From Chiloscyllium plagiosum (lineage: Eukaryota), in assembly GCF_004010195.1 (NCBI RefSeq), contig NC_057753.1, positions 3,627,514 through 3,691,513 on the forward strand: a stretch of DNA of 64,000 nucleotides, in the 5' to 3' direction. Position numbers and translations under genes: made by a program. The notes under the pieces were generated by a model. That model was not told where the DNA came from. It saw only the letters and a list, made by a program, of their open reading frames with translations, and made no database searches. Within the stretch, counting starts at the first letter, position 1. The number at the start of each line of letters is the position of its first letter. Of this stretch, positions 1-64,000 are shown piece after piece.

Positions 1-2
1 GT

Positions 3-476
3 ACCTCACAGGCTTGGGCCGCATATGATTTGATTCGTTCCATTCTGGTCCCCTGTCTTCCATTCATTCTGATTTTACTGCTCAATGCTCTGACAGTCAG
101 ACATATTTTAGCGGCCAATCGAGCACGCAGAAGACTTCGTGTCCTGAGCAATGGAGAGGATCGGACTGATCCAGAGTTGGAAAAACGGAAGAAGTCCATT
201 ATCTTACTCTTTGGCATTTCAGGCAGTTTTGTTCTGTTGTATTCAGTATATTTTGCAACAGTGCTCTATGTCCGAATTGCGAAAGTTACTTATTACTCAG
301 TTTCTAACTCTCGCAAGTCATCCTTTATCCTGGAGGAAACCGGGTATATGCTTCAGTTTCTGAGTTCCTGCATAAATCCGTTTATTTATGCGGGGACCCA
401 GAATAAATTCAGAGACGAGTTAAAGAATGGGTTAAGATATCCACAGAGATTGCTTGTACAACTTTTAAAGTGCTGA
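3..476 (+). CDS. GPR139-like: GPR139-like class A GPCR, copy 1, 3' part of coding exon 2 (TM5-TM7 and C-tail); 5' part lies outside the window
   Basis: Open frame from base 3 (TSQAWAAYDLIRSIL...PCLPFILILLLNALTVRHIL...DPELEKRKKSIILLF...GYMLQFLSSCINPFIYAGTQNKFRDEL) to TGA 474-476; aligns colinearly with copies 2-4; NPxxY present. Confidence 0.85.
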   Translation, partial: TSQAWAAYDLIRSILVPCLPFILILLLNALTVRHILAANRARRRLRVLSNGEDRTDPELEKRKKSIILLFGISGSFVLLYSVYFATVLYVRIAKVTYYSVSNSRKSSFILEETGYMLQFLSSCINPFIYAGTQNKFRDELKNGLRYPQRLLVQLLKC

Positions 477-1701
477 TACTGCAGGCACAATGGCTGAAAG
501 CTTCCAATTGTTTATCCTCATTCAGCCACGCAGTCAGGTGCCACCAAATGGTTATTCAGCGCCACCTCTTTCTCCATACAAGGCGGTCTAAATTGGCCAG
601 AAATTCACCTGGTGCTTTACCGAGTGAAAAAAAAAGAGTCTGGTCAACCTCGCCAAGTTCGAATTATGTATAGATTTAGGAACAGCCTTTCTTCTGCCTT
701 CTGCAAAGTCTCATTTGTCAATGTCCCTTTCCGGTTATTTATGCCTTCGAATGGAAATCTGGCTGATTGTGTAGCATAGCAGCGCCAACGCCACTGGTGT
801 TTCGTCAGAGAGTCTGACCTGCTCATTTGCCTGGAGAGGACTTAATTTACCAAGCTTTACAATAGTGAATTCCATATTTAAGTGCTATGATCAGACAAAC
901 TTCAATGGAACTGAACATCGGGATTTGCTGTGGAGTAATAACGCACCAAAATGCTTGATCACCACGTGCTCTACTGGTAATAAAAAAATGATAATTCTGA
1001 TGTAAATGTAATTATGTCCTACTTCCGTGCTGCTCAGTGACACAAGTTGGTAACGGAGTCGAAAAGAATAAGATGTTTAGAGATGTGAAAATTAGCATTC
1101 CATATTAACATACAATCTTGAGATACAATTTCACATGGCTGCTGTTAATTGTCTTCTAAATCTATGATTAGTTTACACAAAGTGATAGTTCAAGCCATCT
1201 ATATTTGCTTTCACATGCAATGTAGATAGCTGGCATTTCAATTTAAATTCAAAATTTATCCAAGATACATCAGAATGAATTCTCAGTTTAGCAGAGTAAA
1301 ATATGCCATTAATCAAAGCTATTGATAAAATCACCACAGTACAATATCGTTCAACAGAGCTTTGAGCAGTCCAGCAGAATGGGAAGATATGGTTCATGTG
1401 TGGGGCCGCGCAATGACATGGATAATGAAAGAAAGTTTAGAAGGGTTTCTCACATTGTTCTGACATTGTTACAGATGATGTAAACAGATTCCATGTGGGA
1501 AGGGGAAGAGGAAGATTTATAAACTGTCGTGCATTCACAAAAGTCGGTTTCACTAACTTGTGGAATGTACATAAATCAGTTCACACAGTCCTCAAGCCCA
1601 CCGAGATAGCAGACTGCCGGTAGGACAAGGCTGTGTTCGGCTTTCCTGCTTTGCATAGAACTTCATTCACACCTTCAACTTGCCAAATCACAGTGTTACA
1701 A

Positions 1702-2047
1702 GGGAAGGCGAGTGCCTCATGCTATTACCACTTGACTGTTAATCCAGAGACCCGGATAATGCTCTGAGCACATTGGTTCGAAATAATGCAAGAAATTCAC
1801 AGCACACATTGTAATTTGACTTCAACATTTTTTTTTCTGGCATTAAGAGTCTATTGACAACGAATCCATTGCAGATTGCTCAATTAAAAACAAAAACTCC
1901 ATCTTGATGACCTTAGAGAAAGAAAACTTAGTCCTTCACTGCTCTTGCACACATGTGGCTATTAACTGCCTTCTGGACAATTTTGGATTAGCAATAAATG
2001 CTGGCCTAGGCAGCGACGTCCTCAGCCCATGCATGATTTGTTTTAAA
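1702..2047 (+). mobile_element. Degraded tRNA-derived SINE (second shark SINE family); inverted paralog at ~28030-28332
   Basis: tRNA-like head (...gactgttaatccagagaccc...ggttcgaa) and 3' gcaataaatgctggcctaggcagcgacg...cccatg; a second head fragment at ~2128-2200. Confidence 0.55.
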
Positions 2048-3149
2048 TCTTGAATATTCCAAGATACAAGACCTCCTCGATAGTAGTGACGTGCACACAT
2101 ATTGATAGCGTGGGGAGGTAATTTCATCAGGAGAGGCGATGGCTTGTTAAGGTGGAGACCTAGATAATGTTCTGGGGACTTGGGTTAGAGGCTGATTACC
2201 GTCGCTGTTCAACTGAATGTACCACATTTGGTGAGACTTTCAGTCCGCCCGGTAAAGGCTGGTTCCTACCAACCTCCCTTTGTGGTTGTAAAGTAGTCCT
2301 TTAGCAATTTCATCGAAAGCCTTATCCTAAAATGGTTTTGCCATAACTCATTCAACTAGATCATTAAAACCCCAAAGTCATCCAGGAATACTGAATGCTT
2401 CCTGCTGATGGTCTTGCTCAGATCCTGAACGCAACTCGAAAAGGAACATCAGTCCTTGGAAAAGTGCCTAAAATAACATTTGATCAAAATTGCTACAAAT
2501 AATTAAGCGTGCACAGATGCAATACTAATTTATTAGCTTCAATTACTTGATTTCCTATTAAAATAGTTACTTGCTTCAGAAAATGCACAGCTTAAACTAA
2601 TTAGATATGTTCAAAAAAGTACGTCTCATGTCCTTTCACAAGTCGAGGATCCCATCACCACAATGGAGCTCTGCATTAATTTCCTTGACAGCAGTCACAA
2701 ACACACTCGAATGTTAAGCCTAATTAAAGTCCAAACTTTTTTTGTTCTTGGAGGTCAGAAATAATTCAAAGTATCTTCGGAAAACAGTCTGTTCTCGCGC
2801 ACATTTTCATTCTTCAACAATTGCTTATTTTATGCCTATTTAATGCCTTAATGATATGGTTTGAAGGTGTCATTTTTGATATCATGCATTACTACAACTT
2901 GGCAAATCGTATATTTGTTGAGAGATGCACAGGGCAGAAAGGCATCTGCGGCCAATCTCGGCAAGCTTTCAGTATTGATCATTAGTCAATCCATATGACA
3001 ACGGCTCAGTGGCAATATGATTCCTTACCATTCTGAGACTGTACATTTACTTTAGTACAATTGCTTACAGTGTGCCAATTCCAGTTGAATACAGATGTGT
3101 GCTGTCGGCTTAGAGCAACATTCTCACATCTACGTTCAGTGCGAGTTTG

Positions 3150-4510
3150 TTCAGGTCTCTGGTTTCATATCCAAATACGGTGAGTCGACATATGTTTCAG
3201 ATGTAAAAGAAGGAAATGTAAGAGGTTGGGGAGTTGCATTAATGGTAAAGGAGCATCTGAAGGCTGCGCTGAGGGAGCATATATCAGAGCACCAGATAAC
3301 GAGGCAATATAGGTAGAACTCAGGAATAGGAAATATGAAATCACGATGCTGAGCCTCCCAACAGTCAGTGAGACACGAAGGAGATACTACATAGATATAT
3401 TTTGGAAAGATGTAAAAACAGCATGATTATTGTAGAGAGTGATATTAACTTCCTCTATCGTAACTAGGACTCACTTTGTGCTCATAGCTAGATTGCGATT
3501 GAATTTGTGAGGACCATTCAGGAGGGTTTCTTGACACAGTATGTCAACAGTACAACCAGGTTAAGGGGTTATGCTCGCCTGGTTTTTGGGAAATAAGCTC
3601 GGCCAGGTGAGTGAAGTTTCAGTGGGGGAGAATTTCTTGCAGTGTGAACATAATACCGTGAGATTTAAGGTACTCATAGGTAGGTAAAACAGCAGTTATC
3701 GGGTGAAAGTGTTAAATTGGGGAAGGTGAACTACAACAACATTAGGCAGGAATTGGAGAATGTTGCTTGACGTCTATTGTTTGAAGGTAAATCCACTTCT
3801 GGCATGTTGGAGTATTCCAAACGCCAGGAGTGGCACATTCTTGAGAGAATGAAAGATTAGTATGGCAAGTTACGTGAACCTTAGATGATGAGGCATGTCA
3901 TGATCTTGGTCAAAAAGGAAAAAGAAGCAGACATAAGGAGCCGGAGGATGGGAACAGATGAAACTGTTGAATTATATCAGAAAAGTGGGAAAGAACTTAC
4001 ATTAAATAATCGGAAGGGCTAAAATGGTCATGAAAAGTCGTTATCAAACAGGATTAAGCAGAATCCCAAATCTACCTGCACATGTATGAAAAGCAACAGG
4101 GTAGTCAGGGAAAGTGTTGGCCCACTTAAGAACAAAGGAGGGAATCTACTTGTGGAGCCAGAAGAGGTAGCTGAGGTCCTAAACGAATACGCTGTCTTGG
4201 TACTCACTAAAGGAAAGCACTTGTTGTAGGATGATCTCAGGGAACGGAGTGTCGAATTTCTAAGCCAAGTCGCTCTTAATAAGAAAAAGGTGTTGTGCAT
4301 CTTTAAAAAGTATTAAACTGGATGGGTGGCCGGGTCTTCATGAGAGCTATCCCAGAATATTGAGGGAGGCAAGACAAGACGTTGCTGGAACATTGATTGA
4401 CATCTTTGGCCACAGATGATGTCCCAGGGGACTGAAGAGCAGTGAATAAAGGCACATGGTTTCATAAGGATAGAAGTAATAATCCAAAAATCTACTGTCC
4501 TGTGAGTCTC
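3150..4510 (+). mobile_element. Degraded CR1 LINE ORF2 fragment (AP-endonuclease and linker)
   Basis: Decayed motifs GGGVALMVKE, VELRNRK, GDxNFP, NPKxxxxYxKSKRVVRExVGPLK; many stops and frameshifts. Confidence 0.8.
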
Positions 4511-4686
4511 TTGTGAATACATTAGCAATACATCTGCGGTTTCCTCACTCCCAAAAATAATTTCACTTCACTGTAAGAAGCCAATTTCTACATCAGTTAT
4601 TCTCTTCCTTTTCATGTGTTTACGTACACCCTAATAGTTTGTTTTTGTTTTAAGATATTCTTCTTCAGATTACTTTCATTGCTACT

Positions 4687-4980
4687 GGGTAGTATAGTGG
4701 CTCAGTGGTTAGCACTGCTGCCTTACATAAGCAGGGTCCCAGGTGCGATTCCAGCCTTGGGCGACTGTCTACGTAGAGTTTGCAACTTTTTCCCCGTGTC
4801 TGTGTGGGTTTCCTCCCACAGTCCAAAGATGTGCAGGTCTGGTGAATTGGCTATGCGAAATTGTCAATAGTGTTGGATGCATTAGTCAGAGGGAAATGGG
4901 TCTGGGTCGGTTACTCTCCCGAGGGTCGGTGTGGACTTGTTGGGCCTGTTTCCACACTGTAGGGAAATATAATCAAATCA
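4687..4980 (+). mobile_element. HE1/V-SINE, diverged copy
   Basis: gtggctcagtggttagcactgctgcct head, V-domain gtagagtttgca...ccccgtgtctgtgtgggtttcctcccacagtccaaagatgtgcagg, tail gggcctgtttccacactgta. Confidence 0.85.
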
Positions 4981-5455
4981 GTTTTACAATGGTGTTGAAT
5001 TCTTCATGACCCTTTATTAGATTGTAAATTGCACACGATCCCGAACAAATGCATTCATCTGTGACGTTGTTTCCAAAGTGTGAATTCGGAGTAGAAGGGG
5101 AAATATCTACTTGCAGCAAAGTTCCAAGTAAACATTGAGTTCTCGAGAATAACAGGGAAAGGGGAGAGCAGAAATGCTGCATATCGAGTGGCCAACTGGC
5201 ATTGTGCCAAGCAGCAGAGTAATGCCACAAATCACAGTGCGATAGGAGTTCAGGTAAAATCAACTGGTTTGAGAGTGATCTCAGTGAATTAGCAATGATT
5301 CTGAGATTCTATGGCAATGGAAAGGTAATTGGGGAAATGACAAGAATCGATTACAGTTTTCATGCTAGAACTTGGGAGCCCTAATTGGTTTTTGGCAACT
5401 CTGCTGATGCACAAACATGTTCCCAGTGAAGAACAACATTTGTGATTTCCGTGTA

Positions 5456-6184
5456 CAGAGGCACCTCGATTATCCGAATACCAATTATGCCAAAAATCAG
5501 ATTATCCATAGATCTCCAGGTCCTGATAGAAACATTAAATCAAAGACGTGTTTCCAACAGTGATCGCGTCTTTTGTTGACCGTGATTAAACAGGCACCAT
5601 CTCCAAATGACTGACCTCCCACTCTTTCTCTCTCCCCACACCTTCTCTGGAGTTCTACAGAGGGGAGTACCATAACCCCCCGTCCCCAGATTATCTCTCC
5701 ACCATTGTCCTGCACAGGGCAAACGTGGAACGTGTCTAAACGTTACAGTAAAACGTTGCTGTGGTTTTGTGCATGTGTGTGCGCGCGCACGCATGTGTGC
5801 GCTATTTGAAAACTTACCTCCCAAAGGCAGTTGCAGCAGCACTCTTGTACTTGATGTAGAGTCCGACTGCCCCGGAGACGGGTTGGGGACAGACGAGGGG
5901 CGGTGTTAGACGGGGTTGGGGGCAGGTTGGAGCGAGGGCCTGTGTTGGACAGGGTTGGGGGCGGGGCAGGCGGGGGTGGTTTTGGACGGGGTTATGGGTG
6001 GGGGCGTGGACGGGGTTCTGGAGGCGGGCTGAGGGCGATGTTCGGGGTGGGGTCTCCTGAGTGGAGAGCAGACATTAAAAGCTCCGTGCTCCAGAGGTAA
6101 AGCATTTAATTGATTAACCGAATAATCGATTATCCGAACGAAATAGTTCCTGCCCATCTCGTTCAGATAATCAAGGTTCCCCTA
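5456..6184. mobile_element. Non-autonomous Tc1/mariner-pogo (Tigger-like) DNA transposon (MITE), ~730 bp
   Basis: TIR cagaggcacctcgattatccgaa (5456-5478) vs ttcagataatcaaggttccccta (6162-6184), 18/23 complementary; TA at 5454-55 and 6185-86; subterminal gattatcc(g)a repeats; no transposase ORF. Confidence 0.75.
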
Positions 6185-7019
6185 TATGTGAACACACTCA
6201 CTTCCTCCTCTAAAAGTGAGAACGTGTGTTAAAGTCACAATGGGAGAAGACTATTTTAGTGCACATGTTTGGGGATTATTTTATTGCCCATCAAGATTAA
6301 AACCAACTTTTTCATTCTAGTCAGAAACCTTCCAATGGTTTTGACTTGGAGAATGGTTGAAATGTATGAAACTCTGGTGAAGAACCAAGTCAATCACTTG
6401 GATGAAAGGCTGTTTGCCTTCCCTGTCTTGAGAAGGGAGCTCATACTTTCTGTAGACGTCCGAGAGACAAGGAGTAGAGGGAACTTTGCAAATTATTTCA
6501 AATACCAATTGAAAACGTGGATTTATTTCTGCTTAGTCTGCATTTACTAACCACATCCAGTAATAAACTCTGTTAATTCTGACCATTCATTATGGGAGGA
6601 TGATCAATATTCAAGACAGGTATAGAGTCAATCTGCTTTATTTTATTCAGGAGTTTCACACTGGATACCTCTTTTTTCCCAGGGAGGCTTCTATAACTTT
6701 AATCTGTTACCCGTCTTTATACATTTGTGCTGCAGAACATCAAAGAAGTACTGATATTCTACATTAAACTGGTGAATAGAGTTGACGATACTAAGTGGAA
6801 GCCAGAGAATTTAACTTCAGCAGAGTCTGCAGCCTTCTGTGGTATTGCTGTTGCTTTCATTACACAAGCGATGGTACTATCAAGACCATTGTATTCACAC
6901 CTTGAAGTCTTGTATTATCTTGGGTTGATGGTTATTGAGCAATGATTTGATGCAAATTATTAAACATGTTGCAATCTAAAGATAACAGTAGTCATGTTCG
7001 AACTGAGAACTTTATTTTC

Positions 7020-8070
7020 GTCAGCAAGTCATACAGATATACAGCACGGAAACAGAACCTTTGGTCCATACAGACCACGCCAACTATCATCCCGAACAAA
7101 ACGAGTCCTATCCGCCTGCACTTTGTAATAGTCCCTCATAACCAGTCCTAATCAATTACTTAACTAAATGCCTTTTAAAAATTGCAATTGTATCCGTATC
7201 CACCACTTTCTATCCAAACATGGACCATGCTCTGTTTTTTTTTAAAAATGCCCCTCTGCTCTCACGTCTCTTTAATTTTTTTCTCTGTTTCATCATAAAA
7301 ATATGTCCCCAGTCATGGAAATCTGCTGCGCAGGGAACAGACGCCTACCATTCACCTTATGTATAAGCCTCATGATTTTGCAAAATTTATGAAGTCCACT
7401 CTCAACCAGTGCAAAACAGTCCCAGTCTATCCAGCCTCTATTTACAACTGAAGCCCTCCATTCCCCGAAGCGTCCTAGTAAATATCTTCCGAACATACTC
7501 CAGCTTAACAATATCCTTCCTATAATAGGGAGACCAGACTAGACCCAGTTCTTCAGAAGAGGTCTCACTAATGTCTTGAACAATCTCAACATCGCGTCAC
7601 AAAGCCAAATTCAAAAATATGAACAATGAATGCAAATGGGATAAATGCCTTCTTGGCCACCCTACCTATTGTGACTCAAACTTCAAAAACATTACGCATC
7701 TGAATACCTAGGTCTCTCTGTTCTGCAACACCACTCAAGTCCTACTTGTAATTGCATATGTTCTGCACTTGTTTCTTTTATTACAATTTATCCTCAATTT
7801 ATCCAATGTAAACTCCATTTGCAATTCTCCAGATCATTGGCCCGATTGATCACGATTGTTTAATAATCTTAAATTACCTTCAACGCTGTCCAAAGTATCA
7901 CCAAATCTGATGCCACTGCAGACTTACTAACTATGCCTTCTATATTCTCATCTAAATCATTTATATAAATGAAAAACAAAGGTGGACCTAGTACTGATTC
8001 CAATGTAACATTGCTGGCCACAGGACTCCAGTTTAAAAAAAAAATCCTCGACCATCGTTCCCTCTGTTGG
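7020..8070 (-). mobile_element. Degraded CR1 LINE 3' part (RT C-terminus and 3' UTR)
   Basis: Minus-strand SVLGPPLFFIYINDLDENIEGIVSK (CR1 RT motif), decayed downstream CR1 C-terminus, 3' UTR ending near 7030. Confidence 0.8.
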
Positions 8071-9499
8071 GGCATCCCCTGGTCAGAGATGCCACAGTAT
8101 CCCATTGGCCATACATACGGTTGCAATAACAGAATAAGCTTGCCTGTTACAGCATGAAACTGAGTCCATATGTTAGCACTGTGGTAGCTTTGAACGGGCT
8201 AATCCCAAGGTAACAGAGTCTATTTTGATCAAAGAGGTTTGCAAATTAATGTACAGGGAGGTCCATAAAAATAACAGCTGTGGATCAGTACAGGAGACAG
8301 TTGGGAAACGGAAGTGTGAGAACAGACAGCCTGACGTTACTAGCAGGTATGAAAGTAAAAGTAGAATACCACAATAACGAGAGACAAATGATGAGGGTGG
8401 AATTATGGATCGTAACAATCAACGAGATCAGACAAGTTCATTGAGCCGTGAATGTGAGTGAGTTCTAGCCTTATCAATGGAAAATATGATACCTTGTTAG
8501 GAAGAAAATGTAACTCAGGGTAAGGACAGTAAAATTCATCTCCGAAGACAGCATGTGACGAGAATGATTTATAATGCAGCTGCAAGATAGAGGGGCAGTG
8601 ACTAACTGCTCAGGTGGGCAGACGCTGCTCAGAAATCATTAGCTAAAGCCTTCTAACAATAGGTGTAAACATAAAACTCCACATTGAACTAACTTTATAT
8701 TCTAACTAATATGATAAATGTTTAAACAATGAATAAGCACTGACTTCCTTTGTATCTCCTGTGACTAGGACAATAAAGAATAGAACCTGATGGTGATAGC
8801 GATGAACAAAATGAATAATAGAATTTGAGCAGCCCATAGACATAAGCAGGTCTGGGAAATGTCTGGAAAAGTGAATATCCGTTAACTTTGAAACATGAAT
8901 TAATGAGATGCTTTGTTAGATCCCACTGCCTAATGATTAATATGTCTGGCAAAGCTCATGGGTCTGTCCTCAGTGGTATCCATTCTTGATCAGGTGTTTC
9001 ACAGGATTAGATGCCTACATTAAGAGGGAAAGTACAATGACAATGCTGCATGTACTTACTGTAATGCAAAAACTGTATCCCACTGGGGAGGCCAGAGCGT
9101 CATTGATTTCCGATCTGAGCTGGAATTAAGACGTTGACAGGCCAGATTCGGACTGTTCTCTGGCTTCTCCAATATGCGTGGTAAAGAGCTGGAATACAGA
9201 TCGATTACCCATCTGAACAAGGAATTCGAGGCAGTTCTTTGACATCTGTCGTCAATGCTCTGTCTCCTGACATTAAACAAGTTTTGAATAAAATTCACAT
9301 AAGCAACCCGAATCCCTACCTGCCATGCGGGATCTTGTCAAATGCCAAACCTGAAAGAGTACATCTGTAGTGCCTCCCACCTGTTGTCCTCGTTTAACTA
9401 AATAAAAGACTCTATATGGAGGGCTGGAAAGGTAAGGGTTTGTTTTATTACTTCTGACAATTTAGAGAGGATGTGATGGAATCTAGGATAGTTGCATGC

Positions 9500-10170
9500 T
9501 TGTCTCACCACTAGTGTCCCTGCTGACTTCACCTGCGAAATGTGCACACAACTCCAGCTCCTCACAGACGGCGTTCGGAAACTGCAGCTGGAGCTGGATG
9601 AACATAGGATCATTTGGAAGGCTGAGAGGGTGACACAGGAGTTATTTGGACGTAGTCAAACCTAATTTACAGCATAAAATATCTGTTTGCCCGTCAGGAC
9701 AGCGAAAAGGAATAAGTAGTCAGTGCAGTGATCCCCTGGACCTGCTCACTGCAATAATAAATATCGCGTTTTGGATACCTATGGGGGGAGGGGATGACCT
9801 ACCGGGGAAAACACAGCGGCCAGGTCTCTGGCAGTGAGCCGAATTCTGTGGCTCAGAAAGGAAGGGGGAGAATATTAGAGCGATATTGAGAGGAGTTTCA
9901 ATGGCTAGAAAAACAGACAGGAGATTCAGTTGTCGCGAATGAAATCCAGATGGGATGTTGCCTCCCGGGTGCCAGGGTCAGGACTGTCTCTGATTGAGTC
10001 AACAGGATTCTTAAGAGGCAGTATGAGCAAGCAGAAGTCATGGTACATATCGGTACCAAACACATAGCTAGGAAACGGGATGAGGACCTGCAAGGCGAAT
10101 ATAGGGAGTTACACAGGAAACTAAAGGCAGGATGAGCAGAGTAGTAATTTGAGGATTTTTACTGGTGATA
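9500..10170 (+). mobile_element. CR1 LINE ORF1 (esterase-like) fragment
   Basis: C..C.QLQLLTDGVRKLQLELDE and CCLPGARV..V...V..ILK......V.VHIGT..I motifs typical of CR1 ORF1. Confidence 0.75.
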
Positions 10171-10179
10171 GGGAAGCTT

Positions 10180-13027
10180 ACAAATTAAGGATACAACTTC
10201 AGTTCTGGCTTATTATGAGAAGCAGCTGGGTCAGTTAGTACTGATTGTAGTTTAAAACTGGATGCAGCGAAATTGAATGAGAGAGACTCAAACTAATTGG
10301 CTCAGCATTTTTCAGTTAGAAAACGGCTGCCAGAGTGAAGTACTAATTTAATGCCCAGAAGATGCTCAGGAAGGTCTAAGCCCTATCAAACGAAATAAGG
10401 TCACCTTTCATGTTGACCAGGAATAAATTCTACAAATCTGTGAGGCCTGCTCAGTGCCACTTGCCTAAAATGCAAAGTAGACACAGAAATCAGGAGGCTG
10501 GAAAGTGAAGGAATCAGAAAACCAGGGCAGCTTGCAAAATGGGCATCATTGGTTGTAAAAATTCTGATGCCCGATGGATTGGTTCACATTTGTAAGGATT
10601 TTAATCAAATGGTAAGCCACTTTTCGCATATGAGTAGATATCCAACCCTTTGCATAGCAGAATTATCTGCAAAAATGGTGATGGAGAGCCCTTAACGTAG
10701 CTGGACATGATCAATGCATACTGAGGATTCCCAGAAATATGCTGCAATTAATACCCATTAAGCATTGTACCATTATACGGGACAGTTTTGTTGGGTGTCA
10801 TCAGCCTGTCTGTCATTTACAATGGACGATGGGAACATTTTAAAGGTCTCCCTCCGGTCGCCACTTATGTGTGCTTATAACGGAGAAGATCCTTTGGATA
10901 ACCAGGACATAGTACATAAACGTTTCTCCAAATAAGGTGAAGCCATAGGAGGTTAAACAAAAGTGTGTTCCAGGCACCCATTGTCATCTATTGTCAACAG
11001 TACCAGGACACAACATGTTGGAAGATAAAGCGAGGTCAATTACATGTACTCTGGCTCCCACGTCTCTAAAAGATTAGATCTTTCCTTGAATTGGTGAATT
11101 ATTACACAAAATTCAGAAATAACCCCGTCTTCATCCTGGAAAACATGCGTTTAGAATTGAAAAATATCAGTTGTGAAAATGCTCTCTTAACGAAGATGTA
11201 ACCTTCAGGGAAGTGAAGAAGCACTACCGTTGGCACTGTACATCCAAAGTGAGGTGAAGTACTGACATGCGATTCCGCGACCCACCCCCCACCCCCACCC
11301 CAAAACCCGTACAATATCTGGGGTGTTAGTTCACCAGTGGCCGGAGGAAGAGAAAGTCAGATTGTATATGCTTCCCAGACTTTGGCGGAGACCAAATAAA
11401 ATACACCCAGGTAGTGGACGAAGTATGAGAAATTTCCACCAATAACTTTAGGCATATCGATTTGCAATAGTTACATACCACAAGCCCCTCCTCGGGCTGC
11501 ATACAATGGGCAGGGCATGGCTACCCATAATGACAGGTCGATATCTGCGGTGGGCTCTTGTTTTGAGGGCGCACAATTACAAGTTAGAAAACCATCCGGG
11601 AGGCCATGTGGCAAATGCGGATTAATTGCGTCATTTCACACTGGCGGATACACAAACAGTGCTGGTAATGAAATGAGAAAAGTCTGTTGTGGTTTTAATT
11701 TTTCGGGACAACCTATTGGTCATCACTGATAATATCAGTCTAAACCTAAATTGATCTCGCCATTGCAATATTGAAACAGCTGTTGGTTATGAGCGAAATG
11801 AAAAGGACATCACAATCAGAATTAAAACCTTTCTGGACCGGGGAACACCAGATCATCATTGAGATTGTTACATCGTTATGGGGAACAAGAGTAATTGGCT
11901 CGAGTAAAGATCACAACCAGACACTGAGTCATCCCGGGGTTTCGAAAATGAAGATGCTGGCGGGAAGTTCCGTCTGGTAGCTAGGATTGGATGCAGAATA
12001 TCGACGTTTTTGCACCAAAGCCCAGAGTGCCAACAAGGACAAAAATTAAAACCCTAAGGTCCCACAAATCTCTGGGAATGCCGGTACACAGTGGACTCGG
12101 TTACATGTCGAGTATGCAGGTCCGCTCATGGATTCTATGTTTAAGTCATTTTATTTGTCCTTTCAAAGTGCATATAATTTATTCGTCAAATATGGGGATG
12201 ACATTTGAAACTCTGCGAGCATCTTGTGCAATAATCGGACACACAGACACAGACAGGGGTCATCATTTACTAGCAGGGATTCCTAGTATTTCCTCTGATT
12301 GAATGACAGTTCCATACCATCCATTTTACAATGGTCTGGTGGAGATTGCAGTCCGATCTTTGAAGGGATGCTGAACGAAAATGTCAGCAGCATCATTTAG
12401 TATCAAACAGTCCCAGGAGTGGCAAGACAGGCAGTTCTCAACATGCATGCGGACCACATGAAAAGTGCAACCTCGCAAATCTGGAAAAAAAGCAAAACAT
12501 ACCCGACCTCTCAGAACATGCAGCAAGGCTGTCACAGTCCACGGGTTTTCCTCCTCTGCACAGCGCTAAAGAAACGTCCGAGGGAGAAATAGATAGGGCA
12601 GATGTTACAGAATCAAAACTGTTACCACCTGAAGGAGATGAATCTCATCTGAGACGTTTAGGCGTAAGTATAAGGCTCAAGTCTAGTTCCCATCACCAGT
12701 AGCTGATGCAGAGTGGGGAAGCTGGAAAATGCGCCAGGAGGAACTGAGGCTGCAGAAAACAGCATGGGCCTCCGTCTCAGGATTTGGAGAGGTAATGCAT
12801 GTGGAGATTGGAATGAGGCAGCCAGTTCGTAGAACATAAATTGCCTGATTGGGGTTGTTAACCTAGTCCAATAAGGGAGTCCTGGCTCACAAAATAAACA
12901 GCAGTGTCTGGGCTTCTGTTCAATCTCGGAGCCACCTCTAAGCTAGCTAGATCATTGCCATTTAGTATGCACATGTAAATAAACGGCAACTTAGTGATGC
13001 GATAGCAGTCTTCGTGGAGTAATTTCG
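10180..13027 (+). mobile_element. Decayed Gypsy (Mag/K02A2.6-like) LTR retrotransposon: RT-RNaseH-integrase remnants plus 3' LTR (~12800-13027)
   Basis: Remnants of KLD...AY, INTH..LY.Y....GVSSA, TDHKPL, HPGVSKMKMLA...VW; LTR begins TGTGG after a purine tract, has AATAAA at ~12978 and ends ...gtggagtaatttcg. Confidence 0.75.
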
Positions 13028-13473
13028 GCCTTCACGCTGTCCATATCCATTATTCCCTGTCTATTCATGCATCTGCTAAGATTCACCTAAAAACGTCACA
13101 AACGTTCATCAGTACATTTCGTAATATTAGTGTTGAACTGACCTTTGTAATTTGAAATCAAACGTTCTAAGCATAATCATCTCAATGCAAAATATCTGTG
13201 CAATACAAGACCTGCGTATGACGAAAATAATTGCTTTATGATAGATGTGACAACACTGAATGCAACTTTGCCGCATATCTCATTTCACGTTAATATGTTG
13301 AGCAGAGGTGTGCATGTCACGTCATAATGCAGATTTACTCAACTGGCGATGTCCTAAATAGATATCACTGTGCTGATTTATTAGACTTCACATCGATTTT
13401 AACGTTGATGGACTGGAACAATCCGTACTGAATTTAAACATGATGAAGCACATCTCAGCATATGGATTACAGA

Positions 13474-13697
13474 CAAAAGCAAGGACTGCAGATGCTGGAA
13501 ACCAGAGACTAGATTAGAGTGATACTGGAAAAGCACAGCAGGTCAGGCATCATCCGAGGTTCAGGAAAATCGACGTTTCGGGCAAAAGCCCTTCATCAGC
13601 CCTTCCTGATGAAGGGCTTTTGCCCGTAACGTCAATTTTCCTGCTCCTCGGATGCTGCATGACCTGCTGTGCTTTTCCAGCATCACTCTAATCTAGA
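13474..13697. mobile_element. Palindromic Penelope-derived element with two head-to-head hammerhead-like motifs
   Basis: Inverted arms of ~90-100 bp around 13602; approximate TSD catat(g)gatta(c/t)aga at 13459-13473 and 13698-13711; absent from the paralogous site near 36215-36230. Confidence 0.8.
13571..13599 (-). ncRNA. Minimal type-I hammerhead ribozyme motif (Penelope type), putative
   Basis: Minus strand reads CUGAUGA-A-GGGC-UUUU-GCCC-GAAA-CG-UC: intact core, 4-bp stem II and palindromic ACGU in place of stem III. Confidence 0.6.
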
Positions 13698-14168
13698 CAT
13701 ATGATTATAGATGCATAGCACTAAACCCAAATCACGCTGTACTAAATTTAATTGTCGTGACATTGCAACAAAGAACCCTGAAAATAACCAAGTTGAGAAC
13801 ATCTTAAACCCGTCGTCCTGGACCAATATTTTACTGGATCTATATTGACTAGGAGTATGTTGCACCTTAATCATGAATCAACGCATAGAATAATGGGAGA
13901 ACCTGACTTTGCTTGCGTTGAAATATTCACTTATCCCATTAAAGTGTCAGGAAAACGCTATTGCGTTGGATATGACACCAATATCCAGGTAACAATGATT
14001 TTTAGAACGAAACACAATCTTGATCGTCGTGTAATCACTTAGCATGTGACTTCAGGTCAATTTTAGGCTTCGTGAAATGATTCCCAATTCTATTGAAAGG
14101 GCAGCCAAGCAGAAACTGTACGTAACGACTTATGGCTTTAAAGCCAATTATGGTAAAACGTAAATCTA

Positions 14169-14216
14169 ACTAATTAACTCCCTGGAGCCTGTATTGCATA
14201 TGCAACCATGTATAAA
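14169..14216 (+). promoter_or_regulatory. Putative core promoter of copy 2: homeodomain site TAATTAA (14171-77), O/E-like CTCCCTGGAG (14178-87), TATAAA (14211-16)
   Basis: 23-bp ACTAATTAACTCCCTGGAGCCTG identical in copy 3; TATA 57 bp upstream of the ATG. Confidence 0.55.
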
Positions 14217-14267
14217 TGTAGCCACGTTTCGATGTTTCATGGAAAATGCTGAGAACATCTGTCAGAA

Positions 14268-16808
14268 ATGCATGAAATACCAAGAGGTTTAGTTTTTGCC
14301 ATTTACTATCCAGTCCTTGCAGTTATTGGTCTTCCAGGTAAATGTTGTTAGTTTAAACTGCAGAGTTATTGTTTAGCTGCATCAGTTCTCCTGTTTTACC
14401 AGTAACACTTCACCACATCACGAATATTGTTTCTGCTATTCAATAGGATATAATGTTTGACTTTAACATTGTGATGTGTGCCGTGGAAGGTGCATACTCT
14501 TTGGATGACATTTCTATCACCTTAAAGGCAATAATAGTAGAAATGACTTACGATGGCAATCCAGTTCAATTATAGTATTGGTAACAATATATTAGTTAAA
14601 TTACCGAGCAATTAATATCTTGCAAAGTGGATACATTGCAGCTTTGATACTTTTTCAGCTGACTTTTCATGTGATCATTGCAATTTCGTTTCTTTTCCAC
14701 CATCGTTCAAACGTACATATTGATTTGTTATGCAATTTTCTTGGAAAGTAAGGGGCAATACGTATTGATTTATCATTGCTTGAGTGGCTTGAACTGTTGA
14801 ATAATTTTTATCCACATTTAATGACTGATTTTATTTGATAGGGAACAATTTCTTTTCGAAATGTTCAAAGATGTGTAACAATATTCTATTTGCCTTTTAA
14901 GCGAAGATTGGAATTTGCCACTGATGCACAGAGCACAGTTGTTTTTCTTTCATTCACTGGTGCTCGCATTCTCCTGGTGGCTGTTCTTGATGGCTCTGAT
15001 ATGATGATTGCCGATGTGGAATTTCCACCAAACTCCCAGATATTGCAATGTCTTAGACTGTTCCTAGTTTTGTTGTTCTCCCAATATTGAATGAATCTCT
15101 AGACTTTTAGCATCAGTTGTATTGCAATTACAAGGTTTAATTTTGTCAATGCAAATGAGAAAGGAGACGTTATTTATTTGATGGTGAAATGAAACACTGA
15201 TGAAATGGTACACTTTAGGTTGGTCTTTCGCTGAACAAATTCTCATCACCAGACAGTTCCAATTGTTTATATCAACAACAGAAATGACACGTGACTCTCA
15301 CATGAACAGTTTTATTATTGAACCAATCCCAGAATGAAGTTGGTGAGTTGCATATTGCAAGTTTGTTTCCAATGTAATATTCAAACGTTCAATGCATGCT
15401 TTTCCAACAGTGGAAACCATAACATGAACTCATCGAAACAGCCACGTTTGATCCAAAATTAGACATAATCCATGTTTTTCGTGGTTGTCAAATTATTGTT
15501 GGTGTTTTGCAGACGACCTCCTTCAACATATCCTATGTTTCATTGTTGGTATGATTTTGATTTACTGCAGTATTTATATGCTTGTGATATATTACATTTA
15601 TTTTTAAAGTTTATTCTTGGTCTGAGATTTTTGCCAACTAAATATAGTGATGAATTGTTGCTGGGTGAATTGTTGCTGTCCACGAAGATTTCTAAATACT
15701 TTTCCTTGTAGCATCATGAATTTGTTTTAGAGTTCATCTACGCTTCAATGTTTAATTTAAAAGTCAATTGTTCATCACGTAAGGAATGATGTCCCAATGA
15801 TGGTTCCCTTCTCAAATCTTGCATCTTCTCAAAAAATCCTGTAAAATTACAAACTTGATTGTGGTCCGAGCCACAAACACTCTGATTGCAAATCACGCTC
15901 TATTTTTCTTACAGCTAATGTAGCAGTGATTACAATCCTGTCTCGAAGAAACTGTGGTCTCTCAAGATGCATTGCTTACTACCTGGTGTCAATTGCAGTG
16001 ACAGATCTCCTCGTCATGGTCACAGCTGTGATTTTAAATCGGATTGCTGGCATTTATTTCCCATCCAGTTTCCTTTCGATCACACCAGTATGCAGTTTCC
16101 GTGCTGCATTAAATATGGCAGTCATTGACAACTCTGCCTGGTTAACAGTCGCTTTTACCTTTGATCGATTTGTGGCTATATCTTGCCAGAACCTGAAAGT
16201 AAAATATTGCACCAAGAAGGTGGCAGCATGGGTGATAGGAGTAGTGTCTACTCTTTGCTGCATGAAAAACATTTTCATATATTTTGAATTTGAACCTAAG
16301 TATGTAAGTAACGATGTACCCTGGCTGTGTAACATAAAGGATATATGTTATACATCACCTGCTTGGGCTGCATATGACTGGATCCGTACTATTCTAAATC
16401 CTAATTTTACTATTGAACGCGCTGACTGTGAGACGCATTGTCTTGGCCAATAGAGCCCGTAGGAGACTCCAGCTTCAGAAAAATGGAGAGACTGAATGTG
16501 ACCCAGAGATGGAGAAGCGGAGAAAGTCCATTATTTTACTCTTTGCCATCTCGGGCAGTTTCATTCTCTTGTATGTGTTATTTTTCATTAATATTCTCTA
16601 TGTTCGAATTGCAAATATTACTTATTCCTCAGGATCCACTTTGCGTAGTTCCACATTTTATTTGGAGCAAAGTGGATATATGCTTCAGTTATTAAGTTCC
16701 TGCATCAATCCATTTATATATGCTGTGACGCAGAGCAAAATTAGAGATGAATTAAAGAATGGAGTGAGATTTTCATTAAACCTATTCATTAAATTACTTA
16801 AATATTGA
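14268..16808 (+). pseudogene. GPR139-like: GPR139-like GPCR copy 2, probable pseudogene: exon 1 14268-14337, intron 14338-15914, exon 2 15915-16808 with frameshift at ~16400
   Basis: Exon 1 MHEIPRGLVFAIYYPVLAVIGLP-G|gtaaat; acceptor ttttcttacag|CT; relative to copy 3, 17 nt (CGTGTCTACCTTTCATT) are missing in TM5, giving a premature stop at 16451-16453; the remaining C-terminal half is intact in the other frame. Confidence 0.85.
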
Positions 16809-17389
16809 TAAGTGGATAGTAAAAAATAATTTGTATACTATAGGGCAGCGCATCTTTCTTTTGACATTTAGCTTCACAGAAGGGCCTTTTCAGACATTGT
16901 CTCAGTGGGTCAATTTAGAAACGCACGAGGAATGTTGTAAGAGTATAAAAGCCAATTTGTTTGCAGTTAATTTCCAATTTCCCTGCTTATTCAGGATTTT
17001 TCCAGAACGCTGATGATAAGAGTTGAATTCACTATGTAAGTCAGTCAAGAATGATTGCTGTCAATTATTATTGTGCATTTTTTCCTATCAGGTGGGTATT
17101 GGGAATGGGTGCAACCATTTTTTTCATTCCTAATGCCTGTCTCCAATCAGAAACATAGCTTTAATTCTGTCCATCTGTCCGATACCTTTGCCCAGAACTG
17201 CATAAGTCTTTGTAGCTATGTCAAATAGACACAGACCTCCGGAGCAGCAGCTGCAGCTGCCGTCAGGCTGATGAGTCAAGAGTCCTGTCATCATTCTGAC
17301 ACTGGGTTTCACTCGATATCCTTTTGCATTTCAAATAATAGTCACACTCGTGATTCACTGCCCTTGTCAGCTGCTCAAATATGACTAAA

Positions 17390-18530
17390 ACAGAAACGTA
17401 GACAATAGAGCAGGAGTTGATTATTATTCCCAACGAGCCTTTCATTTTGTAAGAATCCTTACAGCGTGTAAGCTTACCATTTGGTACATCGAGTCCACAC
17501 CTATCTTTTGAAGAGCATCCCACACCAACCCCTGGCCATCCCCGTGGCCAAGCCTCCTAACCAACATGTCTTTGGAAACTATATGCAACTTAGAATGGCC
17601 AACCCCTCAAACATCCTTACACTACAGGAATAAGCCGGAGCACCAGTGGGAAGCCCACGTAAACAATGGGAGAATTTGTGAGCTCCATACAGATAGTCAC
17701 CTGAGGGTGGAATCCAACTCATGCCCCTGGTGCTGTGAGTCAGCAGTTTTAGCCACTAATCCACCGTGATTATGGCTGCCAATCTAACTCAATCGTCTCT
17801 TCCCCCTTTCAACACATACCCTTTGATCCGTTCGGACCTAACAATTATTTCTGACTCCTTCTTCAAAACGTTCCCCATTTTGATGTTAACCGATTTCAGT
17901 GGCAAAGAATTGTACACGGTCACCGCTCTCTCTGAGTGACAAAGTTTCTCCGCATCTCAGTCCTAACTGGCCTACTTTGGTTATCCTTCTTTCCTTGGTC
18001 ATTTGGAGCATCCTTTGGGAATGTACCCCTATCTCGTCGAAAGGACAAAGTGAGGACTGCAGATGCTGGATGTCAGAGGAGACAGTGTGGTGCTGAAAAT
18101 GCACAGCCGGTCAGGCAGTATCTGAGGAGCAGAATCGACGTTTCGGCATAAGCCTTTCATCAGGAATGAGGCCTCCTGCTCCTCGGGTGCTGCCTGCGTA
18201 TCTTTGCTATTCCATCACTATATTTTCGATCCTATCTAGTCGTGCGAGAGTTTCATTGGTTTCTTTGAGATAGCACACCGTCCTCCAATTCTTTTAAAAG
18301 CTGGACACAAAACTCTTAACACATCCAATCTCTATTCATGCGTCCGTTCTCCAGTGATAGAAATTGTTGGACCCGCAATTTAGCCAGAACACCCTTCCTC
18401 AGATAAGGAAATAAAAACTGGATCAGCGCTACTGCAGCAAGGCATCGCATTCCTGATGTCAAGTCCTCTCACTATGAATGCTAACCTTACCATTTTTCTT
18501 GTTTGCACTTGCATGCTTGCTTTCAGTGAC
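17390..18530 (-). mobile_element. Degraded CR1 3' end, interrupted by a V-SINE (~17450-17768, minus) and a Penelope palindrome (~18046-18230); paralog of 31090-32040
   Basis: 3' UTR acagaaacgtagacaatagagcaggag, ccatttggagcatcctttgg, cacccttcctcagataagga (W.P.L.K region); colinear with the inverted arm. Confidence 0.7.
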
Positions 18531-19321
18531 TAAACAAAAATACCTCTTCTCCAGAAAGAAGTCCAAATGAAGAACAGCGAGAATCAGCCAACTAAATTAT
18601 TTAATTGGGCTACTTTATTTACTTCACTCATCTGACTTTAAATCTGCAAACTGAATGTCGTTTCCAGTTTGAATCAAATTTCCAAAACTAGTCTATCAGT
18701 AATTCGCTCGCCGTTGGTTACGCTTTGCTGAGATTTCACTACGCTGAGGTTGACAATGATGCATTTGTCCAAAATGACTCTCTCACTCCGCCTAAATGCT
18801 CTTGCAAGTTTCGTGAGTGGAATATAATCCACCTGCGTATTCCTAGGCCTGTCGTCAATGTGTTGAGAGGTTTGGTCTGCGATGGAGGATGTTGCATTCC
18901 ACAAACAAGCAGCATGCCACTGTTTGACGCTGCAGTCATCGATTTCTATCTGCAGTGGTGGATTACTGCACGTGGAACAAAATGCTGCTTGTCCCTATCT
19001 CATTCAGTTGGAATCAAAGAAGGAAATATCATTGAAGTGTTTGTTTGACTTCAATCTCTTCATAAATTCGTAGTGGGTTAAATGTCGATGCATGTTGTGT
19101 GTAACCCTTTGATTGTTGCATTGGAAATATTCAGGCAATAAATATGCCTGTTTGTGTCTCACGGGATAAGAATCAAGCTGGGAATGAGAGAAATCTTCTT
19201 GCAGCCAGAAGTCCCATTTGACTATATAGGAATCTGTCACTGTTAACTCTGATAGGGAAAGAGGAGGGATTTCGACCCTGGAGCTCCAGATAAAAACCCT
19301 TTTCAGTGTACAGTCGTTGGT

Positions 19322-19631
19322 GGGCGGCACGGTGGCACAGTGGTTAGCACTGTGGCCTCACAGCGCCAGAGACCCGGGTTCAATTCCAGTCTCAGGCGAC
19401 TCTCTGTGTGGAGTTTGCACATTCTCCCCGTGTCTGCGTGGGTTTGCTCCGGTTTCCTCCCACAATCCAAAAATGTGCATGTTAGCTGAATTGGCCATGC
19501 TAAATTGCCCGTAGTGTTAGGTGAAGGGGTAAATTTAGGAGTATGGGTCTGGGTGGCATATGCTTCGGCGGGTCGGTGTGGAATTGTTGGACCGAAGGGC
19601 CTGTTTCCACACTGTAAGTAATCTAATCTAA
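19322..19631 (+). mobile_element. HE1/V-SINE, near full length, young
   Basis: gggcggcacggtggcacagtggttagcac (A box) ... gggttcaattcc (B box), V-domain, (taatc)n tail. Confidence 0.92.
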
Positions 19632-20225
19632 ATCAGCTGGTCAATTACGCCTCAAAGACAGGGGAAAAGTAACCTGCATGATCCCTAAGGCAGCGTGTCA
19701 GCGAATTACTGCTTGTTTCTGGTGTTTGGATTGGTATCTGTCCTCGTTGAGTTTTAATCATCTAAGGTGAAGGCATTAATGTCGAAAACATTTGTACAGC
19801 CTGATCCCTTGTCACTGGTTGCCCATCCAGCTATCCACTTCGAGTCTTTCTGTTTGCTCTCAAAATCTGAATGTTCCGAAGCCTGGATGAGGTTTGGATT
19901 TCTCATAATCAGGAGCGAGAATACTTTCAATATCTCAGATCAGCTAATGTCACTGAGAACATCAGACTTAATTATTCAGCGTCCTAAAGAAACGATGTGT
20001 ACCTTAACTGTTTGGTGACGTCAGGGCTGTTGTCTGATTCTCGTTCCAAGACTGTTTTGAAAAGATCAAAAAAACAGGAGATTGGCATTCTTAATTTCTT
20101 CATTTTCGACTTCCCACCCTGATAACTGACGATATTTCCCAAAATCTGGCTGCAATTCTTCACTTTGCATCATATCCGAGCAAGGGGCTTTTGGAGAGAA
20201 CCGGGAAGCTGGGGTTGTTATCTGG

Positions 20226-20440
20226 GAGAAAGTGAGGACGGCAGGCGCTGGAGATCAGTGTCAAAAAGTGTGCTGCTGGAAAGGCACAGCCGGTCAGGCA
20301 AGATCCGAGAAACGGGGACAGCCGACATTTCGAGCATAAGCTCTGCCTGATGACAAACCTGTGTTTCAAAAGTCGACTCTCCTGAACTTCGAATGCTGCC
20401 TAACTGGTTGCACTTTTCTAGCACCACCTTTTGACTGGAA
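20226..20440. mobile_element. Degraded palindromic Penelope-derived element
   Basis: gagaaagtgaggacggcaggcgctggagatcag...ctgatga...gctgcctaactggttgcacttttctagcaccaccttttgac; inverted arms. Confidence 0.65.
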
Positions 20441-20859
20441 TTGTTAACTTGAAAGCAAAAAAAAAACAAAGTTTAACAGACATTAATGAAGTTGTTTACA
20501 ATGATTTAAGACGTGGGGAGGTAAATAGGCAGAGAGAAATTTATTCTGCTGACAAAGATCAGGAATCAAAAGACTGGCAATGAATAAAGAGAGTTTAATA
20601 TCTATCTGTATATATGTGTTTACGATCATTGTGTCATCTGATACAAATAACGTTACACTGGATAAAATGGACTAGAGTGAATAAAACTTTATGATAAGAC
20701 TTAAAAATCTTCAAGTCCCAACATGTCTCATTCCTCATTCCTTCTATAAAACAAATTATTGCAGAGGTATTGGAACCATCGGATGTAGCAGAGTCAATAG
20801 AAGTGTACATGAGAATGGTTCTGAATGTTAAAACAAAAACAAGGTAATTGGAAAGGACA

Positions 20860-21590
20860 GAGAACAGTAAGTCAGAGAACAAAGTAACTCTGAAGAATTA
20901 AACTGCATTTATTTTAATTCGGCGGTTTTATTTGTAAGGTTGATGAACTCGGGGCTTGTTTGGGAACGTGGCACTGGGACGTCATAGGTATTACAGAAAT
21001 TTGGCTGTGAAAGAGCAAGACTGGCAGCACAGTGTTCTGAATTCACATGTTACAAGAAGGATGAAAGAGACAAAAGAAAAGGGGAGTGGCGTTTTGGATT
21101 AAGGAAATCAATACAGTTGCGACTAAAAGAAAGGTATTTTACATAATTGTGCCATGCAAATATATGGGGTTGAAATCAGAAATATGACAGAAATGAACAC
21201 CTTGTTAGGATAGTATTATAGCGCCCGCCTCCACCTCACTTATAATCCCAAGCCCCCCAACACAGTCAGAAGGAATTCCAGAAACAAATATGCAGAGAGA
21301 TTTCCAATATGTGTAAGAATAACTAGGTTGCAATAGTGGGAGACGTTAATATTCAAAATATTGGCTGCGAGTACCATAATATTAAAGGTTTTGATGGTGA
21401 AGAATTCGTTAATGTTTTCCAAAAAAAATTCTTTACCATATGCAAATATTCTGACGGAGAAGGTGAAAAGCTTGATCGTCTCTTGGGTAATATGGAGATC
21501 AAGTGACTGAAGTGATAATGATGATCACCTTCAGACAAGTGAAGATAATAATTCTATTAGTTTTAAAATTGTTATGAAATAAATAAGCCT
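20860..21590 (+). mobile_element. Degraded CR1 endonuclease fragment
   Basis: Decayed W...WDVIGITE.WL, G.GVA, LG.YYR, VGD.N..NI.C motifs. Confidence 0.7.
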
Positions 21591-21599
21591 TTATGAATA

Positions 21600-24500
21600 G
21601 TAACATCATGCCTTTATCCAGCTACCAAAATTACTTCGTTTGATCCTTTCAAACTCAATGTGAATTTGACCAGGTTCCTCGTTAGATTCTTGATACGTTG
21701 TCTCGAATCTCCTGGCACAGGAGCACATGGACTTGAGATGATCGCTTCACCTTCTCATACGCTATAGATTCCTCCTCTGATCGTGATGCCAATACCTCAC
21801 GAGTTGTGATTAAGAGTTTTGTTTGCATCAACAAAACCTTCATCGCCACTGGTCACTGCATTTTTTTCGTCAACTTTTCAAATGAGTTGAAAAAGGTATC
21901 CACGTCCTTTTCATCAAAATTAGTCAATGTTTGAATATAATTAAAACAAATTCTCACCACTGCATTGGCTATCACAGGTTAGCGCCTCTTCACTGTCTGC
22001 TGCACTAGGCTTACTTTCAGCCTTCATCAACATCCTTTTAAGCTGACTTTCCTGTCTCAGTGCCAATTTCAGAAGTTCAAACTCTATCTCTTTCTTCCTG
22101 TCGTCTCTTTCCTATTCTTATTCTTCTCGCTTTCGTTCTTTTTGTCTGCTAAAGCGATTCGTTATTTTCTTCTCCTTCCTGTGTTCCAGTCTTTCTGTCC
22201 TTTTCCTTTTGTTCAGCTGAAAACCTTCTTCGCATTTCTATATCTTCGAACATGGCACTTCTCTCCCTTTCTTTATCTTCTAACTCCTGCTGCCTCACTT
22301 GAAATTTAAAACTTTCCATCTCCACTGTGGTTGGTTATTTATCCGATTGACCCAAGCACTTAACCGATGCCATTACATTTCACCTTTCATTCTGTCCCTG
22401 GTTAAATCCAATTCTAACCTTTTTCCTCATCCTGCGTCGTTCTAAACTGCCTTAGCAAATTTGGGAAGCAGCTTCAAACGCCAGAACATCTTGAGCAATG
22501 TTCAGAGCCCTTTCCAAAGCTCTAACTATCTTTCAAGCACATTTAAACGTTGGGCTATTTCGGTAATAACCACAAAGATTTCCCGTGACATCGGCAATTC
22601 CAGTTCCAGCCTGAATGCGAATTCCAGTAGTTTTGTATTGTTCACCTTTTGTAAAACCCCCAAAGTCACTTCTTCCATCCCAGAAACCTCGCAATGACTG
22701 ACAAAGTCATTGCTATCACAGTCATATATAAACGAAATAAAATCAACACCAAGAGCAAAAGACACTAACACTGCCTTCCAGTCCAGAAACCCTAATACCA
22801 AATCAGAAAAGTAGAACAAGTCCAGACTGAGGCCCCAGTCTGTTTTGGACAAGCCAGAACCCCCTCAATACAGCTAAAGAAGGCATCTCACACCCTACAT
22901 TTTCTATTTGTTTTTGGTAGGTGTATGGTGGGTATTGAAGGAGTGATGCAGCTGCTCAAAAGCCCTCAAATTTAAACAAAAAAGAGTACCCAATTAAACG
23001 CAAACGAAAGAGAACAGAATAGAGAATAACTTAATCTAATCGGAAAAAAAATTGAAGCTATTCCAAATTCCTGCAACAGACCCCATAAACACACCCTTGA
23101 CAAATATGTAAAATCAGACACACGTCCTTCGAGGACAATAGACAATAGACAATAGGTGCAGGAGTAGGCCATTCAGCCCTTCGAGCCTGCACCGCCATTC
23201 AATATAATCATGGCTGATCATTCCTAATTAGTATCCTGTTCCTGCCTTATCTCCATAACCCTTGATTCCACTATCTTTGAGAGCTCTATCCAACTCTTTC
23301 TTAAATGAATCCAGGGAGTCGGCCTCCACTGCCCTCTGGGGCAGAGCATTCCACACAACCACCACACTTTGCATGAAGAAGTTTCTCCTGAGCTCTGTCC
23401 CAAATGGTCTACCCCGTATTTTTAAGCTGTGTCCTCTGGTTCGGCACTCATCCATTAGTGGAAATATGTTTCCTATTGCCAGAGTGTCCAATCCTTTCAT
23501 AATCTTATACGTCTCAATCAGATCCCCTCTCAGTCTTCGAAACTCAAGGGTATACAAGCCCAGTCGCTTCAGTCTTTCAGTGTAAGGTAATCCTGCCATT
23601 CCAGGAATTGACCTCGTGAATCTACGCTGCATTCCCTCAATAGCCAGAATGTCTTTTCTCAAATTTGGAGACCAGAACTGCACACAGTACTCCAGGTGTG
23701 GTCTCACCAGGGCCCTGTACAGCTGCAGAAGCACCTCTTTGCTTCTATACTCAATTCCTCTTGTTATGGAGGCCAGCATGCTATTAGCCTTCTTCACTAC
23801 CTGCTGTACCTGCATGCTTGCCTTCATTGACTGGTGTACAAGAACACGCAGATCTATCTGTACTGCCCCTTTACATAAATTGATTCCATTGAGGTAGTAG
23901 TCTGCCTTCCTGTTCTTGCCACCAAAGTGGATAACCATACATTTATCCACATTAAACTGCATCTGCCATGCATCTGCCCACTCACTTAATTTGTTCAGGT
24001 CAACCTGTAATCTCCTAACATCCTCATCACATTTCGCCCTGCCACCCAGCTTTGTATCATCAGCAAATTTGCTAATGTTATTGCTGATACCATCTTCTAT
24101 ATCATTAACATATATTGTATAAAGCTGCGGTCCCAGCACGGATCCCTGTGGTACCCCACTGGTCACTGCCTGCCATTCCAAAATGGAGCCGTTTATCACT
24201 ACCCTTTGTTTCCTATTAGCCAACCAATTGTCAATCCAATCTAGTACTTTGCCCCCAATACCGTGCGCCCTAACTTTACTCACTAACCTCCTGTGTGGGA
24301 CTTTATCAAAAGCTTTCTGAAAGTCCAGGTACACTACATCTACTGGATCTCCCTCGTCCAACTTCAGAGTTACATCTTCAAAAAATTCACGAAGATTAGT
24401 CAAGCATGATTTCCCCTTCATAAATCCATGCTGACTCTGTCCTATCCTGTTACTACTATCCAGATGTGCAGTAATTTCATCCTTTATAATAGACTCCAGC

Positions 24501-24936
24501 ATCTTTCCCACCACTGAGGTCAGACTAACTGGTCTATAATTACCTGCTTTCTCTCGCTCACCTTTCTTAAAAAGTGGTATAACATTAGCCACCCTCCAAT
24601 CCTCAGGAACCGACCCCGAATCTATTGAACTCTGAGTGAACGATGACAGGGAGAACTCGAATGGGATCACCTTCCACTGTAGCTATTTCTTTGGAATTCC
24701 CAGTTGAAACTGACCAACAGCTCTCAATGGCCAGAGAGTTAATGCTAATGCTGATCACAGAAAAGCTGTGCTGGGCGAACTGGCCACTTCTCTTTCATCG
24801 TACATGTGCATTTATTTAACTTAACATTTTCCACAAGTAGATAAACCAAGGCATCTCGGAACCCACGACTTTATGAACCCTCTTTAAAATATTATCAAGG
24901 ACAACGTAACCTTTTTGCAGGATCAGCACTGCCACA
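21600..24936 (-). mobile_element. Truncated Gypsy (Gmr1-like) LTR element: 5' LTR 24936-22841 (split by a CR1 insertion), degenerate tRNA-Pro PBS ~22821-22840, decayed gag 22800-21600
   Basis: LTR termini TG...CA resembling the LTR at 44450-45076; PBS-like actggggcctcagtctgga; gag remnants FDEKDVDTFFNSFEK...P...LLMQTKL and RQR..NL...PGQ..IEFERIK. Confidence 0.7.
23134..24634 (-). mobile_element. Young 5'-truncated CR1 LINE with uninterrupted RT and C-terminal ORF (23228-24670 track ORF) and (tgtctat)n tail
   Basis: About 470 stop-free codons: [71 protein letters not shown]; tail gacaata x3 at 23134-23155. Confidence 0.95.
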
Positions 24937-26860
24937 GTATGGATTAATCTCCATATACCATTTTTATGCCCATGCCTCTAAATAAACAATACCCCACTGT
25001 ATCCTCTGGAAGTCATCCTCACTATCCGCAATTCCACCAATTCTTACATCATCTACAAACCTATTAATTAGACCAGCTACGTTTTCCTCTAATTCATTTA
25101 TGTAAACGACGAACACGGTTAGTCACAACCCTCCAATCTGTTAAAATATCCTGCCACCGCTACCCTCTGGATTACACGACTAAGCCAGCTTTGTATCCAT
25201 CTTGCCAAATCACCCCTGACTTTTCCTTTTGTACCAGACTGACATGATAGACCTGGTCAAAGGCTTCAGAGAGGCCCTTGTAGACAACATTGATCACTTT
25301 CCCATCATCAAACATCATCGTCACTTCCTGAGAAAACTCGGTCAAGTTTGTGAGTCACTATCATCCCCGCACTATATCATTCTCTCTCTCACTAATAGTT
25401 CATTTGCTTCTTAATTTGTATAGATCATGCCCCTGAATATCTTTTCCAACAATTTCCCTTTCATCGACTTGAGATTCACAGTGCTGTAATTTTATAGATT
25501 ATTCTTTCTATCCTTCTGAAGCAATAAGACTACACTGACTGTTCTTCAGTCCTCTGTGACATCACCTGTGGCCAGAGAGGATACAAAGATATCTAAAAAT
25601 GCTCAAGCAACGTGTTCTCTTGCCTCCCTCCACATTCTGGGATAGATCCTATCAGGACCCAGGGGGCTATCTGGATAAATACTTATTTTGTTTAAGATGT
25701 TCAACACCTCTTCCTTATTAGGAGCAACTTGGCTTAAAAATTCGACACTCCCTTCCTTGAGATCATCCTTCGTCAATTACCTCCCTTTAGTGAATACCGA
25801 GACATCGTATTTGTTTAGGACCTCACCTATGTCTTCTGGTTCCACACGTCGATTCCCTCATTTGTTCTTGAGTGGGCCAACCCTTTCCCTGGCTATGCTG
25901 TTGCTGTTTATATATGTCTAAGAAGCTTCTGGGATTCTGTTTAATCCTGTTTGATAACGACTTTTCACGATCCTTGTGGTCGTTCGAGTTTCTTGTTTCA
26001 ATTCTTTCCTACTTGCCTTATACAATTCAATGGTTTCATCTGCTCACATCCTGTTAGACCTTATGCATTCTTCCTTCTTTTTGACCAAGTTCGTATCGTG
26101 CCTCGTCATACAATGTTCATGTAATTTGCCATTCCTATCCTTCATTCTCGTAAGATTGTGCCGCTCCTGAACTCTTATCAATTGACGTTTGAAATGCTCC
26201 AGCATGTCCGCTGCTGGGTTACCTCTCAACCAGCTGCGGACTATCAGCATTCTCCAGTTCCTGCCTAATATTGTCGTAGTTCGCCTTCCCCAATTTTAAC
26301 ACCTTTCCCGATGACTGCTGTTTTACCTATCTGTGAGTATCTTAAATCTCACTGCATTATGTTCACACTGCAAAAAACTCTCGCCCACTGGAACTTCATT
26401 CACCTGACAGGGCTTATTTTATAAAAGCCAGGTCAGCATAACCCCTTATCTGGTTGGACTGTTCACATGCTGTGTAAACAAACCCTCCTGAATGGCCCTT
26501 AAAAATTCTGCCCCAACCTAGCCCCAAGCATGAAGTGAGTCCAAATCAGTATAGGGGAAGTTAATATCACTTTCTACAACAACCATGCTGTTTTTGCATG
26601 TTTCTAAAATCTATCTACGTAGTCTCTCCTCTATGTGCCACTGACTGTTGGGAGGCTCAGGAGGCTCAGCATTGCGATTTCATGTTTCCTATTCCGGTGG
26701 TCTACCCATATAACCTCGCTGCACGGGTCCTCTGATATATGGTCCCTTAATACAGCCTTGAGATACTCCTTTACCGGTAATACAACTTCACCATATCTTT
26801 TACAATGCCTTCTTTCACATCTGAAACATCTGCCACATTGGATATAAAACCACTGACCTG
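24937..26860 (-). mobile_element. Old CR1 ORF2 fragment (EN to RT); inverted paralog of 3150-4510
   Basis: Colinear reverse-complement similarity to 3150-4510; extends further into a decayed RT. Confidence 0.8.
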
Positions 26861-28924
26861 GATAAACTCGCATTGAATGTAATTGTGAAGTGTTGTGCTA
26901 AGCCGAGAGCACACATCTATATGCAACAGGAATATGTCACACTGTAGATAATTGTACTAAAGTGAATGTACAGTCTCAGGATAGTATGTAATCATATCGC
27001 CTGTGAGCCCTTGTCCTATGGATTGACTAATGATCAATGCTGAAAGCTTGCCAAGATTGGCCGCATTTGCCTTTTTGTCCAGTACATGTCTCAACAAATA
27101 TATGATGAGCCAAGTTGTGGTCGTGCATGAGACCAAACATGATATTTTCAAACCATATATTTAAGGCATTAAATATGCATAGCAATAAGCAATTACTGAA
27201 GAATGAAAATGCACGTGATACCAGGCTGTTTTACATGAAGATGGCCTTGACTTGAGAAGAGATAGTTTTGCTACGATACTTGGAATTAATTTTGACCACC
27301 AAACATAAAGAAATATTTGGACTGTGATTAGACTTGGCATTCGTGCTGAGTTTGCGACTGCTGCCATGGAAATTAATGCGGAGCTCCATTGTCATGGCGA
27401 TGGGGTCCTCAACGTACAAAAGGACACGAGACATACTTGTTTGAATATATCCAATTACTTTAAGCTAAGCAATTTCTGAACCTAATACATATTTTAATGG
27501 AAATCAAATAACTGAAGCTAATAACTTTATATTACATCTGAGCACACTAACGTTTTGGTTTAATTTTGATCAAACGTTCTTTGTGGCACTTCTCCAAGGA
27601 CTGATACTACTTTTGACGTTGCAATCACGACCTAAGCACGACGTTCAAGGAGAAAGCATTCGGTGTCCTCGGATGGCTTTTCCGTTCTAATGAAATGATT
27701 GAATGAGTTACGGTAATGCAATGTTGGGATGAAGTTTTAAAGGAATTCCCCAATGGACTACTTTATGACTGTAAAGGATGGATAGGAGGAACAGGTCTTC
27801 TCCAAGCGGACCGAAAGTCCCTCCAAATGTTGTACATTCAGTTGAAAAGCGTCGGTGATAGGATCGAACCCAAGTCCCCAGAACATTACCTGGGTCCCCA
27901 AATTAACAAGCTATTGCCTCTTCTTATGACATTACTTCCCCTAACTATGAATATGTGGACGTGTCATTATTTTTGAGGAGCATTTGAATCATGGAATACT
28001 GATGTTTCAAAAACAAATCGCAATGCGATGAGGAGCATTTATTGCTAAACTAAAATTGTCCAGAAGGCAATTAAGAGCCACATGGGGGCGAGACCAGTTA
28101 AGGACGATCGTTTCCTTCTCCAAAGTGAGCAAGATGAAGTTTTATTTTTAAATTGGACAATCTGCAATGGGTTCGTAGACATTAGACTCTTAATGCCAGG
28201 AAAAAAAAACTGAATTCAAATTCCAACACGTGTCGTGAAGTTATTGCATTATTTCGAACCCAATCCCCAGAACATTACCTGGGTTTCCGGATTAACAATA
28301 TAGTGGCAACAGCATTAGGCAATCGCTTTCCCTTATGACACTGATTTGGGAAGTGGAAGGTGTGAAGGAAGTTCTGTGCAAAACATGGAAGCCGAACACA
28401 GCCTAGTCCTACTGGCAGTCTGCTGTCTCAGTGGGTTAGAGCACTATTTGAACTTATTTACATGCATTCCACAGGTTAATAACAATGACTGTGTGTGAAC
28501 GCACAGTGCTTTTTACATCTTTCTTTTCCTCTTCCCACATGGTGTCCACTTACATCATCTGTAACAATGTCAGGGCAATGTAAAATATCATTTCAAAGCC
28601 TTCCTTCATGAGCCGTGTCATTGCTCAACCCCACACATCTAACACATTTTCCTACTCTGCTGGACTGCTCAAAGCTATTGTACTGTGATGATATTACCAA
28701 CAGTGTTCATGACTGATGGATTTTACTCCGTTAAACTGATCATTCATTCTATGCACCTTGGTGAAATTTTAAATTTAAGTTGAAATGCCAGCTACCTTTT
28801 ATACAGCCGAGAGTGACGGGAGCTGGGCGGAAGTGAGGTCGGAGCAGGGAGGCAGATTCGTGTCTTGATTCGTGGACCTGGTCAGTTGAAACAACTTGTC
28901 TCTGTCTATTCCATCAAAATTGCA

Positions 28925-29610
28925 AAAATGAACCTGTAGATGCTGGAGATTAGATTCAAGAGTATGGTGCTGAAAGTGCACAACAGATCAGGCAGCATCC
29001 GAGGAGCAGGAGAATCGAAGTTTCAGGCAAAAGCTCATCATCAGGAATGAGGCCGTGAGGCAAGGCTGTAGAGAGACAAGTGGGAGGGAGGGTGGGGCTG
29101 GCAGAAGGTAACTGAGAGTGCGACTGTTAGATTGACGTGAACTAATGTACATTTGTCAGAGAGTCGGAGAGGTGCGAAGGAAGATGGACAGGTAGGACAG
29201 ATCATGAGGGCAGTGCCAAGTTGGAAGGTTGGATCTGGGATAAGGTGGGGGGGAGGTGAAATGAGGAAACTGATGAAATCCACATTGATGCCGTATGTTT
29301 GGAGGGTGCCAGGGCAGAAAATGAGCCGCTCTTCCTCCAGGTGTGGGGTGGTTAGGGAATAGCGATGGAGGAGGCCCAGGACCAGCATGTCCTTGGCGGA
29401 GTGGGAGGGGGAGTAAAAGTGTTTCGCCACGGTGCGGGTGGGGCTAGGTTATGCAGGTGTCCAGAGATTTTCTCTGAAGTGCTCTTCAGGCTGGTGTCTT
29501 ATTTCGTCAATGCAGAGGAGACAGCATCTGGAGTGATAGGTACAGAAATGACGTGTGGAAGTGCAGATAAAACTCTGATGGATGTGAAAGGCTCCTTTGG
29601 GGCCTTGAGT
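28925..29610 (-). mobile_element. Penelope-like element 3' fragment: GIY-YIG endonuclease C-terminus plus terminal repeat
   Basis: GPKGAFHIHQSFICTS.....C.L.I.E......HF.E then AKHFYSPSHSAKDMLVLGLL...LEEERLIF.PGTLQTYGINVDF; runs directly into the gatgctgcctga.ctg...tccagcatct terminal repeat with a decayed ctgatga...gaaac core. Confidence 0.85.
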
Positions 29611-30101
29611 TCGGTCAAAGTGCCTACTTACCTCTCGACACCCTTAATCATTATGATTAACTTAATAAGTCTCTAATTAACTTTGTTTTACTCGGAAGAT
29701 AGCAATTTTAGCCTCTGAAATTTCTCCAAAATTCCTCATTTGTGCACGTGGAAAATATTGAGCGTTGTCAGGATGGGAAATTGGAAAGAAAGAAAACAAA
29801 AGTTCTAGTCTCCTTCTTTGTGAATCTTTCGAAACTCTCCGGGAATCCGAGTCAGATAATAGCTGTACTAATATGCACAAACAGTCAAGGGACATTTCGT
29901 TTCTTTACGACATTAAATTATTGCCTCTTGGTGACATTAGCTGATCTGAGACAATGAAAGAATTCTCATTCCTGATCATGGAACATTCAAACCTTATCTC
30001 AGCTTTGGAACATTCAGAATTTGGAAGCAAAAAAGACAGCGAAAGCCTCGAAATGGAACTACCCCAGTGTGAGAGATACTGGATACCTGGAGACAAGAAT
30101 G

Positions 30102-31961
30102 TGTCTGCAATAAATGGGTTTGGATTGATCCAGTATTTTCAGAATGAATGCTCTAGCCTTTCCTTTAGAAGATAAAACTGATAAATAACAGATACCTTTC
30201 CAATGAGCAGCAGAAGGCATTAACTAGCTGCCATAGTACTTCATAGGATCTTGCAAGCTATTTTGCCTCAATCTTTTGTCTTAATTGGTCAACTCATTTT
30301 GCTGTTAACTGAAAGGCTGGCTATCCGGAGCTCCCAGGGTCCATAACCCTGTTGCTCTTTCCTCATCAGCATTCTTTTTGACAGATTTTTAAATCGTCAA
30401 CTGGGACTTCTGACTGCAAGACGATTTGTCCCACTGCTAGCTTCATTGTTATCCTGGAAGACACCAACAGGCAACTTTTATTGCATGAATATTTCCACTG
30501 CAATAATCAAATTATTAGACAGAATATATACTTACATTTAACTCAGTATACCTTTATGAAGAGATTGAATTCAAACAAACACATCGTTGCTTTTCTCTTC
30601 TCCAACTGAATGAGACGGGGACAAGGAGCAGGATTTTATCCCACGTTCTGCAATCCCCCACTGCCAGCAGAAACCGACCATTTAGCTTCAGCAGTGGCTT
30701 CCTGCCCAAATCTGAAATGCAAGATCCTCCATACCGGGTGAAATCTCGCAATACATTGAACTCAGTCAGGAGAGTATGTTCCATTCAGTAAACCATCAAC
30801 AGCATTTACGCATTTCGCGACTTTGAGAGTCATTTTGGACAAAGTTAACATTGTGGAACCCAGCAGAGTGAAACTGCAAAAGGAAAGTGACCACGGCCGA
30901 GGGAATTGCTGACTGACTACTATTGGAAATTTTACTCAAACTGGAAACTCAATTGGATACATATTCTAATTTCAGTTTGTGGATTTACAGTCAGATTTGG
31001 GAAGTAAGTAAAATTGTTCAATTAGGCAATAGCTGCCTGATTTTGATTGGTATAATTTAATCACTTCAACTTCTTTCTCGAAAAGAGGAGCTGTTTTGAG
31101 TTGATGAACGTAAGCATACAGGCATGATAACTAATACTGTTATGTGGCGTTTATTGTGACAGGATGTAACTGTTGTAACGGAGATGTCTTGCTGCAATAC
31201 TATTGCGCCTAGGTGATACCACCCGCGAAGTATATTGTGCAGTTTTGATCTCCTTATCTGAGGAAGGATGTTCTGGCTAAAGAGGGAGTTTAGCAGATTA
31301 ATTTCTCGGATGGCCGGACTGCCATACGACAAGAGGTTGGACTGGTTATCAATACCATATCTGGAGTGCAGAAAAACTGAGTGGGGAATGGGATATTTCA
31401 TAGAAACCTATAAAATTCTAGCAGGAATTGCCAGGGAAGATTCGACATTTTCTGAAGGGCATGTTGGGCTGAACATGTTCCTGATGACAGGGGAATCCAG
31501 ACAGAGGGGTCACCAATCAAGGAACAGAACAGCCTAGTCTCAGATGAGGAGAAATTATGCTACCTGGAGAGTTCGATAAGCCTTTGAAATTATTTGCCAC
31601 TGAAAACAGTTATCGCCAAAACGTTGAATGTTTTCAAGAAGGAGTCAGGTACAATTCTTACAGCTAAAGGGATTAAGAGGTATGTGGTGAAGGGGTGGAA
31701 TGAACAGTGCAATGTCTGCAGTAAATGGGATTGGACTGCTCCAATTTCTCCAGAATGAATGCTCTAGCCTTTCCTTCAGAAGATAAAACTGATCAACAAC
31801 AGATACCTCTCCAATTAGGATCAAGAAGCATTAACTAGCTGCCATGCTACTTTATAGGATATTGTAGGCTATTTTGCCTCAATCTTTGTGTCTTAATTGG
31901 TCAACTCATTTGGCTGATAACTGAAAGGTTGGCTGTCCGGAACTGCCAGAGTCTACACCCT
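30102..31961 (+). repeat. Direct dispersed duplication of ~250 bp (30102-30350 and 31713-31961)
   Basis: Shared cagaatgaatgctctagcctttcctt.agaagataaaactgat, cattaactagctgccat, gctattttgcctcaatcttt, tcttaattggtcaactcattt. Confidence 0.9.
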
Positions 31962-32040
31962 TTTAGCCATAAACATATTAAATGGCACAGTAGCCTCGAT
32001 GGGAAGATTGGACCACTACTGCTCTATTTTCTATGTTTCT
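31090..32040 (+). mobile_element. Degraded CR1 3' end with an internal 250-bp insertion
   Basis: YCVQF.SPYLRKDVLA...FSRLISRMAGLPYDKRL, IETYKIL.G, ESR.RGH; 3' UTR ending ctatgtttcta. Confidence 0.8.
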
Positions 32041-32399
32041 ACCTCAGTCATGTTTGATCAGCTGACAAGGGCAGTGAAGACTACTGTGTCTATAATTTGA
32101 AATGAAATGGCAATATCGGGTGATATTCAATGTCAGGGCGGTAGCATTTTTTGTGAGTCATCAACAAAACTGAAGGCACAACTGCTGTGCCGGAAGTCTG
32201 CAAATATTTGATGTAGATTCAAGGACGTGTGCAGACGTGGAAAAAGGCGAAGCCCACATGACCAGAATTGCCCCCATGTCTCTGATCGCAAAAAGAAATT
32301 ACAGACGACGAACAAATATGCGACAATAATTTCAAGCAATCCTCCCTGACTGACTTATATGATGAATACAACTCTTGCCATCAGTGTTCTGGATACATT

Positions 32400-32745
32400 A
32401 CAGAATCTCCAAAAGTATGGAAACTTGCCATTCAGCTCAACATGTCCCTCTTAAGAATATCCCATCCAGACCTATTCCCCTAACTTATCCCTATAACCTT
32501 GCATTCCCCATGGCTAATGTACCCGATCTACACATCTCTGAACACTATTAGTAATTTAGCATGGCCAATCCATCTAACCTGCACATCTTTGAAACGTTGG
32601 AGGAAACCAGAGCAGCCAGCGGAACCCCACACAGACATGGGGAAAACGTGTAAACTCCACACTGACAGTGGCTTAGTGTTGGAACCCAGGCCCCTGGCAC
32701 TGTGAGACAGCAGAACTGACCACTGAGACACGTTCACGCCCCACA
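32400..32745 (-). mobile_element. V-SINE, diverged copy
   Basis: Reverse V-domain ggaggaaaccagagca...cccacacagacatggggaaaacgtgtaaactccacac and head cactgtgagacagcag...accactg. Confidence 0.8.
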
Positions 32746-32946
32746 ATAATCTTCAATATGTAGGTGTAAGAAAATTGGAAATTGACTGCAAACTAAAACA
32801 CTGACTTTTGTAGTCATGCAACATTCGTTATGCATTTCTAAATTTATCCCTTAGGCAATGTCTGAAAAGTCCCTTATGTGATGCTATGTGTCAAAGAAAG
32901 CATTTGCTGCCCTACATTATACAAATGATTTTTGATTACCCCTTTA

Positions 32947-33857
32947 TCAATACTTAAATATATTAATAAATATGTTCAAAGCAAATCTCCCTCCATTCTT
33001 TAACTCATCTCTAATTTTGCTCTGCGGCACAGCATAAATGAATGGGTTGATGCAGGAACTCAATAACTGTAGCATGTATCCCGTTTGCTCCAAATAAAAC
33101 ATGGAATAACGTGATGTAGATCCTGAGGAATAAGTGATATTCGCAGCTCGAACATAGAGAATATTTAGGAAAAATAGCAAATATAACAGATTGAAGGTGC
33201 CCGAAATGGAAAAGAGCAAAATAATGGACTTTCTCCGCTTCTCCATCTCTGGGTCACACTGATTCTCTCCATTGTTCTGAATCTGAAGTGTCCTACGGGT
33301 TCTATTAGCCGAGAGAATGCGTCTGATGGTCAGCACATTCAGTAGTAAAATTAGAATGAAAGGTAGACACGGATTTAGAATAGAACGGATCCAGTCATAT
33401 GCAGCCCAAGCAGATGATGTATAATATATTTCCTTTAAGCTACAAAACCAGGGTATACTGTTAATTTCATACCTAGGTTCCAATACAAAATATAAGAAAC
33501 TGTTTTTCATGCAGCACAGAGTAGAGACTACCCCTATCACCCACGCTGCCACCTTCTTAGTGCAATAATTTGCTTTCAGGTTCTGGCACGATATAGCTAC
33601 AAATCGATCAAAGGTAAAAGCGATGGTTAACCAGGCGGAGTTGTCAATAACTGCCATATTTAGTGCAGTGCGAAAACTGCACACTGGTGTGATAGAAAGG
33701 AAACTGGATGGGAAATAAATCCCGACAATCCGATTTAAAATTACAGCTGTGACCATGACCAAGAGATCTGTCACTGCCATTGACACCAAGTAGTACATGA
33801 TGCACCTCGATAGACCACAGGTGTTTTGAGACAGGATTGCAACCACTGCCAGATTAG
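32947..33857 (-). CDS. GPR139-like: GPR139-like GPCR copy 3, exon 2 (gene 35664-32947, 326 aa, intact)
   Basis: Acceptor ctttcttacag|CT AAT; open frame with DLL (TM2), TPVC, FTFDRF, PWFC, PCLPF, NPFIY; stop at 32947-32949. Confidence 0.9.
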
Positions 33858-34846
33858 CTGTAAGAAAGGTAGAGAATGAGTTTTAGTAGGAGCATTTGTC
33901 CTTCCGACCACAGCCACGTTTACAGGATTTTCTAAGCAAGTGTGAGATTTGAAATGAAAATCTTAATTGGGACATTATTTCTCAAATGACAAATAATTAA
34001 TTTTTAAATTAAACATTGAAATGCCGTTTAAATAGAAACCAAATTCATGATGCAGCAAGGAAAAATACTTAGTTACGACTCATCCCAGAGTGAGTATACG
34101 TTTTAAAAATGCATTTAATTTATCGCAAACATATCAATAGCAAACTGAAGCAAAATCACATTGAAAAATAAAACGTAGACTATGTTGAAGGGATAGGTTA
34201 CAAAACACCAACAATGAGATTGGAAACTAACAATAAAAATGGCTCCGTTTTAATGAATTGTTGGAATCATTTTCACTGTTGGAAAAGCAGGCATTCGACT
34301 TGTTGAATATTATGTTGGAAAGAAACTGACACATCGTAACTCTCCAAATTCATGCAGGACATGCTGGGATGGAGACAAGAATGCAGCTGTTCATGTGACA
34401 ATCATCTGTGATTTTTGGTATTAATGCTAACCATTCGAACTGCTGCTGATCATTTATTTATCTTAAGAACTTCCTATAGAAATTTATCAGTGTTCCTTTG
34501 TATTGTCAATGTAGATAATGATTTCTTCCTCATTTTCATTTTCGAAATTAAGGCTTCAAAATGAAATACAATTGATGCCAGCAGATCGATGGATTTACTC
34601 AATCTGTGAGGAACAGCCAAGTTAGAAATAGTATAAGACATTGACAGATTCTGGAATCATGTGGAAATCCCAAATCAGCAGTCATCACATTAGAATAATT
34701 AGAAACAGTGAATGCAGAATGGGAGTGCAATCCTAAAACAGTAATCATTATGGACTGAAAACAGTAATCTATGATCTGTGCATTAGTGCCAACTTCCAAT
34801 CTTCCTTTAAGAGAAAATAGAATATTGCTATATATCTTGGAAAATT

Positions 34847-35157
34847 TGATTAGATTAGATTACCTACAGTGTGGAAACAGGCCCTTTGGCCCAACAATTC
34901 CACACCGACCCTCGGAAGAGCAACCCACCCAAGCCCATTCCCCTACATTTACGCTTCACCTAACAGTCTGGGCAATTTAGCACGGCCAATTCACCTACTC
35001 TGCACATTTTTGGACTGTGGGAGGAAGCCGGAGCAAACCCACACAGACACGGGGAGAATGTGCAAACTCCACACAGACAGTTGCCTGAAGCGGGAATTGA
35101 ATTGGGTCTCTGGCGCTGTGAGACAGCAGTGCTAACCACTGTGCCACCGTGCCGCCC
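34847..35157 (-). mobile_element. HE1/V-SINE inside the intron of copy 3
   Basis: Reverse complement of the 19322 element; (gatta)n tail at 34847-34862; absent from the copy 2 intron. Confidence 0.92.
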
Positions 35158-35594
35158 ATTTCGAAAACTAATTATTCACCTTCAATAAAATCAGTCATTA
35201 AATACCGATGGAATATTTTCAATAGTTCAAACTACTCAAGCAAAACTCACTCGTGGTTATTACCTCGTACTTCCAACGAAAACTGCACGATAAAACTGCA
35301 TACACTTCGGGATGACTGTGGAAATAACCCCCAAAATTATCTAAAATGTGAGAATAACGGGAGAAGTCACCTGAATAAGTATCAATGCCACAGTGGATCT
35401 ATTTGGTAATGCATGCAACATCGTGTTGCCACCTCAAAAGTGGAATTGGGTTGGCAGTGTGGCAGTACTTATAACTCATTTGCGTTATAGTTGCCTTGAA
35501 TACAGTGGAAATGTAATACAAAAACTATGCGTATTCAACATATCAAAGTGTTGAAGTCAAACGTTATATGCAGTTTACACTTGCAACATTTAAC

Positions 35595-35664
35595 CTGGAA
35601 GACCAATAGCTGCAAGGACTGGATAGTAAATGGCAAAGACCAATCCTTTTGGTATCTCATGCAT
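35595..35664 (-). CDS. GPR139-like: GPR139-like GPCR copy 3, exon 1 (70 nt)
   Basis: MHEIPKGLVFAIYYPVLAAIGLP-G|gttaaa; same 70-nt phase-1 exon as copies 2 and 4. Confidence 0.85.
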
Positions 35665-35714
35665 TTCTGACAGATATTCAGAGCACTTTCCAAGAATCAT
35701 CGAACGGGACAACG

Positions 35715-35762
35715 TTTATACAGGGTGATATATGCATTGCAGGCTCCAGGGAGTTAATTAGT
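35715..35762 (-). promoter_or_regulatory. Putative core promoter of copy 3: TAATTAA + CTCCCTGGAG + TATAAA
   Basis: Identical 23-mer to copy 2 with the same 40-bp TAATTA-to-TATA spacing; TATA 56 bp upstream of the ATG. Confidence 0.55.
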
Positions 35763-38700
35763 AAGAATTTTTTTTGTAATTATGTTTATTGCAATAAACA
35801 GATTAGTGCAGTTTCTCCTTGGCTGCCCTCTTATTGGATTGGATTTTTATTTCATGAGGCATAAAATTGATCTAAAGTGATACGTACTACAATTACCTGA
35901 GGATCAAGGTTCTATTTTGTTTTAAAAAACATTGCTACCTGAATATTGTCTTCAGTACAAAGCATTGACGTTCTCGAGAAACTTTAATGAGATAAGCAAA
36001 TATTTCAAAGAAAGCACAGTCAGGTTCGACGACTACTCTATCACTTGGGCCATGATTTAGCTGCAACATGAATCTAGTCAATATCGATCCAGTAAAATAT
36101 TCATCTGAACAGATGGATTTAAGATGTCGTCAGCTTTGTTAGATTCACGGTTCTTTGATGTAATCTCACGACAATTAAATTTTGTAGAGCGAGATTCAGG
36201 TTCAGTGCAGTGCATCTGTAACCAATATGTTGAAATATGATTCATCGTGGTTAAGTTCAGCACGGCCTGTTCCAGTTCATCAGCTTTAAAATCCATGTGG
36301 ATTTTTAATAAATCAGCACAGTTATATCTATTTAGGACATCATCAGTTGAGTAAATCTACATTCAGACTTGACAAGTGTGCTTCTGTTCAGCATACTTGC
36401 GAGAAATGTGATTCACTACAAGTCAGCCAGTTGACATTCACTGTTGCCAAGTCCATCAGAAAATGATTTCATTCGTTGTACACAGGCTCCTATTGCGCAA
36501 ATATCTTGCATTGACAAGATCTTACTCAGCACATTTGAATTAAATTACTAAGGCTAGCTCAATACGAATTCTATAAAAGTGTAGTGGTGAACATTTGCGA
36601 GGTTTTAAGGTCATCATAACAGAGGCGTGAATAGGCAAGGGATAGAAGCCATGGACCATGTCAAGGCTGAAATTACTTCATGGCGGCTGGTATCCCATCA
36701 CCAAGTCACTAATCTCTCCGAGGGCATTATCGCACCAGGTTCACTTCAACCGATTCTGCCTCTGAAATTGGCAGCGTGTATCAGATCATGACATGCCTTT
36801 GTGCCTTGAGTATCTTAGAAGAGATTCGACCTCTTCAGGTGGTAGCTCCGTCGATGATGTGATACCTGCCTTATGCATCACCGCAAAAAGGAGGAGAGCT
36901 CATGGAGTCTAAGAGACTTGCTGGATGTTCTGAGGGGCCGGATAAATTTTCCTCTTGCTCCATATTCAAGGTTGCAAAATTCATGTAGTCCACGTGCTTA
37001 TTCAGAGCATCCTCTTCTACCCTAAGTTGATGCATCACTTGTTTTGACCTGATGTCGAACATGCCTCTTACCATGCAGGGCCACTTACGTGATTTCAACA
37101 GTGAACTTCCTCCCCCAAAAGGAAAGGTCGTCTTTCATTTAGAGGAGTCTTCTGTCCGACATTGGCCTTCCTGATTCATTGTCAGCATTCCGCAACTCAA
37201 GACGCCACAGCAGATCTGGGAATATCAGGTTTTATTTGACGCATATACTTCGGCCCATCAGCGACTCGATTGGAACTGTCATTGTAGTTGCATGTGGGGT
37301 CAGCCGATAATCAATTAGGAACTGGGACAGTTTGGTATCGAGTGAAACTGTAAACTGTTTCTATAAGCTTGCCTTCAAAGTTTGCTATAATCTTTCCACC
37401 AGGTTATTGGACGCTGGATTGTATGGAGCTGTCCTTACTACTTTATAAAATGCCATTCGACTTTTGGAAATAATCCAATTCCCTGCTGGTGAAGGATTGC
37501 CCGCTGACAGTGACCAGTGCATCTGGGTGTCTGACTATTTTAACAGATGCTCGCAGTTTTTAAATCATTGTCCCTGTGTTTGATAAATGAACTCTAAGCA
37601 CGTGCAACCACAATAACTAAGAACATTGAGCCTATGGAAGGTTTGACACTGTCAATATGTGACCAACAATTAGTACGAATCTGTGGAAGCCGTGGCCCGT
37701 AATGTTTGTCCTTGTTTGGCACTATAGGCACTTCCCCGCCATTTCAGCATCCAATCCTGGCCATCAAACAACCTCTTGCCAATATCTTAATTTTAAAACC
37801 TTTGAATGACACAGTCTCGGAGAGAATAATTTGCTCAGGGCAATCTGCTGCTCCCTGTCGGCCAACCTATTTAGTGATCCTGTGTCACCGGGTCCAGAGA
37901 GGTTTCAGGTCCGATTGTAATGGCCTTTTCGTTTTCCTCATCACCATCAGCTCTTTCAGTTTTGCCAGGATGGGATCTCTTTGCTTCCATTGTCTGATAT
38001 TGTCAGCAGTGACCAGATGGATAGAATCTCAACTGTGTGGAGGAAGGCTATTTTGACCAATAAGCCCACAAAAGCCCTCTGAAGAGTATCCTACCCAGAC
38101 CCATTCCTTTACCCTGTTATTTCACATTTCCCCTGACTCATGCAACTAACCTACACATCCCTGAAAACTGTGGAAAATTTAGCTTGGTCAATTCACCAAG
38201 CTGCACATCCCAGAGGAAACCCACGCAGACACGGGGAATAATGTGTATACTCCACCATGACAGTCACCCCATGCTGCTATCGAGCTGCTAACCATTGAGT
38301 TACAGTGCCGTCCAGATTTCCAGAGAGTTCGTAAAGGAAGCAAACTCTTCTAGTGACCGTACCACAACAGTGTATCCAACAGTGTGAGGCCCTCAAGGCA
38401 TCCGTATTTGCCTCGTGGCCTCCAGGACAGCATTCCAAATTCTAACAGAATACCCTTTGAATAAGAGTCCACCACTGACTATGAGCTGAAGTTATGGGCA
38501 GCACGGTGCTCAGTAGCTCTGGTACGAGTTTTTGTGATCTGTTGCTGTTGCAAATTTGTGTCTTTAAAAGTACTGGTGGAACTTCCTCTCATCAAAGGTG
38601 ACCGTTAAACTTTCCTTCTCTATCTTGGTTTAATTTAATTCTGTATTAGCCAAAATACTGGAAACATGCATTCACGGGCTTTGCTCTCTGCTGGACCACC

Positions 38701-39928
38701 GATGTGCCAGCACAGTCCTGATACTACACAAGAAGCGATAGCATGCCAGCCCTTCATCTCGGTTCGGATCGTAGTGTGCCAACGTTGGTTGCATCTTTAT
38801 TTCCCTAAAAGTTACATATTGACTCCGACGCCATTCCCAAAGCTGACCATTTTTCAATCTTAATTGTAAGGTTTCCAGCATGGAGGCCAGATTACGTGCG
38901 AATATTTCATAATCATTCACCAACTCAAGGAAAGACCAAAGTGCCTAGAAACATACAAGTCTGGGAAGCTTTGTTCGCCTGGGCAACTTTATCTTCCAGT
39001 GGTCTTAATAAGGTCCTGTGGACTCTTTAGTCCAAGCAGGTCACATCGATTGCCTGCAAAGCACACGTTTGCCTCCAAAGCCATACACTCATAGATACAT
39101 AGAGTCATAGAGATGTACAGCATGGAAACAATCTCTGCGGTCCAACCCGTCCATGCCGACCAGATATCACAACCCAATCTAGTCCCACCTGCCAGCACCC
39201 GGCTCATATCCATCCAAACCCTTCCTATTCATATACCCATCCAAATGCCTCTTAAATGTTGCAATTGTACCAGCCTCCATCACTTCCTCTGGCAGCTCAT
39301 TCCATACACGTACCACTCTCTGATAAGGTCACCCCTCAGCCTCCGACACTCCAGGGAAAACAGCCCCAGCCTATTCAACCTCTCCGTAATGCTCAAATCC
39401 TCCAACCCTGGCATCACCCTTGGAAATCTTTTCTGAACTCCTTCAAGTTTCACAACATCTTTCCGATAGGAAGGAGACCAGAACTGCACGCAATATTCCA
39501 GCAGTGGCCTAACCAATGTCCTGTATAGTCGTAACATGACCTCCCATCTCCTGTACTCAATACTCTGACCAATAAAGGAAAACATACCAAACGCCTTCTT
39601 CACTATCCTATCTACCTGCGACTCCACTTTCAAGGAGCTATGAACATGCACTCTAAGGTGCCTTTGTTCAGCAATACTCCCTAGTGCCTTACGATTAAGT
39701 GTAAAGCAGATTTGCTTTCCCAACATGCAGCGTGTTGCATTTATCTGAATTAAACTCCATCCGCTACTTCTCAGCCCATTGGCCCATCTGGTCAAGATCC
39801 TGTTGCAATCTGAGGTAACCGTCTTCACTGTCCACTGCACCTTCAATGTTGGTGTCATCTGCAAACTTACTAACTGTACCTCTTATGCTCGCATCCAAAT
39901 CATTTATGTCGATGTCAAAAAGTAGAGG

Positions 39929-40159
39929 TGAAAATGTGTTGCTGGAAAAGCGCAGCAGGTCAGGCAGCATCGAATGAGCAGGAGAATCGAAGTTTCGGGC
40001 AAGAGCCCTTCTTCAGGAGGTTCTTCAGATTCCTGAAGAAAGGCTCATGCCCGAAACGTCGATTCTCCTGCTCCTTCGATGCTGCCTGACCTGCTGCGCG
40101 TTTCCAGCAACACATTTTCAGCTCTGATCTCCAGCATCTGCTGTCCTCACTTTCTCTTA
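39929..40159. mobile_element. Palindromic Penelope-derived element with 15-bp TSD
   Basis: TSD gtcaaaa(a/c)gtagagg at 39914-39928 and 40160-40174; inverted arms tgaaaatgtgttgctggaaa... / ...tttccagcaacacattttca. Confidence 0.85.
40027..40066 (+). ncRNA. Minimal hammerhead ribozyme motif, putative
   Basis: AGAUUC-CUGAAGA-AA-GGC-UCAU-GCC-C-GAAA-CG-UC-GAUUCU: stem I 5/6 paired, stem II GGC/GCC, GUC cleavage triplet. Confidence 0.6.
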
Positions 40160-41129
40160 GTCAAAACGTAGAGGACCCAGCACCGATCCTTGTGGCACTC
40201 CACTGGTCACAGGCCGCCAGTCTGAAAAACAACCCTCCACCACCACACTCTGTCATCCATCTTTGAGCCAGTTCTGTATCCAAATGGCTAGTTCTCCCTG
40301 TATTCCGTGAGATCTAACCTTGCTAATCAGTCTCCCATGGGGAACTTGTCGAACGCCTTACTGAAGTCCATATAGATCACATCTACCGCTCTGCCTTCAT
40401 CAATTCTCTTTGTTAGTTCCTCAAAAAACTCAATCAAGTTTGTTTGGAGAAATTTTTAAGAACGATTTCCAAGTTCTTTCAATTTTCTTTATTGCTCTTC
40501 CATGTTATTAGCACAACATCGAGATAACTAATGACCAATGGTAAAATATTCTGCATTATTTACTGTAAATTCTCATCAACTTATCACAACCCAAAAGGCA
40601 GTCTCGCATAACCGAAGAAACCTTATGGATATTAATTGTAGCATACGTTTGGGAATCTTTATCTAATCGCAATTGCATGCATATATGCCTTATATACAAC
40701 TTCGTGAATAACTTTATGTCTAAGTCCTCCATGCCAGGGATTGGGTATACATCCAATTACAAAAAAAATAGTTTACGATTTGCTGCTGGCCCGGATTCTG
40801 AATAAAATTTGACTGCTAATTCAAGATTTGGCTTTTGTTGGGTCTTGCTGTGAGCTGACCTAGAGTCCCTCTGTTGAGGATATGACCTCAGTGGAGGTAT
40901 GCAATTACTTTCACTCAAGCGCTGTGCCCCAAGCTCAGGCGGACTGACGAGTATCTCCAGTTCCACTGGAATACACTTGAAAATATATGCTCCACTTGCT
41001 GCATTTTCCGATTGTAAAGCCAGTTGTGGTGGCTGTTTGAAGTCTAGTCGGGTTTCAGTTAGTAGGTACTTTTGCATGGCGAATTGCGCTCTGGGAGTGT
41101 AAGTGAACTGAAATAGTTCGGCAGTGGCT

Positions 41130-42095
41130 GGAGTAGCAGGCAGTGAAGGGGACTGTCGAGAATGCAGCAGAATATACATAGCTTGGAGATTTGGGCACAG
41201 AAGTGGCAGATGGATATCAAAGGAGAGGTGATGCATTTTGGAAGATCCACCTGAAATGCGAAATATACAGTTAATGGAAAGTCCCTGGGGAAAATTGATA
41301 TGCAGACAGTTCTGGGTGTTCAGGTCCATTGCAACGTGAAGGTGGCAATGCAGGTCGAGAGGGTGGTCAAGAATGAATATGGCCTGCTTTCATTTATCGG
41401 ACGGGATCTCTCCACTCTGCAGGCTCCCTGCCTCTTTTCCTGATGAAGGGCTTTTGACCGAAACGTCGATTTTCTTGCTCCTTGGATGCTGCCTGACTTG
41501 CTGTGCTTTTTCAGCACCACTCTAATCCAGATATTGAGTACAAGAGTTGGCAGGTCATTTAATATTTGTATAGGTTCGGCCACATTTGGTATACTGTGTA
41601 CAGTTCTGATTGCCATATCGCCAAAAGGATGCCGATGCTTTGGAGAGGGTGTAGAGGAGGTTCGCCAGATGTTGTCTGGTATGGAGGCGCGAGCTATGAA
41701 AAGAAGTTGAGTAGATTAAGATTGCATTCTTTAGAAAGACGGAAGTTGAGATGGGGAAGAGCTGAATGTGGTCTGCAAAATCATGAGAGGCATCAACAGG
41801 GTGGATACCAAGAAGCTTTTCCCCAGATGGGAGGACTTAATTTCTAGGAGTCACGATCTCACTTTGAGAGGGGAAAAGGTTAGGGGAGATATGCGTGGAA
41901 CGTTTTACACAGAGCGTTGTGGGTGCCTGGAACCCGTTGTCATGAAGGTGTTAGATGTCGACACGATAGCATCATTAAAATGTATCCAGACAGATGCATG
42001 AATAAGCAGGGAGCAGAAGGATGCAGATCTTTGGAAAATTGGTGACAAGTTTAGAGGGACGACAGGCCTGTTACTGTGCTGTAATATTCTTTCTT
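41130..42095 (+). mobile_element. CR1 3' fragment containing a Penelope terminal-repeat insert (~41407-41530, hammerhead core ctgatgaagggcttttgaccgaaacgtc 41440-41467)
   Basis: W...WQM.....EVMHFGR, SYEKKLSRL.L.SLERR.LR, KIMRGINRVD..KLFP. Confidence 0.8.
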
Positions 42096-42379
42096 CTTTC
42101 TTCCTTCCACATACTGAGCCGAAGCGATGGCAGAATTGCAGAATTCAAGCTTCCCACATGACAACCTGTGCCAAAAATGCTTATCCCAACTTCAAGTTTA
42201 CTGTTGCAAGTGAATGTCTTCAGCAGCATTCTTTTTTTTCTCATCGCTAGTGAAATAATTACGCAGAGGTGGGTATCCCTTCACCAAGTCAACCTTTACT
42301 TACACGTGGAGGGTCCTTTGGTGGCTCCGGGAAGCGAGAAAGGAGGTTGCTATGCCGATGGCGAAGATTTTTGCCTCCT

Positions 42380-43826
42380 CACTGTCCGCATGAGTCGTAC
42401 CGGAGGATTGGAAGAAGGCAAACGCTGTTCCCCCTTTCAAGAGGGGTAATAGGGAAATCCCGGGTGATCACAAACAAATCAATCTTACGTCTGTGGTCAG
42501 AAAAGTTTTGGAAAGAATTCTGAGGGTTAGGATCTATGACTATTTGGCAAAGCATAGCGTGATTAAAGGCAGTCGGCATAGCTTGGTGAGGAGCAGGTCA
42601 TGCCTCACAAAACTTATCGAGTTCTTCGAGGAGGTGACAAGACAGGTCGACGAAGGTCGAGCAGTGGATGTGATGCATATGGACTTCAGCAAGGCATTTG
42701 ATACAGTTCCCCATGATAGGCTCATTCATAATGCCAGGAAGTATGGGATACAGGGAGATTTGGCTATCTGGATTCAGAATTGTTTGCTGACAGAAGGCAG
42801 AGAGTGGTTGGAGATGGAAAGTATTCTGCCTGGAGGTCAGTATTGAGTGGGGTCCCGCAGGGCTCTCTTCTTGGGACTCTGCTCGTCGTAGTTTTTATAA
42901 ATGCCTTGGACGAAGAGGGTGAGGGGTTGGTTAGTAAATTTGCAGCTGACACAAAGGTCGGAGGTGTCATCGATAGTATCAGGGCTATTACAGGCTGCAG
43001 CGCGACATAGACAGGATGCAGAGCTGGGCTGAGAAATTGCAGGATAAATGTGAAATGATGCATTTTGGAAGGTCGAACTCGAATGCTGAATATAGGATTA
43101 AAGACAGGATTCTTGATAGTGTGGAGGAACAGGGGAGCTGGGTGTGCAAGTGCATAGGTCCTTCAAAGTTGCCACCCAAGTGGACAGGATTGTTAAGGAA
43201 GCATATGGTGTTTTGGCTTTCATTAACAGGGAGATTGAGTTTAAGAGCCGTGAGGTTTTGCTACAGCTCTACAAGTCCCTAGTGAGACCACACTTGGAAT
43301 ATTGTGTCCAGTTCTGGTTGCCTTACTATAGGGAAGATATAGAGGCTTTGGAGAGAGTGCAAAGAAGATTTACCAGGATGCTGCCTGGACTTGCCTTATG
43401 AAAAAGGTTGAATAAGCTCGGACTTTTCTCTCTGGAGAGGAGGAGGGAGAGAGGAGACCTGATCGAGGTATACAAGTAATGAGAGGAATAGATAGACTCA
43501 ATAGCCAGAGTCTTTTCCCCAGGGCAAGATTGACTGGTACGAGGGGTCATAGTTTTAAGATATTAGGGGAAAGGTATAGAGGAGACGTCAGAGTTAGGTT
43601 CTTTATGCAGAGAGTTGTAAATGCATGAATTGCGTTGCCAGTGGTGGTGGTGGAAGCAGAGTCATTAGGGACATTTAAGCGACTGCTAGACAGGCACATG
43701 GAAAGCAGTAAGTTGAGAGGTGTGTAGGTAAAGTAACTATAATTTATATTAGGAGTAAATCTCGGCACAACGATGTAGGCCAAAGGGCCTGTACAGTGCT
43801 GTACTTTTCCATGTTCTATGTTCTAT
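42380..43826 (+). mobile_element. CR1 RT plus 3' UTR, frameshifted
   Basis: SCLTKLIEFFEEVT..VDEGRAVDV..MDFSKAFD, GVPQGSLLG, KFAADTK, RPHLEYCVQFW; tail atgttctatgttctatg. Confidence 0.9.
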
Positions 43827-44449
43827 GACACAGATCCAGGTACCTCAAATCCATCTCTTAGAGTAAACAGAACTTTCCATTTACATTTGTCAGCCAAGGC
43901 TCCATGATTAGACCAGATTAACATCCTCCATCTGGAAACTCATATTCTATTTGGTCCACCTGAGTGATCTCGTTACATTCACTGCAGTACAAAGGTGGGA
44001 ATGTAATTTCAATAGCAAAGAGCGAATCTGTTAAATGCTTGGCATCCAAAATCTGATTACTAACTTATTGCTAATGTAGTGAACAGAGCTGAGAGGCACT
44101 GAATAACAGAAATTGAAAGAGAAGTAGATATCACAAACATGTTAAGTGCACAGTAATTGGCAAGCACATAAAATTCATGAATTTGAAATAACTCAGCTGA
44201 CTGACTCTCAAGTCAAATAATAAATAAACATTTTATCTAAGGTATTCATAAATTGTAAGTATCCGTTCCTAAAATAGTCTATTCAATATTCACATCTATT
44301 CAATAAAGTGAAAGTTTGTACATTCTTCACTGTACGACTGTATAAAACAATAAATGTAATCCTAATAATTTGTTGTCCTTCGAATGGGGTTCTTTCCTAA
44401 GCACTAAAAACGCATTCTTTGCATGATGATCAGTTTCAAATATTGTAGG

Positions 44450-45076
44450 TGTGAAGATACTGCTACTTTAACAAAGTTAAGCTGTCCCTGTTTTTATTTC
44501 AGAGAATTTGTCAAAGACACAGGCTCCAAACGGTATGGAGTTGAAGTGTTCACGGCCAATTTGATTATAACTAACATATACTGCCTCAGGCAAAAGGCTT
44601 TTTAAGTTTTTTTTTAAGTTTTATAATAGAAGAGAAGTGGCCAGCTCTCCCAGTTCAGGTTTACTCTGTTTTGTTTAGCATGCAGTCAAGCATTGGACAA
44701 GCTGCAGGAACCAAAGAAACAGGTCCATGCTGTTCTCTCTCTGACATCTTTCCTGTAAGATTCTGTTTTTGACTTAACTTTCGTGCCAAGTGATGTATAT
44801 GAGGATTGGTGCAAGTATTGGGAACAGCATCATTAAGTTGGTAGAGTCTGTTGGGTTTTCATATACGTTAAGTTATTCAGTATTCTGTTCTTTTTCGCTC
44901 ATGTTTCATTCGGTAATCTTGTAAATAAATTCTGTTTTGTTTAAAGCTAAGTGGTTTGACCAACTGCATCTCTTCTGGAATTTATGCATTGCACATGCTT
45001 AAAACAATTAGCAAAACTATGATCCTGGCTACTTTCTTGAAATGTTTTGAGGGGGTCTGGCCTGGTGCATAAAACA
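44450..45076 (+). mobile_element. Solo LTR (Gypsy type)
   Basis: TGTGA...AATAAA (~44925)...gggggtctggcctggtgcataaaaCA; similar to 47182-47755 and to the LTR at 22841-24936. Confidence 0.65.
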
Positions 45077-47181
45077 TAAATTAATAAAGTCTGCAATAGC
45101 AAATTAATATTCACCTTGCAAAAGAGGTTCATTAAGTTGCCTCAAGCCAATTCTTGTCATTATAGCAAAGGGACAGCAACCAAAACCAAATCATTCTCTC
45201 TGTCACTAGCATTACAATACAGTGATAGCATAACATTCAAAGCCGGGGAAAAAAAGTTCAATTGTTCCTAATCAGACTTTAGAATTAACAAATTCTCTAC
45301 AGAAAGTTCACAACTTTAATGAAGAAAAAGATGCACAATATAAATAAACTGCGGGGCAAATTGATTAACGTCTATGATACAGACTCAATGTTCTTTGAAT
45401 ATCAAACCCCGTTCATACATCCACCTGCAAAAAATCACAGCTGAAGGATATTTGTATGTCTAAAAGTAATTCTAATTTTGTCGTTCAATAATCATTTCTA
45501 AGATGAATACCAAGCTTTCATGAAATCTTCTGATGATAGATGGCATTCCGGGTACGCAAGACTATGTATTTTGTTTGAATTCTGAAGTCATTGGATAGTA
45601 CAAACAGCTGCTGAAGACTAGTGTTCTTTTGTCAGAACTTCCAATAAGTCAATCACAGGAGAATAATGGCAGACAAAAAGGAAATAAATCAGTTTGGCAG
45701 TGTGGCAGCTTCTAAAGCAAAGCTGTCCCCTGCTAAAAGCCCAGTCAGCACCGCTTCATTCTTTGTTTTCTCTTTATTTCACAACATTTACTGTGTTTCG
45801 TCATTACGTGTCCTCCAATCATTGACCGATTCAAAATGGAACCAGCTGAGAGTTCCTGAGCATTCAGATATCTCAGTGCCGATTTTCTCTCTCTCTCTTT
45901 GCCTCTTAGAAAAGTTGCTGTTCAAAGCTCAAAGTACAATCTTCGACTACAACTCACATTTCCAAAAAAAGAGAAAAATACCGACTATCTTTAAAATATA
46001 ACATTATTGAAATTGGAGTCCGAAGGATATATGCTCGGCTTGACATTAGATTGCCAATGTGGTTTGCATCTGATGTTCAACATTACCGTCAATGAGCTCT
46101 CTTATGGTACAGAGTGGAAATCCATGGACTTAGAGAGCCGGGATCAATTCCCACCGGCTCTAGAGGTGAGCAACAATATCTCTCAACAGTTCATTCCAAA
46201 AGATGGTTAACTTTAAAAAAAGATTACTTCAATAATTTCGTGATCGCAGTGTCTCCCCGAGTTAGGATTTCCCGTGATAGTGTTTGGTGCACCTGAGAAC
46301 TTCCCCAAATGATTGCTAAAAATATAATATCACAAGATGTAAATGGTATTCAGTCCATCAACGATGCTATGTCATTCGATGCAATCATGGCTGATCCTTT
46401 ATACAACACGATCCCAAATAGCTTTGGTTACAATAATATTCATATTGAATATAGTGATCGAACAATTATATTAATGCAGTTGATGTAAATCATATTTTAG
46501 GCACAGCAGAATCAACAAAACTAGATGTAGAGAACACTAAAAGGAAACTTCACATTAGTGCAATGTATTGTAAATTCACAAATTACTTTGCAACTCACAA
46601 ACGATTTCCATAATTCTCCACGAAATAATTGTAAAACATTTGATGTGTATATGGGAATACTGTGCCACGATGTCAGACCAATTGCATGCAATTAATGTGA
46701 AAATGAACAAGGCGGCACAGAAAGATATTCATGGGCATCTGTCATCGTTTCGTAATTTGTAGAAATAATAACAGGGTGATTGGTACAGTGGAATATAACT
46801 TTTCGTTCTGTCAAGGATAGAGACGAAAATGAAGGATATGTCGCAACATAGATGATGGATTCAATTACACTGTGAAGGAAGGAGATCATTTTGGAATGGT
46901 TCTCAAATGAAGCAAAAAAGAAGATATCAGAACAAAAAAACGGGACAATCACATTGCTGGAGGTGTACTCTAACCCCTAAATGGAGAAATGTCGTAGTAA
47001 ATATGTGAACTTGTTCCAAGGAAGATTAAAAGTAATTGAATAGGAATCGTGACAGAATTCAACTTTTTCAACAGTAACTCAGGTATTCACAGTGTGACAA
47101 GATTCGGGGAGCTGAATTCTTAAAATGCATTCAGGAGAGGTTTTAAAGAGGTTCTGCATTGAGGGCTCTGCAAAAAAGGGC

Positions 47182-47755
47182 TGTGATGATGCAGCTCCTT
47201 TAAAACGGATCTTGTATATTTGGCATTTTGTTTTTCAGAAAGGTCACAAAAGCAGCGATTCCAAAGGGATTTAGAGCCAATTTGATTTTAGCTAAGAGAT
47301 ACTGTTTCGGGCAAAAAGTTTTCAAGTTTTACAAAATAATACCTGTACAATTAAAAGGGAGTGGCCAGGTCTCCGAGCTCAGTTTATCTCTGGTTTGGTT
47401 TAGTTTAACAAAGCAGAGTTTGAAGCTGTTGGACTCAGAGAAGCAGGTCCATGTTGATCATCCCTCTCTCTGCTGCCTGACCTGCTGTGCTGTTCCAGCA
47501 ATAAAGTTTCAACTTTGATCTCCAGCATCTGCAGACCTCACTTTCTCCTCGAAGGAATCTCCTGTTCCCTGGATGCTGCCTGACCTGCTGTGCTGTTCCA
47601 GCAATAAAGTTTCAACTTTGATCTCCAGCATCTGCAGACCTCACTTTCTCCATCCCTCTCTCTGACCTCCCTCCTGTAAGAACCTGTGTTTGATTTTTCG
47701 TTTTGTGCCAAAGGGTATTTATGGGGATTGTTGTCAGTATATGGAACAGCATCAC
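47182..47755 (+). mobile_element. Partial LTR (same family as 44450-45076) inserted in CR1
   Basis: Starts tgtgatgatgcagc; shares gagtggccag, caggtccatg, gtgccaa..ggtattt, ggaacagcatca with the solo LTR. Confidence 0.6.
47471..47651 (+). mobile_element. Very young Penelope terminal-repeat insertion: two identical 78-bp units, perfect 14-bp TSD
   Basis: Units 47471-47548 and 47574-47651 identical; TSD catccctctctctg at 47459-47472 and 47651-47664. Confidence 0.85.
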
Positions 47756-50700
47756 AATTCTGATAGATTAAGGATTGTTCTTGAAAAGGACAAGAATGTG
47801 TCTGAGCTCAACGTTTGAAAATGCACGGAGACCGATTTTCATACGATCAGGTCTGAATTGGCCAGAATTGGCGAGGAATAGATACTTTTAGGTAAACCTA
47901 CATCAGAGGACAGGTTTACATTCAAGATACTGGGCTAACACTTTGCATTAAAGCGAAAGGATAAGATCCATAAATCCTGTAAACTCTGGATATCGAGGAA
48001 TATACAGGATTGGATAAAGAGAAAATGGAAGGCTTCTGGCTAATACGAAGGGCTTAAAAACCCGCAGCCCTAATTGATACAGAATGTGTAAAGGGAACTT
48101 ATAAACGAAATTAGAAGACCTAAAAGTGATCATCAAAGTATAATGACATGTAGAACAGGGAAAATCGTAAAATACTTTAGAAGTACTTTAATGGTAAAGG
48201 GATCATTAGGAAAAGAGTTAGTCAGTTAACGACCACAGTGATTAATTATGCATGAAGCCAGAGAAGGCAGGTATCTTTATTAATATTTTGTACCGGTTTT
48301 TACAAGCGAGAGGGTTTATATGGCTTTTAAAAAAACAGGAAGAAAGATTGTGATGCATTTAAAGAAAAGAAAAACTTTAGCGAGAGAGGAATTTCTGAGT
48401 GGTCTGGGAGGATTAAAAATTGATAAATCTGAAGGGCTGGACGATAAGTATCTTAGCTGTCGAGTGAAACAAGCAAAGATATAACAGGGGCGATCACAAT
48501 GATTTTCAATTGCTTTCCAGCGAAAGGAGAAGTGCCAGAGAACTGGAGGACAGACAGCTTGGTCCCATTGTTAAAGAAGGGATCAAGCATAAAGACGGAA
48601 ACAGTACAGTCAGCCCAACCTTTGTGGTGTGGAAGTTATTGGAAGCAATTTAAGAGATAAAATTAATCTGCACTTGGAATCGCAGGGAATAAACAAGAAG
48701 CATCAGCATAATTTTGTTAAAATGATGTCATGTCTGACCAACTTGAATAGAATTTTTGAAGAGTTTTCCAAGTGTGTGGCATTATTTCAGTAAGACGTTT
48801 GATAAGGTTCCACACAGTAATTTATTGCACAAAATACGGGGTCATGGAATTGAGGGTGGTTTAGCGGTTTGGATTAGAAGTGGGATAGCTGAAAGAAGAT
48901 AGATATTGGTGGTTAGTGGGAAATATTCATCCTGGAATGGCATACCGCAAGGATCTGTTTTGGGTCCACTACTGTTTGTCATTTTTGTGAATGTCCTAGA
49001 TGAGGGCAAAGAAGGTTGTGTTAGTAAATGTTTGGATGACATTAAGGTCGCTAGAATTGTGGATAGTGATGAAGGATATTGTAGGTTACAGGGGGACCTA
49101 GGTAAGCTGCATAGCTAGGCTGGGAGGTGGCAAATGGAGTTTAGTGGGGAAAGGTGTGAGATGATTCATTTTGGAAGGAGTAACAGGAATAAAGGGTACT
49201 AATCTAATGGTAAGATTCTTCATCGTGTAGCTGAGCAGAGTGATTTCGGTGTCCAGGTATATAGTTTCTTGAAAGTGGCCTCCTAGATTTTTAGGGCAGA
49301 TAAGAAGGCAGACAACTTGTTCGCTTTTATTAGTAGATGGACTGGTTTCAGAACCATGAAGTCATGCTGTAGCTGGACAAGACTCTGGTGTGGCCGCATT
49401 TGGAGTATTGCATCCAGTTCTGGTCACCGCATTATAAGAAGGATGTGGAGGCTTTGGAAAAGGTTCAGAGGAGAATTACTAAGATGTCGTCTGGTATGGA
49501 GGGCGGGTCTTATGAGGAAATGCTGAGGGACTTCAAGCTGTTTTCATTAGAGAGAAAAATGTTGAGAGGTGACTTAATTGAGATATATAAGATAATCAGA
49601 GGGTTAGATAGGGTTGACAGTAAAAGCCTTTTTTCCTCGGATGGCGATGGTAAGCGCGAAGGGACATAGCTTTAAATTGAGGGGTGATAGATATCAGTCT
49701 GATTTCAGAGGTCGTTTCTGTAATCAAAGAGTAGTCGGGGCGTGGAGCAGACTGCCTGCAGCAGTCGTAGACTCGCCAACTTTAAGGGCATTTAGATGGT
49801 CATTGTATAGTCATATGGACGAGAATGGAATAGTGTAGGTTAGATGGGCTACAGATTGGTTCACGGGTCGGCACACCATCGAGGGCCGAGGACCTTTACT
49901 GCACTGGAATGTTCTATGTTCTATGATAGAGTCCCTTAGATTTGCTAAAGCCCTGTATGGGAGATTGATGGCTAAGGGACGATTCGATGGCGTACAAAAG
50001 TCAGTTTAATCCAATCCATAATTTTCTGAGTGGCAGGAAGCAGAAGTGTTCAGAACATTCGAGGTTGATTTTGTGTTTAGAAGCAGATGTACAGTGGGGA
50101 ATCTGCAGGATCCAGTTTTGGAGCCCTTCTTTTTGTTTTACCTAGAGATGATTTAGATCTGAGTGCAGGAGAATTGATTTGTAAGTTCACAGACTATGTG
50201 AAAAGTGATGAGGTTATGAAAAATGAGGAAGATAGAGGAGTTAACTTAAGGATATCGACAAGCTGGTCAGATGGGCTGATCAGTGGGACTCAATCAGGAT
50301 ACGTGTGAGGTGATTCACTTCCGCATGAAACAAGAACAGGAAATACATGGTGAAGAGTAAGACTCTGGGTAGCATTGAGGATCTGCTGTACTTTGATGTT
50401 CACATCTCATATGATGTTCAGAATGCATGTTGAAGGTTCTGCCTAACCAGACAAGAATGTCCAATGTTTCATATTTAATTTAGAACACAATGTAACCTCA
50501 AACACCTGGACCAGCTCATTGTGATAAGTCTTCAAATAAAAACACGAAGTTTTAGCGAAGGTCAGCACTGATGGCCGCTTCTGAGGATAGATACATAAAA
50601 TGAATGTTTCTAGTCAAGTATCATTGTTCCTCGAAAGGATTTCTGAAGGTGATTCGTTTAGGATGAGGATAGCACGTTTAGTGAATTGGCCCCACCGCAG

Positions 50701-52945
50701 ATTAGGATTGCTGAGGGAGAAAAGAAATGGCTGAGCAAATGGTAGACGAACGCAGGGCAGATATCCCCCACAGTCATCCTCCTCCAAAAGAGGTATACCG
50801 TTTTAGATACTGTTGGGGGAAATGTCTCACTTGGAGAAGGTAGCAGTAACCAGGTTCTGTTGCATAGACGAGCGGGGAAGAAGGTGGAAGGGTTATGGCT
50901 ATAGCGGATTCAATTGTAAGGTGAGTAGATCGGCGGTTCTGTGGTCGAAAACCTGGTTCCAGAATGGTATGGTGCCTCCAAGATACACGGGTCAGGGATG
51001 TCTCAGATCGGCTGCAGGACATTCTGAAGGGGGAGGGTGAACAGCCAGTTGTTGAGGTGCATTTCCGCACCAATTGTATAGGTAATAAACGGGAGGAGGT
51101 CCTACAAGCAGAATTTAGGTATTTAAGAACCAAGTAAAAAGGTAAGGCCACAGAGACAGTAATCTCAGGATTGCAACCAGTGCCACGTACTAATCAGAGT
51201 AGAAATGAAAGAATAGGCAGGATGAAAGAGTGGTTGAGAAATGGCGCAAGAGGGAATGGTTCAGTTTCTTTGGGACATTTGGGACTGGTTATGGGGGAGG
51301 TAGTACAATTGCAAATTGCACAGTCCCTGGGCCGGAATGGAAACAAAACCCTTTTAATATCGAGGAGGGTTAAACTGATGTAGCATCGGCTGGGAGACAA
51401 ATGAGAAAGTTAGTTGACAATAAAGAGGTCGTAACTAAAACCTGTATGGAAATAGATAATGAGGTCAGCGTGACTAAGGGTAGGAGTAGGCATGGAGCAG
51501 ATGTTGAATGCAAAGGGACTGGTGGTCTGAAGTGCAATTGTTTTAATGTAAGAAGTGCAGGAGGTAAGACAAGAACTTAGGGCTTGGAATAGTACCAGGG
51601 AGTATGATGTTATTGCGATTACTGAGACTTGATTGAGGGAGGAGCATGATTTGCAACTAAATATCACAGGAAATCGATGTTTCAGGCGGGATAGAGAGGC
51701 AGGTAAAAGGGGTGGAGGAGTTGCATTTCTGGTCAGAGAGGATATCACAGCAGTGCTGAAGGAGTGCACTATTGAGGACTCGAGCAATGAGGCAATAAGA
51801 GTAGAGCTCAGAAAAAGGAAGCTTGTGATAACAATGTTGGGGCTGTCCTACAGGTCTCCCAAATAAAGATTCAAATATGTGGACAGTTTATGGAAAGGTT
51901 CAGGAGCAACAGGGTGGTGGTGATAGGAGATTTTAATTTTCCCAACATTTACTGGGGTTCAATTAGTGTTAGAGGTCTATGTGGAACAGCATGTGTAAGG
52001 AGCATCCAGGCGACTTTTATAGAGCAGCATGTAAATACACCGACTCGGGAAGGGGACATACTGGATCTGACATTGGGGAACCGAGGCAGACCAGGTGGGA
52101 AAAGTTTCAGTAGGTGACTATTTGGGAGTAGTCATCACAATTCCATATGTTTTTGAATACCCATTAACAAAGACGAGATTGGTCCTCAAGAAACTGGGGA
52201 ATATAGATTGGGAGCAGCTGCTTGAAGATAAATTGTCATTTGATTTGTGAGAGGCTTTGAAAGAGAAGTGGATTAGAGTGCAGGAGAGACATGTGCAGGA
52301 GAGCAGTGAGGCGTTATGGGTAGAGCTGAGAAATAAGAGTGTTGCAGTTACATTGTTGGGTTGTATTATAGGCCTCCCAACTATGTGACTGAGGCCGAAG
52401 AACAAATAGGTAAACAGATTAAGGAAAGATGTCGAGGCAACAGGGTAGTGGTGATGGGAGATTTTAATTTTTCCAACATTGACTGGGATACACTTAGGGT
52501 CAGATGTCAAGTTGGGGCAGAATTTGTAAGGAGCATCCAGGAAAGGTTTCCAGAGCAGTATGTCAATAGTCCGACGAGAGAAGGGATCATATTGGACAGG
52601 TGTTGGGGGATGAGCCAGGCCAGGTTGTAGTGGGGGATTTCTTTGGGAATATTGACCAGAATTCTCTAAGTTTTAGAATACTCGCAGACAAAGATGAGAG
52701 TGATCCTAAGGGAAGAGTACTAAACTGTGCCATGGCCAATTGTATGAAAATCCGGGAGGAGATGGGCAATGTGGATTGGGAGTAGCTATTTGAAGGGATG
52801 TCCACATTTGATATGTGGGAAGCTTTCAAAGATAGGTTGAAGGTAGGGCAGGATAGGGATGTCACTTTGAAAACAGGGGAAAGGAAAGACAAGATTCGTG
52901 CATCATGAGTGACAGGAGAAATCGTGCAAGTAGCCAACAGGAAAA

Positions 52946-53255
52946 GCACGGTGGCACAGTGGTTAGCACTGCTGCCTCGCAGCGCCAGAGACCCGGGTTC
53001 AATTCCCGCCTCAGGCGACTGACTGTTTGGAGTTTGCACATTCTCCCCGTGTCTGCGTGGGTTTCCTCCGGGTGCTCCGGTTTCCTCCCACAGTCCAAAG
53101 ATGTGCAGGTCAGGTGAATTGGCCATGTTAAATTGTCCGTAGTGTTAGGTAAGGGGTAAATGTAGGGGTATGGGTGGGTTGCGCTTCGGCGGGTCGGTGT
53201 GGACTTGTTGGGCCGAAGGGCCTGTTTCCACACTGTAAAGTAATCTAATCTAATC
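52946..53255 (+). mobile_element. HE1/V-SINE, young, inserted in the nested CR1
   Basis: Near-consensus A/B boxes, V-domain, (taatc)n tail. Confidence 0.92.
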
Positions 53256-54496
53256 AAAGCATCCATAAGGTCCAGGCAGCTACGAACAGAAGGGGCCTTG
53301 GAGGAATATCGGGAGAGTAGGATCCATCTTAAACAAGGAGTTGAGCGGGCTAAATGGGGTCATGAAATAACTTCAGTAAACAGAATTAAAGAGAATCCCA
53401 AGGCCTTTTATTCATATATAATGAGCAAATGAGAAACTACAGAAAGGGTCATTGCACTAAAGGATAAGGAAGGACGTTGTGCGTCGAACCCTGAGAAAAT
53501 GGAAGAGATTCTGAAAGAGTACTTTGCATCAATTTTCACTGAGGAGAGGGACATGATGAATGTTGAGATTAGAGATAGAAGTTTGTTTACTCTGGATCAC
53601 TTTGACATAAGGAGGGAAGGTATGTTGGATAGGCTAAATGATATTAAGGTGGACAAATCCCCAGGATAGAGTGGGATCTCTCTCAGGTTGCTGAGGGAGG
53701 TGAGAGAGGAAATAACTGGGGCCCTAACAGATACCTTTGTAGCATCTTAAACACGGTTGAGGTGCTGGAGGACTGGAGGGTTGCCAATGCTGTCCCCCTG
53801 TACAAGGAGGGTAGTAAGGATATTCCAGATAACTACAGATCAGTGAGACTGACGTCAGTGGTGGGAGAGTTGCTCGAGAAGGTACTGAGGGATAAAATAT
53901 ATTTATATTTGGAAAAGAATGGGCTTATCAGTGATAGGCAACATGGTTTTGTGCGGGGGAGGTCGTACCTTACAACTTAGTAGACTTCTTTGAGGATTTG
54001 AACAAGTTGATAGATGAAGGAAGGGCTGTAGATGTCATATGCATGTATTTTAGTAAGGCGTTTGATAAGGTTCCATGCTAAACAAATGAAGAAAGTAAAG
54101 TCACATGGTGTGCAGGATGTTCTAGCTCGATGAATAAAGAACTGGTTGAGCAACAGGAGAGAGAAAGAGAGAGAGTAGTAGTTGAACTGATTTTCTCGAA
54201 ATGGAGAAACGTGACCAGTAGTATTCCACAGGGATCACTGCTAGGGCCACTGTTGTTTGTGATATACATAAATGATCTGGATGAGGGCATTGTTGGTCTA
54301 ATCAGTAAGTTCGCAGATGACACAAAGATTGGTGGAGTAGCAGAAAACATAGGCGACTGTCAAAAAATACAGGAGAATATAGACAGACTGGAGAGTTGCG
54401 TGGAGAACTTGCAGATGGAGTTCAATCTAGGAAAATGTAAGGTGCTGCATTTTGAAAAGTCTAATTCTAGAGCGAACTATGCTGCAAATGAAAGAG

Positions 54497-54720
54497 TCAA
54501 AAGTGAGGACTGCAGATGCTGGAAACAAGAGTTTAGATCAGAGTGGGCTGGAAAAGCACAGCAGGTCAGGCAACATCCGAGGAGCAGGAAAATCGACGTT
54601 TTGGGCATAAACACTTCATCAGGAAACTTGATGAAGGGCTTTTGCCCGAAACGTCAATTTTCCTTCTCCTCGGATGCTATCTGACCTACTATGCTTTTTC
54701 GGTACCACCATGATCTAAAA
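54497..54720. mobile_element. Palindromic Penelope-derived element with ~16-bp TSD
   Basis: TSD gctg(c/t)aaatg(a/g)aagag at 54481-54496 and 54721-54736; cores ...cttcatcagg and tgatgaagggcttttgcccgaaacgtc. Confidence 0.8.
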
Positions 54721-57700
54721 GCTGTAAATGGAAGAGACTTGGGAAAAGCTGATGAGCAGAAAGATCTGGAGTTATGGTCCATTGTACCCTGAAGGTTGCT
54801 GCATAGTTGGATAGAGTGGTTAAGAAGACATGTGGTATGTTTTCCTTCATCGGATGGGGTATTGAGTATAAGAGCTGGCAGGTTATGTTAAAATTGGACA
54901 ATAATTTGTTTTAGCCGCATTTAAAGTACTGTGTACAGTTCTAGTCGCCACATTGTGAAAAGGATGTGGATGCTTTGGAGAGAATGCAGAGAAGGTTTAC
55001 GAGGATGTTGCCTGGTATGGAAGGTGCTAGGTATGAAGGCAGGTTGAGTAGGTTAGGATTGCTTTCATTAGAAAAAATGAGATTCAGGGAGGACCTGATT
55101 GAGGTCGACAAAATCATGAAGGGTATAGGCAAGATACAGATAAGCTTTTAACTAGGGTCAGGGAGTCAATAACGAGAGGTCACGCGTTCAATGTGCGAAG
55201 TGAAAAGTATAAAGGGGATATATGCGAAAAGCACTTCACACAGAGGGTAGTAGCTGCCTGGAACGCGTTGCCAGCAGAGGTAGTAGAGGCAGGCACGGTA
55301 GATTCATTCAAGGTGCGTCTGGACAGATGCATGAGTAGGTGGGGAGCAGAGAGATACGGATGCTTAGGAATTGGGCCATAGGTTTAGACAGCTGATTTGG
55401 ATCTGATGAGGGTTGGAGGGCAGAAGTGCCTGTTCTTGTACATTTTCTTTGTTCTTTGTTCTTTGTTCCAGTGAAAATGAGGGATAGAAATGACAATGTT
55501 AAGGAACCATGGATGACAGTTGAAGTTGTGAGACCAGCTGAGAGTATAAAGGAAGCATATGTAAGGTCGAGTCGACTGAAGACAGACGAAGTTTTGAAAG
55601 AATAGAGGACTGTAGGACCAATCTGCAACTATGAGGAACTATGAGGGTTACTGGTGATTACGAAATGTTTTTTAGCAAACAAGGTTACGGAAAATCCCCA
55701 AGCCTTTTATTCATATATGAGAAACAAGAGGGTAATGAGAGAAAGGGTTAGCACACTCAAGGACAAAGGAGGAAAGTAATTCATTGAGTCAGAGTAAATG
55801 TGTGAGATTCTGAGTGAGTACTTTGCATCTGCATTCACTAAAGAGAGGGACATGACAGATTTTGAGGATAGGGATAGATGTTTGATTACTGTAGATAATG
55901 TCGGCATAAGGAGGGAGGAAGTGTTGGGTATTCTAAACGGAATTAATATAGACAAGTCCCCAGGACCGGATAGGATATTTTCCAGGTCACTGGGGGAATC
56001 AAGAGAGGAAATAGCTTGGGCCTTATGAGATATCTTTGCAGCATCATTGAACACGGGTGAGGTACCGGAGGACTGCCGAATTGCTAATGTTGTCCCCTTG
56101 TTTTAGAAGCTTAGTAGAGATAATCAAGCTAGTCATAGACTGGTAAGCTCGATGTTAGTGGTAGGGAAACTGCTGGAGAATACACTGAGGGATAAGATCT
56201 GTTCCCATTTGGAAGAAAATGGACTTATCGGTGATAGGCAACATGGTTTTGTGCAGGCAAGGTTATGTCTCACCAATTTAGTAGAATTTCTGAGAAAGAG
56301 ACAAAATGTATTGCTGAGGGAAGAGCTGTAGATGTCAGAAACATGGGCTTCAGTACGGCATTTGATAAGGTTCCCCATGGTAGGCTGATGGAGGAAGTGA
56401 AGTCGCAGGGGGTTCACCGTGTACTAGCTAGATGGATAAAGAACTGGCTGGGCAACAGGGGACAGAGAGTAGTAGTCGAAGGGAGTTTCTCCAAGCGGAG
56501 AAATGTGACTGGTGGTGTTCCACAAGGATCCGTGCTGGGATGACTGTTGTTTGTAATTTACATAGCTGATCTGGAATAAAGTATGGGTGGTCCGATTAGC
56601 TAGTCTGCAGATGAAACTAACATTGGTGGTGTAGCAGGTAGTGAAGGGAACTGTCAGAAAACCCAACAAAATTTGGATAGATTGGAGAGTTGGGCAGAGA
56701 AATGGCAGATGGGGTTCAATCTGAATCCGAGGTGATGCATTTTGGAAGATCCAATTCAAGAGCGAATTATACAGTAAATGGTAGTATCCTGTAGAAACTT
56801 GGTGTACAGAGAGATCTAGGTGTTCAGGTCCATTGTTCCCTGAAGGTTGCAACGCAGGTCGATAGAGTGGTCAAAATGCATATGTCATGCTTCCTTCATC
56901 GGATGTGGTATTGAGTGCAAGAGTTGGCAGTTCATGTTACAGTTATATAAGTTAGGCTACATTTGGAATCCTGCATACAGTCCTGGCCACCACAAGGATG
57001 TGGATGTTTTGGAGAGGGTGCAGAGGAGGTTCACCAGGAAGTTGCTTGGTATTGAGGCTGTGAAGGGTGAAGAAAGGTTGAGTAGATTAGGATTATTTTC
57101 ATTCGAAAAACGAAGGTTGAGGGGGGACCTGACAGCTCTAAAAAATCATGAGAGGTATAATCAGGGTGGATAGCAAGAAGTTTTTTCCCAGAATGGGGGG
57201 CTCAATTACGAGGGGTCTAATTTCAAAGTGAGAGGGGGAAAATTTAATGGAAATACGCATGGAAAGTTCTTTACACAGACGTTGGTGGGTGCCTGGAGCG
57301 CGTTGCCAGCATTGATGGTAGAGGCGGGAATGATAACGTTCTTTTTAAGATATATCTAGATACATGAATGTGTAGGGAGCAGAGGGATAAAATGGGCGAC
57401 AGGTTCAGATGGAGGATCTGGATCAGTGCCGGCTTAGAGGGTCGATGGGTTTGTTGCAGTGCTGTAATTTTCTTTGTGGATCTTGGTTGAGACATTTGTG
57501 TTCACAGTGTTAATCCTTTATCTGTCCATCAATGCTCCCTCTCCTACTCTGTTTGTAATTTAATTTAATTCTCGCATACACAGTGTGTTGGTTTTATTGA
57601 AGTGATCTGTTAATTTTATTGGGTTGAAGGGAACCTAGTCACCTCAGAATATACCTGTATGGATTTGGACATATCTGCGCTGAAATCAAGCACTTTCAGA

Positions 57701-58609
57701 TGAATATATCATCATTTAAGCATTCTGAATTTCACTAGCCCATGTGGAAAATATTTGTTAATTTGATTTAAATCTCAGAATGCATTATTGAATGATTTTC
57801 TCCGCAGCTGACAAAACCATACTGACCCATCTAAGTACATATTGATTTTAAGATTGTTGAACAGGATTTGTCCACACTGAACTGAATTGTGGTCAACTAT
57901 TCCTCACTGCTCTGAAGATGAACACTCTGATTTGACCTAGCTTTGATCTGGCTTTTCTTCATAGCTGAAACGCTTCATATCAAGCATTCTGACGAATAGC
58001 TTCTACATTGTCGACAAAATGCAACGACACCCTTCGTCTCGTGTAGTGACTAGAACTTTACAGAGTACTACAGCTGTGGCATAGCTAAATTGCTGTTAGG
58101 CGCCAACATAACCTCCATGCTCATATAATCTTCATCACAACTCATAAACGCAAGTGTCCTTTATGCCTTGTTATCTAGCCAAGTTATCTGTCCTGCTGTA
58201 TTCAGGGATCTGTGGACAAACATCCCAAGCTGCCTCTGTTCCACCGAGCTTCCTACACGTTGAATGTGATAGGTCTGCAATTATTTGAATCAATTTTGTA
58301 CTCACTGAACGCAGCCTCAAGGATCAAAATCTGTACATATGTATGTCATTAGTTTTTTTTAAAAAACTTGTACATTGAATTTACACGTAATGATTAGGGC
58401 ATATTGATACTGAACATGACTGTGTTGTCACCTGTTCATGGTGAGCTGGCACTCTCCACATTGATCATTAGGAGGCCCCAAGCTAAAGTCCATAGCGAAT
58501 ATTTTAATAAAGAACTGAGCCTTTATATATTAAATGCAATCATCTTAGACTGGACCTATCTGCAATAATTGCAGAAATTTTTGCATTGAAATGACTGGAA
58601 ATGGCTGAA

Positions 58610-58830
58610 CTATCGATCACAAGGGGCCATAATTTTAATGTGATTGGAGGAAGGTTTAGGAGAGATGTGAGAGGAAGGTTCTTCACACAGAGAGTTGAAT
58701 TCACTGCCAGCATTGGTAGTGGAGTCAGGCACAGTAGGGATATTTAAGCGATTCTTTGATAGGCTGGTCTTATATAAATAGTAGGAGAAAAGGTCGGCAC
58801 AACTTTAAAGGCCAAAGGACCTGGACTGCT
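58610..58830 (+). mobile_element. CR1 3' end fragment
   Basis: RGH...V.GGRFRRDVRGRFFTQRV, ggtcggcacaac...aagggcc-like 3' UTR. Confidence 0.7.
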
Positions 58831-59187
58831 GACAAAAAGCGTTTGACCGAGATCTGGAAACACGTTGCATCTCATCAGCAATTATGTGGACAGAGAAATG
58901 AGCTGAAGTGAGAAACTAATCATGTCTCCCTCAGAATATTGGTACTTATCAAATGTGGTCAACAATGAAAACCACTGCTTTGACATTGACCCATATATAG
59001 ACAGTTTCTATATCTGTGCACAATACTACTGCGACAATTTCTGGGTATTTCCTGACAGGGCCATGCTCTGTTCCCATGAAAATATAAACATTCAGTTCAA
59101 TCAAACCTTAAAACCTGCCGGGCATCAGCTGCACTAACCTGTTTTTGTAATCGCTTTAATTCATGCAAAACCAACCCAAGTTCTTAC

Positions 59188-59215
59188 TTCCCAGGAGTCC
59201 TTAATGATCTATAAC
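59188..59215 (+). promoter_or_regulatory. Putative core promoter of copy 4: O/E-like TTCCCAGGAG (59188-97), homeodomain TAATGA (59202-07), TATAAC (59210-15)
   Basis: TATA-like box 56 bp upstream of ATG 59266, the same spacing as copies 2 and 3. Confidence 0.45.
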
Positions 59216-59265
59216 AAGGACTAAATAGAGTGAAAGGTAGAATGCAGAGAAGGTCGTTGATAAAA

Positions 59266-59335
59266 ATGCACCAAGTGCCATCAGGCCTGCTGTTTGCCAT
59301 TTACTATCCCGTGATTGCAATGATCGGAGTTCCAG
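59266..59335 (+). CDS. GPR139-like: GPR139-like GPCR copy 4, exon 1 (70 nt; an in-frame ATG at 59242 could add 8 aa)
   Basis: MHQVPSGLLFAIYYPVIAMIGVP-G|gtaaaa; homologous to exon 1 of copies 2 and 3. Confidence 0.85.
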
Positions 59336-60499
59336 GTAAAATGCTGCCGATATTTGTTAACTGCAACAATTTTTACATTTTGCCAGTAGCGCATTGTACT
59401 TTCCTGATCTGCTTTATTTCATTGAATATGATGTATTGTCCTATTCACCCATTTAATACCTATATTTTACATGATATATCTTTCTTCCTATCATTTTCGT
59501 TATTTTATAGCATCAGTTTTTTACAATCGTTATAATTTCTTCGGTGTTTTTGCATATATTTCTACCAATATATGTCTAATTCATTCCACTAAACATTCTA
59601 ATTTCAGACCCTTGCAAAAAAACTCGTTATGTCGAATTTGCCAGCTTTTTGTTACACTTTGTAATTAATATTTTATCGTATTGACAGTGGACTATTCTCA
59701 CATTTACAATGCAATTAGATTTTGTTGCATTTTTGGCATGATGACAACACTTGTTCTCACAAATATTACGATTGCCTTGTGTTATAATCGATGCTATTGT
59801 GTTAGGATGCTAAACATCTGGTATGAATGTAGTTTGATCTATCAATCATAAATTTCTTGCGACTGAGTTATTACTACAGTATGACTGTGGTTCTGATGTC
59901 AGGTTGAAATATCTTTGTTGGTCAGTTTTCACACATTTCACTTAAGTGTAGTTGCCTTGTGGTATGCCCGTTGATCTTGCTGGTGAATGGAGCTATGTTA
60001 TTTGATTGCAAGTGTATGTGCAGATGCATTATCGCATTGCAATTGCTGTCAGTAATCATGACGGAATAATTTCCACAAATTAACACAGCATTGAAGTGTA
60101 CTGAACCATTAAATAATTTCCAACTGTGTAAATGTAGGGAACAAACACTATTTGGACCTCCATTTTGGCAGTTCTGCGAACTGCCTTATCGTTGCCCGTC
60201 CATGCACAGTAGTATTTGTCTGGAATTGACATCGTTTCTATTCTCAGTCTATAAAACATGTCATATTTGCAGATTGCTTCATTGAAAATTACCCAATTTT
60301 GAAGTTAGAAGTTCGACAATCGAATAATTGCTGATTTCTGGTGTAATTCTAAAGCATGAACATATTATCGTTCAGCTACTATGAAATGCAGAGAAGACAT
60401 ACATTTTCTGGTTAACAAGACATGACACGTACAATTCCACACTGGTCAACATTGGGATGAATTGGGATTGCACTGGTCGGGTGTAAAGTACGTTCAGCA

Positions 60500-61970
60500 C
60501 GATGTTCCAGGGTGGAGTATTTCAGCTTTAACGAGATACTAGGTGAGCCCGGGCTATTTTCGTTGAAGTAGAGAAGGTTGAGGAGGCATCTAATAGAGGT
60601 CGATAAGATTCTGAGGGTCACAGCTAAAGTATATGGAGAACGGCTGTTCTCATTCGTCAAAAGTCACTGAAAAGGTTGTCTTTCTAAAGCGAAAAGAGTG
60701 AACTTTCGTGTAGATTAGGGGTAATAGTTTGCACCCAGACAGCTTAGATTACTTTACAGTGTGGAAACAGGCCCTTCGGCCCAACAAGTCCACACCGACC
60801 CACCGAAGCGCAACCCACCCATACCCCTACATTTACCCCTTACCTAACACTACGGACAATTTAGCATGGCCAATTCACCTGACCTGCACATCTTCTGGGA
60901 GTCTGGAATGCATTTGCAGGAGGGTAATTAAGCGAGAAACCTCACACCTCTGAAAAGGAAGTAGACTAGCACGTAGAGCATGACAAGTATGGGAAAGTGG
61001 CACAGGGGAATGCGACAGTGCAATTTTGATGGTACAGAGTCAATGGGCTGAAAGGCTACTTCCGTACTGTATGGTCTCATGATTGAACAAATAGATCCAA
61101 TGCATAATTCCACATTTTATTCATTGCACAACGATAACTAGAAGGCTCATGATTATGGAGAGGACTTACAGAGTCACCAAATGTAAATAGATAGGTCAAA
61201 TGAATGGGTAAAGATATGACTGATGGAGACAATGTGAGAAAGTATGAACTTGATATCATTGATAGGACGAAATAGAATCGCAAGGCATGTAGGAAAATGG
61301 GAGAATTTGCAGAAAAGTCGAGTACAAGTGGATTTGTATGTCCTTTTACAGAAAAAATAAACAAAGGGTTTCCAGACACAAGATATTGAATGGTGTCTAA
61401 TATTGCTAGTGAAATGAAACTTGAACACTGTTGTTTAGCCGCAGTTATGCAGTGAAACCATATCCAGAGTTAGGTAACGCTTTAGTCTTCTTGTTTAAGA
61501 AGGGACAATATTGTGCCAGAACAGTTCATGGAACACTAATGAACGCGTGATGATTAAAGATTGTACAGCTGCAGTCTGTATTCATTGACTTCAGAAGAAT
61601 GGCAGCTAATTTTCCTGGAACATGAGAGGCACCGAGGGGACATGACTGATGAATTGTAAAATAATATTTCCTCGAGAAAAGTGGATGCTATTTAAAAATA
61701 ATGGATCCCACATCTGAGGTGGAGTTCTAACAATGTTCCCGGTTATTTCTAATAAAGGCCCCTGAATCCATGGAATTCTGGCTCCCACAGAGAGTGGTGT
61801 AGCCATGTTCTTTGAATTTTGTAATATAGTTTTGATGAACAAAAGAGGCACAGAGAAGAATGGCAGGTTGCAAAATGGATTTATTGCCACAATCAGACCA
61901 TCCATGATCCTGTTGACTAATGGATGAAGCTAAAGGGACACAGTAGTCGTTTCCCGTTCCTATACTGACA
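60500..61970 (+). mobile_element. Highly decayed CR1 3' fragments in the copy 4 intron, with a V-SINE 3' half (60744-60895, minus)
   Basis: MF..VEYF...E.LGE.GLFSL..RRLRR.LIEVDKILR; reverse SINE tail cagtgtggaaacaggcccttcggcccaac. Confidence 0.65.
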
Positions 61971-63059
61971 TATTAATTTATTTATTTCTGAGTTCGTATG
62001 ACTGCTTACGAGAGATATTATTTTCTACTCTTCGCAATTGGTAATGTCTCAGGTTGTTCACACCTTCACTATTTTATTCACATGAAGAGAGACGTCATAA
62101 CCGTTGAAACTCGCATTCACTATAAATCTTTTTATTCAAACGTTCAGTTGGGCCAACATGAATCAATTATTCTCGGTGTGTTAAGTAGCATGAAGGTTTT
62201 GCATTGCATGAAAAGGTTTTGTCAGAAGGACGCATCTTCATTGACGACATTCAGCAGTTCAGTTCCGTTCATAACACCCCCAGGGATCCTCAAGCCACCG
62301 GTACACAGTGTCACTGACACCTGACCTGAAAACTGGTAGAAACATGAAATCTTCATCCACTTTCTTCTGTTTCACAACAGTTTTGAGCAAAGTACTTTTC
62401 AACTTTTCCAACAGTGAACGGTATTAAAATAATTTATTCCAACGAAAACAATTGGCCCTCAGTAAAGTACAATCTGTGTTTGAGTTCGTTTGTACAATTT
62501 GGCAATTTCCGTTATTTCATTGCATTGATATTCTCCACATTAGGTTTTTAATGTACTATTTTCCTTGTGTATTTGATGTCTTTTGTTTTGCTTGTGATGT
62601 GAATTTGATTTCTTGTTGACCTCTGTTGGTTCCTATTAGGCTATGTTGACGTATTGTTCCATTGTTAAATTCGAAATTGGTGATAGTTTTTTTTTATTAA
62701 CGAAGGGTAACAATGGATAAAACAGGTAAATTGAGTTAGGCCAGAGATCTGCCATGATTCCAATGAAAGCCAGAACATGTTTGAGGGACTGAGTGCGCTA
62801 AACTTGTCCCCATTGTCCCATTATGCTATTTCCCTCCTTGAAGTTAAATCTTGGTTGCTATTTCAAAATCAGTAATTGTTCGATCTGAGGGTAAGGGGTA
62901 ATTGTTACCTTAATATTATGACAAAACATTGCAATTTAGCGTAGAAGACTGCGAAAGATCTCATTGTGTTGGAATTTGAAGTAATAACATCCAGTTCTCA
63001 TTCATACGCTCTCACAGCACTCTCCTACTCCTCCCTCACTCTCTGCCTCATTATTACAG

Positions 63060-63976
63060 CTAACTTTGCCGTGATCATGATTCTGTCTCGAAGCCGATGT
63101 GGTCTCACTGGGTGTATCACGTATTACCTGGTTTCTATGGCGGTGGCAGATCTTCTGGTTATGATAACAGCTGTAATATTAAACCGGATTGCTGGGATTT
63201 ATTTCTCATCCAGTTTCCTGTCGATCACACCCGTGTGCAGTGTTCGTTCCGCCCTAAATATTGCAGCAATTGACAGTTCTGCCTGGTTAACGGTAGTCTT
63301 CACCATGGATCGATTTGTATCTATTTCCTGTCAGAAGCTGAAAATAAAATACTGCACCAAGAAAATGGCATCACGCATCATAGGAACCGTGTGTATGCTC
63401 AGCTGCGTAAAAAATATCTTTATCTCCTTTCAATTGGAACCTAGATACGTAATTGACAATATACCCTGGTTCTGTAACATAAAAGATATAATTTATACCT
63501 TTCCAGCATGGATTGTCTATGCCTGGATATGCTCTATATTAACCCCTTTCCTCCCATTCATTCTGGTTTTGCTGCTCAATGCTCTGACTGTCAGACACAT
63601 TCGAGTGGCCAATAAAGCCCGTACGAGACTTCGGAACCAGAACAGTGGCGTGAATCTGATTGACCCAGAGATGGAAAAGCGGAGAAAGTCCATTGTGTTA
63701 CTCTTTGCCATCTCAGCCAGTTTCATTCTATTGTATGTGGTGTCTTTTGTAACAATGCTTTATGTCCGAATAGCAAACACAACTTATTCCTCAGGTTTAG
63801 ATAACCGCAATTTTGTATACATTCTCCAACAAAGTGGATATATGTTGCAATTATTGAGCTCCTGCATCAATCCTTTTATTTATGCTGGAACCCAGCGAAA
63901 ATTCAGAGATGAGTTCAGAAGTGGCGTTAGATGCATCCTTAGATACTTTGTCAAACTATTTCTTTTTCGCAAATAG
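63060..63976 (+). CDS. GPR139-like: GPR139-like GPCR copy 4, exon 2 (gene 59266-63976, 328 aa, intact)
   Basis: Long pyrimidine tract and ttacag|CT AAC acceptor; ADLL, TPVC, TMDRF, PWFC, PFLPF, NPFIY; TAG 63974-63976. Confidence 0.92.
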
Positions 63977-64000
63977 AATAATCCATATTGAACTCCTGTT

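Follow-up and report, generated by a model that had tools for sequence, protein, structure and literature searches.

A rhodopsin-class receptor family of roughly 1,500 gene copies in Chiloscyllium plagiosum, distinct from GPR139 and likely a chemoreceptor repertoire

Four receptor genes and the family they belong to

Are the GPR139-like receptor genes that lie side by side in the genome of the shark Chiloscyllium plagiosum members of a chemosensory repertoire, and are they related to GPR139 at all? The window analysed here is a 64-kb stretch of that genome, in which an earlier note, made from sequence alone, had counted four paralogues in mixed orientation, one of them frameshifted. Using paralogue D as a tblastn query against the window, we recovered exactly four copies, with 62-70% identity to D, and the gene models bore out their orientation (+, +, -, +) and the frameshift. 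The genes are two-exon class-A GPCR paralogues, three intact and one frameshifted.

Paralogue A is represented by the 3' part of its exon 2, from TM5 to the C-terminus (1..476, + strand; tblastn match 3-476). Its 5' part, its 70-nt exon 1 (locus L155) and its promoter motif all lie upstream of the window, and exon 2 is free of stops when read in the genome. Paralogue B, on the + strand, has a composite promoter motif with a homeodomain and an EBF-like half (14169..14188, matrix score 30.6), a 70-nt exon 1 with a phase-1 donor (14268..14337) and an exon 2 (15915..16808) that is a pseudogene, which near 16400 lacks 17 nt that C has and so loses the reading frame in TM5. This exon is 85% identical in nucleotides to exon 2 of C, which lies in inverted orientation. 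Paralogue C, on the - strand, has an open exon 2 (32947..33857), a 70-nt exon 1 (35595..35664) and a composite motif (35743..35762, score 30.6), and encodes 326 amino acids. Paralogue D, on the + strand, has a composite motif with a decayed homeodomain half (59179..59198, score 12.6), a 70-nt exon 1 (59266..59335) and an open exon 2 (63060..63976), and encodes 328 amino acids. The three first exons inside the window thus have the 70-nt length and phase-1 split described in the earlier note; they end in G/GT and splice onto AG/CTAA.

Proteins C and D and the A fragment exceeded the Pfam 7tm_1 cut-off. The window proteins matched PF00001 only, and none matched PF13853 (7tm_4, the OR profile), which identified three other loci in the genome as its OR genes. 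The predicted structure has seven helices in a rhodopsin-class fold (pLDDT 86.8), and both TM3-ECL2 cysteines are kept in 61/61 members of the window's subfamily.

A motif from exon 2 gave 1,492 exact matches in the genome, compared with 1 for a reversed-pattern control. An independent motif from exon 1 gave 1,665, compared with 0. The C. plagiosum genome therefore holds roughly 1,500 copies of these receptor genes, and the large, clustered birth-and-death family that had been predicted, with copies far beyond a handful, is supported by the genome-wide counts. By hand count, 78 of the 129 best copies sit on a single 15-Mb contig, and 22 of the 129 contain stops. For the comparisons below we used 61 window-type loci, having dropped one of 62 because its frame was over-long (for 16 of the 62, a search of 5 kb gave no exon 1), and 34 loci of a younger subfamily (two of 36 were dropped for a stop or a short alignment).

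Members occur in sharks, rays, skates and one chimaera. Homologues with an E value of 1e-10 or better numbered 792. The best 120 of the 792 were all from sharks, and among these the closest to gene D reached 71% identity and none was identical. Shark and ray models in RefSeq and UniRef carry automatic names such as "probable G-protein coupled receptor 139", "capa receptor-like" and "GPR15-like". These names are misleading, and we found no functional or evolutionary description behind the models. A literature search that covered few subscription journals found no account of the expansion.

Relation to GPR139 and GPR142

The closeness to GPR139 proposed in the earlier note did not hold. The family's proteins share 20-22% identity with the GPR139 of this shark, and the true GPR139 and GPR142 are separate single genes elsewhere in the genome (contigs C21 and C24). 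Orthology to GPR139/142 was rejected in a 28-row tree (LG+G4), where the constrained topology was 61 log-likelihood units worse (p-AU 2.5e-5); a 61-row quick tree had the same shape. The family falls outside the GPR139/142 clade, one of the outcomes that the earlier note had named as refuting its reading; separating the two are a gene of amphioxus, one of lamprey and two single-copy relatives. The lineage sister to the family is represented in amphibians, sturgeon and reedfish by a conserved gene, and the amphibian genes are 66-74% identical to the newt protein. Word-limited searches found no teleost or amniote members of the sister clade, with one weak teleost match (26%) left unplaced. A restriction to cartilaginous fishes is thus true of the expansion and rejected for the lineage.

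Among solved structures, human GPR139 (PDB 7vug) was the best match by sequence (E 2e-8). In a fold search many peptide receptors scored alike, with GPR139 at rank 2, and an Atlas search returned the family's own clusters together with invertebrate FMRFamide-like clusters. The superclade is made of neuropeptide receptors, including those for MIP/sex peptide, proctolin and FMRFamide (PMC12208981). The family shares with GPR139/142 the class-A 7TM architecture, this wider superclade and an exon-2 frame that starts at the same TM1 "AN" position, but GPR139 and GPR142 are one gene each rather than about 1,500 copies, and the R6.51 and N7.39 of GPR139 are lost in the copies examined. The GPR210 group, also near GPR139/142, is described by Rinne et al. 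(2019, PMC6504862) as three subtypes in coelacanth, gar and teleosts, with no human orthologue. In our tree, orphans of this kind from coelacanth and teleosts surround the family, a likeness drawn from the description rather than from sequence identifiers; the main text of that paper does not contain the word "shark", and its passages on the group report no expansion (PMC6504862).

Variability, promoters and transcripts

The transmembrane and intracellular segments had been described as conserved and ECL2 and ECL3 as variable. Among the 61 subfamily members, mean pairwise identity was indeed low in ECL3 (0.46) and ECL2 (0.58), but TM4 (0.54), ICL3 (0.62) and helix 8/C-tail (0.49) vary too, and no region is better conserved than ECL1 (0.80). 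Omega was 0.27 for the window-type set (61 copies) and 0.29 for the inner TM of the young set (34 copies), values that indicate maintained function. Site-wise tests were run with a custom implementation that ignores gene conversion. In the younger subfamily, 13/13 positively selected sites lie outward, in outer loops or helix tops (omega about 10, p 1e-6); these sites also show a 3.4-fold synonymous rate, and plain pairwise pN/pS in the loops reaches 1.15-1.28 only. The window's subfamily gave no outward positive selection, with an ECL omega of 0.34 and four selected sites that are intracellular. Signs of the predicted extracellular diversification are seen in the young subfamily and not in the window's own.

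Promoters of the window's subfamily carry the motif CTAATTA-N-CTCCC-WG-GAG, 75-99 nt upstream of the ATG. At a leave-one-out score of at least 10, the motif was recovered in 45/47 window-type promoters, which thus have predicted homeodomain and O/E (EBF) sites by the start, as in chemoreceptor repertoires, and in 3/128 control stretches. In 24/47 promoters a TATA-like word stands exactly 11 nt beyond the motif, and 22/47 have an E-box CAGCTG 133-157 nt before the ATG. Identity is 0.72 within the motif; fourfold-degenerate sites reach 0.51 and the flanking sequence 0.33-0.36. Vertebrate chemoreceptor repertoires have promoters with homeodomain and O/E sites, and a Lhx2/Ebf composite is known in mouse (PMC5608512, PMC12547500), where it marks enhancers rather than promoters (PMC12547500). 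A pattern built to follow the composite as published (a homeodomain site, then 1 nt, four pyrimidines, NN and four purines) matched 17/47 window-type promoters and 1/132 controls. The EBF half equals the Ebf probe of the OMP promoter at 9/10 letters by eye. Compared with the mouse Sfaktiria composite, the motif has the same class of base, purine or pyrimidine, at 17/20 places; scored with the shark matrix, the mouse composite reaches only -1.4. These comparisons suggest that the composite resembles in its build the Lhx2/Ebf motif found in enhancers of mouse odorant receptors.

Shark V2R promoters (18 of 20 regions; two had no exon 1) were enriched for a looser composite (6/18, against 7/144 controls) and for EBF-like sites (9/18, against 22/144), and the strict composite was present in 0/18. 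A family-wide promoter motif was rejected: the composite is specific to the window's subfamily, and none was found near the first exons located for other subfamilies, the largest included. The shark OR promoters did not work as a positive control: the 1.5-kb flanks of these genes contained no motif match, and in two of the three the ATG seems to lie directly behind a splice acceptor.

Reads of the young subfamily carry a non-templated poly(A) about 24 nt past a genomic ATTAAA (run X5). The run is a single-cell library that has no known olfactory origin; of its 13 million reads, 279 came from the family, some of them antisense or intronic. The sole transcripts seen belong to another subfamily than the window's. 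Reads of runs X5, X7 and X1 mapped on 59100-64000 (gene D) fell nearly all on an intronic repeat, with two partial reads at a conserved spot, and run X6 gave none, a result that speaks neither for nor against expression of the gene. A published list of the top 50 olfactory genes of a catshark holds no GPCR whatsoever (PMC11979771).

A candidate chemoreceptor repertoire and its alternatives

Clustering, turnover and a promoter like that of smell neurons make these receptors likely chemical sensors, and we consider the rhodopsin-class family of about 1,500 copies, on balance, likely to be an undescribed chemoreceptor repertoire. The chemoreceptor role suggested in the earlier note gains indirectly from the promoter motif and from outward selection in another subfamily, but loses from the lack of such selection in the window's own and from the missing composite in other subfamilies. 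The family derives from an orphan lineage separate from that of GPR139 and underwent its expansion in cartilaginous fishes. At each promoter of the window's subfamily, a homeodomain factor, perhaps Lhx2-like, would be bound beside an EBF factor, and together they would switch the subfamily on in olfactory-type sensory neurons, possibly with sparse use of one receptor per cell. Like ORs, TAARs, V1Rs and V2Rs, the family has large clusters, pseudogenes, a short N-terminus, a homeodomain and EBF-like motif near the start and, in one subfamily only, outward diversification. It differs in its unrelated lineage, in a coding intron in TM1 and in a composite that lies at the promoter, not an enhancer.

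Sensing of free amino acids, as by GPR139, appears improbable. In GPR139, R6.51 and N7.39 hold the amino-acid backbone (PMC5430874). We transferred the pocket positions F3.33, H5.43, W6.48, R6.51 and N7.38/39 by alignment (PMC5430874). The window's subfamily has F3.33 in 16/61 members, H5.43 in 3/61 and W6.48, R6.51 and N7.39 in 0/61. The young subfamily keeps Y3.33, H5.43 and W6.48 in 34/34, an aromatic pocket like that of GPR139, which, with the structure match to human GPR139, speaks for such sensors, but it has lost R6.51 and N7.39 in 34/34. Both residues are thus missing in all 95 copies examined, and with the residues that bind Trp and Phe gone, the amino-acid sensing proposed earlier is left without support. 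The tree position outside GPR139/142 argues the same way, twenty amino acids would hardly need 1,500 receptors, and the accessible text of PMC9018814 assigns amino-acid detection in teleosts to V2R/OlfC receptors. Peptides or other water-borne organics are more likely ligands than free Trp or Phe.

Promoters with EBF-like and E-box motifs could also indicate expression in immune cells, because EBF and E-box sites are classic B-cell elements of the B-lineage promoter code. The receptors would then form a polymorphic repertoire of immune or barrier sensors on leukocytes, mast cells or B cells, detecting microbial or damage peptides like FPRs and MRGPRs, a reading that we find unlikely. The hypervariable outward sites of the young subfamily fit an arms race, and the library that yielded transcripts is not known to be olfactory. 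In rodents, MRGPRs and FPRs are lineage-specific expansions to tens of copies that sense xenobiotics or pathogens in neurons or immune cells. The shark family is likewise a lineage-specific expansion of a peptide-receptor-like GPCR, but it belongs to another clade and counts more than a thousand copies; the known immune GPCR families are far smaller than about 1,500 members. Moreover, a TAATTA homeodomain site in fixed position beside an EBF site is the arrangement published for the olfactory composite. The lack of MAS1 and its relatives in cartilaginous fishes, stated in the accessible text of PMC8455134, favors immune sensors.

It is doubtful that the family serves as a non-sensory neuronal or endocrine repertoire of brain, gut or gonad, made of diversified neuropeptide or cell-identity receptors. 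The neuropeptide receptors of the superclade and the strong conservation of the amphibian sister gene agree with such a role, as does the action of Lhx2 and EBF in many neurons, but massive birth-and-death and outward diversification would not be expected with few endogenous ligands. Mostly passive amplification, with segmental duplication in a repeat-rich genome multiplying a few functional genes and assembly redundancy inflating the count, is largely refuted and, we think, very improbable. Roughly every second motif-picked copy is broken (an exon-2 frame of >305 codons is kept in 9/20 only), many young copies sit on small unplaced contigs, and first exons on contig C8 often have no exon 2 close by. 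Against this, the inner helices and the promoter motif are under purifying selection, the young copies differ from the query copy by 11-17% in protein, which is beyond allelic difference, and the expansion is common to many shark and ray genomes.

Keen smell in sharks has been explained by very small receptor repertoires in the accessible text of PMC10116579, and that of PMC8455134 describes a paucity of GPCRs in cartilaginous fishes; as far as these texts show, both surveys covered known families. The family described here extends from chimaera to rays, has been masked by an incorrect automatic name and is probably the largest GPCR family of cartilaginous fishes, whatever the tissue. Our chemoreceptor reading has a bolder form, which we put forward tentatively: sharks and rays may possess a fifth olfactory receptor family that evolved independently and, with 1,000 or more genes, equals the rodent OR repertoire in size. 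It would stem from orphan neuropeptide receptors that came under the Lhx2/EBF programme of olfactory neurons. If true, this would overturn the view of a shark nose that runs on a few dozen V2Rs. The promoter motif makes the sensory idea cheaply testable, and the conserved sister gene in Xenopus offers a laboratory handle on the ancestral role.

Gene anatomy, number and spread

The window carries four class-A GPCR paralogues, A to D, in strand order +, +, -, +. In B, C and D, a first exon of 70 nt ends in a phase-1 GT donor within TM1 and is followed by a single large exon 2. The proteins of C and D are open (326 and 328 aa); B duplicates C in inverted orientation (85% nucleotide identity) and has a 17-nt deletion. 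A, whose 3' part lies at 1-476, reaches past the window's upstream edge, beyond which its first exon lies, and its exon 2 is open. The gene anatomy described in the earlier note is correct. The closest relative of C was P0035, a carpet shark protein (94% identical). LINE-type reverse transcriptase remnants (Pfam RVT_1) lie between the receptor genes at 23231-24682 (-), where a 484-codon open frame is retained, 42394-42843 (+) and 54082-54681 (+). The intron of D contains a very high-copy short repeat, probably a SINE (60750-60895), which attracted nearly all aligned reads and showed poly(T) loose ends.

A genome-wide copy count, proposed in the earlier note, returned a large repertoire. The family-wide TM7/helix-8 motif gave 1,492 matches compared with 1 in controls, and an independent exon-1 motif gave 1,665 compared with 0; both counts take in pseudogenes, may be raised by redundant unplaced contigs, and miss diverged copies. 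A TM7 motif narrower to the window's subfamily, the close relatives of A-D, matched 182 times in the genome and never in controls. In a protein search of the same genome, all 129 candidates scored matched at 58% identity or more; by hand count, 78 were on the window's 15-Mb contig and 22 had stops. An exon-2 frame of more than 305 codons was kept in 9 of 20 copies taken from the motif list, and thus several hundred genes are likely to be intact. For comparison, we found 3 OR loci in this genome, and its V2R-type exons clustered mainly on contig C13. Public proteins included 792 homologues, all from sharks among the 120 matches listed; distant named members belong to rays, skates and the chimaera Callorhinchus.

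Two stretches of contig C8 (G000:C8:6664000-6763500 and 2640000-2770000; loci L189-L208, L118, L119 and L070) showed exons 1 and 2 in unequal numbers. Over ~100 kb, a single exon 2 is preceded by three first exons, all on the same strand, and in 130 kb two first exons stand without any exon 2. The plain reading is that exons are missing from a gappy assembly (up to 34% N); alternatively, several first exons may share one exon 2. The first exons of L189, L197 and L202 have a longer open frame, with an N-terminus ~20 residues or more beyond that of the window's genes, and probably belong to the young subfamily, a separate, more recent and dispersed branch. Several young copies have in common a ~40-bp tandem array located 5' of exon 2 (L070:2740-4035).

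Ancestry and ligand pocket

The earlier note had placed the family with GPR139/GPR142. The genome carries separate GPR139 (C21) and GPR142 (C24) genes, together with two further GPR139-adjacent relatives at a single locus each, L064 (G000:C26) and L065 (G000:C98156), which have orthologues in coelacanth/teleosts and in teleosts/lamprey, respectively. A 28-row tree with invertebrate receptors as its root supported the family at 95/93 and placed it as sister to a group of genes from amphibians and sturgeon (100/99). The next branches were a shark/coelacanth/teleost gene, a shark/teleost/lamprey gene and an amphioxus gene, and only after those GPR139/142. Constraining the family to group with GPR139/142 was rejected (p-AU 2.5e-5), which contradicts the earlier placement, and a 61-row quick tree agreed. 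Among frogs, salamanders and a caecilian the sister gene is 66-74% conserved; sturgeon and reedfish have it as well. Rinne et al. proposed that three orphan subtypes at this point of the tree be called GPR210 (PMC6504862), in a main text that does not contain the word "shark"; L064 and L065 are probably GPR210 subtypes.

Trp/Phe binding in GPR139 occurs via F3.33, H5.43, W6.48, N7.38 and R6.51 (PMC5430874). At these places the window's subfamily has mostly Y/F, R, Y, Y/F and F/Y, and R6.51 and N7.39 were kept in none of 95 copies. Because these pocket residues are lost, the amino-acid argument borrowed from GPR139 fails.

Selection differs between subfamilies

Codon models M0, M1a and M2a, in our own implementation, were fitted to the copies that were intact and scored highest. 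The window's subfamily (n=61) had omega values of 0.27 overall, 0.34 in ECLs, 0.29 in ICLs and 0.19 in the inner TM; all four selected sites were intracellular. The earlier note had described conserved TM and intracellular segments with variable ECL2/ECL3; across the 61 copies ECL2 and ECL3 do vary, but ICL3, TM4 and the C-tail show roughly as much variation, and ECL1 is highly conserved. The much younger, dispersed subfamily (n=34) was nearly invariant save at a few positions, and twice the log-likelihood was 628 higher under M2a than under M1a. All 13 of its sites with omega ~10 fell in outer loops or helix tops as read from the topology of a predicted model (107 of 299 columns; p 1e-6), in a fit not controlled for recombination and with synonymous rates there also up 3.4-fold. 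Pairwise pN/pS in this subfamily was 1.15-1.28 in loops versus 0.31 elsewhere, for regions picked after viewing the data. The site-wise dN/dS check suggested in the earlier note thus found outward-facing selected sites in the young subfamily but not in the window's own.

Promoter motif, transcripts and likely role

Upstream of window-type start codons, amid otherwise diverged DNA, we found a conserved island with the motif CTAATTA-N-CTCCC-WG-GAG at -75 to -99, present in 45 of 47 promoters and 3 of 128 controls (leave-one-out score of at least 10). In 24 of the 47 a TATA-like word lies exactly 11 nt downstream, and in 22 CAGCTG occurs at -133 to -157. Identity was 0.72 in the motif, at sites selected by the matrix itself, 0.51 at fourfold-degenerate sites and 0.33-0.36 in flanks. 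Genome-wide, the strict form matched 36 times versus 13 in controls, and 9 of 14 matches checked further lay in front of a family exon 1. Within the window, the motif is at full strength before B and C and decayed before D. It was not found at the first exons located for other subfamilies, and the strict form occurred in 0 of 18 shark V2R promoters; looser forms, among several patterns tried, were enriched there (6/18 versus 7/144 and 9/18 versus 22/144). The V2R cluster L157-L176 (G000:C13) has promoters with TATA-like boxes, and 8 of 18 carry an EBF-like pyrimidine-NN-GGGA site ~95-165 nt upstream of the ATG.

Mouse odorant-receptor enhancers contain an Lhx2 and Ebf composite with sites one base apart, the Ebf half tolerating pyrimidine/purine runs (PMC5608512, PMC11643329). 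This composite works in class I enhancers and also occurs in those of TAARs (PMC7804114, PMC8213717), and homeodomain and O/E sites are found in OR promoters (PMC12547500, PMC3247230). Of 10 letters in the shark EBF half, 9 are shared with the OMP site (published probe table, supplement), and the mouse composite shares the purine/pyrimidine pattern of the shark motif at 17 of 20 places. On the shark matrix, the mouse composite scores only -1.4, in the top 0.2% of window words.

Reads aligned to gene D yielded no usable expression signal. In run X5, a single-cell polyA library, 279 of 13 million reads aligned to a young-subfamily locus. Poly(A) began ~24 nt past a genomic ATTAAA in 17 of these, where the genome has no A-run; some reads were antisense or intronic. 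Contigs from run X7 likewise cover the exon at this locus. We conclude that some family members are transcribed, at a low level, in the material sampled. In one X7 contig (L088:1498), unrelated upstream sequence is joined to the acceptor of exon 2; it may reflect an alternative 5' exon or a chimeric transcript.

The genes are already catalogued under automatic names, and our literature search did not find a paper describing the family's expansion. No "GPR" gene name turned up in passage searches of three shark genome papers (PMC11979771, PMC8455134, PMC10620051), a shark olfactory survey covers OR, TAAR, V1R and V2R only (PMC10116579), and "shark" is absent from the main text of a GPR139 review (PMC12208981). 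The present analysis adds the sister lineage and the pocket test, together with the contrast in selection, the promoter motif and the reads ending in poly(A).

Several roles could be proposed for this family. Immune or barrier sensing is unlikely. Amino-acid sensing in the GPR139 manner, its pocket residues gone, is improbable, and a non-sensory neuronal role we hold to be similarly doubtful. That the copies reflect passive amplification seems very improbable. On balance, we lean slightly towards a chemosensory repertoire. The family's structure, number, ancestry, selection and motif are direct results. Under a chemosensory reading, a conserved orphan receptor would have multiplied in the chondrichthyan stem, and the window's subfamily would have gained a compact homeodomain/EBF/TATA promoter permitting expression in olfactory-type neurons. 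Variation around the outer pocket may then tune copies to different ligands.

Follow-up and report, generated by a model that had tools for sequence, protein, structure and literature searches.

A probable conserved promoter element with homeodomain and EBF-like sites at GPR139-like receptor genes of a shark

Gene copies and their arrangement

The window, that is, the whole stretch of 64,000 nucleotides that was analysed, has a GC content of about 41%, is shark-like in character and carries remnants of LINE and SINE elements. It harbours four copies of a two-exon class A G-protein coupled receptor (GPCR) gene, numbered 1 to 4, and in each copy whose beginning is visible (copies 2, 3 and 4) the first coding exon measures 70 nt. 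The coding features are the following:

3..464, plus strand: copy 1, exon 2, 3′ half only, with its promoter outside the window
14268..14337, plus strand: copy 2, coding exon 1, 70 nt, followed by a phase-1 GT donor
15915..16808, plus strand: copy 2, exon 2, with a frame change near 16402-16416, so that the product ends at 202 amino acids
35595..35664, minus strand: copy 3, coding exon 1, 70 nt
32947..33857, minus strand: copy 3, exon 2, open spliced frame of 326 amino acids, Pfam 7tm_1
59266..59335, plus strand: copy 4, coding exon 1, 70 nt
63060..63976, plus strand: copy 4, exon 2, open spliced frame of 328 amino acids, Pfam 7tm_1

Copy 2 is either a pseudogene or the product of an assembly error. 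Copies 2 and 3 belong to a single inverted duplication that is old and spans at least 7 kb (12989-20141 versus 36706-29749); it aligns piecewise at 70-77% identity, with the intron and both flanks included.

Several repeats accompany the genes. About 470 nt upstream of the promoter block of copy 2 described below, the copy 2/3 alignment is broken by a near-perfect inverted repeat (13509-13696; arms of 91 nt, 92% complementary, loop of 6 nt), which looks like a small inserted element. Moreover, a reverse-transcriptase-like open reading frame of 424 amino acids is found at 23228-24502 (minus strand), a LINE-like inverted pair of 3.4 kb at 76% identity joins 1224-4510 with 28797-25471, and a SINE-like repeat of about 310 nt recurs at 34845-35158, 19321-19636, 52946-53258 and 4697-4989, one of these repeats being located within the intron of copy 3.

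The receptor family

In the Pfam search, 7tm_1 was the sole domain above cut-off in the window copies. In a profile scan extended to E 1, the same domain was recovered in all seven proteins, and none of the seven was matched by the olfactory receptor (OR), V1R or taste-receptor profiles. In addition, signature motifs of ORs and TAARs were not found in copies 3 and 4. Membership of the OR, TAAR or V1R families was thus rejected, given the lack of a family profile and of OR/TAAR motifs and the presence of a coding intron. The extracellular N-terminus of the three window copies comprises only about 10 residues and holds no N-glycosylation sequon. Most ORs, unlike these copies, carry such a sequon in their N-terminus.

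Of 2498 candidates in a database search, 1314 proteins passed the E 0.001 threshold. The best 120 matches, at 56-71% identity, consist of 119 named shark proteins and one unnamed entry; most of them are RefSeq models of sharks and rays annotated as 'probable G-protein coupled receptor 139', and 86 of the 120 begin with the same exon-1 peptide (a short MH..IYYP N-terminus). Among ten mid-range matches that were looked up, eight came from sharks, skates or rays and two were unnamed. The best match of solved structure is human GPR139 (PDB 7vug/9m42), with E values of 9.6e-8 and 6.2e-7; as this match is weak, the window genes are not close orthologues of human GPR139. Outside the sharks, the nearest relatives (P0224, P0225, P0236 and P0272) belong to coelacanth, silverside and salamander, with 31-33% identity. 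Human GPR139 is further removed from the shark family than these GPR139-like proteins.

In a tree of 41 rows, among which true GPR139/142 proteins, ORs and V1Rs are not represented, all three copies fall inside a shark clade of 23 rows with support of 100/99. Specifically, the partner of copy 2 is a whale-shark protein (92%) and that of copy 3 an epaulette-shark protein (94%), which indicates that the duplication giving rise to copies 2 and 3 is old and predates the split of those species. The window genes, class A GPCRs with two exons, belong to a large, shark-expanded GPR139-like family that occurs in clusters of intact and broken copies.

An uncharacterised 'Orphan 139-like' group is listed in a table of a review, as far as the consulted part of that source goes (PMC5207463). 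No paper on a GPR139-like family in sharks, or on its promoter, was found in the literature searched, a collection outside which most subscription papers lie. Likewise, no 'GPR' passage was found in the portions consulted of a vertebrate chemoreceptor survey (PMC10869828) or of the catshark atlas text (PMC11979771), and the consulted portions of PMC13113109 and PMC8213819 yielded nothing on sharks. In a metagenome collection, a protein-family pattern gave 590 matches, none of which was confirmed, and an exon-1 pattern gave none.

A shared block upstream of copies 2 and 3

The region preceding the first coding exon of copies 2 and 3 contains the following features:

14169..14191, plus strand: copy 2 block, with TAATTA at 14171-14176, a 2-nt spacer and an O/E (EBF)-like 10-mer at 14179-14188
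14211..14216, plus strand: copy 2 TATA box, TATAAA, 57 nt before the ATG
35733..35762, minus strand: copy 3 block, formed by a 23-mer (35762-35740) and 7 further nt, with TAATTA at 35760-35755 and the O/E-like site at 35752-35743
35715..35720, minus strand: copy 3 TATA box, TATAAA, 56 nt before the ATG

A sequence-only reading of this DNA had pointed to an identical 23-mer at 14169-14191 (plus strand) and 35762-35740 (minus strand), placed about 40 bp upstream of TATAAA, and to a TATA-like hexamer 56-57 bp before the ATG in copies 2, 3 and 4. These observations hold: the 23-mer is identical and starts 42 nt before TATAAA, and the hexamer lies 57, 56 and 56 nt from the ATG in copies 2, 3 and 4, respectively. 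The block as a whole is located about 80-100 nt upstream of the start codon and the O/E-like site 77-89 nt before the ATG in the three copies. For copy 2, textbook spacing predicts a transcription start site at about 14236-14242.

The same reading had placed the 23-mer amid clearly diverged flanks, a description that the alignment does not bear out, since the upstream regions of copies 2 and 3 are 75% identical over 572 columns. This flank identity matches the neutral level, as estimated from fourfold-degenerate coding sites (44/61, 72%). When the alignment columns were shuffled 20,000 times, a longest run of at least 23 was obtained in 15-18% of cases (P 0.15-0.18), the next observed runs being 17 and 16; consequently, the 23-nt run taken alone lies within chance, and its length was rejected as a mark of significance.

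The stretch that copy 3 apparently shares exactly with a further paralogue, described below, extends 7-10 nt past the O/E-like site (35733-35739 and 14192-14204). This extension holds a segment containing ATGCA/TGCAT, palindromic (TTGCATATGCAA) in copy 2, which we presume could be a third, POU-like site.

Motif matches and their background frequency

The O/E-like site had been described as carrying a GGG>GAG change relative to the Olf1/EBF consensus. GAG is, in fact, permitted by the MatBase NOLF consensus TCCCyngrgar, as given in the consulted part of Young et al. (2011, PMC3247239), and hence does not represent a departure from it. The sites of copies 2 and 3 match the first nine core letters of this consensus and miss the next two, copy 4 has one mismatch more, and all three sites differ by 2 mismatches from the palindrome TCCCNNGGGA. 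Compared by eye, 9/11 letters are shared with the OMP Ebf probe.

In general, the single components are frequent. Sites with at most 2 mismatches to the EBF palindrome occur 181 times in the window (0.57 per 200 nt), homeodomain hexamers of the TAATTA/TAATGA kind are equally dense (0.57 per 200 nt) and TAAT reaches 2.25 per 200 nt. More restrictive patterns are rarer. TCCCWGGAG, a pattern chosen post hoc, is present five times in the window, three of them at the promoters of copies 2-4, against a shuffle mean of 1.05 and 0/100 shuffles reaching five. A rule requiring a homeodomain site, an O/E site and a TATA box together picks out four places, namely the three promoters and one other, versus about 1.0 in 15 simulated windows. 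Finally, the joint pattern TAATTR, 2 nt and EBF 10-mer, which is partly post hoc, is found in the window only at the promoters of copies 2 and 3, with 0.07 expected, and these two occurrences count as one evolutionary event. Looser definitions of the composite also match one or two non-promoter places per version (42261; 40324 and 51965); the match at 42261 (minus strand), devoid of gene or TATA context, was taken as chance.

The promoter of copy 4

The more distant copy 4 displays a different arrangement:

59189..59198, plus strand: copy 4 O/E-like site, homologous to that of copies 2 and 3, with 8/9 core letters and no upstream TAATTA
59202..59227, plus strand: copy 4 TAATGA (59202-59207), TATAAC (59210-59215) and TAAATA (59222-59227)

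The string reported at 59188-59207 reads as claimed. The region is homologous to the copy 3 promoter over about 150 nt (alignment score of 52 versus 36 for the best of 300 shuffles), and its O/E-like site retains 8/9 core letters at a neutral identity of 49-58% (P 0.017-0.056). The TAATTA of copies 2 and 3 falls in a 7-nt alignment gap and is absent, and the TAATGA of copy 4 lies on the opposite side of the O/E-like site, in a non-homologous position. In addition, TATAAC aligns 11 nt upstream of the TATAAA of copies 2 and 3, whose counterpart is TAAATA at 59222; the equal distance of 56 nt to the ATG is therefore probably coincidental. The alignment thus led us to reject homology of TATAAC and TAATGA with the sites of the other copies, TATAAC being probably not the homologous box. 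Accordingly, of the claim that one signature recurs in all three promoters, the part that stands is the O/E-like 9-mer shared by homology, whereas copy 4 is without TAATTA and its TATAAC is misaligned. From the sequence, the paired homeodomain site of copy 4 would have been lost or turned over, and the TAATGA on the opposite side may replace it.

Copy 4 also has an in-frame ATG at 59242, 24 nt upstream of the start codon of the family, and whether this ATG is transcribed depends on which of the two TATA-like boxes is used.

Conservation of the block in further paralogues

DNA contigs from two sequencing runs (X1 and X4, two samples of one study that is possibly the source of the window itself) were aligned to 35541-35900 at 80% likeness, with 51 and 60 contigs, respectively. 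Of the 66 variant rows, the 73 loose-end rows and the 117 pieces, 26, 59 and 101, respectively, lie outside the listed set, so that we infer, rather than read, the invariance of the block in other paralogues.

Outside exon 1, contig depth peaks at 35733-35756. In all three joints listed, a contig covers exon 1 and resumes its match only in a second piece, which starts at 35736, 35729 or 35740. The short sides of these joints measure 27, 33 and 23 nt and end at about 35761-35762, and the 23-nt one coincides with the 23-mer of the earlier reading, which had been fixed beforehand. Two of the three joints come from one run, so that at least two loci are involved. The chance that freely placed upstream pieces land on the block is 0.003-0.02 for two and 0.0002-0.003 for three.

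Moreover, copy 3 and a further paralogue have contigs whose ends coincide at 35733/35759/35762, with an overlap of 30 nt. This paralogue differs from copy 3 by 22 differences and 2 gaps over 148 nt (about 80% identical flanks); by the logic of an assembly built on 31-letter words, it apparently shares 30-33 nt exactly with copy 3, which at that divergence has a P of about 0.001-0.005. The contig depths add up if one short shared contig with a depth of about 32 is allowed. Among the variant places listed, 0/31 of those upstream fall in the 23-mer (P 0.023, two poly-A artefact rows having been dropped). These contig tests share ancestry and are not mutually independent. Two records were kept apart from the count: record 4 (X1) was taken to be copy 2 itself, whose differences it matches, and hence not an independent paralogue, and record 14 (X4), which spans the block and has about 15 of its 36 differences outside the listing, was not included among the invariant copies.

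Among the loose-end rows listed, about 15 exon-1 contigs per run continue upstream with no block match by a criterion of 80% over about 23 nt, a stringency at which a lone O/E 9-mer is invisible; at that stringency the full block is hence a trait of a subfamily. Constraint on the block thus appears to hold within a subfamily and for a small number of more distant copies. Conservation of the sites above the local background emerges from the paralogue contigs and not from the copy 2/3 pair alone. Taken as a whole, the block is very probably a conserved promoter element.

Likeness to the mouse composite

According to the consulted sections of Monahan et al. (2017, PMC5608512), the composite of the mouse Greek Islands consists of an Lhx2 site directly adjoining a degenerate Ebf site that is kept as runs of pyrimidines and purines, and an insertion of 2 nt impairs the binding of a fusion probe. 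The same sections report an enrichment of the composite in distant enhancers when compared with OR promoters. When set beside the Sfaktiria composite probe (supplement 7 of PMC5608512, as far as consulted), the shark block of copies 2 and 3, and of these copies only, has the same homeodomain, 2 nt, EBF spacing and register, with agreement in 9/18 letters and in 16/18 purine/pyrimidine classes, the purine/pyrimidine pattern being the property stressed in those sections. The HD2 composite of the J element (Iwata et al. 2021, PMC7804114, consulted in part), read by hand from a mutagenesis primer, appears in the same register. The mouse side of this comparison consists of one probe and one hand-read J-element site, as distinct from a composite matrix. 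The homeodomain and EBF promoter element proposed by the sequence-only reading hence gains independent support from the paralogue contigs and from the spacing of the mouse probe, while it is not the same signature in all three promoters.

Proposed mechanism and alternative explanations

In the mechanism that we propose, a homeodomain protein of the Lhx2/Emx2 type and an EBF dimer would bind the block together, and the occupied block would fire the TATA box 19 nt downstream. Transcription would start about 30 nt after the TATA box, so that the 5′ leader would be shorter than 30 nt and a non-coding exon would be absent. Copy 4 retains the EBF-like site and lacks the paired homeodomain site, for which TAATGA is a possible stand-in. 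Purifying selection would be the cause of the conservation of the block, and the genes would be on most likely in chemosensory neurons of the nose, which in sharks are microvillous and TRPC2/Go-positive. These steps are not equally firm. Binding of the block by homeodomain and EBF proteins is putative, and rather probable from its letters; the predicted expression of these genes in olfactory neurons could go either way. The full reading, by which the block, as a homeodomain and EBF element, would activate the receptor genes through the TATA box beside it and would do so most likely in chemosensory neurons of the nose, is in our judgement evenly poised.

Transcript data weigh in neither direction here. 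In two single-cell RNA runs of unlisted tissue (2% and 6% read), one (X5) gave four reads on 35785-35818, all of them poly-A artefacts on that A-rich stretch, and the other (X6) gave none. A catshark top-50 olfactory list is without GPCRs in the part of PMC11979771 consulted, which is uninformative if expression is sparse.

The identity of the cells is the point most exposed to an alternative. B cells, adipocytes and many neurons all make use of EBF proteins, homeodomain factors are likewise active in many cell types, and canonical GPR139 is a receptor of the brain. Given these uses of EBF, the strongest competing explanation is expression at another sensory or immune site: the block would be a real homeodomain and EBF element that drives other EBF-using cells, in an MRGPR-like or immune role, for example somatosensory or skin chemosensory neurons, lateral-line or electroreceptor cells, brain neurons or B cells. 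All the conservation evidence fits this explanation equally, but the very large, clustered class A families of vertebrates that evolve by birth and death are mostly chemosensory. The literature, within the portions consulted, also cuts both ways: 3805 sites across the genome are co-bound by Lhx2 and Ebf in mouse neurons (PMC5608512) and the ORs of the catshark were themselves not detected in its nose (PMC10116579), whereas the fixed 2-nt spacing is reported to be specific to OR enhancers (PMC5608512). We consider the use of the element in such other cells possible and, on the whole, unlikely.

The remaining explanations concern the block itself. It might be constrained by the binding of other factors and only resemble an O/E site, being an ordinary proximal element beside a TATA box. 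The two mismatches to the EBF palindrome, the abundance of TAAT and the continuation of the shared stretch past the O/E-like site to 35733-35729, over letters that the homeodomain and EBF model leaves unexplained, are in keeping with such a possibility, which the nine-letter match to the NOLF consensus, the letters shared with the OMP probe and the composite spacing render improbable. A block with no function at all, in which duplicate ancestry together with chance or short gene-conversion tracts left a motif-like identical run, deserves very little credence. The common origin of copies 2 and 3 in one inverted duplication, the unremarkable longest-run P and the persistence of the block in the frameshifted copy 2 would all fit; however, among the joints listed the block is the only upstream place where contigs of distant paralogues align again, it is apparently exact in a third paralogue, and copy 4 keeps the 9-mer.

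Implications for shark smell

The catshark has 34 V2R genes, 4-9 genes in each other olfactory family and ORs that went undetected in the nose, as reported in the consulted part of PMC10116579, and these counts fit poorly with the sense of smell for which sharks are reputed. With its many copies and an olfactory-type promoter element, the GPR139-like family is a candidate for the missing smell receptors of sharks. Tentatively, and with doubts exceeding our confidence, we advance that sharks and rays might smell largely via an unrecognised and very large GPR139-like family that uses the Lhx2/EBF gene-choice code of mammalian ORs, with an enhancer-type composite inside each promoter. If true, the composite would either predate the split of sharks and mammals or be convergent, and the view of a shark nose running on about 35 V2Rs would be overturned. 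In addition, the candidate family would provide a compact natural promoter (<100 nt) on which to test the Lhx2/EBF code across jawed vertebrates and in unrelated receptor families.

Comparison with known systems

With the GPR139/GPR142 group, the shark genes share the best structure match and the naming as 'probable GPR139', and they differ from it by their many-copy clade. As for the Greek Island composite, the consulted sections of PMC5608512 describe a demonstrated binding site in intergenic enhancers of mammalian OR clusters; the shark block is no such intergenic enhancer of an OR cluster, being instead proximal, 19 nt before a TATA box, attached to a non-OR gene and, as a binding site, putative.

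Mammalian OR and V1R promoters, in the parts consulted of Young et al. (2011, PMC3247239) and Michaloski et al. (2011, PMC3247230), also combine O/E and TAAT sites no more than 200 nt away from the presumed start, and likewise have AT-rich surroundings and, in a subset, a TATA box. Specifically, O/E-like sites are reported near the start sites of 246/314 (78%) mouse OR promoters and in 39/39 V1R promoters examined, and a TATA box in 39% of mouse OR promoters, most being without. The presence of O/E-like sites in V1R promoters means that the code is not limited to ciliated neurons, a point of relevance here, since the olfactory neurons of the catshark all appear to be microvillous in the consulted part of PMC10116579. 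The gene structures differ: OR genes have an intronless coding region and introns in the 5′ leader, whereas the shark genes have a phase-1 coding intron after 70 nt, their promoter appears to abut the ATG, and their proteins are not ORs. In conclusion, the design is known from studies of mammalian OR and V1R promoters and enhancers, and its presence on a non-OR, GPR139-like family of sharks is new.
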